The notes under the pieces are model-generated. The model did not search any database. It saw only the letters and a list, made by a program, of their open reading frames with translations, and had not been told where the DNA came from. Of a stretch of DNA of 35,602 bases, positions 1-35,602 are shown piece by piece (the stretch's first letter is position 1; each line of letters opens with the position of its first letter). Position numbers and translations under genes: made by a program. Source of the DNA: Desulfobacteraceae bacterium (lineage in GTDB: Bacteria > Desulfobacterota > DSM-4660 > Desulfatiglandales > Desulfatiglandaceae); NCBI GenBank assembly GCA_030612945.1, contig JAUWMY010000001.1, positions 1 through 35,602 of the forward strand. Direction: 5' to 3'.

Positions 1-633
1 TATTTCATGCCATACGCCTTCCGATATACAAATAAAAAGAATCTTATCTTCCGTGCTTTCAAGGGCAAAATCCCCTTCCATTTTAAGGCTGGTTCCATCC
101 TTCAGGGTCACAACCCTGGCAGCGTTCTCCGCCTGGATCAATAGGAGTTCGCCCTCGTTTCCTCCTTTTATAGTATCCAGGTCATCTGATGCTGCATTAC
201 CCTCTGTATCAATACTGTGGAAGCGAAATTTAATATCTTCGATTACTATTACTTCACCTGTAGAAATAACAAGCTCGGATAATACAGGGAATCCCATCAT
301 ACCCTTTACGCCAACCCAATCCGGGAACTGATCACCTCCTAGCGTTGTTTTCGTTATTGTCGGATTTCCAATTTGACTCAATAGACCATAAGCGTTTTCA
401 GAATAGGCGATAAAATCATATTCGGTTCCAGGTGTCAGATTATCAACACGGACACGCCACCCCAAACCGCTACCTGATTGTCCTGTCAGCACGGTGTATC
501 TGGCAGCATTGCTGCGTTTAAAACCAAATTTGATTTTAACAAAATTCGGATGATTCGGAGCCTGCGCAGAAAGCTCTGCGTATGCCATGACAAAACCGTC
601 TATTCCTTGATATGTGCCTGTATTTACTTTCAT
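1..633 (-). CDS. tail fibre / host-recognition protein, N-terminal 211 codons (gene continues beyond the window start)
   Basis: Missing from the ORF track because no stop lies in the window. Minus-strand ATG at 633 (MKVNTGTYQGIDGFVMAYAELSAQ...) and the frame stays open to base 1: no plus-strand triplet in register 1-3...631-633 is tta, cta or tca. Contains a fibronectin-III-like signature, NLTPGTEYDFIAYSENAYG. Located distal to the tail-tip genes. Confidence 0.6.
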   Translation of the reverse strand, partial: MKVNTGTYQGIDGFVMAYAELSAQAPNHPNFVKIKFGFKRSNAARYTVLTGQSGSGLGWRVRVDNLTPGTEYDFIAYSENAYGLLSQIGNPTITKTTLGGDQFPDWVGVKGMMGFPVLSELVISTGEVIVIEDIKFRFHSIDTEGNAASDDLDTIKGGNEGELLLIQAENAARVVTLKDGTSLKMEGDFALESTEDKILFICISEGVWHEI

Positions 634-645
634 TGCATTACATTG

Positions 646-2241
646 TTATAATGGAGCCGGTGGATGAATAGTTTTATAATCCTCATCATCACTCCCACTT
701 TCACCCGCAGGGATATCTCCCGCCACATAGGTATAAATATCCGAGCTGTATTCGCTGAGCATTAATCCGACTTTTCCCAGGTGTTTTTCGATCTCTTCTA
801 CCTTATAATTGCCGCTGATAGTATAATCCGGGATGTTGATAGACACGATCTTTTGCGCATCGAGATTGCAGCCATCCATACCCACCACAAGGCCCAACCT
901 GTTATCCGCATATTGCGCAAGCCTGGCCAGATAGCATGTAATCTTGTCAGCGGTTACTTGATCCTGCACAAAATCAGTCTCATAAAACTTATCTACACCG
1001 AACGAGAAAACATTCCGTTTATTTTCGTAATAGGGTCTTCTTTGTTTACGCTCATTTTTAGCATAACGGAGCGTCACACTCTTATGTGTTTGGGTCGCAG
1101 GCAGGGCGCTCCTGGATTCTATCTCCAGGATATTTTCATAATAGCCATCGCCGTGGCCGAAGCTCCCAGCGATATCGGTCTTATAAGTATCTATAAAAAT
1201 CTGCCACTCGCCCAGGCTATTCTGGATGAGATAACCACGGCACAAAAAGAGCAGCTCATCTATAATATCTTTCGCCCGTCGTTCTCCGGGAATGATGCCA
1301 TCGCAATACATAGAACCGATTGTATTTAGATTTTCTTTGGCCGCCACGAAAGAGTTATTATCCACGCTTTCTCCCAGGCCCCAGGTATCGTCACTCAGAA
1401 TCTGCTCAATTACATACGCAAAATTGCGTGGGTAACCCTGTACATCTGCTGTAAGCATATAAAGGCTTCCCCCAAAATCCTTTTGCTCCAGACCAAACCG
1501 GATAAACGCATAGCCAGGATATGGGCTTGCCTGAGAGCCGTCATAGACTTTATATTCCGAGGCACTGACCAGCCCGCCGTCCCGGTATACCGCGTCCACC
1601 GTCTGGATAGGGCCATAACCGATCAGGTAATCATAATGATCATCATTGAAATCATAATATATATAAAGAAGTGGTATGTTTTTTGCTCGACCAAACATAA
1701 TATTCAAGACCGCGCCCAGATCTGTAGCCTTTGGCCAATCCGTGGTATTTACCACTTTTTTCGGCAGTATGGTTTCCAGGATATCCATGCTGTTGAGCTC
1801 GGCAGTTATGACAGCCTCCTCACGCACATCGTATCCCTGGATCTTGCCCCTGAACAGGGTCTCGATCATGTTGGATTCCATAAGGATAGTATCGCCGTCC
1901 TCTAAGAGAATGTCATCTTCAGTGTATTCTGTCTCCAACTCGGTATCGACCAGGTTGGCCGGATCATAATATTTAATGGTCATGACTACGCCGCGCAGTT
2001 CGCTGCTATTCACGAGGCTATGCCAGGCACCACTCCGGTTGCCGAATCTGAGCTGCACGGTCATGGGCTCATTTGCGCCCCAGAACCTGTCTAAGAGGCT
2101 CTCGCGCAATACGGGCTCATTCAAGAGCGTGCCCTCATAAAAGTTATCGTCAGTGTCATAGAGGTCCTCGGTGGCAAAACGATATGTGGTAGCGCCCACA
2201 GTCATCTCCACCAATATCCTGGGTGCATAGCTCTTTTGCAT
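646..2241 (-). CDS. tail-tip / hub-like structural protein (531 aa)
   Basis: Long ORF. Its ATG overlaps the upstream stop (TAATG at 2239-2243), which suggests translational coupling. It is the second gene after the tape measure. Function is assigned by position only. Confidence 0.7.
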   Translation of the reverse strand: MQKSYAPRILVEMTVGATTYRFATEDLYDTDDNFYEGTLLNEPVLRESLLDRFWGANEPMTVQLRFGNRSGAWHSLVNSSELRGVVMTIKYYDPANLVDTELETEYTEDDILLEDGDTILMESNMIETLFRGKIQGYDVREEAVITAELNSMDILETILPKKVVNTTDWPKATDLGAVLNIMFGRAKNIPLLYIYYDFNDDHYDYLIGYGPIQTVDAVYRDGGLVSASEYKVYDGSQASPYPGYAFIRFGLEQKDFGGSLYMLTADVQGYPRNFAYVIEQILSDDTWGLGESVDNNSFVAAKENLNTIGSMYCDGIIPGERRAKDIIDELLFLCRGYLIQNSLGEWQIFIDTYKTDIAGSFGHGDGYYENILEIESRSALPATQTHKSVTLRYAKNERKQRRPYYENKRNVFSFGVDKFYETDFVQDQVTADKITCYLARLAQYADNRLGLVVGMDGCNLDAQKIVSINIPDYTISGNYKVEEIEKHLGKVGLMLSEYSSDIYTYVAGDIPAGESGSDDEDYKTIHPPAPL

Positions 2242-3035
2242 TACACCAACTCCTCGAACCTGATCACGTCGGAGCGGAGCCGCTTATTTCCCTCGAGGGA
2301 GAGGTGAAAATCATTATCCCGAACACAGAGATATGCATATTGCGTGTCCCCCTCGTTCTCAAAAAAGATTAATGGCTCCGCGTTATCCAGGGCATTGATG
2401 GCCCACAGTTCGTCTTCCTGTGTGGCATGGCGTTTGCCGAATGCGACCTCTCCTTTCCATATGAGATTCTGGCCCAGCCCGATCCGCTCCTTGCCTCCGG
2501 ACAGTTTGGAATTATCCCTGTATGGCTTTGACGCCTCGTACTCATATGGAAAAACGTTACTGACCGAGAGAGTGATAGTCTTGGCCGCATCGGTGGGGAG
2601 CAGCGCCAGGGTACCCGCGGCCCACACGGCCGGATCGGCCACCCGAGTGGCGCCGTTCTGGATAAAGATTCTAATCCAACGATAATTAAAGGCCGTTAGG
2701 GCGCAATAGGCCTTGTATCTCTGAACCCTTTCGTCTTTGGTTATGTCAAAGTTGGCCGTAAAGCTGGGCGAGGTCCACACATCCGTGGCGTGCCCCTGGA
2801 TCGTGATCTTGTCAAAGTTCACATCGTTAATAAATACGGCCGCCAGGGCCGTTGCCGCTCCCATATCTATCTTAATAAGCCAGTCATTAGTATTGGCATC
2901 CTGTGCCCGGAAATGTTTTTTCATATGCCACAGCTCATTGATATTGGCCTTGGGATAGCTGGAGTTCTCTGTGCGAACCGATATATCCGCATCGACATAT
3001 TCCACAAAATTCCCTGCAAAAATAAGATTAGCCAA
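2241..3035 (-). CDS. distal-tail-protein-like structural protein (264 aa), TTG start
   Basis: First ORF downstream of the tape measure. The only upstream in-frame start is TTG at 3035, preceded by GGCACTTATTT, the same context as the TTG start at 9043. The next Met is at residue 38. Confidence 0.65.
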   Translation of the reverse strand: MANLIFAGNFVEYVDADISVRTENSSYPKANINELWHMKKHFRAQDANTNDWLIKIDMGAATALAAVFINDVNFDKITIQGHATDVWTSPSFTANFDITKDERVQRYKAYCALTAFNYRWIRIFIQNGATRVADPAVWAAGTLALLPTDAAKTITLSVSNVFPYEYEASKPYRDNSKLSGGKERIGLGQNLIWKGEVAFGKRHATQEDELWAINALDNAEPLIFFENEGDTQYAYLCVRDNDFHLSLEGNKRLRSDVIRFEELV

Positions 3036-3177
3036 AATAAGTGCCTAAAGTGCCTAAAGTGAACTAAAGTGCCTAAAGTTATGGAACGCTCCGCTGATCT
3101 ACATCGAGGTTTTTGTCAAAACAGGAGCGAAGCGTTCATCCAATAGTCAATAGTCAATCGAAAATAGTCAATTCTTA
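3036..3177. repeat. full composite junction element: nonamer array AAGTGCCTA x4 (3039-3080), core inverted repeat GAACGCTCCGCT (3084-3095) / AGCGAAGCGTTC (3126-3137) around a 30-nt loop, heptamer array AATAGTC-like x5 (3142-3176)
   Basis: Read directly from the sequence. It fills the entire gap between the tape-measure stop and the next gene's TTG start. Confidence 0.9.
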
Positions 3178-6003
3178 CTGGTATTTCACCGCTTCCTGCA
3201 CAATCTTCCGTCCCCGGCCTCGCATGAAGCGCTCAAATTCGCCCGTGATTTCCCTGCTCGCTCTCATGGAGTCCCTGGAGCCGTCCACCTGGATTGAAGG
3301 CTGGAAGTTGACGATCACGCTTGCGCCCTCGCCCGGCGGGGTCACCCGTTCCCCACGATGTAAAATTGCGGGACCGGTGACCGGCACATAATCCGTGCCG
3401 TGCTGGTAGGATTCCATGCCCTGGAGCCAGCCCACCAGGCTGTTCAGCGCGGCAGTGGTTTCAGCATAAATATTTTGATATTCCAACGATGGCCGTTGAT
3501 ACGCCTCCTGGGCAATGCGCAGGTAATTCATCCAGAGATTTTGTATTTTGCTTACATCCTCCGGCGTCATATCAGGCCCCATAGCCGAGCCGATGGCCTT
3601 TTTGGCCAGGGCCAGCCTCTCCATTGCATCGAGGGGGCTGTCGCTGCCCGTGGTTAAATTAAGGAGCGTGGTCTGGAGGCCCTCTATCTGCCTGGCATAC
3701 TTGACCGTTGCTGTGGTTAAACCATCAAGGGCCATCTGCCTGTATTTCTCTATCTGGGCCAGGCGCTCCTCTGTGCTGCCCAACTGTGTCAACTGCTGTA
3801 TCCATGCATCAAACTGCTCATTTATATTATGTATCTGCACTTCCAGGTCCGAGACAGCCCCACCCATGACCGATGCCTGCCAGGAGATATCTTCCCACGC
3901 AAGCATCTCGGCAAAAGAAATATTGCCCGCAGCCCTTGCAGCCGCATTAAAGGCTTCCTCTACCTGGGCCGTCCATTTCTGCGCCATCGCCTGTATGACC
4001 TGCTCCGCGTTTTTGAATTTGAAATTATAGTCTGTGGGCTTAAAGACAATACTGCTCAGATAGGGCGCTAACTCATCTTGCAATTTCATTGGAACGCTTT
4101 TAAACATGGCGTCGGCGTTGGCCACTATCTGCTCATACAGATCGCGAATGGCATCTGTTATTTCCTCGCCTTTACCCCAATGTGTAAGTTTGGTGGTAGC
4201 TTCAAAGCCCTGCCCGGATTCATACGTTGCGCGAAAATAGTCTTCCGGGGCAAATTTATATCGAGGCTCTTTTTCTTTGCCAAGCCCCATCCATTTCCCT
4301 ACCATCTGGCCGAATGTCCAGCCCGCATAGGCCGCCATGCCATAAGCGCCAAGCGTGGCAACCCACGACGGCATTTGAGTGCCGGCGCCGGCGTCGGTTT
4401 CCTGTGTTGCTCCAAATAAACCGGATGCACTTCCCATGCTGGTGGCTATGGGGATCACGATCTTTTTCATGGCCGCGGCCGCCGCCATCTCCGCCAGCAT
4501 ACGGAGAAAGGCTTTTTTCATGCTGTCGAGAAAGTCATCGAAACTATCTAACTGGCCTGAGAATATATCGTAGAACGTATCGGCGAAATTCGACTGGACA
4601 TTGTCGATAAAGGTATTGTAAATTTGCTCCATTTCATTGACGGTCTTTTCGGTGGCTTTCTTTTCTTTTTCGGCCTTCCATACAGTAAATTCGGTTACGG
4701 CCTTTTTGCTTTTTTCCACCCACTCATCAGCCTGAGCCCAGTCCTGCCACATATCCCTGCTTTTATTGCCTGCTTCCTCTATTGCCCTGGCAAGTTCTTT
4801 TACTTCGCGAGTGGTTTCTTTCACTTCCTCCGGAGGGACAATTATTCCTCTGAAATGAGGTCCCTGCATGAGTCGTTCGCCTTTTTTGACAAGCTCTTCG
4901 AGCTCTTTAAAATTAGCAGTTGCTATTTCACTAAATTCAAGAACACCCGCCGAGGCCATGCCAAGCGCTTTAGATAGATTGCTAACCCAATTCTTCATAT
5001 GGGCCAAAGAGCCAAGCAACACAGCCCCTTTTCTTCCCCATAAGGCAAGTCCGACTATACCATACTTTATTATGTCAGGATCATAGGATATGATTTTCCA
5101 CATCGTCTTTAATGCCGTGATTATCTTTTCAATGTACTCAGGCACTGTTTGTTTTATTATTGCCTTATTTTGCTCGATCCAAAGCTCCATTTTGTCTGTC
5201 ACGCCGATCAGCTTTTCTTTAAGCAGATCAAAGACGCCTGCCTGGCCGATCTTGAGTGCCAGCTCGCCGAACTGTTCTTTCGCGTCACCTGTCAAGTTCC
5301 TTAACTGTACCAATCCACCATAGCCTGTCCTGGCCAGTGCCTCGGCCTGGCCCCCTACCTGTTTTTCGATCTCGCCCAATATGGCTGCAAAGTCACCGGA
5401 TTTCCCGATATTCTCATCGATGGTGATACCGACCCGGCGCAGTTCGCCTGCAAGGCCCATTGAAGCCTTACCCAGCATGTTGGCTGCCTGCCGGGTATCG
5501 CCGCCCATGAGCGCGGCAAGGTCGAGCATGGTCTTTATGGATCTGGGCAGCAAGTCGTCGGTAATGGCCTTGTAAGTTAGAAGAAATTTGGTGCCCTCTA
5601 TAGTGGCTTCGTCCCCGAAGGTCGTGACTTGCTGGAACGCCCCGGCCAGACCGATAAGCTCATCACGCAGTTGCGGCGTATACCGGCCCATGCTGCGCAT
5701 GGCCTGTTCCATACCGGCTACTGATTGCTGTTGTTTACCCGCTGCTTCCATAAAATCATTGATCCAGCGGATTGAACTTCTGATAACCATAAAGCCGCCA
5801 AAGGCGGCCACGAGTTTAAGAACGTTGCTATGTGTAGTCTTGAGCTTCTTATTAAAATCCCCCACACTCCGGCCCGTGCGCTTAAAGGACTGCTCGCCCT
5901 TGCGGCCGGTCTTATCCATCTGGTCGCCGAACTGCTTGACCTTGACCGTGCCCTTGTCGTCGACCTTTATCTCTATTTTAACGGTGCCGGTGTTTGTAGA
6001 CAT
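3175..6003 (-). CDS. tail tape measure protein (942 aa)
   Basis: Largest ORF in the window and mostly helical. Has a core resembling TP901-family tape measures (GDEATIEGTKFLLTY...AANMLGKASMGLAGEL) and a Gly/Ala hydrophobic segment. Immediately preceded by a chaperone gene carrying a frameshift signal. Confidence 0.9.
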   Translation of the reverse strand: MSTNTGTVKIEIKVDDKGTVKVKQFGDQMDKTGRKGEQSFKRTGRSVGDFNKKLKTTHSNVLKLVAAFGGFMVIRSSIRWINDFMEAAGKQQQSVAGMEQAMRSMGRYTPQLRDELIGLAGAFQQVTTFGDEATIEGTKFLLTYKAITDDLLPRSIKTMLDLAALMGGDTRQAANMLGKASMGLAGELRRVGITIDENIGKSGDFAAILGEIEKQVGGQAEALARTGYGGLVQLRNLTGDAKEQFGELALKIGQAGVFDLLKEKLIGVTDKMELWIEQNKAIIKQTVPEYIEKIITALKTMWKIISYDPDIIKYGIVGLALWGRKGAVLLGSLAHMKNWVSNLSKALGMASAGVLEFSEIATANFKELEELVKKGERLMQGPHFRGIIVPPEEVKETTREVKELARAIEEAGNKSRDMWQDWAQADEWVEKSKKAVTEFTVWKAEKEKKATEKTVNEMEQIYNTFIDNVQSNFADTFYDIFSGQLDSFDDFLDSMKKAFLRMLAEMAAAAAMKKIVIPIATSMGSASGLFGATQETDAGAGTQMPSWVATLGAYGMAAYAGWTFGQMVGKWMGLGKEKEPRYKFAPEDYFRATYESGQGFEATTKLTHWGKGEEITDAIRDLYEQIVANADAMFKSVPMKLQDELAPYLSSIVFKPTDYNFKFKNAEQVIQAMAQKWTAQVEEAFNAAARAAGNISFAEMLAWEDISWQASVMGGAVSDLEVQIHNINEQFDAWIQQLTQLGSTEERLAQIEKYRQMALDGLTTATVKYARQIEGLQTTLLNLTTGSDSPLDAMERLALAKKAIGSAMGPDMTPEDVSKIQNLWMNYLRIAQEAYQRPSLEYQNIYAETTAALNSLVGWLQGMESYQHGTDYVPVTGPAILHRGERVTPPGEGASVIVNFQPSIQVDGSRDSMRASREITGEFERFMRGRGRKIVQEAVKYQ

Positions 6004-6670
6004 TGCTCAAGCCTTCCCAGATCGAGCCATTCTTCATAGGTTAAATCATTTGCCCTGAAGGGATATCCCGCTTCCCTCAGGGTGCGGACACGTAAGAGTT
6101 TGATTGTATAAGGATGAAGATCTTCGGCACGCATTTTCTGGCAGTTGCCGCAGGCCCATTCCAGGTTGTCTCCGAATTCTGCCTCGCACTTTTCCTGCTC
6201 TGCCTCATTACAAAGCCCTTCCTTGATCGCCCGAAGATCCTCGGTTAGTTTTTTTCAGCGTCCTCTGTAGTCGATCCGCCATCTTCCTCTTCATTCATGA
6301 TCTCCGCCGAAGCCTCGAAGACGTGGGCCGCTAACAGCTCTACGATATCGGACGCGTACTTCATCATGAGGTCTTTCCATTCCGGATCATGGTGCGGTGA
6401 CTTCGGATCACTGGCAATGGGAATGTCTTTGCCGCCCTTCTTAATAATAAAGTCCCCCTCACGGATCCCGGCCAGGATCTTAAGCCCGAATTTCTGCCGG
6501 GCCTGGGCCGTGCGAAAGAGCAGCTTATTGCGTGTCCGCCGGATGCTCTCGTTACTAAACGCGGCCCGCTCCTCGGTCGTAGGCCGACGGTAATAAACCT
6601 CCAGCTCCATGTTTGAAATGTTATCCCAGATCTTCAATGTATTGAGACCATCATCCATTATTCTCGGCAT
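5973..6670 (-). CDS. tail assembly chaperone frameshift product (lambda GT-like), made by a -1 slip in the A7 run at 6249-6255
   Basis: The -1 frame is open for 92 codons from 6248 to the TAG at 5973-5975 (LTEDLRAIKEGLCNEAEQEKCEAEFGDNLEWACGNCQK...LEQCLQTPAPLK) and overlaps the tape-measure start. This stretch is absent from the ORF track because it has no start codon of its own. Confidence 0.6.
6245..6670 (-). CDS. tail assembly chaperone (lambda G-like), 141 aa
   Basis: Small acidic-tailed ORF lying between the major tail candidate and the tape measure. Ends GAA AAA AAC TAA, with an A7 slippery run. RBS AAGGGAG lies 6 nt upstream of the ATG at 6670. Confidence 0.8.
   Translation of the reverse strand: MPRIMDDGLNTLKIWDNISNMELEVYYRRPTTEERAAFSNESIRRTRNKLLFRTAQARQKFGLKILAGIREGDFIIKKGGKDIPIASDPKSPHHDPEWKDLMMKYASDIVELLAAHVFEASAEIMNEEEDGGSTTEDAEKN
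6249..6255 (-). promoter_or_regulatory. -1 programmed frameshift slippery sequence (mRNA G AAA AAA C directly before the TAA)
   Basis: Seven consecutive T on the plus strand at 6249-6255. This is the canonical position in the chaperone gene just upstream of the tape measure. Confidence 0.6.
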
Positions 6671-6684
6671 GTTTGCTCCCTTCT

Positions 6685-6823
6685 AAGAATTGAATATTGA
6701 CTATTGTCTATTGACTATTTAATGAACGCTATGCTCCTATTTTAAGGATCTTTGTTTTTGTCAAAATAAAGCGAAGCGTTCCTCAACTTTAGGCACTTCG
6801 AACTTTAGGCATTTTAGGCACTT
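6685..6823. repeat. full composite junction element in the opposite orientation: GACTATT-type heptamers (6685-6718), core 6724-6735 / 6770-6781, nonamers TTTAGGCAC x3 (6787-6823)
   Basis: Read directly. It is the mirror arrangement of the 3036-3177 element. Confidence 0.9.
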
Positions 6824-6837
6824 CTTTCTTCAATCAC

Positions 6838-8304
6838 CTACGCCGCATAGGTGGACTGCAAATTCTTCACATTCACAATCACACTCCCATAAGTATCATC
6901 CTCAAGCACGGTCAGATCCCCTGCCTCGGCCACGCGCTTGCCGTCCACATTGAGCGGCGCGTTCAGGACCGCAACCTTGGGGAAGATGATCTCCACCTGG
7001 TATTTGTGGGGGGTGTCATATATGGCGCCCTCGCACAGGATATAGACACCGAAATCATCGTTATCATCGATATGCTGCTGGAGGATATATTCCCGGAATT
7101 CCCGGTCCAGCTTGATGGTCTGGATCCGGGCCGGTCTGAATGCCCTGGACGCATATGAATCCCCCGCGCCCGGCACAAACTCGATCTCCATGTTATTATT
7201 AAACGCCCACTCGATGCTCCGGATCTCGGCGTCCAACTCACGGCCGCCCTCGAATGCGCTGCCACTCCAGGTACCGCCCAGTTTCACGGTCATTTCGGCC
7301 ACCCTCAGGGGTGTCTCCGATACCCTGGCGGGAAAGGTCATCCAGGCATCCGTAATGCACTCCCAGGTTACGGTGCCGTCCACCACGGTCTCGCCGATAG
7401 TGGTGGGCCAGGCCCCCGGTTCGCCCGCGCCCGATGTACCGGCAACCGTACAGATATACCAGTAATCGTTTAGAACGGTCGGCTTGCAGCGGTCGTCGGC
7501 GGAGTATGCCGTGGTGGCCGCCCAATCGTCCGGCACTACTTCATCCGGTATATAAAGGATTTTATAGTCCTTCAGGGCACTCGCTCCGCCTGCACTGGTA
7601 ATAGTAATGACCGCAGGCGTGGCGTCGGAAACGACGCTGTAGTCCACCTCCGTCCAGACACCTGACGTCAGCTCTATGCGAATCCGCTGCACATTCTGGA
7701 GCCTTTCCGCTGCATCGGCGCCCTCTACCCCATTGGCAGCCAGGGTCAGGGCCACGGCATCATCGAGTGCATTGACGGTTTCCTCATGGACATTATCGGT
7801 CACCTTGCCGGTGCCTTTTATGTCGCCCCGGATCTTGACCCAGTCGTCCGCCGCAAACGTGGCCGCAAACGAGTCCACGAACATAGAGGCAAAGCGCCGC
7901 TTCAGGACGGTCTTTCCAAAGCGCTGCGCCGCGGTAAAACACGGTAACGACCGGGACGCATCTTCGTCGTCCTCAATGGGCGTAAGGGTATGTTCATGCC
8001 CGGTGCCTGCAGCGCCAGTGCTGATGGCCCCCAGGGCATAAGCCAATAGAAGCGCGAAGTGCTGGGGCTGGGCCTTTTCAAAATTAAATGATCCAACGGC
8101 CAGGCCTCCCAGGTCATAAATGGTATCCGGCTCTTCGTTGCCCGTGAGCTCCTCGGCATTACTCTCCCTTCTCGGCTCCAGGTTTATCACATCGCTCATG
8201 GCCACGAGCATAGAGGTATCGAGTGTCTGCTCTTTGTTGATGGCCGTTTCCTTATTGTTGGCAGATACCGCCAACAGGTTATGTGTTGCTCTCCAGGATC
8301 TCAT
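6838..8304 (-). CDS. candidate major tail (tube) protein with an inserted Trp/Cys-containing beta-rich domain (488 aa)
   Basis: Sits immediately upstream of the G/GT chaperone pair, the slot occupied by lambda V. Has a strong RBS module (GCGACTGAAAGGAGC-N5-ATG). Unusually large for a tube protein. Central segment: DDWAATTAYSADDRCKPTVLNDYWYICTVAGTSGAGEPGAWPTTIGETVVDGTVTWECI. Confidence 0.45.
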   Translation of the reverse strand: MRSWRATHNLLAVSANNKETAINKEQTLDTSMLVAMSDVINLEPRRESNAEELTGNEEPDTIYDLGGLAVGSFNFEKAQPQHFALLLAYALGAISTGAAGTGHEHTLTPIEDDEDASRSLPCFTAAQRFGKTVLKRRFASMFVDSFAATFAADDWVKIRGDIKGTGKVTDNVHEETVNALDDAVALTLAANGVEGADAAERLQNVQRIRIELTSGVWTEVDYSVVSDATPAVITITSAGGASALKDYKILYIPDEVVPDDWAATTAYSADDRCKPTVLNDYWYICTVAGTSGAGEPGAWPTTIGETVVDGTVTWECITDAWMTFPARVSETPLRVAEMTVKLGGTWSGSAFEGGRELDAEIRSIEWAFNNNMEIEFVPGAGDSYASRAFRPARIQTIKLDREFREYILQQHIDDNDDFGVYILCEGAIYDTPHKYQVEIIFPKVAVLNAPLNVDGKRVAEAGDLTVLEDDTYGSVIVNVKNLQSTYAA

Positions 8305-8448
8305 TTTTAGCTCCTTTCAGTCGCAGGGTTCAAAGGTTCAGGGTTCAAGGTTCAGGGGTTTCTGCTCTTTGGTTTCTGACTGGAGTTTATTCCGGTATTC
8401 CCGGAACCCTCTGACTTCTGATCTCTGATCTCTGACTTCTGACCTCTG
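8305..8448. repeat. junction module: RBS block GCTCCTTTCAGTCGC, GGTTCAR heptamers (8326-8360), 29-bp hairpin motif (8385-8413), TCTGAYN heptamers x5 (8410-8448)
   Basis: Read directly. Confidence 0.9.
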
Positions 8449-8597
8449 GCTTTTATCGGTTTGATTTCTTCAAACTTCCTCTTCTCCTCGGGCGGTACTT
8501 CCCCATACGCCTTGCCTCGCACAAACTTCCTCCCGGCAAAAGGCCCGTCCACCACGTCAAAATTCTCAATTCCTTTTTTAAGTTTATACTGGGTCAT
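8352..8597 (-). CDS. small virion-module protein (81 aa; the last ~28 residues are encoded by repeat arrays)
   Basis: The ATG overlaps the upstream gene's stop. The C-terminal RGQKSEIRDQKSEGSGNTGINSSQKPKSRNP is a translation of the TCTGAYN array, the 29-bp hairpin motif and the GGTTCAR array. The stop TGA lies inside that last array. Confidence 0.5.
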   Translation of the reverse strand: MTQYKLKKGIENFDVVDGPFAGRKFVRGKAYGEVPPEEKRKFEEIKPIKARGQKSEIRDQKSEGSGNTGINSSQKPKSRNP

Positions 8598-9043
8598 GGT
8601 CTCAATCCCTCCCTAATGTATTGATAGGTGATCAGCTTCCTTTGCAGGGCCTCTTTTTCATCACCGAATAGCACGCTTCCTTCCTCCGAAGGGCTGTAGG
8701 CTTCTTGCATGCCGTCTATATCCAACAGGTTTTCATCCAGCGCTTCCTGAATATCATCGGAGATCTCCAGTACACCCTTCTTGCTCGTGGCCGTGTCTCC
8801 CATGATGCTGGCTTCGTCTTTTGCAAGTTGCACCATAATTACGATGGTCACATTCAGGGTAACTTCCAGCATACCGCTGGCAAGCTCTTTGCGATCAATG
8901 CGGCCGTCCTTAATCCCCACACAGGGCGGCCGCACCTGGCTCGGAATATAATTCTCATGGGGCGCGATGTAGATGTCGCTGTCCCGGATGTAAGTCAGAT
9001 CCGTTTGGAGCTGGGTTTGTATGGCGGTTAGAAGTGCTTTCAA
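8594..9043 (-). CDS. head-tail joining / tail-completion-like protein (149 aa), TTG start
   Basis: The N-terminus MKALLTAIQTQLQTDLTYIRD has the shape typical of tail-completion families. The start is TTG at 9043, preceded by GGGCACTTATTT. Located between the DUF1320 adaptor and the tail genes. Confidence 0.6.
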   Translation of the reverse strand: MKALLTAIQTQLQTDLTYIRDSDIYIAPHENYIPSQVRPPCVGIKDGRIDRKELASGMLEVTLNVTIVIMVQLAKDEASIMGDTATSKKGVLEISDDIQEALDENLLDIDGMQEAYSPSEEGSVLFGDEKEALQRKLITYQYIREGLRP

Positions 9044-9182
9044 AATAAGTGCCCTTTTCGATTGACTATTTTCGATTGTCTATTTGATGAACGCTTCGCT
9101 CCTATTTTGACAAAAACCTCGATGTAGATCAGCGTAGCGTTCCTTAGATAATCGTCAATATTCAATAGTCAATAGTCAATTC
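9044..9182. repeat. full composite junction element: AAATAAGTGCC, GACTATT-type arm (9059-9085), core 9089-9100 / 9131-9142 with the loop inverted relative to 3096-3125, AATAGTC-type arm (9143-9182)
   Basis: The loop CCTATTTTGACAAAAACCTCGATGTAGATC is the reverse complement (2 mismatches) of the loop at 3096-3125. Confidence 0.9.
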
Positions 9183-9608
9183 TTACCATCCCTTCAGCTT
9201 TTCCCTGGAAAATATCCTGTCGCTCGATGAGATCTCGGGATAATTGGTCCCTGCAGGCGTGCCGTCCGGGTCATCCTCGCCGAGAGATACCAGGCCCTTG
9301 GGTACTTTTTCCAGGAATGCGATCCTATCGTCGTATCTCTCCTTGATAGATTCCGGAGCGCCCCGGCGTCTGCTATAGAGATTGTAGATCGCTATATCCA
9401 CAGACACGATCAGTATTATCGGCGGGACGGTGGTAAACGGCACAGTGTACTTTGTGCCGCAATAGCTGTCGATCTCGGCATCGGCATTCGCGATCGCACG
9501 CGTAACCTTGTCCTCATCAACGACGCCGGCATCCTCATCATCAGTTAACTGGATGAGGACGTCCTCTTCCATTTGTTCCAGGATATCCGCTTCTGTGCAG
9601 TAGGGCAT
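9183..9608 (-). CDS. Mu gp36-like head-tail adaptor (DUF1320-like), 141 aa
   Basis: MPYCTEADILEQMEEDVLIQLTDDEDAGVVDEDKVTRAIANADAEIDSYCGTKYTVPF...YNLYSRRR matches the recollected DUF1320 pattern. RBS ACGGAG lies upstream of the ATG. Confidence 0.75.
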   Translation of the reverse strand: MPYCTEADILEQMEEDVLIQLTDDEDAGVVDEDKVTRAIANADAEIDSYCGTKYTVPFTTVPPIILIVSVDIAIYNLYSRRRGAPESIKERYDDRIAFLEKVPKGLVSLGEDDPDGTPAGTNYPEISSSDRIFSREKLKGW

Positions 9609-9616
9609 TGCTTGCT

Positions 9617-9644
9617 CCGTTACGGGTTGCGGGTTACGGGTTTA
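9617..9644. repeat. heptamer array GGGTTRC x4
   Basis: Read directly. On the mRNA strand it supplies the TAA stop of the upstream gene and ends in ACGGAG-N7-ATG. Confidence 0.85.
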
Positions 9645-9921
9645 TTCGCGGGCCTTTTTCCCCTGACTTTTTACCCGCCTGTTTTTTGACCTCTGCCTTC
9701 TCTTTCCTCTTTTCCCGGAGTACCGGGATCCCGGTATTGAGCGGAGCGCCGGGACCTGATTCCTGCTTATCCTTCACGGCCTCGACGGTGAGCATGGGCT
9801 CAGCCCTTAAGGTCTCCAGATCTCCTTTGGAAAACTTATCATTCGGATATTCAACGGCCCCTTTGGGATGTGCCACCCCGCAGCGCCTGAAATTATGCCT
9901 TTTACTCGTTATACGAATCAT
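9634..9921 (-). CDS. FluMu HI1506-like small head-module protein (95 aa from the second ATG)
   Basis: MIRITSKRHNFRRCGVAHPKGAVEYPNDKFSKGDLETLRAEPMLTVEAV resembles the FluMu N-terminal domain family that follows gpT. AAGGAG lies 6 nt before the ATG at 9921. The stop TAA falls inside the AACCCGY heptamer array. Confidence 0.6.
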   Translation of the reverse strand: MIRITSKRHNFRRCGVAHPKGAVEYPNDKFSKGDLETLRAEPMLTVEAVKDKQESGPGAPLNTGIPVLREKRKEKAEVKKQAGKKSGEKGPRINP

Positions 9922-9936
9922 GTTCGCTCCTTTCAT

Positions 9937-10069
9937 TCGATTGACTATTTTCGATTGTCTATTGACTATTGGATGAACGCTTCGCTCTCTTGTTTAAAAA
10001 AACCTAAGATAGAAAAAGCGAAGCGTTCTCTTGATAATAGTCAATAGTCATTAGTCAATATTCAATTCT
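9937..10069. repeat. full composite junction element: GACTATT arm (9939-9970), core 9975-9986 / 10017-10028, AATAGTC arm (10033-10069)
   Basis: Positions 9939-9981 are identical over 43 nt to 17450-17492. Confidence 0.9.
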
Positions 10070-10981
10070 TTATCCCGCTCCCGTGGACCCGTAACTCATC
10101 TGCCATAAACCGTATCCACCTGCGGCCCTGGCCTCGGCACCAAACCGGAACTTTTTGCGCATGAAGACGTTATCCGCCTCCGGCGTTGTCTGCTGCACAA
10201 AGACCGGCGCCTTCCGTTCCTGGTATACAAACGGCTTGAGCGGCCGGTTAGTAACATGCAGCATCCATTGCGTAGCGCTCGTAATCCTGGGATTGACAAG
10301 AAGCGTGGCCGTTCCCCTGTACGGGTTGGGCGATTCGTCTGTGAGCTTTTCGTTTTCCAGCAAAATCTTGCCGGTGGCTTCTAAAGCCGGTCCGACTTCG
10401 AGCAGATCCGGTACAAGCGCCAGAGGGCGGCCCTCGTCATCCTTAAAACTCATGATGGCCAGCCTTGCAGCCCCGTAGCTTGCAGCTGCACCGGCCGCGT
10501 TTGCAACGGACAGGGCGGCCGTGCCGTGATTGCTCACGCTGGATCCTGCCACGTCGTGGTCGGTGTCGTAGAAATACTGGCCGTCGTAGCATTCATTGGT
10601 GAATGCGTCGTTTTTGAGATCCGCGTCGAGCTCATCGGGCAACTGTTTGGAGCTGTATCCCGCCTCCTGGGCCTGTGGACCATAGATCCCGATATTGTCA
10701 TCTTCTATATCGTTCCGGTCCACCTCCACTGTGGCCTCAAAGTCGTCGTTTACGATGGTGTACTTGAAGGCCTCAAGGGTCTTCAATACCTTGTCTCCCA
10801 GCCACTTGCGCATCTTGGGAAACCTGGAGAGCCAGGTGTAATCGTTCTGACTCGAACCGCTGGGGACCTTCATCGTGGTCTTTGCCCAGAGGCTGGGAGC
10901 CGCGTCGAATGCCTTGTTAAACGTGGTTTTCAGGTTAATGAAAACCGCTGTGAGATTGGTTTTGTTTACCAGCATGATCAT
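10070..10981 (-). CDS. Mu gpT-like major head subunit (303 aa)
   Basis: The N-terminus LVNKTNLTAVFINLKTTFNKAFDAAPSLWAKTTMKVPSGSSQNDYTWLSRFPKMRKWLGDKV matches the recollected Mu-like gpT family. The position after the protease/scaffold also fits. Confidence 0.88.
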   Translation of the reverse strand: MIMLVNKTNLTAVFINLKTTFNKAFDAAPSLWAKTTMKVPSGSSQNDYTWLSRFPKMRKWLGDKVLKTLEAFKYTIVNDDFEATVEVDRNDIEDDNIGIYGPQAQEAGYSSKQLPDELDADLKNDAFTNECYDGQYFYDTDHDVAGSSVSNHGTAALSVANAAGAAASYGAARLAIMSFKDDEGRPLALVPDLLEVGPALEATGKILLENEKLTDESPNPYRGTATLLVNPRITSATQWMLHVTNRPLKPFVYQERKAPVFVQQTTPEADNVFMRKKFRFGAEARAAGGYGLWQMSYGSTGAG

Positions 10982-11029
10982 TCTCCTTTTCTGAAATATT
11001 TTATGCCCCTACCGGGGCGTTAAACTGCT

Positions 11030-11902
11030 TTACACTGTTGACAGTGCGTTTCCGTCATCAGCGAGCACGCGCCATACCAGGGCTCCTGCCACCTGCACGG
11101 CAGTCAAAACGATGGTATCGCCTGCGTCGCCCATTGTGATGGTATTATTCGCCGCCTGGTTGATGGCCGCGGCTACGGTGATCACGGCGTCCCCGGCGTC
11201 CACATCCAGGCTGATTGCCAGGGTGATTCCGGCCAGTGCCGGGATGGCAAGGGTACGGGTATCGTCCACGCCAGTGGTGGTAATTGCTACTGATCCTGAT
11301 TTCGTGACCGGTATTGCGCCGCCGTCTCCGGGATCGGCAATAGCCACCGGCGCCTTGGGGTAGATCTCCTGAAGGGCCGCCTCTACTTCGGTCTGGGCCG
11401 TAAAAGCCCCCGAGTCCGCGATGCTGATAGCGCTAGCCGCATGTGCCGCGCTGCCATCGGCGATATGAGTGGCCACATCGGCCTGGCGAATGGCGGGCTC
11501 GATGTCGATCCAGGCATGGGTCGTATCGATATACCCGGCGATGATGCCGCAAAAAATGTTGTGTGTTACGTTGGCCGTCAGATCAACGGTCTGATCGTCC
11601 ACCAGAAATACGTTGTCTCCCACGTTGGCGATGGTGATGGCCGTGTCCAGGATAACCTTGAACAGACCCCTGCGCCTCAGGACGATCGAAAGATCGCCGT
11701 TGGACCCATCGGCATTGTCCACCTGCTCCGTGGCCAAGCCCTGGAAAATCAGTCCCGACGTGTCCGATCCCTCCAGGCAATACCCGGCTACATTGACGCA
11801 AGCCAGGGCTCCACCGAAAACCTTTTCCGATGCCGCCATTTCGAACTCAAGCTCGACACCCTCCCTATATTCAATCTGTTTGTCTTCGCTTAATTCTGTC
11901 AT
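11030..11902 (-). CDS. head decoration-like protein (DUF2190-like N-terminal half with an Ala/Thr/Asp-rich C-terminal half), 290 aa
   Basis: Lies between the protease/scaffold and the major head gene. The N-terminal ~130 aa have the Gly-spaced beta pattern seen in capsid decoration proteins. This is an inference from position and composition. Confidence 0.5.
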   Translation of the reverse strand: MTELSEDKQIEYREGVELEFEMAASEKVFGGALACVNVAGYCLEGSDTSGLIFQGLATEQVDNADGSNGDLSIVLRRRGLFKVILDTAITIANVGDNVFLVDDQTVDLTANVTHNIFCGIIAGYIDTTHAWIDIEPAIRQADVATHIADGSAAHAASAISIADSGAFTAQTEVEAALQEIYPKAPVAIADPGDGGAIPVTKSGSVAITTTGVDDTRTLAIPALAGITLAISLDVDAGDAVITVAAAINQAANNTITMGDAGDTIVLTAVQVAGALVWRVLADDGNALSTV

Positions 11903-11914
11903 TTTTTACCTCCC

Positions 11915-11952
11915 GTTTTGATTGACTATTTTCGATTGATTATTGACTATTG
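11915..11952. repeat. half element: GACTATT-type arm only (GATTGACTATTTTCGATTGATTATTGACTATTG)
   Basis: Read directly. It lies upstream of the RBS GGGAGG of the 11902 gene. Confidence 0.85.
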
Positions 11953-11962
11953 AAAAACAAAC

Positions 11963-12085
11963 TCAATTAACAATCTCCTTTTTTGCCCCCGGACTTTGTT
12001 CCGCTTCCTTTGCCCGGCGCTCCTCCTTCGCCTCCGCCATGACCATCTTTTGGCCCTTTAGCATCTTCAGGAGGCCCGGTTCCAT
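11963..12085 (-). CDS. possible small ORF (40 aa, MEPGLLKMLKGQKMVMAEAKEERRAKEAEQSPGAKKEIVN)
   Basis: The only open frame in an otherwise unassigned 188-bp gap. Below the track's length cutoff and has a weak RBS. Confidence 0.25.
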   Translation of the reverse strand: MEPGLLKMLKGQKMVMAEAKEERRAKEAEQSPGAKKEIVN

Positions 12086-12090
12086 CTCTT

Positions 12091-13110
12091 TTAGGCACTT
12101 TGAAGCCCTCCGTATTGTTTGATGTCCTCATCCGTATTGCCCATCATCTTGGCCACGGCGAGCACGGTCTCATCGATCACCCCTTCACCTTTATTTTTCT
12201 GGTTAGGAAGCTCTCCCACCGGGATCACTACCGGGGCCTTGGCCACGAAGGTCTTAAAGCCTTCCAGGTCTCGCAGTGCATATTCTTCCGCCCATTTCTT
12301 CTGGTCGGGCGAGATCTTGCCTTCAAGCGTCGCCTTTGCCACGACCTCATCCGCGTCCCGTTTGCTTAGATCCTTTTGCAGCCTGTCAAATTCCTCCCGA
12401 GATACGGATCCCTTTGAGGACTGTTTGAGCGCATGGATCGAAGCCACTACCGTAGACGCATCCCCCTCTGTCAGGTCCAATGCCTGAAGCACATCTTTGG
12501 CGATCACCTCCACCTGCTCAGGGCCTTTATTGGCCTTTGCCACGACCGCTTCCACGGCCTCCACAACCTTGTCCTCATCCGCCCCGGCCTCTATGCCGAG
12601 CTTTGCAATAAGCCTTTTCAAAAAATCCATATTTGTCTCCTCCTCCTGGAATTCCGATTCCAGCTTTGCCAGGATCGGAGTTAAATTGTTTGTCTTGGGC
12701 GCATTAGTGAGGGCCACCGAATGCACCGCGATCAACCTTTTGTCCTTCTTTCGCACAATGGAGACGGGCGAAAAATACCGATACTCTTTTTTCAGGATGA
12801 ACTCCTCTGCTTCATCGTTCCACTCTACCCTCACGGATATTCCCTTTGCCTCTTCCCAGCGATACTCTTTTATCCAGCCAGCAGCGGGCGCCTTGACTCC
12901 CTTAAGGGTCTGATGTTCATAGTCGATGACGATATCGTTTCCCCGTCTCGAGACAAAGGAGACAAGGGTATCAAATGCCTGTTTGTCCACGAGGAACGGT
13001 TTCTCCCCTTCGAGTTCAGTCCAGTCAGCCTCATAAAGCAGCATCCACTCCGGGATTTTACCGTCCTGGACATCGATTGCCGCGATAATGGCCTTTGCTA
13101 AAAATTGCAT
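12091..13110 (-). CDS. Mu gpI-like head protease with a C-terminal scaffold (Z-like) region, 339 aa from the ATG at 13110
   Basis: The track start (TTG at 13143) lies inside the TGAACCY array. The real start is most likely the ATG at 13110, preceded by GCGACTGAAAGGAGC. Contains the ...VIDYEHQTLKG... motif typical of Mu I proteases, followed by a helical, acidic C-terminal half. Confidence 0.82.
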   Translation of the reverse strand: MQFLAKAIIAAIDVQDGKIPEWMLLYEADWTELEGEKPFLVDKQAFDTLVSFVSRRGNDIVIDYEHQTLKGVKAPAAGWIKEYRWEEAKGISVRVEWNDEAEEFILKKEYRYFSPVSIVRKKDKRLIAVHSVALTNAPKTNNLTPILAKLESEFQEEETNMDFLKRLIAKLGIEAGADEDKVVEAVEAVVAKANKGPEQVEVIAKDVLQALDLTEGDASTVVASIHALKQSSKGSVSREEFDRLQKDLSKRDADEVVAKATLEGKISPDQKKWAEEYALRDLEGFKTFVAKAPVVIPVGELPNQKNKGEGVIDETVLAVAKMMGNTDEDIKQYGGLQSA

Positions 13111-13157
13111 TTGTGCTCCTTTCAGTCGCGGTTCAGGGTTCAAGGTTCAAGGTTCAC
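13111..13157. repeat. junction module: RBS block GCTCCTTTCAGTCGCG plus GGTTCAR heptamers x4 (13130-13157)
   Basis: Read directly. The gpG stop codon lies inside the last unit. Confidence 0.9.
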
Positions 13158-13609
13158 AGTTTCCCTCGAACAATAAAATCACCCAGCGCCGCCTTCATCT
13201 CCACCCAGTCCTCATCCTGCACCATCATGTAAGGGCGTGCCGGGATAGTGACCTTCCTGCCACGACCGGCCTTGCCCCCGAAGTGATGTATGGCCGCGTA
13301 TACTTTGTTCGCCGATATCACTACTTTATCGTTAAACGCCTTATAATTAACCGCGCCCATCAGGCCACCCGCCATGCCCTGCTCTCTCAGGATAGCAGTG
13401 CCCTTCTTTGTCTTCAGTGTCTCGAGAGAGAGCGATGTCCACTTCTCGGGCCTCCCGCCTTTCTCAAAGTTCCGGACAATGGATGTCCTTGCAATAGCGC
13501 CTATAATCTTCATGGCAGGCGCGGGATTGCCCATCCGCTTGAGGATACCGCCCAGGAGTTTCCGCACTTCCCGATCGTCAATTTTTACGCTTACCGCTAC
13601 TCCACCCAC
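13154..13609 (-). CDS. Mu gpG-like virion morphogenesis protein (151 aa)
   Basis: VKIDDREVRKLLGGILKRMGNPAPAMKIIGAIARTSIVRNFEKGGRPEKW...VYAAIHHFGG matches the recollected gpG / phage virion morphogenesis family. The stop TGA is donated by the first TGAACC unit. The start codon is uncertain (GTG at 13609). Confidence 0.78.
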   Translation of the reverse strand: MGGVAVSVKIDDREVRKLLGGILKRMGNPAPAMKIIGAIARTSIVRNFEKGGRPEKWTSLSLETLKTKKGTAILREQGMAGGLMGAVNYKAFNDKVVISANKVYAAIHHFGGKAGRGRKVTIPARPYMMVQDEDWVEMKAALGDFIVRGKL

Positions 13610-13650
13610 TGACTTCTGACCTCTGATTTCTGACCTCTGATCTCTGACCT
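13608..13650. repeat. TCTGAYN heptamer array x6
   Basis: Read directly. It starts at the nucleotide after the stop of the F-like C-terminal ORF. Confidence 0.9.
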
Positions 13651-13851
13651 TCAGTCCCTGAATCCTTCCTTCCCAGGATTATAATCCCATCCGGGATCGA
13701 TCCCTTTCGGTATCTTATGGATCTCCCCCGTGGCCTTATCCACCCATTCATACTTCGTGATCTTCGGGGCCTTGGTCCGGATGGGATGCGCCCCACCGGC
13801 CTCTTCTTTTTTCAGTCTTTCCACCTCACGGGCGGAGTGGCTCACCACGCC
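13651..13851 (-). CDS. C-terminal continuation of the Mu F-like protein (same frame, directly after the TGA)
   Basis: Codon GGC (13849-13851) followed by VVSHSAREVERLKKEE...IPKGIDPGWDYNPGKEGFRD is in frame with the upstream part. The total would be 236 aa if the TGA is decoded. Confidence 0.55.
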   Translation of the reverse strand, partial: GVVSHSAREVERLKKEEAGGAHPIRTKAPKITKYEWVDKATGEIHKIPKGIDPGWDYNPGKEGFRD

Positions 13852-14361
13852 TCACTTGCACCCCCAGCCGTTTGGCGGGTAATGGGTCTCCCACCAGGGA
13901 TCGTCCGCGGGCAGGACCAGGTTATACCAGTGACTGTGCTCCTCTCTCGGCTCTGCCGCACGGGCGCCCACATACCTGAGAAACGGCCTGGCCTTGAGGA
14001 CATCGGGATCCATCATCTGGGCATAGTGTCCGACCGAATATGCCACGCTCAGGTTGGTATTGAAAATTACCGCCGTTCTCCATGCCCTGCCGCCCTTATA
14101 GATCCAGCCATGCCGCTGAACGATATCATCGAATCCCTTTCGGAATTCGGCCAGGGTCGTTCCCTCGGAAATGCCTTTTTTCACGGCCTCGCGCAGGTCT
14201 TCGAGCAGCTCGGACTTCATGGCCCCGGCCACGGAGAAAGCGCGGGCATGCATGGCCTTCCACAGGTCCTTCCAGGTGGCCGTGGGCACATTGAGCTTTT
14301 TCCTAAAAAACTCGATTGCCTCATCAAAGGGGAGTCTTATATATTCAGCGCTCGATAACAT
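13852..14361 (-). CDS. Mu F-like (SPP1 gp7 family) head morphogenesis protein, first 169 codons, ending at an in-frame TGA
   Basis: ...EEHSHWYNLVLPADDPWWETHYPPNGWGCK is followed by TGA (13852-13854), at the position where family members carry the second Cys of the PPNGW-x-C-(R/K)-C motif. The synteny portal, F, G also fits. Confidence 0.8.
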   Translation of the reverse strand: MLSSAEYIRLPFDEAIEFFRKKLNVPTATWKDLWKAMHARAFSVAGAMKSELLEDLREAVKKGISEGTTLAEFRKGFDDIVQRHGWIYKGGRAWRTAVIFNTNLSVAYSVGHYAQMMDPDVLKARPFLRYVGARAAEPREEHSHWYNLVLPADDPWWETHYPPNGWGCK

Positions 14362-15898
14362 CGAACCTCCCGGCCAGTTCGGCCACGGTAAAGGCCCTCT
14401 GCATCAGGGTTCCCAATGTTGATTCATCCATGTCCTTGTAAAGATCCAGCAGACCGTCCCGGAATTCCCCCAGGGAGTTCACCGAGGCAAGGAGATCCTC
14501 CACAGGCTTCATGAGATCGTCTAAAGAGGCCTCTGACAGGGTTTTATCGCCCAGCGCGCCTAATGTTACGGCCGGAGACAGGTCTTCGCCGCCAGGGCCT
14601 GATTTGGCCGTCAGACGGCTATATTTTGCCGGTATCGCTACCTGCTGCCGCCCCACGACCGGCTCGTTTCCCTCCGGTTCGGGAATATTGAATTCCTGGC
14701 GCACAAACGAGACCGGCATCTCCACGTTATGCTCTAACAGGCCGGTTACCCACTCGGCTTTTTCCTTGAGATTCTCGGCCTCTTCCCAGATCGGTCTATA
14801 TCCTGGGATCGGCGTATCCCACCCGAAATTAAACCCCACAATGGGCCGGATGAGCTGATACCGGATTGTCGCGGCATCGGCCCTGGTATCGGCCTTGGCC
14901 AGATCGAGCCTGACCTCGTTGTGGGTTTTGCTCGCTGCGTAGCTGCCCTTGTCTCCAACCTCGGCCGTGAGGGTCTGGCCCAGGATTGCCTTGGACATTT
15001 CTTTATTGCCGAACTGGGCCAGGTTTTTATATAGGTCTCCGGACACGCTGCCCTTTGCGGCCTCGATAAACTCGATCTCCGTGGATTTGGAGATAATGCC
15101 TGCCGCATCCGACCCCAGCGAGGATATGGCCGTGATCAGGGCGTCCCTATCTTCGGGGGTACTCCCCGTATCGTATTTCCCGAGCCTGAGGGGCATCCCG
15201 TAGACTTCGCAGAACACAACCCAGTCCTTGATGGCATAGTTTTTGAAGAGAAACCACCAGGCGCAGACCCTGAGGATACCGGCCCTGGTGGGATGACCGC
15301 TTTTGCCGCCGTAACGATGAAGGAGGGTTTTCCATGCAGGGATCTCAATCCCCATCGGATCGTCGTCCGTCAGGAGGAGCGGGGTCCGCAATAAATAGCC
15401 CAGGCGATCGGTGAAGAGAAAGCGCTTCTGATCGATAAACGTAAAGCCTCTGGGCAGGGCCTGGCTTTCCGATACGTCCCAGTCGATCTCCAGGGCAGAG
15501 AAGCCTTTGCCCACGCCGTCCTGGAGGGCCACAAGGGTGTCCTCAAAATCGGTCATGTTGTCAAAAAACTCTTCCACGAATTCAGCGACCTGCACGTCGC
15601 GCCTGTCCTCGGACGCGGGCCGGACCTTGAATTCCACGTCCAGGACCGCGTTTTTTCTTTTCCCCACCTCACCAAACAGGTGCCCGTCTTTTTCCTCCAT
15701 CTGCTCAAAGAGCTGGGCCTGCCTCTGGACATTGCCCGCGTCCGCCTCCTTGAAGATGGTTGCGAGCCTCTCGGGCGTCAGGCCTGCCGCGACATATTCC
15801 CGCCAGGAATCCAGTACCGGGGCCGCGGCCAGCGGTCGTTTCTCAGGTTTTTTTTCGACCCGATACTGCCTGCTGAATTGATCTAAGATCATCCCCAT
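14345..15898 (-). CDS. Mu gp29-like portal protein (DUF935-like), 517 aa
   Basis: Size and position between the large terminase and F fit a portal. It overlaps both neighbours by a few codons. Sequence character is consistent with the Mu-type portal family (recollection). Confidence 0.85.
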   Translation of the reverse strand: MGMILDQFSRQYRVEKKPEKRPLAAAPVLDSWREYVAAGLTPERLATIFKEADAGNVQRQAQLFEQMEEKDGHLFGEVGKRKNAVLDVEFKVRPASEDRRDVQVAEFVEEFFDNMTDFEDTLVALQDGVGKGFSALEIDWDVSESQALPRGFTFIDQKRFLFTDRLGYLLRTPLLLTDDDPMGIEIPAWKTLLHRYGGKSGHPTRAGILRVCAWWFLFKNYAIKDWVVFCEVYGMPLRLGKYDTGSTPEDRDALITAISSLGSDAAGIISKSTEIEFIEAAKGSVSGDLYKNLAQFGNKEMSKAILGQTLTAEVGDKGSYAASKTHNEVRLDLAKADTRADAATIRYQLIRPIVGFNFGWDTPIPGYRPIWEEAENLKEKAEWVTGLLEHNVEMPVSFVRQEFNIPEPEGNEPVVGRQQVAIPAKYSRLTAKSGPGGEDLSPAVTLGALGDKTLSEASLDDLMKPVEDLLASVNSLGEFRDGLLDLYKDMDESTLGTLMQRAFTVAELAGRFDVIER

Positions 15899-17436
15899 GC
15901 TCCTTTTGCCGCTAACCGGCGTTTGACAAGACTCTCGTATTCTGCTTTGCCGCTGCCCATCGTTTTTAATAACGCCACCGCCCCCTCCAGCGCATCGGCC
16001 CCGTCATCGGGAAAGGTTGGCTGATCGAGATAAAGGAGCTGCTCCACAACCTTATCCTGGTCGCTGTCGCCCTTGGAAAACCTGAGACGACCATGCTCCA
16101 CCAGGTGACTGAGGCTGGCCACGATCCGGGCCTCTTTGTTTGTGCTGTGGTTTATGGATTGCACTGGCAAATAATATCCGTGCCGTTTTGCGGCCTCATC
16201 TATTACCGCCTGCAGGAAATCCTTGAGCGCGTTATCCTCGGCCCCCATCCTGATCCAGCCGATCTCATCATGCTGTCGATAGCAGGCGTCCATCATGGTG
16301 GCCGGGGATGCTTTTTTTACCCAGCAATGGAGCACATAATAAATCATGGCCTGCCGGTCTAAGCCCACCGCCACCAGTCCCTTATCGTCCCCGGTCTCTT
16401 TGCTGGATGGATCTAAAAATGAAATCTTTGTGAGTTCCACGTCCTTGATCTCATCCTCGTGGTAATAACGGATCCACTCTTCCCTGAAGGCGCTTTCTTC
16501 ATCCGTGGGATTGTTTTGCTTTTCCTTGTTAAAGGCCACCGAGCCCATGATCTTTTTTTGCTTCAGGAGCTTTTCGATTGGGTGCGCCGCGGGCCAGAGG
16601 GATGTGCCGTCTTCCTGGATGGCCCTGTAGATACGGCTTATCCAGTGGTTATAAGGCTCTTCCTCGCCTCGTATGATGATATTGAGGGCCGCCCTTTTGG
16701 CCAGTATTGTGCCAATGAGAAAAAGGTTGCCCGTCGATGCGATGCCCGGATATACCGTTTCCTTGATCCATTTCAAAAGGCCCTTGACTATGCGCGGATT
16801 TTTGACATTCTGGTCATTTTCCAGGTCGTCGAAAATAACTAAGTCGGGCCTGTATTGTTTATGCTTGAGTCCCCGGATGCGTTGACCCCGGCCACGGGCA
16901 AGGACACGCACATCATTTTTTGTCACAAAACCATAAACAGACCAGTCCACCTCGGCCAGATGCCCGAAATCCTGGCGAAGACGCTGATTCATTGCCAATT
17001 CCAAAAGCAGGTACCCCACCAGGTCCCCGGCCAGATCCTCTGTGTCAGAGCCCAGGATGACAAAGTGCCTGAGTTCATGACATATCTGGTGAATCACATA
17101 GCCGAAGCTGGTAATAGTGCTCTTTGCAAATTCCCGTGGGGCCGCAACCACAACCGGGACCATAACGTCCGCCGGGTCATTCGGGTCGGGCCGGGTGTCC
17201 AGATCCTCGATCAGGTCATGGTGAAAGGGCGCCTCCTCGGCGTAGAAATAATGGGGCAGGTAGGTGCGGAAAAAATAGAAGTGATCGTACTTAGACCGCT
17301 CGACCCGTTTTTTTTGTTCCTCCGGCTCATCAGAAAAAGGCAATACTTCGGCCGTCAAAGCGGCAAGGACATTGTTGTATCTCTTTTTGAATTCCGCCTT
17401 AGTCAGCTTCTGCTTTATGGTAATCTTTTTTGCCAT
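15889..17436 (-). CDS. Mu gp28-like terminase large subunit (515 aa)
   Basis: P-loop-like VVAAPREFAKSTI, a DD-containing Walker B region (LVIFDDLEND) and a C-terminal nuclease-like region. RBS ACGGAGAA lies before the ATG at 17436. Confidence 0.88.
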   Translation of the reverse strand: MAKKITIKQKLTKAEFKKRYNNVLAALTAEVLPFSDEPEEQKKRVERSKYDHFYFFRTYLPHYFYAEEAPFHHDLIEDLDTRPDPNDPADVMVPVVVAAPREFAKSTITSFGYVIHQICHELRHFVILGSDTEDLAGDLVGYLLLELAMNQRLRQDFGHLAEVDWSVYGFVTKNDVRVLARGRGQRIRGLKHKQYRPDLVIFDDLENDQNVKNPRIVKGLLKWIKETVYPGIASTGNLFLIGTILAKRAALNIIIRGEEEPYNHWISRIYRAIQEDGTSLWPAAHPIEKLLKQKKIMGSVAFNKEKQNNPTDEESAFREEWIRYYHEDEIKDVELTKISFLDPSSKETGDDKGLVAVGLDRQAMIYYVLHCWVKKASPATMMDACYRQHDEIGWIRMGAEDNALKDFLQAVIDEAAKRHGYYLPVQSINHSTNKEARIVASLSHLVEHGRLRFSKGDSDQDKVVEQLLYLDQPTFPDDGADALEGAVALLKTMGSGKAEYESLVKRRLAAKGAWG

Positions 17437-17448
17437 ATTCTCCGTTTA

Positions 17449-17597
17449 TGATTGACTATTTTCGATTGTCTATTGACTATTGGATGAACGCTACGCTCCT
17501 GTTTTGACAAAAGCCTCGATGCAGATCAGCGGCCTCCGGCTCGGAGAGAGCGTTCCCTTGATAATAGTCAATAGTCAGTAGTCAATATTCAATTCTT
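17449..17597. repeat. full composite junction element whose right core is interrupted by a mini-palindrome (CTCCG-GCT-CGGAG, within 17527-17554)
   Basis: Read directly. Arms at 17450-17481 and 17561-17597. Confidence 0.9.
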
Positions 17598-18041
17598 TCA
17601 GCCATTCGCTTCCAGCCACTCAAAAAATCCCTGTATATACTTACTGATCCTCTGGAGCTCATTAGTATCCTTGAGATTTGCCCTGAGATATTTCCCGAAA
17701 CGCTCCATAACTTCTACACTGACGGCACGCAGGTCATAGGCGCTTTTCTCTATCCGGTCTATGGTGGCCGAGATCTTGGATATTTCGTCCGCATCGGCCG
17801 CCGTAAATGTCTTTCCCTCGAACTCGCCTATCTTCTCCTCCAACCTCTGGCGGAGTATGTCGGCAACGTTCCTACGGCTGGCCAGATGAGCCCGTTTCCT
17901 GGTCCCCCAGTCCCCGTAGTTTTTCCACTGGTACAGGGACTTGGCGCTCACCGGCAGGATCTGGCTGATCCTCTCGATACTATGCCCGCCCTGCACATAG
18001 AGCCGTTCGGCCTGATCGTAATAAAGCTCTCGCTTGCTCAC
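17598..18041 (-). CDS. Mu gp27-like small terminase / DNA-recognition subunit (147 aa)
   Basis: N-terminal HTH (GGHSIERISQILPVSAKSLYQWKN) directly upstream of the large terminase. Confidence 0.6.
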   Translation of the reverse strand: MSKRELYYDQAERLYVQGGHSIERISQILPVSAKSLYQWKNYGDWGTRKRAHLASRRNVADILRQRLEEKIGEFEGKTFTAADADEISKISATIDRIEKSAYDLRAVSVEVMERFGKYLRANLKDTNELQRISKYIQGFFEWLEANG

Positions 18042-18277
18042 AGTCCGACCTCTGCCCGGAGATCTTTAATTCGTTTGCCCAGGGTTTTCCATTCATCACA
18101 CAGCTTTTTCAACTCGTTAGCCGCCTGAAGGACCGCATCCGGGTCCACACTCTCTATGCCGTCCGACGGATACGAGTAATAGTTCAAATCCTTGACGCAT
18201 CGATCGATCTTGATCTCGATCTGATCCCGTTCCCGCTCCTTACGCGTCATGACCCCTAACATCCTGTCTCTGTCCAT
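18038..18277 (-). CDS. hypothetical protein (79 aa)
   Basis: Tightly packed ORF whose stop overlaps the next start. No recognisable motif. Confidence 0.55.
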   Translation of the reverse strand: MDRDRMLGVMTRKERERDQIEIKIDRCVKDLNYYSYPSDGIESVDPDAVLQAANELKKLCDEWKTLGKRIKDLRAEVGL

Positions 18278-18287
18278 GTGATGCTCC

Positions 18288-18662
18288 TCATAATATTTTT
18301 ACGATTATCCACCTGAGGGCAAGATCGAAAATAAGCAATGCCACTGCCGCGCCCCCGGCGAAATAGGCTATGCGGCGATCTGTCGAACGCATCCTCGTAT
18401 CAAGTTGGGTATTTTTGATGTCCCAATTGTCTTCAACCTTGCAGATATCTTCACGAACTTCACGGTTGATCCGTTTTTGCTCGGCAATACTCATCCGTGT
18501 GACCGTGTCAAGCCTCGTGATCTTGGCTCCGGTCTCACGGTACTCCTTGAAGATATCGATCAGCGCCTTTTCCTGACGCTCCTGTACCGCATGTATCCCG
18601 GAGAGGGCTTCGTCTAACCTGGCGAACTGTTCACCCAGGATTTTAGCTTCTTCTCCAGGCAT
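18288..18662 (-). CDS. coiled-coil protein with a C-terminal transmembrane anchor (124 aa)
   Basis: The C-terminal IAYFAGGAAVALLIFDLALRWIIVKIL is a hydrophobic helix and the N-terminal ~95 aa are helical and charged. Located in the lysis-proximal late region. Confidence 0.6.
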   Translation of the reverse strand: MPGEEAKILGEQFARLDEALSGIHAVQERQEKALIDIFKEYRETGAKITRLDTVTRMSIAEQKRINREVREDICKVEDNWDIKNTQLDTRMRSTDRRIAYFAGGAAVALLIFDLALRWIIVKIL

Positions 18663-18693
18663 TTTTAAAGCTCCCCTTTTGATTGATTATTTT

Positions 18694-19173
18694 CTAAGCC
18701 GTCACTTCCTTGGCCGCCGCCATAATCCGCCGCAACTCCCCAACCCCGTCCAACGCACCATCGAGGAAAAGAACCAGGCCTTTTTTAACCTTCTCTACGT
18801 CTTCCGTGGTCTCGATATCTATCTGTATGAGCCCCTTCAGGAGATGAACCGAGCTGGTAATCACGGCGTTATATTCCTCGTACCTGGTGCGGAATTGGGG
18901 CGAGTCCTCGATATATGTGATCATCACGCCTACCATCTCCGCAACATCGGTGGCCTCCAGCATACCCTTTGCCGTCTCGATGGCCGTCTCGGTCCGCTCC
19001 AGAACCACGTCCGGCTCTCCCTTGAGGCAGAAAAAAGCCAGGTTAAATCCGGCCTCCGAATAAAGCAGGGCCTGCACCCCCGGATCTTGCACCGGCTTGA
19101 CCGTCACGCAGCCCACAGCCATAAAAAGCGCCAGGGCCAAAATTGCCACGAATGCCCTTTGGATATTATGTCT
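18694..19173 (-). CDS. lipoprotein (159 aa from the ATG at 19173)
   Basis: MRHNIQRAFVAILALALFMAVGC reads as a signal peptide with a lipobox-like AVGC. The track start (19212) is further upstream and probably not used. Confidence 0.65.
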   Translation of the reverse strand, partial: RHNIQRAFVAILALALFMAVGCVTVKPVQDPGVQALLYSEAGFNLAFFCLKGEPDVVLERTETAIETAKGMLEATDVAEMVGVMITYIEDSPQFRTRYEEYNAVITSSVHLLKGLIQIDIETTEDVEKVKKGLVLFLDGALDGVGELRRIMAAAKEVTA

Positions 19174-19198
19174 CATAACTTCCCCCCTTTTTCCGAAT

Positions 19199-19621
19199 TT
19201 ACTCCGGAACAACGTTCAAGGTGGCCTTGAAGTTTATAACGCCTGCAGGCGACTCAAAATCAATCAGGGCCGATACCTCGTTCGAATGTATGCTCTCATT
19301 ACCCTGGTCATCCAGGGCGGTTGCCACGAAATACCATGTCACGGTCTGGCCGTCCGGACTTGTGAGCACGCCATCAACCTCATACTCGGTCTGCTCTGTG
19401 GTATAGGTCAGCTCAACGAGCATGTCGGCATCATGGTCATAAACACCTGACGTCATGGATTTATAGATTCTGAATTTATCCACACCCTGGCCAACCGGAT
19501 CCACATACTCCCAGCCAAAAGTTATTGTTTTGTCCCCCGCAAAACACGGCGCAGCCATAACCAGCGCCGCCAGGGCAGCTAAGATGCTCAGCGCAATAAA
19601 GTTTTTCTTGAAAATTCTCAT
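19199..19621 (-). CDS. secreted fibronectin-III-like domain protein (140 aa)
   Basis: Signal peptide MRIFKKNFIALSILAALAALVMAAPCFA, then an FN3-like fold pattern (FRIYKS...YFVATALDDQGNESIHSNEV). Confidence 0.65.
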   Translation of the reverse strand: MRIFKKNFIALSILAALAALVMAAPCFAGDKTITFGWEYVDPVGQGVDKFRIYKSMTSGVYDHDADMLVELTYTTEQTEYEVDGVLTSPDGQTVTWYFVATALDDQGNESIHSNEVSALIDFESPAGVINFKATLNVVPE

Positions 19622-20046
19622 CGTTTTTTTCCTCCGTATTTGCGTAATTTAAATTTTGTTATACATTCATGTTTTTCTTTGCGATGCATGTTCCAGGCCC
19701 CGAAGGCAAAACATCTGACAACGGAATACATCAGCGCGTATCTCCACCGCTTGACCTTGAGCGCCTTCATTCCTTCAAGGAAAATCTTATCACTTTTTTT
19801 TCGATCAAAACACGCCGACCAGTAACACCAGTCATGGATAACGGCGGCCTTGCCGTACATCCCTTGCGGTGGCAGGATATTCCAAAAAAGCCGCGGGATA
19901 CTGGCAAAATCAGTGACGAAGCCCAGGGGCGCCCTGATAATGTTTTTGCTTGGATAGCTCCCCACGTGATACTCAAAAGACTCAAGCAGTTGCCATTTAT
20001 TTACTCCGATAAGATCCACCTGCAATGGTTTAGTAAACTGACTCAT
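19618..20046 (-). CDS. DUF1353-like protein (142 aa from the ATG at 20046)
   Basis: GFVTDFASIPRLFWNILPPQGMYGKAAVIHDWCY matches the recollected DUF1353 core. The track start lies inside the repeat array. Confidence 0.65.
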   Translation of the reverse strand: MSQFTKPLQVDLIGVNKWQLLESFEYHVGSYPSKNIIRAPLGFVTDFASIPRLFWNILPPQGMYGKAAVIHDWCYWSACFDRKKSDKIFLEGMKALKVKRWRYALMYSVVRCFAFGAWNMHRKEKHECITKFKLRKYGGKKR

Positions 20047-20060
20047 TATGCCCTCTCGGG

Positions 20061-20154
20061 GGTTCACGGTTCAGGGTTCAAGGTTCAAGGTTAAAAAAGC
20101 AGCGGAGCGTTCGCTAAATAATAGTCAATATTCAATAGTCAATCGTCAATTCTT
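20061..20154. repeat. GGTTCAR heptamers x4.5 (20061-20092), half core AGCGGAGCGTTC (20101-20112), AATAGTC-type heptamers x5
   Basis: Read directly. Confidence 0.9.
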
Positions 20155-20502
20155 TCAGTAGATCCAAATCACCCTCGCATCCTTCTGCCGGTCAATATCC
20201 AGATGCACAAAATCCTTCCCAACCCCGATCCGGTGAAACCCCAGCCGGATCGCGGCCCCGATAACCCGGTACCTGAGACGCGACCTGTCAACCCCGATAT
20301 CCACGGCCAGCCCTCTTAAGTGGCTCGATGTCTCAGATCCGCCCACCTTACGATTATGCTTCTCACATCTATACCCGGATGTAATAACGAGCTTTTCCCC
20401 GGCCCGTTCCTCAATATGCCATACCAGCCGCTCCAACCGGATATCGATCCAGTTCTGTCCACAGCAAGGACACTCAAAACGTTTATCCGGTTCATATTCC
20501 AT
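20155..20502 (-). CDS. peptidase M15-type endolysin (L-Ala-D-Glu / D-Ala-D-Ala peptidase fold), 115 aa
   Basis: SGYRCEKHNRKVGGSETSSHLRGLAVDI...FVHLDID gives the H, D, H zinc ligand pattern of M15A phage endolysins. It is the first gene after the terminator and AT-rich leader. Confidence 0.82.
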   Translation of the reverse strand: MEYEPDKRFECPCCGQNWIDIRLERLVWHIEERAGEKLVITSGYRCEKHNRKVGGSETSSHLRGLAVDIGVDRSRLRYRVIGAAIRLGFHRIGVGKDFVHLDIDRQKDARVIWIY

Positions 20503-20580
20503 TTTCAGTTAAGTGATACAAAAAACCAGCAATTCAAATAATGTGAATAAAATAACATAGTTACACTTTTCGTTAGGCAC

Positions 20581-20630
20581 AAAAAAGCCCGGCCATTCGC
20601 TGTGAAACATTAGCACGCGATTGACCGGGC
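20581..20630 (-). terminator. candidate intrinsic terminator separating the early/middle genes from the lysis/late genes
   Basis: Minus strand reads GCCCGG...(imperfect extended stem)...CCGGGC followed by TTTTTTG. After it comes a ~80-nt AT-rich leader before the endolysin ATG. Confidence 0.5.
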
Positions 20631-20633
20631 CTT

Positions 20634-20700
20634 ATTTATTGACTATTTTCGATTGACTATTGACTATTAAAAAAACAATAACCAATAGTCAATTTTTTAC
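20634..20700. repeat. short hairpin element: GACTATT arm, A-rich loop, AATAGTC arm; no core
   Basis: Read directly. It lies between the stop at 20701 and the terminator. Confidence 0.85.
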
Positions 20701-20916
20701 TTACCTCTTCTGGCCGAGAATGTCAACATATTTTCCTTTCCGGAACTCCGTGATATCCTTGAGATTTAAATACAACCCGGAAATTATCCAGGTCGCGTCC
20801 CCGATTAGCCTAAGGGATTTTCCGATTTCCTTTTCCATGCCTTCCAGGAGCTCTTTTATCTTATCGCTCCGTTCCGGTATATAGCCGGTTTCAAGTCGGT
20901 GTATTTTAGCTGTCAT
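20701..20916 (-). CDS. hypothetical protein (71 aa)
   Basis: The ATG is coupled to the upstream stop (TAATATG). It is the last gene before the terminator at 20581-20630. Confidence 0.5.
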   Translation of the reverse strand: MTAKIHRLETGYIPERSDKIKELLEGMEKEIGKSLRLIGDATWIISGLYLNLKDITEFRKGKYVDILGQKR

Positions 20917-20917
20917 A

Positions 20918-21799
20918 TTACACCTCCTTTGGGTTTACGATTGATACCGGAGCCATAGGCAACGGGCTGAATGATAAAGCCCCTGGCAATTCTTTAAAAA
21001 ATCGTTTCTTTCTTTCACTCCCTATCACGGGTTTAAATTTAATGCCTGAGCCCCTAAGATCTTTTTCTATCCTTTTCACCTGATCAACCGAGACCCCGCA
21101 GGCGGCCGCAACCTCTTTTTGGGTCAGGCCCAAAGTCCTGAAACGGCAGTGTTTTATTAACCTCTCCATCGAAATATCATACATATCGCATATCTCGAAA
21201 AAGATAAGTCCCTGCTTAAAGCCCAGTTCCCTGGCCTCATTTCGGATCTCTTCAGGCATTTTATAGACCGCTCCATTTGAGTGCTTAATTTCTCCGAATT
21301 GGCATATCGCTTCTTCTACCTTGTCAAGCGCTTCCAAATCTCGCCTACCATTATTCCAATATGCCATATAAAATAGCCACATTGCATCATTATTGAACAC
21401 GGCATTTCTGTTTTCATGGCTTATTTTCAATAATTTCATATCTTTGGAGAAATAGCTCCCAGTAGTCATAACCTCATAAAGCACATCCTCTGCCCAGTTG
21501 CGAAATTCCCTTGCACGTTGACCTTGGGATCTCATCGAAAACCTTATCATTCCGCGAGCAGTGAGATATGTCCTTTTTCTTGCCTGTTTGTCTCCGACCT
21601 GGTGTTCGGTAATCGAACGGCAGTGTTTTTCCTCAACGATTTCATGTGATTCCTTAAGGTCATGAAGTGTTCTCCTGGGCTGTTTATTGCCAATAGCCTC
21701 ACCGACTTGTTGCAAACTTACAATCCGTTCGGCTTCCCTTTCAATAATAGAAAGAGGATACTCCTTGCCGTGCGCCTCAAATTTTACCACGTTTCCCAT
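20918..21799 (-). CDS. BRO-N-like domain protein with a C-terminal HTH (293 aa); candidate antirepressor or late-gene regulator
   Basis: YLTARGMIRFSMRSQGQRAREFRNWAEDVLYEVMTTGSY resembles the end of BRO-N domains. The C-terminal LGLTQKEVAAACGVSVDQVKRIEKDL is an HTH. RBS GGAGGT precedes the ATG. Confidence 0.65.
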   Translation of the reverse strand: MGNVVKFEAHGKEYPLSIIEREAERIVSLQQVGEAIGNKQPRRTLHDLKESHEIVEEKHCRSITEHQVGDKQARKRTYLTARGMIRFSMRSQGQRAREFRNWAEDVLYEVMTTGSYFSKDMKLLKISHENRNAVFNNDAMWLFYMAYWNNGRRDLEALDKVEEAICQFGEIKHSNGAVYKMPEEIRNEARELGFKQGLIFFEICDMYDISMERLIKHCRFRTLGLTQKEVAAACGVSVDQVKRIEKDLRGSGIKFKPVIGSERKKRFFKELPGALSFSPLPMAPVSIVNPKEV

Positions 21800-21802
21800 A
21801 AC

Positions 21803-22021
21803 TTACCTCCATTTTATCTTAGCCGTTTCCCTTATGGCCCCCACAAACAAAAATCCCCGAGAGTCTGCTACGGCCAAAATGGCAGCCGCCCACGCCTCGC
21901 GGTTAGTGGGGACCTCGGGGAAACTTATATTAGCAATAAAAAAGCCACCAGACGGGGCGGATACCGCCATTTTGTTATAGCGTCCCCATAATAAGCATAT
22001 CCATTTTATCTTGTCAAGCAT
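21803..22021 (-). CDS. hypothetical protein (72 aa from the ATG at 22021)
   Basis: An open frame that fills the gap exactly. No recognisable motif. Confidence 0.4.
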   Translation of the reverse strand: MLDKIKWICLLWGRYNKMAVSAPSGGFFIANISFPEVPTNREAWAAAILAVADSRGFLFVGAIRETAKIKWR

Positions 22022-22026
22022 TTTTT

Positions 22027-22269
22027 TCAATCCTTCAAGCCTTCGATCACAACTTCCCCGTCCGTATTATAGACCGTGCCCCGATTAATCTGGATAACCG
22101 GCCGGATCTTATCTTTCATCTGCTTCTCCAGCAAGGCAATTCGATCATTCACCGAATCATCCACACCCGCACGCCAGTCCCACAAAATGACAGCCAAAGC
22201 CAATATCAAGGCAAAACCCAGAAATATAACTCCAGCATCAAAAAACCCTTTTTTACCCCTATTTCCCAT
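22027..22269 (-). CDS. small single-pass membrane protein (80 aa from the ATG at 22269)
   Basis: MGNRGKKGFFDAGVIFLGFALILALAVILW contains one transmembrane helix. The start overlaps the upstream ORF end (ATGGGAAATAG). Confidence 0.55.
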   Translation of the reverse strand: MGNRGKKGFFDAGVIFLGFALILALAVILWDWRAGVDDSVNDRIALLEKQMKDKIRPVIQINRGTVYNTDGEVVIEGLKD

Positions 22270-22807
22270 TTTCTGTTTCCTCTTTACCAATTCCCTTCAT
22301 TTGCCCCGCCAACTTCCCGATCCGTTCCCGAAATTCCCCCGACGTCATCTCCCCTTCCTGTCTCCTGTTTCCTATTTCCTCTTTTCTATTTTCTATTTCC
22401 CGTTTCCTTAATTGCTTTTCCGCCCTCACACTCTTCTCCTTAACTTCCCTTTCCGAGATCCCCACCATCACCTTTTTCAGATAATTATGGTTCTCCAAGG
22501 GCACATCAAAATTCTTATTCACAACAATTTCAAGGGCCTCCAAAATGCCCGACTTAGATAAGGACTTGTTACTTTTACGCCATTCAAAAGACTCCTTTTC
22601 AAACAACGTCCCCATTTGTTGAAGAAGCCGGAGAACCTTACTGCTCTTGATTGACAGCGGTTTAATGCCGAACTTCTCCACGTACTCAAACACTAACTTT
22701 CCATGCTTACCAAATACCGGCAATAACCTTATTATACCCCTCCAGTCATCATCCATAACCGCCTCACGATAGTCGAATTTATAACTGCATTTCGGACATC
22801 TAATCAT
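22259..22807 (-). CDS. zinc-ribbon protein with an in-frame heptamer array near its C-terminus (182 aa from the ATG at 22807)
   Basis: MIRCPKCSYKFDY is a CxxC knuckle. Residues ...RKREIENRKEEIGNRRQEGE... are encoded by 8 heptamer units at 22355-22410. The track start (TTG at 22834) lies in the TGAACC array. Confidence 0.55.
   Translation of the reverse strand: MIRCPKCSYKFDYREAVMDDDWRGIIRLLPVFGKHGKLVFEYVEKFGIKPLSIKSSKVLRLLQQMGTLFEKESFEWRKSNKSLSKSGILEALEIVVNKNFDVPLENHNYLKKVMVGISEREVKEKSVRAEKQLRKREIENRKEEIGNRRQEGEMTSGEFRERIGKLAGQMKGIGKEETENGK
22355..22410. repeat. pyrimidine heptamer array TTCCTNT x8, in frame inside ORF 22259-22807
   Basis: Read directly. Confidence 0.9.
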
Positions 22808-22820
22808 AAAAGGGGTTCTC

Positions 22821-22885
22821 CGTTCAGGGTTCAAGGTTCACCGTTTACTGATTCCTCTTTCCTCTTTTCTATTTCCTGTTTCCAC
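22821..22885. repeat. GGTTCAR x3 (22821-22841) plus TTTCCTC-type heptamers x5 (22851-22885)
   Basis: Read directly. Confidence 0.85.
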
Positions 22886-22986
22886 ATATCCCCGATCTGG
22901 GCAATCAGCGCCGTTCCAAAACAAACTACTAATAATGGCCCCAACCAAATCCAACTCTCATTGATGCTCATCATGATCATTTCCAT
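22831..22986 (-). CDS. small membrane protein (51 aa), not in the ORF track
   Basis: MEMIMMSINESWIWLGPLLVVCFGTALIAQIGDMWKQEIEKRKEESVNGEP. AAGGGG lies 9 nt upstream of the ATG at 22986. It has one transmembrane helix, its tail is encoded by a heptamer array, and its stop lies in a TGAACC unit. Confidence 0.45.
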   Translation of the reverse strand: MEMIMMSINESWIWLGPLLVVCFGTALIAQIGDMWKQEIEKRKEESVNGEP

Positions 22987-22998
22987 CTATTCAACCCC

Positions 22999-23229
22999 TT
23001 ATTCGTTTTCGCTAAGCCACTTAACGGCCTCTTCGTATGCTTGCTCAAAACCCTTGCCAACCAACCGATACAGGGCCGTTTGCATTTCCGGCGGCAGTCG
23101 CTTATAGCAGCCATAACAAAACGCATATCCATGCTTCTTTTCCCGGTCGCAAAAACACTCTTCACTGGCCAGGACTCGAGTATAAAAATTCGTTTCCTTC
23201 TTCCAGCTTTGATCCGGTAAAGTATCCAT
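22999..23229 (-). CDS. Cys-rich small protein (76 aa)
   Basis: ECFCDREKKHGYAFCYGCYKRLP gives four or more Cys in a zinc-binding-like spacing. The competing 62-aa frame looks spurious. Confidence 0.55.
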   Translation of the reverse strand: MDTLPDQSWKKETNFYTRVLASEECFCDREKKHGYAFCYGCYKRLPPEMQTALYRLVGKGFEQAYEEAVKWLSENE

Positions 23230-23251
23230 TATGCCCCCTCCTCTCTAACAA

Positions 23252-23368
23252 ACAGGAAATAGATAAGAGACAGAAATTAGAAAACAGGAATCAGAAAATA
23301 GAAGACAGGCTTTTCTTTCCTCTTTCCTCTTTCCTATTTCCTATTTCCCATCCCTTTCCTCTTTTCTG
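23252..23368. repeat. inverted pair of heptamer arrays: purine-rich arm (23252-23309, 8 units) facing a pyrimidine-rich arm (23311-23368)
   Basis: Read directly. The arms are imperfectly complementary and separated by 1 nt. Confidence 0.85.
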
Positions 23369-23518
23369 GCTCGCCGCCCTTATAGCAACCAGTTGCCGCA
23401 TCATATCCTCATGGCAGGCCCCACAGATCCCGCTCGACCCTTCAGCCGCCGACCAGCTCACAACAGTCTTAATCCCTTTTTTCTCACACCAAGAACAATA
23501 CACAGGATACTTTTCCAT
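23291..23518 (-). CDS. zinc-ribbon small protein (75 aa; C-terminal tail encoded by repeats)
   Basis: CSWCEKKG...CGACHEDM gives two CxxC pairs. The tail GKGWEIGNRKEERGKKSLSSIF is a translation of heptamer arrays. Confidence 0.55.
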   Translation of the reverse strand: MEKYPVYCSWCEKKGIKTVVSWSAAEGSSGICGACHEDMMRQLVAIRAASQKRGKGWEIGNRKEERGKKSLSSIF

Positions 23519-23536
23519 AATCTTTTCTCATTCATT

Positions 23537-23574
23537 CAATAGTCAATAGTCAATCGAAAATAGTCAATTCTTAC
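23537..23574. repeat. AATAGTC-type arm, identical over 38 nt to 3141-3178
   Basis: CAATAGTCAATAGTCAATCGAAAATAGTCAATTCTTAC occurs at both sites. In both cases the TTA at the end is the stop codon of the upstream gene. Confidence 0.92.
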
Positions 23575-23774
23575 CGCCTACTGGGCACGACCACAACAAC
23601 CTCATCCGCCTCAAACTCCATCTCGCAAGTCTTTGAATTCAGCATGGATAAATCAGTAAAATCCCCCGGATTTTCATCACAAATATCCATCGCATCATCT
23701 AAGCTCTTCGCTAATATCAAAAATTCAACCTTCCCCTTCACCCGCATTGTCCCCTTCACATTATATTTATTCAT
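23571..23774 (-). CDS. hypothetical protein (67 aa from the ATG at 23774)
   Basis: A compact ORF between two repeat elements. No recognisable motif. Confidence 0.5.
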   Translation of the reverse strand: MNKYNVKGTMRVKGKVEFLILAKSLDDAMDICDENPGDFTDLSMLNSKTCEMEFEADEVVVVVPSRR

Positions 23775-23797
23775 AATTTCCAACCCTTTCTTTTACC

Positions 23798-24082
23798 TTA
23801 TGCCCCATGCCCGCAGTTTATTCCGGTATTCCCGGAACCCTCTGCCCCCAAGACCGTCACAACCCGCCCACACCGTTCATCTATTTTCATGACAATACTC
23901 CGCCGTGCGTTCCAGTAAACCGACAAAAAAACCAACGGCATCCCCCGAGGAGTATAGGCCAGCCGGAATTTCTGCAACACAACCGACTCCTCAATAATAC
24001 CCTGAATCTCCAGCATCGACGGCAGCTCCCCGCCGATCCGCTCCTCCCACCGTTCCCGCGCGTGCTCCGTAAAAACATACAA
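23798..24082 (-). CDS. hypothetical protein (~94 aa, probable TTG start at 24082)
   Basis: AGGAGA lies 6 nt upstream of the in-frame TTG. The track start at 24121 translates the conserved core GAACGCTTCGCT. The C-terminal GAEGSGNTGIN is encoded by the 29-bp hairpin motif. Confidence 0.45.
   Translation of the reverse strand: MYVFTEHARERWEERIGGELPSMLEIQGIIEESVVLQKFRLAYTPRGMPLVFLSVYWNARRSIVMKIDERCGRVVTVLGAEGSGNTGINCGHGA
23816..23844. repeat. 29-bp motif GTTTATTCCGGTATTCCCGGAACCCTCTG, second copy (first copy at 8385-8413)
   Basis: Identical 29-mers. Each contains the palindrome TTCCGG-N5-CCGGAA. A related inverted version lies at 25391-25410. Confidence 0.9.
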
Positions 24083-24103
24083 TATATTTCTCCTAAAAAT
24101 TAA

Positions 24104-24154
24104 AGCGAAGCGTTCATCCAATAGTCAATAGTCAGTAGTCAATAGTCAATTCCT
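24104..24154. repeat. half core AGCGAAGCGTTC plus AATAGTC-type heptamers x5
   Basis: Read directly. The GemA-like stop TGA lies inside the array. Confidence 0.9.
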
Positions 24155-24646
24155 TTGGTAGTAGACAGCAACTCCTTTTTGTTTTGCCCTCGCCCTAACA
24201 ATATTAAACAAAGTCATAAGCTGCTCATTCGAGAGCCACCTCGGATCATCCCTCTTAAACCTCTTCCAGCAAAGCCCCCGCAGCGTCTTGGCCGCATACC
24301 CCATCTCCGCCCACATGGCATACATCATACGGATCTGCGGATCATCATCCTGCCGGAACTCATATTCAACATCCGGGTCCCCCTTTTTCCACCCCCGGAT
24401 CTTCACCGGTACCGCAGGCGAAAAAAGCTTCATACCCTTTTTCTGAAAATGATTGATCAGCCTATGTCTCTCAATTAAGGTAAGCTCACTCAAACCGCCA
24501 ACCGGCCGCCCCGCAATATCCGTCATCAGCGCGATCCAAACCACCTTATCTACATTGTACGGAAACCCAGAGGCCGCAAACGCCTTATGCAATAACCGGT
24601 TTTGCCGTGAGTATATGTCAGACGCTTTTTTAACTGTTTTTTTCAT
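24146..24646 (-). CDS. Mu GemA (gp16)-like protein, DUF1018-like (166 aa)
   Basis: Two-domain pattern with ...LSELTLIERHRLINHFQKKG... and ...QIRMMYAMWAEMGY...LCWKRF..., as recollected for gp16/GemA. The stop TGA lies inside the GACTATT array. Confidence 0.7.
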   Translation of the reverse strand: MKKTVKKASDIYSRQNRLLHKAFAASGFPYNVDKVVWIALMTDIAGRPVGGLSELTLIERHRLINHFQKKGMKLFSPAVPVKIRGWKKGDPDVEYEFRQDDDPQIRMMYAMWAEMGYAAKTLRGLCWKRFKRDDPRWLSNEQLMTLFNIVRARAKQKGVAVYYQRN

Positions 24647-24870
24647 GATTCTATCCAGTAGTGTTTGGGTACCAGCCCGCTTCCTTTTAACGCCCTTGTA
24701 CGCCTTACCGACCGGACCGGTAACACCTCGCTGATCGTCTTGACGTAATAGTAGCAGACCCTTATGCTCAGACCGGTGATATCGGAAATCTCCTTGATAG
24801 TATACGGCCCCTTGAGCAGTGTCTCAATAACCCGTAATAACGTGCGTAATATATAATTTCGATCTGCCAT
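24643..24870 (-). CDS. small winged-helix/HTH protein (75 aa from the ATG at 24870)
   Basis: MADRNYILRTLLRVIETLLKGPYTIKEISDITGLSIRVCYYYVK. The upstream part of the track ORF is translated repeat and motif sequence. Confidence 0.55.
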   Translation of the reverse strand: MADRNYILRTLLRVIETLLKGPYTIKEISDITGLSIRVCYYYVKTISEVLPVRSVRRTRALKGSGLVPKHYWIES

Positions 24871-24895
24871 TTTTCTCAAACTGCGTGGAAAAAAC

Positions 24896-25357
24896 TCACT
24901 CGCAACCCGTATCCCGCAACTCGTAACTGTATGTTTTCTTCTCTTTCCTCTTCGCCCCAATCACAACCAACCTCTCATCCGTCCACTTCTCCACCATCGC
25001 CCGGTCCACGCTCTTCGCAATCTTAACTGCCTCATCCCATCCCGCAGCCTCAATCTTCAAAAGCGCATCCCTCGGAATAGACACCCGCATCTCCCGAGCA
25101 TACAGCAATATCCCGTGCAATAATTTCAGCGTATCCTTCCCATCAAAAAGAGGCACACACCGGGACTTCATAAGACCAATCAACTCCTTATCCAACCCCT
25201 TCAACCGATCCCGCATCGGATCAATGCTCCTCGCGTAATGCGCCCGAACACCCTCGATCTCCTTCTCCGCCTCGGCCTCGGAGGCCTGGAGTCGCGCCGT
25301 GGCCTTGCCGATGGCATCCAATAATTTATCCGCGTCTTTTCGTACTGCTTCTTGCAT
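24896..25357 (-). CDS. Mu Gam-like DNA-end-binding / host nuclease inhibitor protein (153 aa)
   Basis: N-terminal coiled coil (LQASEAEAEKEIEGVRAHYARSIDPMRDRLKGLDKEL) followed by ...LLHGILLYAREMRVSIP...IAKSVDRAMVEKW, parallel to Mu Gam. RBS module ACGACTGGAAGGAGT precedes the start. The last ~10 codons are encoded by a heptamer array. Confidence 0.7.
   Translation of the reverse strand: MQEAVRKDADKLLDAIGKATARLQASEAEAEKEIEGVRAHYARSIDPMRDRLKGLDKELIGLMKSRCVPLFDGKDTLKLLHGILLYAREMRVSIPRDALLKIEAAGWDEAVKIAKSVDRAMVEKWTDERLVVIGAKRKEKKTYSYELRDTGCE
24901..24928. repeat. heptamer array CGYAWCY x4, encoding the C-terminus of the Gam-like protein
   Basis: Read directly. It is in the opposite orientation to the related array at 9617-9644. 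Confidence 0.8.
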
Positions 25358-25472
25358 GTTACTCCTTCCAGTCGTGGTTCAAGGTTCACGGTTCCCCGGA
25401 AATACCGGGGCAAGCAAGGGTTCAGGGTTGACCATCCGTACTTTACTCTGCGCCCTCTGCGCCCTCTGCGGT
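25358..25472. repeat. junction module: RBS block, GGTTCAR x3 (25376-25396), hairpin CCCCGG-N5-CCGGGG, GGTTCAR x2 (25418-25433), nonamer CTCTGCGCC x3 (25446-25472)
   Basis: Read directly. Confidence 0.9.
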
Positions 25473-25844
25473 GAAATTTAACGCCATTTGGCCGAGCAGC
25501 TCCTCCAGAGAAATCTTCCTCAACCGTGACTCCAGATTCAGCTTACCAAGCGCCGCCCTCCGGAGCCTGCCACAGTACTCATCCAGCTCCGACCCGGCCC
25601 TGACCAGATAATACCCGCCGCCATTTTGAGCCGCCGTAGATCCAATAGGTATCCCTTTCTGCCTCAACGCCGTGATAACAGTACGAAGCCGCCGCGTATG
25701 ATTGATTTTATTGGTGTAAGGCATATCAAATACCCTCGAAAATAATTCTCCCATATCGACGGCCTTCTCCGATCCCACATGCCGGGAAAGAATCATCAAT
25801 ATTTTACTCGTCGCCTCTTCATTACTCACTTGACTTTTTTCCAT
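25443..25844 (-). CDS. hypothetical early protein (133 aa)
   Basis: AGGAGA lies 8 nt upstream of the ATG. The C-terminal AEGAEGAE is encoded by the CTCTGCGCC nonamer array. Confidence 0.55.
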   Translation of the reverse strand: MEKSQVSNEEATSKILMILSRHVGSEKAVDMGELFSRVFDMPYTNKINHTRRLRTVITALRQKGIPIGSTAAQNGGGYYLVRAGSELDEYCGRLRRAALGKLNLESRLRKISLEELLGQMALNFTAEGAEGAE

Positions 25845-25848
25845 TTTT

Positions 25849-26061
25849 TTATCTCCTGACTTCTGACTTCCGACATCTGACCTCTGTCTTCATTCTTCCA
25901 TCTCTCTCCGCCTCCCTAAATGCAGCCATTTCACTGAGTAAAAGTGTATCCACTTCCAACGAAACTTCACATAGCTTCCCCGGATAATCTCCTGCGGCCG
26001 TTAATCGCTCCACAGCTTCCTCACGAATCAACTCAAATGCCGCCTTTACTCTATGCTCCAT
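25849..26061 (-). CDS. hypothetical early protein (70 aa)
   Basis: Compact ORF. The tail MKTEVRCRKSEVRR is encoded by the TCTGAYN array. Confidence 0.45.
   Translation of the reverse strand: MEHRVKAAFELIREEAVERLTAAGDYPGKLCEVSLEVDTLLLSEMAAFREAERDGRMKTEVRCRKSEVRR
25855..25889. repeat. TCTGAYN heptamer array x5
   Basis: Read directly. Confidence 0.85.
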
Positions 26062-26080
26062 GCCCTATGCTTTTCGTTTA

Positions 26081-26110
26081 CCCTCTGCGTTCTCTGTGTC
26101 TCTGTGAGAG
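26081..26110. repeat. CTCTGYG 8-9-mer array x3-4
   Basis: Read directly. Confidence 0.8.
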
Positions 26111-26677
26111 CTATTCTTCTATCTCCGCCATCGCCATCCGCGCCTCAGCAATAGCCATAAACGCCCGATCCATCGCATCCAACGCCTCTTTCTTCTTGGC
26201 CCGCAACTTCCGAAGCCTCTCCGCCTTCTCATCATTAAGCGGCATACTCGGACCCGGATCCTTTATCATCTGCCACGATCCATTTTTAAGATGCCGCACA
26301 ATCTTCCTCCTGGCCAACATCTGCAACCACTCGGTCGCATAAGTAGGCGCGGCCCCGGCCAGCTCCTCCATATCCGCCAAAGTCACAGTCCGCCGCGCCC
26401 TCAAAACCCGCCACATAACCTCCTGGATCTGGGGTTTATCCGCCGTTTTTCTGGCGGACTTTCCCGACGGCTTCTGCAATAGCCTGTATATACCTTCTCC
26501 CATACGCTCAAATTCACCTGCCTTAACAAGATCCCCCATCACCTGGCGCACCTTTCTCTTATCCGCGTAAGTCTGGATCATGGAGAGATCACAAATATGA
26601 TTGACAGTAAATCCGCTGCCATGCCGTCCCAACCTCAGCGCCGCCGTCCTGATCCTACCCGTAAACGTCTCTTTCAT
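26111..26677 (-). CDS. hypothetical early protein with two winged-helix-like segments (188 aa from the ATG at 26677)
   Basis: The ATG is preceded by GAACGCTTCGCTTGATTTTTAGGGGTAGAGAA. The repeated pattern ...MGDLVKAGEFERMGEGIYRL... and ...WLQMLARRKIVRHLKNGSWQM... suggests two winged-helix units. Confidence 0.55.
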   Translation of the reverse strand: MKETFTGRIRTAALRLGRHGSGFTVNHICDLSMIQTYADKRKVRQVMGDLVKAGEFERMGEGIYRLLQKPSGKSARKTADKPQIQEVMWRVLRARRTVTLADMEELAGAAPTYATEWLQMLARRKIVRHLKNGSWQMIKDPGPSMPLNDEKAERLRKLRAKKKEALDAMDRAFMAIAEARMAMAEIEE

Positions 26678-26697
26678 TTCTCTACCCCTAAAAATCA

Positions 26698-26753
26698 AGC
26701 GAAGCGTTCCTTAACTTTAGGCACTTCAAACTTTAGGCACTTTAGGCACTTCT
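26698..26753. repeat. half core AGCGAAGCGTTC (26698-26709) plus nonamer TTTAGGCAC x3
   Basis: Read directly. It runs from the MuB-like stop to the RBS of the next gene. Confidence 0.9.
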
Positions 26754-27473
26754 TCACCCACTAAGCCCCGTCTTATACGCAATCTCAATCATCTCAACAC
26801 TGATCTCACTGGTCTTCTTCGCATTGCATATCTGGGCCAGGTTCAATACTATCCGCCGCACGCCCCTGAAATTTCCCTGCGACAGCCTTTGAGCGGCCGC
26901 CGACGCCTCGGCAGGCGGTGTAAGTCCGCAGGCCTCCCTGAAATACAGCATAATGTCACTCGCACCGATGGGCCGGAACTCCACCTGCTGAAACGTCCGG
27001 CTCCACACACGCTGGTTCGCTCGCATATATGAGCGCAGGTTCTCTTCGCCAATAAGTATCACCGGGCACCCGGTAATATCGGTAAGGTCCCGCACGACCT
27101 CCAGAAAGACCGAGGGCAGGCGCTCGATTTCGTCAATAAATATGGCCCGCGGCCTCTGCAGGAGAGCGTTCACGGCATCGGTGAAACACTGGCTTTTAAA
27201 ATGCGGGACAGGCTTAATATCCAGCTCGCGGCACAATGCCTGCAAAAATCCCGTGTACGAAGACGACCATATTTTTTGCGTGCGGAGATAAACGCTGTTA
27301 GTATTATTGGCATACCACCTCTGTACGGTCCGCGATTTACCAAGCCCCGCCTCGCCATCCACAATACCAAACCGTCCCTCACCCTCTGCCAACGCCAACC
27401 CTTCCATCATCACATCAAAATTCCGAACATTCTTAGTACGGATAAAAGGATTCTTCACTTCAATCGGTTTCAT
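26754..27473 (-). CDS. MuB-like AAA+ transposition ATPase (239 aa)
   Basis: Walker A GEAGLGKSRT and Walker B AIFIDEIERL. Located downstream of the transposase in the early operon. Confidence 0.82.
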   Translation of the reverse strand: MKPIEVKNPFIRTKNVRNFDVMMEGLALAEGEGRFGIVDGEAGLGKSRTVQRWYANNTNSVYLRTQKIWSSSYTGFLQALCRELDIKPVPHFKSQCFTDAVNALLQRPRAIFIDEIERLPSVFLEVVRDLTDITGCPVILIGEENLRSYMRANQRVWSRTFQQVEFRPIGASDIMLYFREACGLTPPAEASAAAQRLSQGNFRGVRRIVLNLAQICNAKKTSEISVEMIEIAYKTGLSG

Positions 27474-27777
27474 ATACTTCCTCCTCTTTTTTTCGACTCT
27501 TTAGGCAACAAAACAATCTGTAAAACTCTTTAGCTTTTATAATCAGCCCGTCAATATCATCATTCCATTCTCTTAAAATATCGCCTATTTCCCGGTGTGG
27601 TATTTTGCAATCCATTAAAATTTTTACCGCTGTTAACTGTTTCAGGTTATGTTCAGAATATTTTCGGACTCTTCCTCTGCCCCTAACATCCTTGAGGGGT
27701 TTAATTATTCCTGTTTCCACCAAATGAATAACCTGATGCCTACCAAGGCCTAAAATTTCTTTAGGTGTATATTCCAC
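27460..27777 (-). CDS. MerR/excisionase-type HTH protein (105 aa, GTG start)
   Basis: YTPKEILGLGRHQVIHLVETGIIKPLKDVRGRGRVRKYSEHNLKQL. GGGGAGAG lies upstream of the GTG. Confidence 0.55.
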   Translation of the reverse strand: MEYTPKEILGLGRHQVIHLVETGIIKPLKDVRGRGRVRKYSEHNLKQLTAVKILMDCKIPHREIGDILREWNDDIDGLIIKAKEFYRLFCCLKSRKKEEEVYETD

Positions 27778-27790
27778 GTTCTCTCCCCTG

Positions 27791-27826
27791 TATTCTCTGC
27801 GCCCTCTGCGTCTCTGCGGTGAATCA
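27791..27826. repeat. 36-bp unit TATTCTCTGCGCCCTCTGCGTCTCTGCGGTGAATCA (direct repeat copy A)
   Basis: Matches 28465-28500 at 35 of 36 positions. Its last 3 nt are the ASCH stop codon. Confidence 0.92.
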
Positions 27827-28258
27827 ATCTTTTATCAACTCATCCGGCGCATTAAATATCCCCTGGCGCCCCCGGAACGGTACCCTGTTCTTAAGCGGCT
27901 TAATATTCTCCAGGAACAAACAAAACTTACCCGCAACCTCACACATAGCCTTCCCGTTCCACTCCTCACGTTCCACAAAATCCACATTCGGCGCCCATCT
28001 CGCGTCCGCGACCGTGGCAGTACAAATTATATGACCTCTACATCTGTCCACATGCTTCCATAAATTTAAACGCTGTATTGAATCCATATAAGGGATAAAC
28101 CGGTTAAGAAGACAGTTAGTATCAATCTTCTTAGCTGCATGGATAGCGACCCTTTGTCCTATAAGACCCTTAAGCCGCTGATGAGTCCTGATCTCTATGC
28201 TCTTCCACCCCACCTCCACAAACGTCGCCCAGGGCTGCCATAAAGTAATTGCTTTCAT
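27824..28258 (-). CDS. ASCH (PUA-like) domain protein (144 aa)
   Basis: MKAITLWQPWATFVEVGWKSIEIRTH...RVAIHAAKK is a typical ASCH N-terminal signature. Confidence 0.7.
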   Translation of the reverse strand: MKAITLWQPWATFVEVGWKSIEIRTHQRLKGLIGQRVAIHAAKKIDTNCLLNRFIPYMDSIQRLNLWKHVDRCRGHIICTATVADARWAPNVDFVEREEWNGKAMCEVAGKFCLFLENIKPLKNRVPFRGRQGIFNAPDELIKD

Positions 28259-28446
28259 GTTTTATCCAAACTGGCTTTAAATTTATCAATATTCCTTATT
28301 GCCGTTTCGTTTTTTTTCCCCACATCTTTCCATTTTTTCAATGACTGATACCGCCCATCAGGCTCTAAAAAACCGATAATACGCCAAATGCCAAATGGGT
28401 TATCAATAAAGACATCTTGCATCGCGGCATACTTCCTGACATCCAT
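28255..28446 (-). CDS. hypothetical protein (63 aa)
   Basis: AAGGAG lies 8-9 nt upstream of the ATG at 28446. The stop overlaps the ASCH start. Confidence 0.5.
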   Translation of the reverse strand: MDVRKYAAMQDVFIDNPFGIWRIIGFLEPDGRYQSLKKWKDVGKKNETAIRNIDKFKASLDKT

Positions 28447-28464
28447 TTCTCTTTTTCTCCTTTA

Positions 28465-28497
28465 TATTCTCTGCGCTCTCTGCGTCTCTGCGGTGAA

Positions 28498-28500
<3 letters not shown>
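28465..28500. repeat. 36-bp unit TATTCTCTGCGCTCTCTGCGTCTCTGCGGTGAATCA (direct repeat copy B)
   Basis: Its last 3 nt are the transposase stop codon. Confidence 0.92.
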
Positions 28501-30766
<2,266 letters not shown>

Positions 30767-30783
<17 letters not shown>

Positions 30784-31264
30784 TTTTAGTTTTCTCCATT
30801 TCGACCAAAAACATCATGCGCCGTTTTTTCCTGTCCCTGACCTTCTTGATCTGTTCATCCAACTTCTGGATCTCCGCCCTCAACGCCTCCGGCCCTGGCA
30901 AAACAAACAGCCCAACCTTCCGGCCCATCACGATCAGCGGATCATTATTTCCCGTTACCCGGCAAAACGCAGGAAGAAACTCTGCCGGAATATGCCTCCC
31001 AGGCCGCCCGTTCATCTCATCGGATTCGCGCGTCCAGGAATCGATCACTTCCTTGGTCACCGTCTGATCCAGGAGCACACTCATCTCCCCGGCAATCTGG
31101 TACCTGGAAAGAGGACACCCTTTAATAGCCGTCCTGAGTGCACCCCGTAATTGGTCGATTATTTTGAATTGTCCTTCGGTGGGGATCCCCGTCTCGGAGA
31201 GATCTTTCAGAAGATCAAAAATAGAAAGCTGTTTATCGTCAATTCTTCGGCGTGCTTTAGACAT
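30767..31264 (-). CDS. hypothetical early protein between the ner-like gene and the transposase (165 aa from the ATG at 31264)
   Basis: The ORF overlaps the transposase start by 17 nt. No recognisable motif. Confidence 0.55.
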
Positions 31265-31305
31265 TGACAACCTATATCTTGAAGGTTATTTATAACGTAA
31301 CGGTG

Positions 31306-31536
31306 TTAAAAAGCTCTTTTTCGGCGCTTTAAATTAAAATAATACTCCGGAAATACTTCCCGGTGATCGCGGCCGATAATTTTAGAGATAGCCTTCATGA
31401 CCCGATCTGATGGACGCTTTTCAGGATCATGGATAACCCCCGAAACATGGTATTGAGAAACGCCCAGGTCTTGTGCAATAGAAGCTTGCGTGACGTCTCT
31501 CTTTTTTAGTTCAGCTTGAATATCTGCTGGGTGCAT
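31306..31536 (-). CDS. Ner-like DNA-binding protein (76 aa)
   Basis: HPADIQAELKKRDVTQASIAQDLGVSQYHVSGVI...RVMKAISKIIG...FPEYY parallels Mu Ner. AAGGAG lies 8 nt upstream. It is the first gene of the early operon and is divergent from the repressor. Confidence 0.78.
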   Translation of the reverse strand: MHPADIQAELKKRDVTQASIAQDLGVSQYHVSGVIHDPEKRPSDRVMKAISKIIGRDHREVFPEYYFNLKRRKRAF

Positions 31537-31610
31537 AATTCTACTCCTTTATTTCTGGTTAAGCGGAAAATCTGAATTTAATTAAAAACCGTTAACATGA
31601 TATAACTCAC

Positions 31611-31639
31611 ATTAAAACACGTTATTATATTAGGTGTCA
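31611..31639 (-). promoter_or_regulatory. candidate early promoter (Pe-like): TTGACA-N17-TTTAAT on the minus strand
   Basis: The reverse complement of 31634-31639 is TTGACA and that of 31611-31616 is TTTAAT. It lies about 75 nt upstream of the ner-like ATG, flanked by GTGTCCAGA operator copies. Confidence 0.45.
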
Positions 31640-31650
31640 AGCTTTTTCTA

Positions 31651-31659
31651 CGTGTCCAG
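31651..31659 (+). promoter_or_regulatory. operator-like repeat GTGTCCAGA (copy 1)
   Basis: Identical 11-mers GTGTCCAGAAA occur at 31651 and 31731 in the divergent c/ner control region. Confidence 0.5.
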
Positions 31660-31730
31660 AAATATTTCTTTGTTTTACTGAATTAAATTTAAAATATATA
31701 ATTAATTCGATATGTTATTATTGTTTTAAC

Positions 31731-31751
31731 CGTGTCCAGAAAAGTGTCCAG
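31731..31751 (+). promoter_or_regulatory. operator-like repeats GTGTCCAGA and GTGTCCAGG (copies 2 and 3, 12 bp apart)
   Basis: Direct tandem copies at 31731-31739 and 31743-31751. Confidence 0.5.
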
Positions 31752-31764
31752 GTTTAATAATCCA

Positions 31765-31773
31765 ATCTGGACA
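31765..31773 (-). promoter_or_regulatory. operator-like repeat, inverted copy (TTGTCCAGA on the minus strand)
   Basis: The plus strand reads TCTGGACAA about 8 nt before the repressor ATG. It forms an inverted pair with copy 3. Confidence 0.45.
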
Positions 31774-31780
31774 AAATATT

Positions 31781-32431
31781 ATGATGGAAAAGACGGAAAA
31801 AAACGAAAAATTTGCGGAAAGATTATTTAAATTAAGGAGTGCTCTGCCTTTTATAAATAGGAAGATTGTGGGCCAAAAAGTGGTTGCTAAAAGAGCTGGT
31901 ATTAGCGAGGGAAGTTATAATAAAGCTGAAAGAGGTTATGTCCCTGGGAAGGCTGTGTTGTTTTTATTAGCCAAATACTTTAATGTGACAGTTGATTACC
32001 TTGAAAAAGGCCAGATAGGTCCTGTATCTGAGGGGACGCTGCTATGCCAGGGGAATAAATTAGAATTACAGGACGGGGAGGGCCTCTACGGAAAGACGCG
32101 CCAGCGTGAGGTTGAAGGGGCTCCCCTTACCATTACGGAGTTTGAGCCGAAGGAGGGCCAGGTTAAAGGGCCACTCAGGGCGGCTATAGAAGGCCTGGGT
32201 GAGATATTCGATTCTAATGACCCAATACTGATCCCTGCCATCCAGGCCAACATCCGCGCCTTCCAACTCTCCGCCCGCCGCGAATACGATAACACCCAAC
32301 AGGCCCGCCAGATAAAGGCTTTACAAGATGAATGTGATGAATTAAAAGGGAGAATCGATGCCCTTGAGAAGGCTTCCCAAGGTTCTTCGCCAGGCCCCGC
32401 CGAGGACACTACCGAAAGGAAGGTAATATAA
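31781..32431 (+). CDS. XRE-family (CI-like) prophage repressor with a C-terminal coiled coil (216 aa)
   Basis: HTH_XRE pattern VAKRAGISEGSYNKAERGYVPGKAVLFLLAKYFNVTVDYL. Divergent from the ner-like gene. No obvious SD, so the mRNA may have a short leader or be leaderless. Confidence 0.78.
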   Translation: MMEKTEKNEKFAERLFKLRSALPFINRKIVGQKVVAKRAGISEGSYNKAERGYVPGKAVLFLLAKYFNVTVDYLEKGQIGPVSEGTLLCQGNKLELQDGEGLYGKTRQREVEGAPLTITEFEPKEGQVKGPLRAAIEGLGEIFDSNDPILIPAIQANIRAFQLSARREYDNTQQARQIKALQDECDELKGRIDALEKASQGSSPGPAEDTTERKVI

Positions 32432-32460
32432 TTTTCGTAATTTTCACATAGGAGGTCTAT

Positions 32461-32805
32461 ATGTTTGTATTGGAAAATCTTTCTTCATTATTAATCGGAA
32501 TTTTTGTTCTTATACTTTTAATTATGTCCATCCTGATGCCATTTTTTATTTTTCAGATTCGCGACTATACCCTTAGAATCAAAAAAGAAATCATCAAACT
32601 AAATGAAAGTATGTCTCTTTTAAATGATAACATAATAGCTATCGGTAAAAATTCAGCTATCACCGTAGAACTTCAACAGGGAGGCTCTCTTTCCCAATGC
32701 TCATGGTGTAAAAAAACCTTCCCCTCATCCCAAGCTAAAATTCATAAAGATATAATTCTCTGCCCGGATTGCGCCAACAAACAAACCCTACTTAAACGCC
32801 GCTGA
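32461..32805 (+). CDS. membrane-anchored zinc-ribbon protein co-oriented with the repressor (114 aa)
   Basis: AGGAGG lies 6 nt upstream of the ATG. Has an N-terminal transmembrane helix (LLIGIFVLILLIMSILMPFFIF) and C-terminal CSWC...CPDC. Noticeably more AT-rich than the rest of the phage. Confidence 0.65.
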   Translation: MFVLENLSSLLIGIFVLILLIMSILMPFFIFQIRDYTLRIKKEIIKLNESMSLLNDNIIAIGKNSAITVELQQGGSLSQCSWCKKTFPSSQAKIHKDIILCPDCANKQTLLKRR

Positions 32806-33020
32806 ATCTCATTCATAGTTTTTAAAACTGCGTGGAAAAAAACCGGAAATTCCCATGAAATTCACAGAAATTATTTTCCAACGTTAAAAATTTAATCCTC
32901 ACCTTAACGTATAGTTTTCTTTACCTTTTTAACCCACACACCCCCATTTTCCAACTCTCAAACTCCTTACCCCCCCATATTGATATTTGGATCGATTTTC
33001 ATTTTATATGGAATTACATG

Positions 33021-33050
33021 AAAAAAGGGCTTAGATTATCATCTAAGCCC
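33021..33050 (-). terminator. intrinsic terminator of the tRNA-fMet transcript
   Basis: Minus strand reads GGGCTTAGAT-GATA-ATCTAAGCCC, a perfect 10-bp stem, followed by TTTTTT. It lies 12 nt after the tRNA 3-prime end. Confidence 0.8.
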
Positions 33051-33061
33051 CTTAATATCGA

Positions 33062-33138
<77 letters not shown>

Positions 33139-33149
33139 AAACTTTTTAT

Positions 33150-33178
33150 AAGATAGCAACTGATAATTGATTTGTCAA
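33150..33178 (-). promoter_or_regulatory. sigma70-type promoter for tRNA-fMet (TTGACA-N17-TATCTT)
   Basis: The reverse complement of 33173-33178 is TTGACA and that of 33150-33155 is TATCTT. The -10 element ends about 11 nt before the mature tRNA 5-prime end. Confidence 0.6.
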
Positions 33179-33304
33179 TTGGAAATTACCATGGCCAGCA
33201 ATTCTAATTTTGGCCCTCAATAGTCGTAGGGTAGGTTGAGCCCTGCTTGAGGTGGTGTTCGGCTGGTGCGGAAAGCGCATAGCGGTGAAGGGTTTTGTCG
33301 AATT

Positions 33305-34828
33305 CTATCCGGCGGGAAGTCTGATGACAAAGGTCGTTCCTTCTCCAGGCATGCTTACAGCCCATATATCACCCTTGTGTGCGGCAACAATCTTGTAGGA
33401 TATTGATAGACCAAGGCCAGACCCTCGTTCCCGGGTCGTGTAAAATGGTTCGAAGATGCGAAGCAGGTCTTCGTCACTGATACCGATACCTTCGTCAGTT
33501 ATGCGAATTTCTACACCATTATGCCATTCCTGAGTGTTAATGGTGATTGTTCCACCATCTTCCATGGCTTCGATCCCATTGGCGATTATGTTCATGAAGA
33601 CCTGTTTCAATTTATCAGGATCACAATTAATCTCCTTTAGATTTGGGTGTAAGCCTGCTGTAAGTTCATGCTTCTCGGAAGAATAAATTTCACCCATGAT
33701 TTTCAAGACATCCCGGATTACCGAATTGATGTCTGCCAGTCTCTTCACAAGCTTGTACTCTTTGGTAAAATCACTAATATTGGCAACAAGTTTTTCAAGC
33801 CGGCTTACCTCGTCAAGAATCATATCCAACTTTCGTCTCGCCTTGTAGTCTGTCAGGCTCTCTCTTATCTGGTTAGAAAAACCGCCAATAATCATGAGCG
33901 GATTTCTGATTTCGTGAGCCACGTGAGCCACAGTCTGGCCCACTGCGGCGAGACGCTCTGATTGCAAGACCTTTCTTTCCAATTGTTTTTGCATGGAGAC
34001 ATCCCTGATGATGGCCGTGAATGTGATGCCATCTTTCATTTGATGATGGGACAGTCCAAGTTCTATTGGAAATTCTTCACCGTTTTTTCTCAGGGCTGTA
34101 AGTGACAGGGTCCTTCCAATGGCCTTTGGCGTTCTTGTGTCTAAAAATCTTTTCACAAATCTGTGGTGGTCACCATATTGGGAGGGAATCAGAATATTAA
34201 GGTCTTTGCCTATCACCTCGCCCCTGGAATATCCGAATATTTGTTGGGCCGCATTGTTAAAAAGAATGATTTTCTGACCTTCATCAATGCTTAGAATCGC
34301 ATCGGTTGCTGTATCAAGTATAGCCTTAAACTTTTTCTCAGAGGCCTTAAGTTTCCTGATCAGATTTTGATACTCTGTGACATCCCAGGTTATTTCCACG
34401 AAGCATGTAGGCGCCTTTCCTTCCGGAGATAAGGGGTACATGATGTGGATCAGTTCTTCTAACTCACCTCCTTTGGACTCACGATAATGGGTAACCTCCA
34501 CCCTCTGGCCTGTTTTTTTCGCCTTTTCAAGAGGACATATTTGTCCCCCGAAATCACAGGGGACATCCGATTGGTATGCTATTTTATGGCATTTTTTGCC
34601 AAGCACATCTTCTTTTTTTAAACCATGGCGCTTGAGAAAAACCTTGTTCACATCCTGGATAATGAAATTTTGATCGATGACCAGGATTTCTTCGCTGATT
34701 CCGTCAAAAAGGGTCTCCAGAAAGAGATTGCTCTCTTTCAGTTTCACTATTTCCTGCTCGCCTTGAGCCAAACTGTCTTTTAGCCTGACAATCTCTTGCT
34801 TGAGATCCTTTATTCTTTCCGTCACCAT
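33305..34828 (-). CDS. PAS-domain sensor histidine kinase (507 aa from the ATG at 34828), host gene
   Basis: H-box HVAHEIRNPL, N-box NIIANGIEAM, G1 DEGIGI and G2 GSGLGLS. Two PAS-like regions and an N-terminal coiled coil. GGGAGG lies 6 nt before the second ATG. Confidence 0.88.
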   Translation of the reverse strand: MVTERIKDLKQEIVRLKDSLAQGEQEIVKLKESNLFLETLFDGISEEILVIDQNFIIQDVNKVFLKRHGLKKEDVLGKKCHKIAYQSDVPCDFGGQICPLEKAKKTGQRVEVTHYRESKGGELEELIHIMYPLSPEGKAPTCFVEITWDVTEYQNLIRKLKASEKKFKAILDTATDAILSIDEGQKIILFNNAAQQIFGYSRGEVIGKDLNILIPSQYGDHHRFVKRFLDTRTPKAIGRTLSLTALRKNGEEFPIELGLSHHQMKDGITFTAIIRDVSMQKQLERKVLQSERLAAVGQTVAHVAHEIRNPLMIIGGFSNQIRESLTDYKARRKLDMILDEVSRLEKLVANISDFTKEYKLVKRLADINSVIRDVLKIMGEIYSSEKHELTAGLHPNLKEINCDPDKLKQVFMNIIANGIEAMEDGGTITINTQEWHNGVEIRITDEGIGISDEDLLRIFEPFYTTRERGSGLGLSISYKIVAAHKGDIWAVSMPGEGTTFVIRLPAG

Positions 34829-34830
34829 GA

Positions 34831-35427
34831 TCATCCTCCCACCCCTGGACAATAAAAGACATATTCCAGGGAAAGAATATCAAACATTTCATCTGTTCCT
34901 GTCCTTATTGCCAGGTAGAGCTCTTTCATTGTGCAGGCACTTGTCAGTGAAGACCGGTATTCGAATTCATTGTAAAACTGAGATTCAACGGGGAGTAAAA
35001 CCTGGTCGAGAGGACCGTACCAGTGGATATTGAGCTCCGTTTTCATTGCGAAAACCTTATTGTACATTGCCTTTAGGAGGTCAGTCCTCAAAACGGAATT
35101 GACCTGGTTAATCAAACAGTCCATGAGTCCAGCGAGATAATAGATTTCCCTCATTCTATACTCATTGTCCAGGGAGGCGTACATGGCACGTATTGTATAG
35201 GACATGCCTCCCTTTAGGGAAAAGTGTGAGGGGATGTGCCACACGCCCTTCCCCCCTTTTTTGCAGATCTCGTCACGATGGCATTCCAGCCTGGCAGACT
35301 GAGATCTTAACATTTGGATAAAATGGCGGCCCTCCGAGTCTGCCCTCTGGAACTCCCATGGGCTTAAACAAATCAGGTTATCCGGCGGTTTTTGGAATTT
35401 CTCCTGCAGGTTTATAACCTTTCCCAT
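34831..35427 (-). CDS. hypothetical host protein (198 aa), translationally adjacent to the kinase
   Basis: Its stop TGA lies 2 nt before the kinase ATG. No recognisable motif. Confidence 0.55.
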   Translation of the reverse strand: MGKVINLQEKFQKPPDNLICLSPWEFQRADSEGRHFIQMLRSQSARLECHRDEICKKGGKGVWHIPSHFSLKGGMSYTIRAMYASLDNEYRMREIYYLAGLMDCLINQVNSVLRTDLLKAMYNKVFAMKTELNIHWYGPLDQVLLPVESQFYNEFEYRSSLTSACTMKELYLAIRTGTDEMFDILSLEYVFYCPGVGG

Positions 35428-35602
35428 CAATGTCCCTTATGTAATCATTCAACCTTTAATATAGCCGCAAAAAGGCGCAAAATACACAAAAAACAGAATT
35501 TTCATATTGTAATGTCAATTAGTTATGAGCCTCATAAATATAGATTTTGACTTTTAATGAAACTATCAGCCTTCAGCAATAGTCAAGAATTCCTAATCAA
35601 TC

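Follow-up and report, generated by a model that had tools for sequence, protein, structure and literature searches.

Mosaic intergenic elements built of tandem heptamers in a Mu-like prophage of a Desulfobacteraceae bacterium

The window analysed here, a stretch of 35,602 nucleotides, comes from a Desulfobacteraceae bacterium and carries a Mu-like prophage; its positions 33010-35454 match a prophage-free Desulfobacteraceae MAG contig at 95.8% identity. An earlier note on this DNA had described five full composite palindromes and a coreless copy, and all six were confirmed (Table 1), each occupying exactly the interval from a stop codon to the next ribosome-binding site (RBS). The list was sound in what it named but incomplete, since it lacked half elements at 20101, 24104 and 26698 and arm-only arrays at 11921-11954, 18663-18694 and 23531-23568. 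In a half element, a type-specific linker joins a 12-nt core (AGCG-N-AGCGTTC) to an arm array, and a full element is two such halves facing each other across a loop of 26-35 nt. There are three arm types, each with its own linker to the core 12-mer, the arrays being repeats of AATAGTC (H1 or H2) or of TTTAGGCAC (H3). With at most one mismatch, the core 12-mer GAACGCTNCGCT occurs at 13 sites versus 0.64 expected, a count that none of 100 shuffles reached, and the arm 10-mer ATTGACTATT at 47 sites versus 2.56 expected. Halves, lone arms and coreless forms exist beside the full elements, and halves and loops assort freely among them. All four bases occur at the N of the GCG-N-AGC core, and even a 17-nt insertion is tolerated there: the extra mini-palindrome reported for the copy at 17449 is the insert GCCTCCGGCTCGGAGAG, located exactly at the N of AGCG-N-AGCGTTC.

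Table 1. Heptamer arrays and composite elements in the window (RBS, ribosome-binding site)
Positions	Strand	Feature	Composition and context
3036..3177	+	Full mosaic element, reverse relative to the genes	Between tape-measure gene stop (3175) and next gene; plus strand: B arm (GTGCCTAAA x4), core GAACGCTCCGCT, 30-nt loop, core AGCGAAGCGTTC, ATCC linker, H1 arm (AATAGTCAATAGTCAATCGAAAATAGTCAAT)
6681..6830	+	Full mosaic element, reverse	Between tail-tube-like gene (6838-8304) and 6245-6670 gene; plus strand: A_L arm, GAACGCTATGCT, 34-nt loop, AGCGAAGCGTTC, B' arm (TTTAGGCAC x3)
8305..8467	-	E array, hairpin module, D array, RBS	E (AGGTCAG/AGATCAG) 8406-8467; hairpin 8377-8413; D (TTGAACC) 8324-8376
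9044..9185	-	Full element, forward	mRNA sense: stop, A_L arm, GAACGCTACGCT, loop, AGCGAAGCGTTC, H1 arm, one B' unit, TTG start
9609..9644	-	ACCCGTA x3 array	In 25-nt gap
9922..10072	-	Full element 3' of major head gene (gpT, 10070-10981)	Stop, A_L arm, core, 30-nt loop, core, H1 arm, GAAAGGAG RBS; true ATG at 9921
11913..11957	-	H1 arm alone	Directly 5' of RBS; sense AATAGTCAATAATCAATCGAAAATAGTCAAT-CAAAACGGGAGG
13126..13164	-	D (TTGAACC) array + shared RBS module GCGACTGAAAGGAGC	5' of Mu-like protease gene
13604..13665	-	E (AGGTCAG/AGATCAG) array	
17437..17600	-	Full element	Between 17598-18041 gene and large terminase gene
17532-17548		Nested 17-nt mini-palindrome	In 17437 element; interrupts core at N position
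18663..18694	-	Short H1-arm remnant	5' of RBS
20050-20102		D array	
20068..20154	-	Half element	A_L arm + core GAACGCTCCGCT (20101-20112), then TTGAACC (D) array, RBS
~20575-20620		Intrinsic-terminator-like hairpin	After coreless form
20630..20703	-	Coreless form	A array, T7, H1 array
22254..23362	-	Early-region GGAAATA/GGAAAGA (F) arrays	22254-22421, 22843-22883, 23308-23362
22817-22855		D array	
23230-23290		Inverse of F array	
23531..23573	-	Arm-only array	Sense TAAGAATTGACTATTTTCGATTGACTATTGACTATT; fills stop-to-start gap
24100..24152	-	Half element	A arm + core (24104-24115), then T-rich stretch, RBS
25367-25397		D array	
25851-25898		Second E array	
26062-26110		Stretch related to CGCAGAG-repeat leader	
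26691..26754	-	Half element	B arm GTGCCTAAA x3 + core (26698-26709)
27771-27827, 28445-28501	-	CGCAGAG-repeat 5' leader with RBS	Two 57-nt direct copies, 86% identical

The five full copies are the largest members of a wider heptamer-array system. Arrays with a 7-nt period occur in about 21 of the 24 intergenic gaps of the prophage, with 32 segments of this period versus 0-3 for periods of 5, 6 and 8-11 nt, and at least five other heptamer families fill other gaps of the window. Nor is the system specific to the phage, a point missed in the earlier note: it also occurs in chromosomes of Desulfobacterales, the order of the host. Contigs of this order show the same layout as the phage elements, with stop codon, ATTGANN array, loop, NNTCAAT array and RBS; it separates the cistrons of housekeeping operons and is found between rplK and rplA and between rpoB and rpoC as well as 5' of eno, rpsT, accC, argH, gap, ftsY and lysA, and chromosomal loci also carry D, E and ACCCGTA arrays. 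Array-containing chromosomal sites lie between tandem genes (22), between convergent genes (5) or between divergent genes (1), with none inside an ORF, and repeat density in the Mu-like prophage is at least several-fold higher than in the chromosomes. The spread of an 18-mer over phyla is attributable partly to chance (about 17 matches expected) and partly to mis-binning.

Comparison with close phage relatives (80-88% nucleotide identity, orthologous genes differing by 12-20%) revealed that the same junction may be empty, filled or differently filled. Relatives L089 and L091 have no element at the 17437-17597 junction, which in every distant relative is compact, and L092 has none at 9044-9182 (TAGGCATG). 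Empty sites were the sign of mobility that the earlier note had asked for. In L205 the outer frame of the 9922-10072 junction is unchanged but holds a B..B' element, and L206 has a full cored element at the junction orthologous to the coreless 20630 copy. L092 carries a full B-core-loop-core-H1 element at the 8305-8467 junction and a core + H1 half element at the 9609-9644 junction, while L089 has an A_L-core-loop-H1 element at 13126-13164 and a duplicated H1 arm at 11913-11957. Within the window, 9939-9981 and 17450-17492 are indeed identical (43/43 nt), the half element at 26691 is 94% identical to 6763-6826, and paralogous copies are 95-100% identical versus 75-83% for elements in relatives. 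Because junctions are empty, refilled or swapped in close relatives and paralogues within the window are 95-100% identical, the elements move or are converted, as the earlier note had suggested as one option on the strength of near-identity and indifference to orientation. Junctions have gained, lost and exchanged copies in the time that phages took to diverge to 80-88% identity. No target-site duplication was found at filled sites, and no other transposase, invertase or reverse transcriptase gene was found in the window.

The suggestion of a structure-level function held up in part. A strong hairpin 3' of the major head gene is kept in 92% of 62 distinct relatives with differing sequence, and there the sense strand is the more stable one (41:21, p = 0.002). 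Better folding than in shuffles is confined to the three matched-arm copies and the coreless one (z -3.3 to -7.2): z is -3.3 for RNA and -4.2 for DNA at 9044, -6.3 and -7.2 at 9922, -4.1 and -4.8 at 17437, and -5.9 (RNA) at 20630. On the other side, the mixed-arm copies, two of the five, have no local fold better than shuffles (z -0.5 to -1.9; -1.4 for DNA and -1.9 for RNA at 3036, not significant, and -0.5 to -0.8 at 6685), and the window's own copies display no sense-strand bias, the antisense strand being more stable in 3/5. Chromosomal elements likewise lack a strand bias (7:8). Covariation in the core stem did not emerge: 11 of 12 positions are invariant, and the variable N is paired with its partner in only 4/11 copies. 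An invariant stem is equally compatible with sequence-specific recognition, with very recent copying and with structure. Since single arms and single core 12-mers occur alone, the hairpin is not the sole constraint.

We favour, at about an even chance of being right, the view that these elements form a mosaic, non-autonomous family of intergenic repeats made of tandem heptamers, which act as intercistronic RNA hairpins, a function that we infer, and spread by recombination. In kind they match the STRR elements of cyanobacteria and the heptanucleotide elements of Geobacter, and their organisation resembles that of enterobacterial REP/BIME; tandem-heptamer or mosaic repeats have precedents (PMC4679880, PMC2700814, PMC4692102). 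Copies would spread when shared arrays and core 12-mers recombine, undergo gene conversion or serve for template switching, with no transposase dedicated to the task. Each arm being the inverted repeat of the other, a donor could be copied in either orientation, which would explain both the orientation independence and the inversion of an 82-nt block comprising loop, core arm and heptamer arm (3091-3172 versus 17451-17532, 95% complementary). The elements are probably co-transcribed with the flanking genes, and matched arms plus core would form an interrupted hairpin of 40-45 bp reaching from a few nt past the stop codon to a few nt before the Shine-Dalgarno sequence. Such a hairpin is most likely an intercistronic RNA structure that serves as a barrier to 3' exonucleases, a site for a double-strand-specific RNase, or both. 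It may also place the stop codon close to the next RBS, which would let translationally coupled operons tolerate an insertion of 140 nt.

Alternatively, the arrays may be single-stranded RNA sites in 5' leaders, bound by a putative post-transcriptional factor of the host (ribosomal protein S1, a cold-shock protein, a CsrA-like protein or an sRNA) that sets downstream translation, the phage having copied host leader modules and the palindromes being a by-product of arrays on both sides. We consider this unlikely. The H1 array does end 3-20 nt 5' of the RBS of many chromosomal housekeeping and phage genes, the D, E and G families lie in a single orientation directly 5' of an RBS (D with a shared RBS module), and just such a role was proposed for TAACTGA repeats (MacGregor 2015, PMC4679880). 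However, leader sites do not account for the opposite-orientation array directly after stop codons or for the array that alone spans stop to start at 23531-23573, and the many families of unrelated sequence would need many factors.

The invariance of the core 12-mer without covariation, together with its presence as a single site, would also suit sites in double-stranded DNA that are bound by a nucleoid-associated or regulatory protein and serve to organise or regulate the prophage. IHF/HU, gyrase (as at REP/BIME and the strong gyrase site of Mu) and a phage regulator are candidates, IHF/HU binding having been guessed for the Geobacter heptanucleotide elements (Aklujkar 2009, PMC2700814). Both strands fold equally, and three heptamers span 21 bp, or two helical turns. 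Such a role is nevertheless quite unlikely given the avoidance of divergent (promoter) regions (1/28), promoter-like sites at background level, arrays unlike the prophage end, and relatives that retain the hairpin but not the sequence.

The empty and filled sites might instead reflect genuine miniature transposons. A host enzyme that recognises hairpins in single-stranded DNA, such as a REP-associated tyrosine transposase or an IS200/IS605-type TnpA, would then mobilise them in trans, with the GCG-N-AGC core as the recognised mini-hairpin. The lack of target-site duplication is expected for Y1 transposases, and a variable N that accepts a 17-nt insertion is expected for a loop base; d(GCGNAGC) reportedly forms very stable GNA-triloop hairpins (Hirao, Yoshizawa). 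We find this distinctly improbable: the window holds no gene for such an enzyme, insertions lack sharp boundaries (there is an altered start codon at 9044, and outer frames are shared at swapped junctions), and a mosaic of halves, arm-only and coreless forms is better explained by recombination than by cut-and-paste of one defined unit.

It is very improbable that the arrays are functionless products of replication slippage favouring 7-nt units and tolerated in non-coding gaps. In many bacteria no long simple repeat is more abundant than the heptamer, for which polymerase slippage was proposed as the cause (Mrazek 2007, as summarised in PMC4679880 and PMC4692102), and array length does differ among relatives, as with the duplicated H1 of L089. 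Yet identical imperfect arrays, with the ATTTTCG unit kept, recur at many unrelated junctions and genomes, which excludes slippage in place as their source, and the arrays are dense in a compact phage genome, at junctions that overlap in relatives; the hairpin, too, is conserved family-wide. Finally, the core loop proposed in the earlier note as an invertible DNA switch flipping within a population is barely credible: although both loop orientations relative to the genes occur (loop 3096-3125 is the reverse complement of loops 9101-9130 and 17498-17527), 12-bp inverted repeats flank the loop, and L092 and the 3036 copy have the same pair of halves with opposite loop motifs, the loops of these two have different sequences and so are not flipped versions of each other, and the loop contains no promoter, is turned in the window only en bloc with its core arm and heptamer arm, and has no invertase gene beside it in the window.

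Under the favoured reading of recombining intercistronic hairpins, the mixed-arm copies at 6685 and 3036 may pair with each other instead, so that a single long stem would enclose the cistrons for the chaperone and the tape measure. The mirror relationship of these two elements was borne out: they are complementary over ~140 nt, the pairing spans the tape-measure cassette, and the cofold gain is -84.6 kcal/mol versus -8.6 +/- 3.7 for shuffles.

The elements are a mosaic intergenic repeat family of heptamer arrays able to form hairpins. The five full copies and the coreless one lie where the earlier note placed them, and its account of their likeness also holds: positions 9939-9981 and 17450-17492 are identical over 43 nt, loops occur as reverse complements of one another, the 6685 copy (full copies are named by their starts) mirrors the 3036 copy, and copy 17449 carries an extra mini-palindrome. 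Their basic unit, the half element, joins the core AGCG-N-AGCGTTC to an arm through a linker specific to its type, of which there are three, H1, H2 and H3. Two half elements placed face to face in any combination, with a loop of 26-35 nt between them, make a full element. With at most one mismatch, the core 12-mer GAACGCTNCGCT has 13 sites in the window against 0.64 expected, and the arm 10-mer ATTGACTATT has 47 against 2.6. Period-7 repeats form 32 segments in the window, against 0-3 for each other period from 5 to 11, and period 7 is dominant in relatives and chromosomal loci as well. About 21 of the 24 phage gaps hold heptamer arrays, and the families in the window are A, B (a 9-mer), D, E, F, G and ACCCGTA; the other gaps hold TTGAACC (D), AGGTCAG/AGATCAG (E), GGAAATA/GGAAAGA (F), CGCAGAG and ACCCGTA. 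Read in gene direction, all elements fill exactly the interval from a stop codon to the next ribosome-binding site (RBS), and all phage copies lie between co-directional genes.

All four bases occur at position N of GCG-N-AGC, and in copy 17449 a 17-nt hairpin takes its place, which is compatible with an unpaired loop or bulge base; the core presumably matches d(GCGNAGC), a mini-hairpin of very high stability. The 17-nt insert (17532-17548) represents, in collapsed form, an independent small Desulfobacterales palindrome, CCTCCGGCTCGTAGANCCTACGCCTCGGAGAG, found in the chromosomal contigs L109 (at 4468), L131 (4873) and L141 (2807), where L-numbers denote database contigs compared with the window. 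In L141 this repeat also lies within an array-core-array element, so that small repeats nest in one another. Another small module, of 37 nt with hairpin TTCCGGTATTCCCGGAA, occurs at 8377-8413, 23808-23844 and 30485-30521 (the first two 92% identical), placed between E and D arrays; in L204 it stands at a small gene's end. The idea that the 7-nt units provide stops in all three frames is true of A, H1 and D and fails for E and G, and is therefore not a general explanation.

Features of the window, composition of the elements, and state of the corresponding junctions in relatives and chromosomes
Feature	Position or place	Strand	Detail
Mu gpT head protein	10070-10981	minus	
Mu protease I	12091-13143	minus	
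Mu portal	14345-15898	minus	
Large terminase	15889-17436	minus	
GemA, Gam, MuB-like ATPase	in window		
Mu-type transposase	28498-30783	minus	
Repressor-like gene	in window	plus	
tRNA-Met gene	33062-33138		host DNA beyond
H1 half element			ATCC + AATAGTCAATAG(T/A)CAATCGAAAATAGTCAAT
H2 half element			YCTTGAT + AATAGTCAATAGTCAKTAGTCAATATTCAATTCTT
H3 half element			CWTAAC + TTTAGGCAC repeats
Full elements, H2 with H1	9044, 9937, 17449		
Full element, H3 with H1	3036		
Full element, H2 with H3	6685		
Lone half elements	20101, 24104, 26698		
Lone arms	11921, 18663, 23531		
Coreless arm-T7-arm form	20634		L206: full cored element
Full-element junction	17437-17597		empty in L089 (overlapping genes, ATGGCTAA) and L091 (TGAGAATG)
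Full-element junction	9044-9182		empty in L092
E + D arrays	8305-8467		L092: full H3-H1 element instead
Full-element junction	6685		L092: different GTGACAA hairpin, shared outer frame
Junction	13126		L089: H2-H1 element
Head-gene junction			L205: H3-type palindrome, same frame (TAAGAATTGAA ... GAAAGGAGCGAAC-ATG)
Chromosomal layout	between rplK and rplA; between rpoB and rpoC		
Chromosomal layout	upstream of eno, rpsT, accC, argH, gap, ftsY, lysA		

The window contains a Mu-like transposable prophage, whose structural and early genes all lie on the minus strand. Positions 33010-35454 are 95.8% identical to a Desulfobacteraceae MAG contig that lacks the prophage (L108, JAUUWD010000122.1), a match that places the prophage end at ~33009/33010 and identifies the host lineage. 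L108 has unrelated sequence at the prophage position and is thus an empty site for the whole phage. This junction adjoins the tRNA-Met terminator (window 33000-33140; L108 1-420). The ribosome-binding sites in the window are of the strong GGAGG kind, which had given rise to the idea of a Firmicute host; the flank rules it out. Apart from one chance match, no similar DNA was found in cultured phages and plasmids. A TTGAC-type heptamer array begins in the host flank at 35566-35602, upstream of the 34831-35430 gene; a fuller one lies in L108 at 2538-2600 (AATCGCCAATCGAAAATAGTCAATCGTCAAT), and the window holds 111 nt there that are absent from L108.

The phage has the family in common with chromosomes from the host's order, Desulfobacterales, and the same arrays stand at many junctions of that order as well as in the window's host flank. 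The exact 18-mer ATTGACTATTTTCGATTG was found in more than 106 stretches of the genome collection, against ~17 expected by chance; about half of 110 matches lie in longer 7-nt arrays and about half are without an array, and most of the array-bearing ones are Desulfobacterales contigs. A wide spread over phyla, as the matches would have it at face value, is weakened by the chance matches, the array-less half and mis-binning. Among L095, L099, L123, L132-L134, L147, L171 and L189, contigs from MAGs labelled archaeon, Bacteroidales, Anaerolineales and Pseudomonadota have flanks near-identical to contigs of the Desulfobacteraceae MAG CSMAG_30; going by these flanks, the other-phylum bins are probably contaminated or mis-binned and the repeat's phylum spread inflated. 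Chromosomal loci have the same layout as the phage, namely a stop codon, an ATTGANN array, a loop or hairpin, an NNTCAAT array ending in CAATCGAAAATAGTCAAT, and an RBS, with a related core, GGAGCGAAGCGAC, in some copies. Among the array-bearing chromosomal sites, 22 are tandem, 5 convergent, 1 divergent and none within an ORF. TTGAACC, CAGA-type and ACCCGTA arrays and the mini-palindrome CCTCCGGCTCGTAGANCCTACGCCTCGGAGAG also recur in chromosomal loci. Array density is ~1/kb in the phage and at most 0.17/kb in the chromosomal loci, even though the latter were selected for having one.

The family also turns over at stop/start junctions. Mobility had been proposed in the earlier note, with empty sites in relatives as its sign, and such sites exist: junctions filled in the window are empty in L089, L091 and L092 or are differently filled in relatives. 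The closer relatives (L005, L089, L091, L092 and L200-L206, at 80-88% DNA identity) carry the same element family in different places. The 17437-17597 junction is compact in all distant relatives, and the window's copy is therefore an insertion. The L206 counterpart of the coreless copy (L206 3040-3110) has an extra 55-nt segment between left array and core, holding a TTGACA ... GATAAT promoter-like pair. The window's copies are 95-100% identical to each other, the elements in relatives 75-83% and the flanking genes 80-88%, a pattern that marks copying or homogenisation within the genome in recent times. The window's motifs are absent from all of 80 viral contigs whose head protein shares 66-88% identity with its own, and in most of them the junction after the head gene has its own hairpin, often with its own inverted heptamer arrays. 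This hairpin has z < -2 (z here and below relative to dinucleotide-preserving shuffles) in 92% of 62 distinct sequences, with a median of -4.6, and it is more stable on the sense strand in 41 and on the antisense strand in 21 (Wilcoxon p = 0.002). Orientation bias per heptamer family was also considered across relatives, where the 100 arrays proved too fragmented, falling into 62 families.

The matched-arm and coreless copies fold well (RNA z -3.3 to -6.3; DNA z -4.1 to -7.2), and the mixed-arm copies 3036 and 6685 have a poor local fold (z -0.5 to -1.9). The latter two are mutually complementary over ~140 nt, with a cofolding gain of -84.6 kcal/mol versus -8.6 +/- 3.7 for shuffles; by their sequence they are, as DNA, a large inverted repeat, and as RNA they have the potential to form a predicted long-range stem that would enclose the cistrons for tail chaperone and tape measure (6670 to 3175). 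The structure-level role suggested in the earlier note draws no support from covariation in the core stem, where 11 of 12 positions (11 distinct cores compared) are invariant or change on just one side; N and N' could pair in no more than 4 of the 11, and the covariation score lies under that of every shuffle. No Rfam 15 family fits the elements: only tRNA-Met reaches its gathering threshold in the window, and at E <= 1 the only others are two chance matches to microRNA precursors, both on the 9937 hairpin. Intrinsic terminators were rejected as well, the terminator scan returning no full element, one half element (20116-20100) as a weak match, and 24 hits overall against a background of 19.1 +/- 4.9. 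Promoters of the TTGACT/TTGACA kind fared no better, with the scan at background and the wrong spacing to any -10 hexamer.

We suspect that new copies arise where shared arrays and cores allow recombination, conversion or template switching; since each arm is an inverted repeat of the other, a copy could come to lie either way round. Co-transcription with the flanking genes is likely, and the hairpin may then serve as an intercistronic RNA structure, whether a stabiliser, a processing site or both. Folding would draw the stop codon and RBS together, which would explain why coupled operons tolerate so long an insert. Taken together, a mosaic family copied by recombination, co-transcribed and acting as an intercistronic RNA hairpin is an account that we regard as evenly poised between right and wrong.

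An alternative that we consider unlikely is that a translation factor binds the arrays in the 5' leader. A bolder reading, distinctly unlikely in our estimation, is that the elements are an undescribed class of plug-in intercistronic linker, common to Desulfobacterales chromosomes and their transposable phages. Such a linker would be a self-contained module of a stop-proximal array, a GNA-triloop core and an RBS-proximal array, often with its own Shine-Dalgarno sequence; a putative activity recognising single-strand hairpins would copy the module into stop/start junctions, and a host RNA-processing or translation factor would read it. If so, the phage would have recruited host operon punctuation to set late-protein stoichiometry; a 140-bp long-range stem would be part of this, flanking the tape-measure cassette in the manner of an rRNA processing stem.

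In the window's copies the sense strand folds about as well as the antisense strand, and folding shows no strand bias in the chromosomal copies either; selection on a sense-strand RNA was accordingly rejected for both sets, a bias being seen only at the head-gene junction across relatives. It is improbable that the elements act as double-stranded DNA to which a nucleoid protein or a regulator binds. A true transposition system that recognises hairpins, to which the empty sites might point, is quite improbable. Fixed terminal inverted repeats and target-site duplications of the MITE kind are absent: no duplication was seen between filled and empty forms of 17437-17597 and 9044-9182, and element ends are not sharp, with right ends that differ and a start codon at 9044 turned TTG. 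The sole transposase in the window is Mu-type, and the prophage end is unlike the arrays. Mu-transposase end-binding sites, considered since the arrays contain CGAAAA, were rejected: the left end at ~33009 has no arrays, and arrays occur in ordinary chromosomal operons. Integron attC sites have core sites R''/R' (RYYYAAC ... GTTRRRY) around an imperfect palindrome downstream of each cassette; the elements' core ends, GCGTTC-ATCC or GCGTTC-CWTAAC, judged by eye, misfit GTTRRRY, and the flanking genes are syntenic phage structural genes. That the arrays are slippage products without function is very improbable.

The core loop that had looked invertible is not inverted alone in the window; what is inverted is an 82-nt stretch comprising the loop with its core arm and H1 arm (3091-3172 versus 17451-17532, 95% complementary). 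Copies 9044, 9937 and 17449 share one orientation to the genes, and 3036 and 6685 have the opposite one. Halves and loops assort freely across relatives: in the loop's direction L092 reads H3-loop-H1 and copy 3036 reads H1-loop-H3, and their loop sequences differ, so that neither is a flip of the other. No invertible segment of the Gin/Hin or tyrosine-invertase type was recognised, the window has no recombinase other than the Mu transposase, and a loop-inversion switch, for all the opposed orientations, is scarcely credible.

Reports of intergenic tandem heptamers go back to 1990 and cover cyanobacteria, Geobacter, Xanthomonas and Beggiatoaceae; in many genomes no other long simple repeat is as common. 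Mazel et al. in 1990 reportedly described the cyanobacterial short tandemly repeated repetitive (STRR) heptanucleotides, and Jackman and Mulligan in 1995 are said to have found the Anabaena nif intergenic regions variable but structured. With these the window shares units of 7 nt repeated in tandem, several repeat families in one genome, intergenic sites within operons, inverted copies that can pair as stem-loops (z -3 to -7 in the window) and high variability between close relatives, and its elements fall in the class of heptamer simple repeats; the unit sequences are different, and those repeats are described from chromosomes, not from a phage. The 12-nt palindromic core, the half-element types, the RBS-adjacent terminal unit and host-phage sharing belong to the window and are not described for STRR, which are cited for Calothrix in PMC4692102; a general excess of heptamer repeats in bacteria is also on record (PMC4692102, PMC4679880).

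Geobacter metallireducens has multicopy intergenic elements of 4-5 tandem heptanucleotides, GGACCGG and MTYCTGA, drawn as hairpins and suggested without test to be sites for the global regulators IHF/HU (Aklujkar et al. 2009, PMC2700814). Like the window's, they are intergenic, in dozens of copies, with tandem heptamers as inverted pairs, and Geobacter was at that time counted, with Desulfobacterales, among the Deltaproteobacteria; read on the plus strand, the E array of the window (CTTCTGA/TCTCTGA) matches MTYCTGA fully or nearly so, a motif resemblance only. They are without the core 12-mer and are not reported in phages. TAACTGA direct repeats are known from marine Beggiatoaceae, cyanobacteria and Bacteroidetes (MacGregor 2015, PMC4679880). 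They too form arrays a few nucleotides upstream of start codons, including those of ribosomal protein and RNA polymerase genes, and their patchy distribution suggests horizontal spread. The unit sequence differs, and TAACTGA repeats are almost all direct and in one orientation (one inverted case), whereas the window's arrays are mostly inverted pairs with a core.

Enterobacterial REP units are ~35-bp imperfect palindromes with a GTAG head, mobilised by RAYT, and transcribed REP/BIME hairpins stabilise upstream mRNA and bind IHF and gyrase. The window's elements resemble them as extragenic mosaic palindromes of alternating orientation and variable internal motifs, placed between co-transcribed or convergent rather than divergent genes, avoiding promoters and varying in presence between strains. 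They have heptamer arrays and the 12-mer AGCGNAGCGTTC in place of a GTAG-headed palindrome and no sequence similarity to REP/BIME, which are atypical of phage genomes. BOX elements have a variable number of boxB units; Correia elements (CREE) have a TA target duplication and a hairpin processed by RNase III. BOX, Correia and ERIC elements are likewise small palindromic repeats, modular, intergenic, ~100-150 bp long, MITE-like and present in both orientations, the known ones co-transcribed, with hairpins that are processed as in Correia or affect mRNA stability, but have defined terminal inverted repeats, and the window's elements have neither fixed termini nor a target duplication that we could find. 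Among phages, Arbiol et al. in 2010 reportedly described promoter-early stem-loop (PeSL) cassettes in T4-type phages, and Pope et al. in 2011 the start-associated sequences (SAS/ESAS) of cluster K mycobacteriophages. Both are repeated intergenic modules near gene starts in one phage genome, with stem-loops; PeSL is implicated in gene-module shuffling and SAS in translation initiation. PeSL carries an early promoter, of which none was detected in the window's elements, SAS is a single 13-bp motif, and neither consists of heptamer arrays or is shared with host housekeeping operons. Searching the literature for the motif strings gave unrelated matches only, such as the HSV UL9 box.

What is new here is a modular grammar of three half-element types, a 12-nt core and freely assorting parts, unmistakable cases of elements gained, lost or exchanged where orthologous junctions of near-relative phages are compared, and the use of the same spacers by a virus and by Desulfobacterales housekeeping operons. 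Whether such repeats govern mRNA processing, coupled translation or recombination could be tested far more readily in a 33-kb phage with ~20 junctions and natural variants with and without each element than in a bacterial chromosome. The repeats are also likely to be break points in metagenome assembly.

Several smaller features of the phage deserve mention. A (CAGAAGA)n heptamer array at 28791-28829 lies within the transposase reading frame, at about residues 651-664 of 761 and downstream of the last recognised domain; it is either a translated low-complexity tail or a sign that the ORF is over-extended. No array is present in the 241-nt gap at 6004-6244, which separates the 6245-6670 gene from the tape-measure gene; frameshift extensions of tail chaperones usually have their coding sequence at this place. 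The stretch 20503-20633, downstream of the coreless element, holds a hairpin resembling an intrinsic terminator (GGCCCGG...CCGGGCTTTTTT), separate from the element, and an AT-rich stretch preceding an M15 peptidase (endolysin-like) gene; the early/middle transcription unit probably gives way to the late one here. Gene callers misplace starts and invent ORFs across arrays. The mechanical ORF 9634-9936 begins at an ATG within the H1 arm region (9919-9936); its true start is the ATG at 9921 (protein MIRITSKRHNF...), because relatives and the RBS GAAAGGAG point there, and ORFs 26111-26698, 2241-3035 and 8352-8597 are likely to be over-extended in the same way.

Follow-up and report, generated by a model that had tools for sequence, protein, structure and literature searches.

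Three genes of a Mu-like prophage begin, in the window studied here (the whole stretch of 35,602 nucleotides), behind tandem TGAACCY heptamers and a nearly invariant 13-nt block, and the question is whether array and block together form a start signal and what each part contributes. A sequence-only reading had proposed an orientation-locked module that ends upstream translation just before a very strong SD; its coordinates were correct throughout, and arrays and block both occur beyond chance expectation. The minus strand carries every gene in the region and 16 of the 17 TGAACCY heptamers in the window, while tandem TGAACCYTGAACC (at most one mismatch) gave 13 matches, all 13 on the minus strand, against an expected 0.08. 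Five TGAACCY arrays lie on the sense strand, each 5' of a gene start (Table 1). The sixth that had been counted, at the Gam junction, is a 1.7-unit remnant for which 'array' is a generous term. Starts 20046 and 22807 do have the array without the CGACTG block, as had been described, and on the minus strand the former array follows a terminator-like hairpin (20100-20116).

Table 1. Heptamer arrays and copies of the 13-nt block in the window, with the gene start that each accompanies.
Feature	Position	Strand	Context
TGAACCY array, 4 units (one of 8 nt)	8324-8357	-	upstream of tail-tube-like gene
TGAACCY array, 3 units + TGAACC	13130-13156	-	upstream of gpI protease/scaffold gene
TGAACCY-type array, ~5 units, without block	20060-20094	-	upstream of ATG 20046, DUF1353 gene 19618-20046
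TGAACCY array, ~3 units, without block	22821-22840	-	upstream of ATG 22807, gene 22259-22807
TGAACC array, 2.7 units, 3' of hairpin CCCCGGTATTTCCGGGG	25376-25394	-	upstream of Gam gene
TGAACC remnant, 1.7 units, 5' of hairpin CCCCGGTATTTCCGGGG	25418-25431	-	Gam junction
Block CGACTGAAAGGAG	8311-8323	-	6 nt before ATG 8304-8302, tail-tube-like gene 6838-8304
Block CGACTGAAAGGAG	13116-13128	-	5 nt before ATG 13110-13108, gpI protease/scaffold gene 12091-13110
Block variant CGACTGGAAGGAG (G variant)	25362-25374	-	4 nt before ATG 25357-25355, Gam gene 24896-25357
One-mismatch block CGAATGAAAGGAG	9927-9939	-	5 nt before ATG 9921, gene 9634-9921 (phrog_6188)

The block is composed of CGACU followed by GAAAGGAG. 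As CGACTGRAAGGAG it is matched exactly before the tail-tube-like, gpI protease and Gam genes, 4-6 nt from the ATG, with 0 occurrences in 100 shuffles and no reverse-complement copy found, and the contexts previously given for it, GCGACTGAAAGGAGC-N5-ATG (8304), GCGACTGAAAGGAGC-N4-ATG (13110) and ACGACTGGAAGGAGT-N3-ATG (25357), were confirmed. The one-mismatch copy before a small post-MCP gene follows an AGTCAAT array, not TGAACCY, and the ortholog of this gene in a related contig (L346) is preceded by the exact block. Counting against the module reading, the MCP gene (start 10981), the most abundant virion gene in the window, has neither array nor block.

To see the block outside the window, we searched IMG/VR for CGACTGAAAGGAG-N3-8-ATG and for one composition-matched scrambled control, TCGCAGAAAGGAG-N3-8-ATG. 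Among the matches listed, a period-7 tract lay just upstream of 22 of 101 block sites and of 0 of 106 control sites (Fisher p = 3.7e-8), and these upstream arrays are unrelated in sequence; L346 carries three blocks behind three different array families in one contig. The block lies 2-8 nt before the ATG, most often 6: among 36 non-redundant array-associated blocks an ATG follows in 34, at 6 nt in 19 of these, with flanks that are not conserved. A search free of any start codon (core ACTGRAAGGAG) agrees, all 10 array-preceded matches to the block lying 4-7 nt before an ATG. Altogether the exact 13-mer occurs at no fewer than 37 array-associated sites on contigs of 40-67% GC; the module is present in dozens of other uncultivated phages and also in two cellular (bacterial) operons, of 48% and 66% GC. 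Where the gene behind the block is annotated, it is mostly a virion or late gene: major head (2), tail tube (2), major tail, the tube-like phrog_290, tape measure, portal, head-tail adaptor, Gam, protease and tail assembly chaperone (1 by PHROG and one ortholog of the window gene 6245-6670). The instances are not all independent, because about 11 of 26 further loci have connector genes in common with the window, and 20 of 33 loci fall together under single-linkage clustering. We judge the chances evenly balanced that the window's three array-plus-block sites belong to a start-associated module that is widespread and had gone unremarked.

Orthologs tell the same story for the block and a different one for the arrays. 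The block is identical before the tail-tube orthologs of relatives L070 (98% amino acid identity) and L193 (58%), where the arrays differ, and the G variant is kept before the Gam orthologs of L300 and L342 (77-78%). Compared with L070, the window has the same base at 13 of 13 block positions (16 of 16 with the preceding CTG), whereas the 6-nt spacer to the ATG agrees at 1 of 6. Thus the expectation that orthologous genes keep the module held for the block before the Gam and tail-tube genes (58-98% identity) and failed for the arrays, and at the protease of L060 (88% identity) the whole junction is replaced by an ATTGACT inverted-array element. Taken with the association in IMG/VR, this conservation supports the proposal that array and block form a real start-associated module, and the block behind heptamers appears to be a genuine and apparently undescribed start signal.

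The arrays belong to a much larger class. At least eight families of 7-9-nt tandem arrays fill about 19 of the 24 intergenic gaps of the prophage; the window holds 15 arrays of period 7, against 0.02 in shuffles, and 0 of periods 6 and 8, and an array lies within 45 nt of 21 of its 45 starts. Units in the window include TGAACCY, ATTGACT and AAGTCAG, related uncultivated Mu-like phages have other units at the same junctions, and elsewhere the block follows AGCTGAC, CTGAAGG, CATGCGC, TTCAGTT, GCTAGCG and other arrays. Judged by these sequence comparisons, TGAACCY is one among many interchangeable array families and is not special. No such heptamer arrays were seen in host-like chromosomal loci totalling 74 kb. 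Arrays are altered or swapped between relatives of 86-98% identity, near-identical contigs differ in copy number and unit order, and cassette swaps are seen at orthologous junctions.

A rival reading takes the junction for a mobile or recombinogenic DNA cassette, MITE-like or a 'linker', able to move from one gene junction or genome to another, whose stop and SD let modules join in any frame; staggered 7-bp cuts made again and again next to the block could even have left the arrays behind. Phages of 86-98% identity differ by swaps of entire junctions, part of the SD included; L070 and the window differ in which junctions have TGAACCY arrays, and similarity to L070 stops at the array (13160). 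A sister ATTGACT element (17437-17597), flanked by an imperfect 13-bp duplication, is absent from L060, the module is also present in cellular operons of 48% and 66% GC, and the arrays of one contig of 66% GC (L303) are AT-rich relative to it. We nevertheless consider a cassette rather unlikely, since no transposase, terminal inverted repeat or reverse-complement block was found, selection alone predicts breakpoints at gene boundaries, and the units recur at several junctions per genome, as local target duplications would not.

The role suggested for the heptamers was to place a stop in all three frames, and for the TGAACC arrays this holds: at three sites the actual stop codon of the upstream ORF is the first or second TGA of the array. 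In the array at 8324-8357 the first TGA ends a small ORF (8352-8597, stop 8352-8354) that is conserved in L187, in that at 13130-13156 the first TGA ends the Mu G-like gene (13154-13609, stop 13154-13156), and in that at 22821-22840 the second ends ORF 22831-22986 (stop 22831-22833). TGA falls in all three frames in four of the five window TGAACCY arrays, the Gam array covering only two. As a property of the class the idea does not hold, for the arrays of 37 modules have stops in three frames in 10 cases and in no frame in 13, and intergenic arrays of the clade have all-frame stops in the sense direction only (10), antisense only (7), both (6) or neither (13). The orientation lock is likewise true of the tandem TGAACCY arrays in the window, all on the minus strand, and not of relatives, in which TGAACC is often the 3' arm of a GGTTCA...TGAACC hairpin. 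There the arrays form perfect intercistronic hairpins of 20-28 bp that end 0-5 nt before the block; about half of the modules outside the window have such inverted-array hairpins, whereas the window arrays are direct.

Predicted pairing energies bear out the very strong SD, with -11.9 kcal/mol at three sites, which rank 5-7 among 45 starts, and -11.7 at Gam (rank 11), placing the block sites in the top quartile of window starts. To our knowledge, pairing to the mature 16S 3' tail does not explain CGACU. Predicted SD accessibility is no different at array-associated starts (0.54) and controls (0.55), and three folded array-containing leaders of the window are not unusually unstructured (z of about -1.8 to +0.6). 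The five window TGAACCY arrays have no complementary partner, and pairing with AAGTCAG arrays is predicted, weakly, only at 8304 (z = -1.8). No sigma-70-like promoter overlaps the arrays, which lie 5-25 nt from the ATG, and Rfam covariance models at gathering score matched neither array nor block, their only hit being a tRNA-Met at 33065-33138. A phase-variable contingency SSR, whose copy number switches expression from inside an ORF or from between promoter elements, was also considered and rejected, as the arrays lie between stop codon and SD with no promoter-like site overlapping them.

The absence of an accessibility effect (0.54 vs 0.55) would suit a simpler account, in which slippage has left neutral simple-sequence arrays in tolerated gaps beside an ordinary strong SD, nothing beyond the SD has a function, and the block is a good SD inherited or gene-converted together with neighbouring junk. 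Arbitrary heptamer arrays are indeed common in viral contigs: TGCAACY x3 (scrambled) was found at 15 loci, GACTACY x3 at 57 and ATTGACT x3 at 18, where chance would give about 0.4 by our own estimate. Array copy number varies between near-identical contigs, a cultured relative (JBD26) functions without arrays, and period 7 dominates, as it does in prokaryotic long SSRs (Mrazek 2007, as cited in PMC4679880). We think this account unlikely all the same: it leaves unexplained the association of arrays with CGACU (22/101 vs 0/106 among the matches listed), the maintained complementarity of inverted arrays, and the exact conservation of 13 noncoding nt where proteins are 30-78% identical and contig GC spans 40-67%.

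The best reading, drawn by analogy with SAS and ESAS of mycobacteriophages (below), is that the module is an extended Shine-Dalgarno sequence with a fast-evolving heptamer spacer or hairpin, the tract 5' of the block being a direct array in some modules and, in others, the 3' arm of an inverted-array hairpin. The module would then act as a translation-initiation unit on a polycistronic mRNA, an RNA-level role suggested only by its position. An SD of 8 nt would recruit the 30S subunit, and the array would separate the cistrons as a spacer or boundary of low information content; where its unit includes TGA, as in TGAACCY, it would also supply the upstream gene's stop in the frame needed. Replication slippage may generate and resize the arrays, and junction cassettes (array with or without SD) may be exchanged by recombination, between junctions and between phages. 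The occurrence of the module elsewhere before low-copy proteins (portal, tape measure) counts against this best reading. A more ambitious proposal, possible though in our view doubtful, is that CGACUGAAAGGAG is recognized by a conserved trans-acting factor in translation or mRNA processing, perhaps ribosome-associated or a nuclease and common to hosts of 40-67% GC. Arrays or hairpins would be the obligatory, rapidly evolving partner of this element, and the two would make up an intercistronic expression system in wide use. In it the arrays or hairpins would act as boundary, stabiliser or address for virion genes of diverse uncultivated phages and occasionally for cellular operons.

Start-associated sequences and start-proximal heptamer repeats were each known before; here they are physically coupled, and the exact 13-mer offers a concrete handle on two feature types that lack a known mechanism. 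A module that boosted or insulated translation of virion genes would be a portable element for expression, and it would also help to annotate the gene starts and late operons of uncultivated phages. Should it prove to be a recombination cassette instead, it would have implications for the assembly of phage mosaics at gene boundaries.

As an analogy, the comparison that had been drawn with cluster K mycobacteriophage SAS is a good one (13 nt, an SD core, start-proximal, an upstream repeat). Cluster K SAS are asymmetric 13-nt sequences with an SD core that lie 3-7 nt before starts, preferably ATG, in one orientation, precede genes of different families and have no described function; about half have an upstream repeat (ESAS) that differs in sequence by subgroup, and SAS are confined to non-structural genes of one cluster (Pope et al., 2011; PMC3203893). 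The position is the same here (spacers of 4, 5 and 6 nt in the window; ATG in 34 of 36 modules, mode 6 nt), whereas CGACTGRAAGGAG departs from the SAS consensus GGGATAGGAGCCC by more than two deviations, with only the AGGAG core in common. SAS occur in many copies before non-structural genes, whereas the window has three exact copies and one variant, tail-tube and protease genes included, with a Desulfobacterales-like host; more widely, the present module has 3-4 copies per genome, mainly before virion genes, and is present in two cellular operons as well as on contigs of 40-67% GC. ESAS is an imperfect 17-bp inverted repeat with a variable spacer, unlike the tandem heptamers, direct or inverted, seen here.

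The arrays find their nearest likeness in intergenic direct repeats of the heptamer TAACTGA in Beggiatoaceae, Cyanobacteria and Bacteroidetes (MacGregor, 2015; PMC4679880), kin to which are the cyanobacterial STRR, Nostoc heptamer repeats and heptanucleotide long SSRs (Mrazek 2007, as far as that work is cited there). Both consist of tandem 7-nt units in 2-6 or more copies at many intergenic loci, most a few nt from a start, with stops in the forward orientation, no predicted RNA structure and a proposed translational role, and the window shows the corresponding 7-nt tandem excess (15 vs 0.02) and intergenic, start-proximal placement. In TAACTGA-type repeats one unit dominates, the setting is a cellular chromosome and a canonical RBS is usually missing. 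Here, arrays from many unit families in one prophage turn over between close relatives and are coupled to an extended SD that is invariant; their units (TGAACCY, ATTGACT, AAGTCAG and others) are neither TAACTGA nor STRR and are not chromosome-wide, with none in the 74 kb of host-like loci.

In a further rival reading the arrays serve as sites of a trans-acting regulator, with a periodicity and position that agree with the proposal made for TAACTGA repeats (PMC4679880); the regulator would be either an RNA-binding protein (ribosomal protein S1, cold-shock proteins or a Com-like zinc-finger protein, at one heptamer per domain or subunit) or a stoperator-like DNA-binding repressor. Each phage has its own unit families, and small Cys-rich uncharacterized proteins are encoded in the window. 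Still, this is very unlikely: a single genome has at least eight unrelated unit families and dozens of unrelated units adjoin the same block, Pfam and PHROGs scans of window proteins gave no RNA-binding domain, and a 7-bp period would put successive DNA sites on different faces of the helix. A stoperator is a single 13-bp site at which the bound phage repressor acts on transcription by blocking elongating RNA polymerase. Those of cluster A mycobacteriophages (named in PMC3203893) resemble the arrays as short, asymmetric intergenic sites with an orientation tied to transcription and a phage-specific consensus; they are neither tandem nor fused to an SD, whereas the window arrays are tandem and adjoin one, and a single repressor is hard to reconcile with so many unrelated unit families. 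Where the window TGAACCY arrays lack a complementary partner, the arrays of relatives form intercistronic hairpins, and in this they resemble REP/BIME and T7 RNase III sites, known intercistronic hairpins that set boundaries of mRNA processing and stability.

The sequence-only reading described arrays of the heptamer TGAACCY coupled to a 13-nt extended Shine–Dalgarno (SD) block just ahead of gene starts, and every array, block and gene-start element it listed was recovered at its position, block-to-ATG spacers at 8304, 13110 and 25357 included. Sixteen of 17 TGAACCY occurrences lie on the coding strand, as do all 13 tandem copies of TGAACCYTGAACC (0.08 expected), and three exact copies of CGACTGRAAGGAG occur in the window against none in 100 shuffles; the shuffles rule out a chance origin of the arrays and block. 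A fourth block, with one mismatch, lies 5' of the ATG at 9921 behind an array of another family. Since the stop codon of the upstream ORF is the array's own TGA at 8352–8354, 13154–13156 and 22831–22833, the array there fills the entire gap between stop codon and SD.

Other families also populate this siphovirus prophage, which is Mu-like with minus-strand genes; those tabulated below from terminase to the tail-tube-like gene belong to its virion set. Using simple autocorrelation thresholds, we detected 15 tandem arrays of period 7 and four of period 9 in the window, and none of period 6 or 8 (shuffles, 0.02); arrays lie in about 19 of 24 intergenic gaps and within 45 nt of 21 of the 45 starts. 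ATTGACT/AGTCAAT arrays usually form inverted pairs about a conserved GAACGCTTCGC core, the other heptamer families are AAGTCAG/AGGTCAG, GGAAAGA, CAGAAGA and AACCCGT, and longer units comprise the 8-mer CGCAGAGA and the 9-mers AAGTGCCTA and GGCGCAGAG. The octamer and 9-mer arrays of the early region lack T and hence contain no stop codons.

Genes, arrays and other features of the prophage and its left end
Feature	Coordinates	Strand	Remarks
Transposase	28498–30783	-	
MuB-like ATPase	26754–27473	-	
Gam	24896–25357	-	
GemA	24146–24646	-	
Terminase	15889–17436	-	
Mu-type portal	14345–15898	-	
Mu G-like gene	13154–13609	-	
gpI protease	12091–13110	-	
gpT major capsid	10070–10981	-	
Head-tail adaptor	9183–9608	-	
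Tail-tube-like gene	6838–8304	-	
Mu G-like/gpI junction	13111–13153		Just 43-nt array plus block
Octamer (CGCAGAGA, CACAGAGA) and 9-mer (GGCGCAGAG) arrays	28447–28497, 27778–27823, 26062–26110, 25446–25470		Directly 5' of early-region gene SDs
AAGTCAG/AGGTCAG/GATCAGA arrays	8408–8448, 13609–13650, 25856–25891		Extend into ORF 3' ends, stop-free; first predicted (RNAfold) to pair imperfectly over a long stretch with the downstream TGAACCY array (-41.5 kcal/mol, z = -1.8)
(CAGAAGA) x 4.4, perfect	28795–28825		Within C-terminal part of transposase ORF
AACCCGT/AACCCGC array	9619–9642		Directly 5' of GGAG-N7-ATG of head-tail adaptor gene
Small Cys-rich ORFs	22999–23229, 23291–23518		One with CxxC...CxxC and a weak DUF7685 match
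GGAAAGA arrays and inverted complement	23270–23364		Separate the Cys-rich ORFs
Mosaic palindromic intergenic elements	3036–3174, 6671–6837, 9044–9182, 9940–10069, 17437–17597, 20100–20154, 20600–20700, 23536–23570, 24122–24145		Outer arms ATTGACT/AGTCAAT heptamer arrays, sometimes AAGTGCCTA 9-mer arrays; inner arms conserved inverted repeat GGAACGCTTCGCT...AGCGAAGCGTTC
tRNA-Met	33062–33138		At prophage left end (32850–33140); own terminator
Period-11 repeat GAAATTCACAT	32846–32872		Near prophage left end

The block's conservation, its position and its specific association with arrays are direct observations, and in orthologous genes the block is the constant part of the module. It is kept ahead of tail-tube orthologs of 98% (L070) and 58% (L193) identity, and a G variant of it is kept 5' of Gam orthologs of 77–78% identity (L300, L342), with different arrays beside the block in each of these loci. 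Compared between the window and L070, the tail-tube leader matches at 13/13 block positions (16/16 with the CTG before it) and at 1/6 positions of the spacer to the ATG. A further related locus, L346, carries three blocks, each behind a different array family; its head-tail adaptor ortholog has an exact CGACTGAAAGGAG block in place of the AACCCGT/AACCCGC arrangement.

Decisive here was an IMG/VR scan for CGACTGAAAGGAG-N3-8-ATG, in which a site counted as array-preceded when the 45 nt 5' of the block showed period-7 autocorrelation of 0.5 or more. Among the matches listed, 22 of 101 non-redundant sites were preceded by arrays, of unrelated units, against 0 of 106 among the matches listed for a single control pattern of the same composition and same SD, TCGCAGAAAGGAG (Fisher p = 3.7e-8). 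Pooling all sources gave 36 non-redundant array-associated blocks (37 including the Gam site of the window). An ATG follows 34 of the 36, in 19 cases exactly 6 nt away, and the flanks are unconserved. About half of the array-associated modules are inverted-array hairpins ending 0–5 nt 5' of the block, the other half direct arrays. Where annotatable, downstream genes mostly encode virion functions: major head (2), tail tube (2), major tail, tube-like phrog_290, tape measure, tail chaperone, portal and adaptor. Two cellular operons, on contigs of 48% and 66% GC, also carry a heptamer array with CGACTGAAAGGAG, one at a flgC-fliE junction (L364) and one at an MR/MLE-HpcH aldolase junction (L303), the latter a perfect (GTTCAAG)4/(CTTGAAC)4 hairpin that is AT-rich relative to its contig. 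The instances are not all independent, because single-linkage clustering on any shared protein joined 20 of 33 loci and connector genes common to the window occur in 11 of 26 further loci (30–68% identity; the rest without detectable link).

The arrays themselves turn over rapidly. The portal search for relatives, which did not select for arrays, returned Desulfobacteraceae and Planctomycetota prophages and IMG/VR contigs, with 37 arrays of period 7 and at most 16 of any other period. Each related phage fills the same gene junctions, immediately ahead of the SD, with unit families of its own (for example GGATCAGTC in L061, AGCTGAT in L065, CACAAAGG in L106 and GAACCGT in L193), arrays vary in unit order and number between genomes that are 86–98% identical, and near-identical contigs of IMG/VR are set apart by a single unit. 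Families also change places: the gpI junction holds TGAACCY plus block in the window and an ATTGACT inverted-array element with a different SD in L060, while the 8594 junction holds an ATTGACT element in the window and a TGAACCY array 5' of the ortholog in L070. TGAACCY is thus not conserved with the gene, and slippage and recombination fit this turnover. The Mu G-like/gpI junction appears to be an exchange hotspot; L060 has the ATTGACT element there, L070 has a different downstream gene, and in Pseudomonas relatives such as the cultured phage JBD26 anti-CRISPR genes occupy it. A DNA-level mobile or linker cassette, for which such exchange would speak, we hold to be quite unlikely. JBD26 has no period-7 arrays, so that arrays are not a general trait of D3112-like phages.

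Beyond this prophage, three tandem copies of TGAACCY were found at no fewer than 120 IMG/VR loci of 35–72% GC. Chance would yield, by a rough estimate, fewer than one such match. Scrambled heptamers in three copies matched 15 and 57 loci, and ATTGACT 18; viral contigs therefore commonly carry heptamer arrays, whatever their sequence, and TGAACCY, at most few-fold enriched over scrambled heptamers, is not specially conserved. This commonness is consistent with the prokaryotic pattern, in which heptanucleotides are the commonest long simple sequence repeat (SSR) class according to the summary in PMC4679880 of Mrazek (2007). It would also suit a neutral SSR lying beside an ordinary SD, an explanation that we judge unlikely and that sits poorly with the array-free control sites, which share that SD. 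Among the matches listed, the block core ACTGAAAGG follows about 3 of 113 TGAACCY arrays, and TGAACC arrays lie within 30 nt 5' of a long ORF in sense in 56 of 113 and in antisense in 19 of 113, genes in fetched loci being crude longest-ORF calls; this bias arises because TGA bars sense-strand arrays inside ORFs. A GGTTCA...TGAACC hairpin with the array as 3' arm was present in 17 of the 113 listed matches, the reverse order, TGAACC...GGTTCA, in none.

We infer that the module would act at the RNA level, in translation, a role suggested by its sense orientation, its distance of 2–8 nt from the ATG, its overlap with the SD and the lack of a promoter-like site over it. GAAAGGAG offers 8-bp pairing with the anti-SD, and the SDs are strong, as first proposed: four window sites reach -11.7 to -11.9 kcal/mol, ranking 5–7 and 11 of 45 starts. 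Pairing of the CGACU part of the block with 16S rRNA was rejected, as CGACU presumably falls beyond the mature 3' end. The suggestion that arrays place stops in all frames holds arithmetically for TGAACC-type arrays, whose TGA does serve as upstream stop, and fails as a class property: stops cover three frames in 10 of 37 modules and none in 13, and clade arrays have no sense-strand enrichment pointing to selection for such stops. Nor do arrays seem to keep the SD single-stranded, predicted accessibility being no better than in controls; window leaders are not predicted to be significantly less structured than shuffles. With all-frame stops not a class property and no accessibility effect, we chose to read the module as an extended SD at gene starts, with a heptamer tract that evolves fast and would serve between cistrons as spacer, boundary or hairpin, and give this reading about an even chance. 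Arrays that bind a regulator seem improbable; no phage-encoded RNA-binding partner was found among the window proteins scanned against Pfam and PHROG. A role as sigma-70 promoter or terminator was rejected, since no promoter-like match falls on an array and one terminator-like hairpin was seen, 5' of the 20060 array; no known RNA family was found.

The nearest analogue in concept is, as the initial comparison held, the start-associated sequences (SAS/ESAS) of cluster K mycobacteriophages, 13-nt SD-containing sequences 3–7 nt from ATG starts, with no known function and an upstream repeat element that varies between subgroups (PMC3203893). The module differs from them in sequence, host, gene class and upstream repeat type, and is not a member. 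Descriptively, the arrays belong with the heptanucleotide intergenic repeats of Beggiatoaceae, cyanobacteria and Bacteroidetes, but their unit sequences and multiplicity set them apart, they are found in prophages and viral contigs, and they come coupled with an SD block that is invariant. They are not a host-genome-wide feature: 74 kb of syntenic host-like chromosome (L199–L203, regions around orthologs of the flanking kinase) contains neither arrays nor block. Full-text literature searches found neither the 13-mer in a relevant context nor a description of heptamer arrays in phage intergenic regions. For phages bearing the module, the best cultured match reaches only 41% identity; the capsid protein of the window shares about 61% identity with its counterparts in Pseudomonas D3112/JBD-type phages.

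L060, at 86% identity, lacks the palindromic copy at 17437–17597, and an imperfect duplication of about 13 bp (ATGGCTGAAAGAAT / ATGGCAAAAAAGAT) borders this copy in the window; the copy has the look of an inserted MITE- or BIME-like element. Near the kinase ortholog in the host-like loci L199–L201 lies a Y1-transposase gene (PF01797; about 21221–21524 in locus coordinates) of IS200/IS605 or RAYT type, which may bear on mobilisation of the palindromic elements. By analogy, the Cys-rich ORFs loosely resemble Com-like zinc-finger translational regulators, no homology having been shown. The tRNA-Met and a PAS histidine kinase, whose top homologs are in Desulfobacterales-type MAGs, adjoin the left prophage end, where the period-11 repeat may represent transposase-binding sites.
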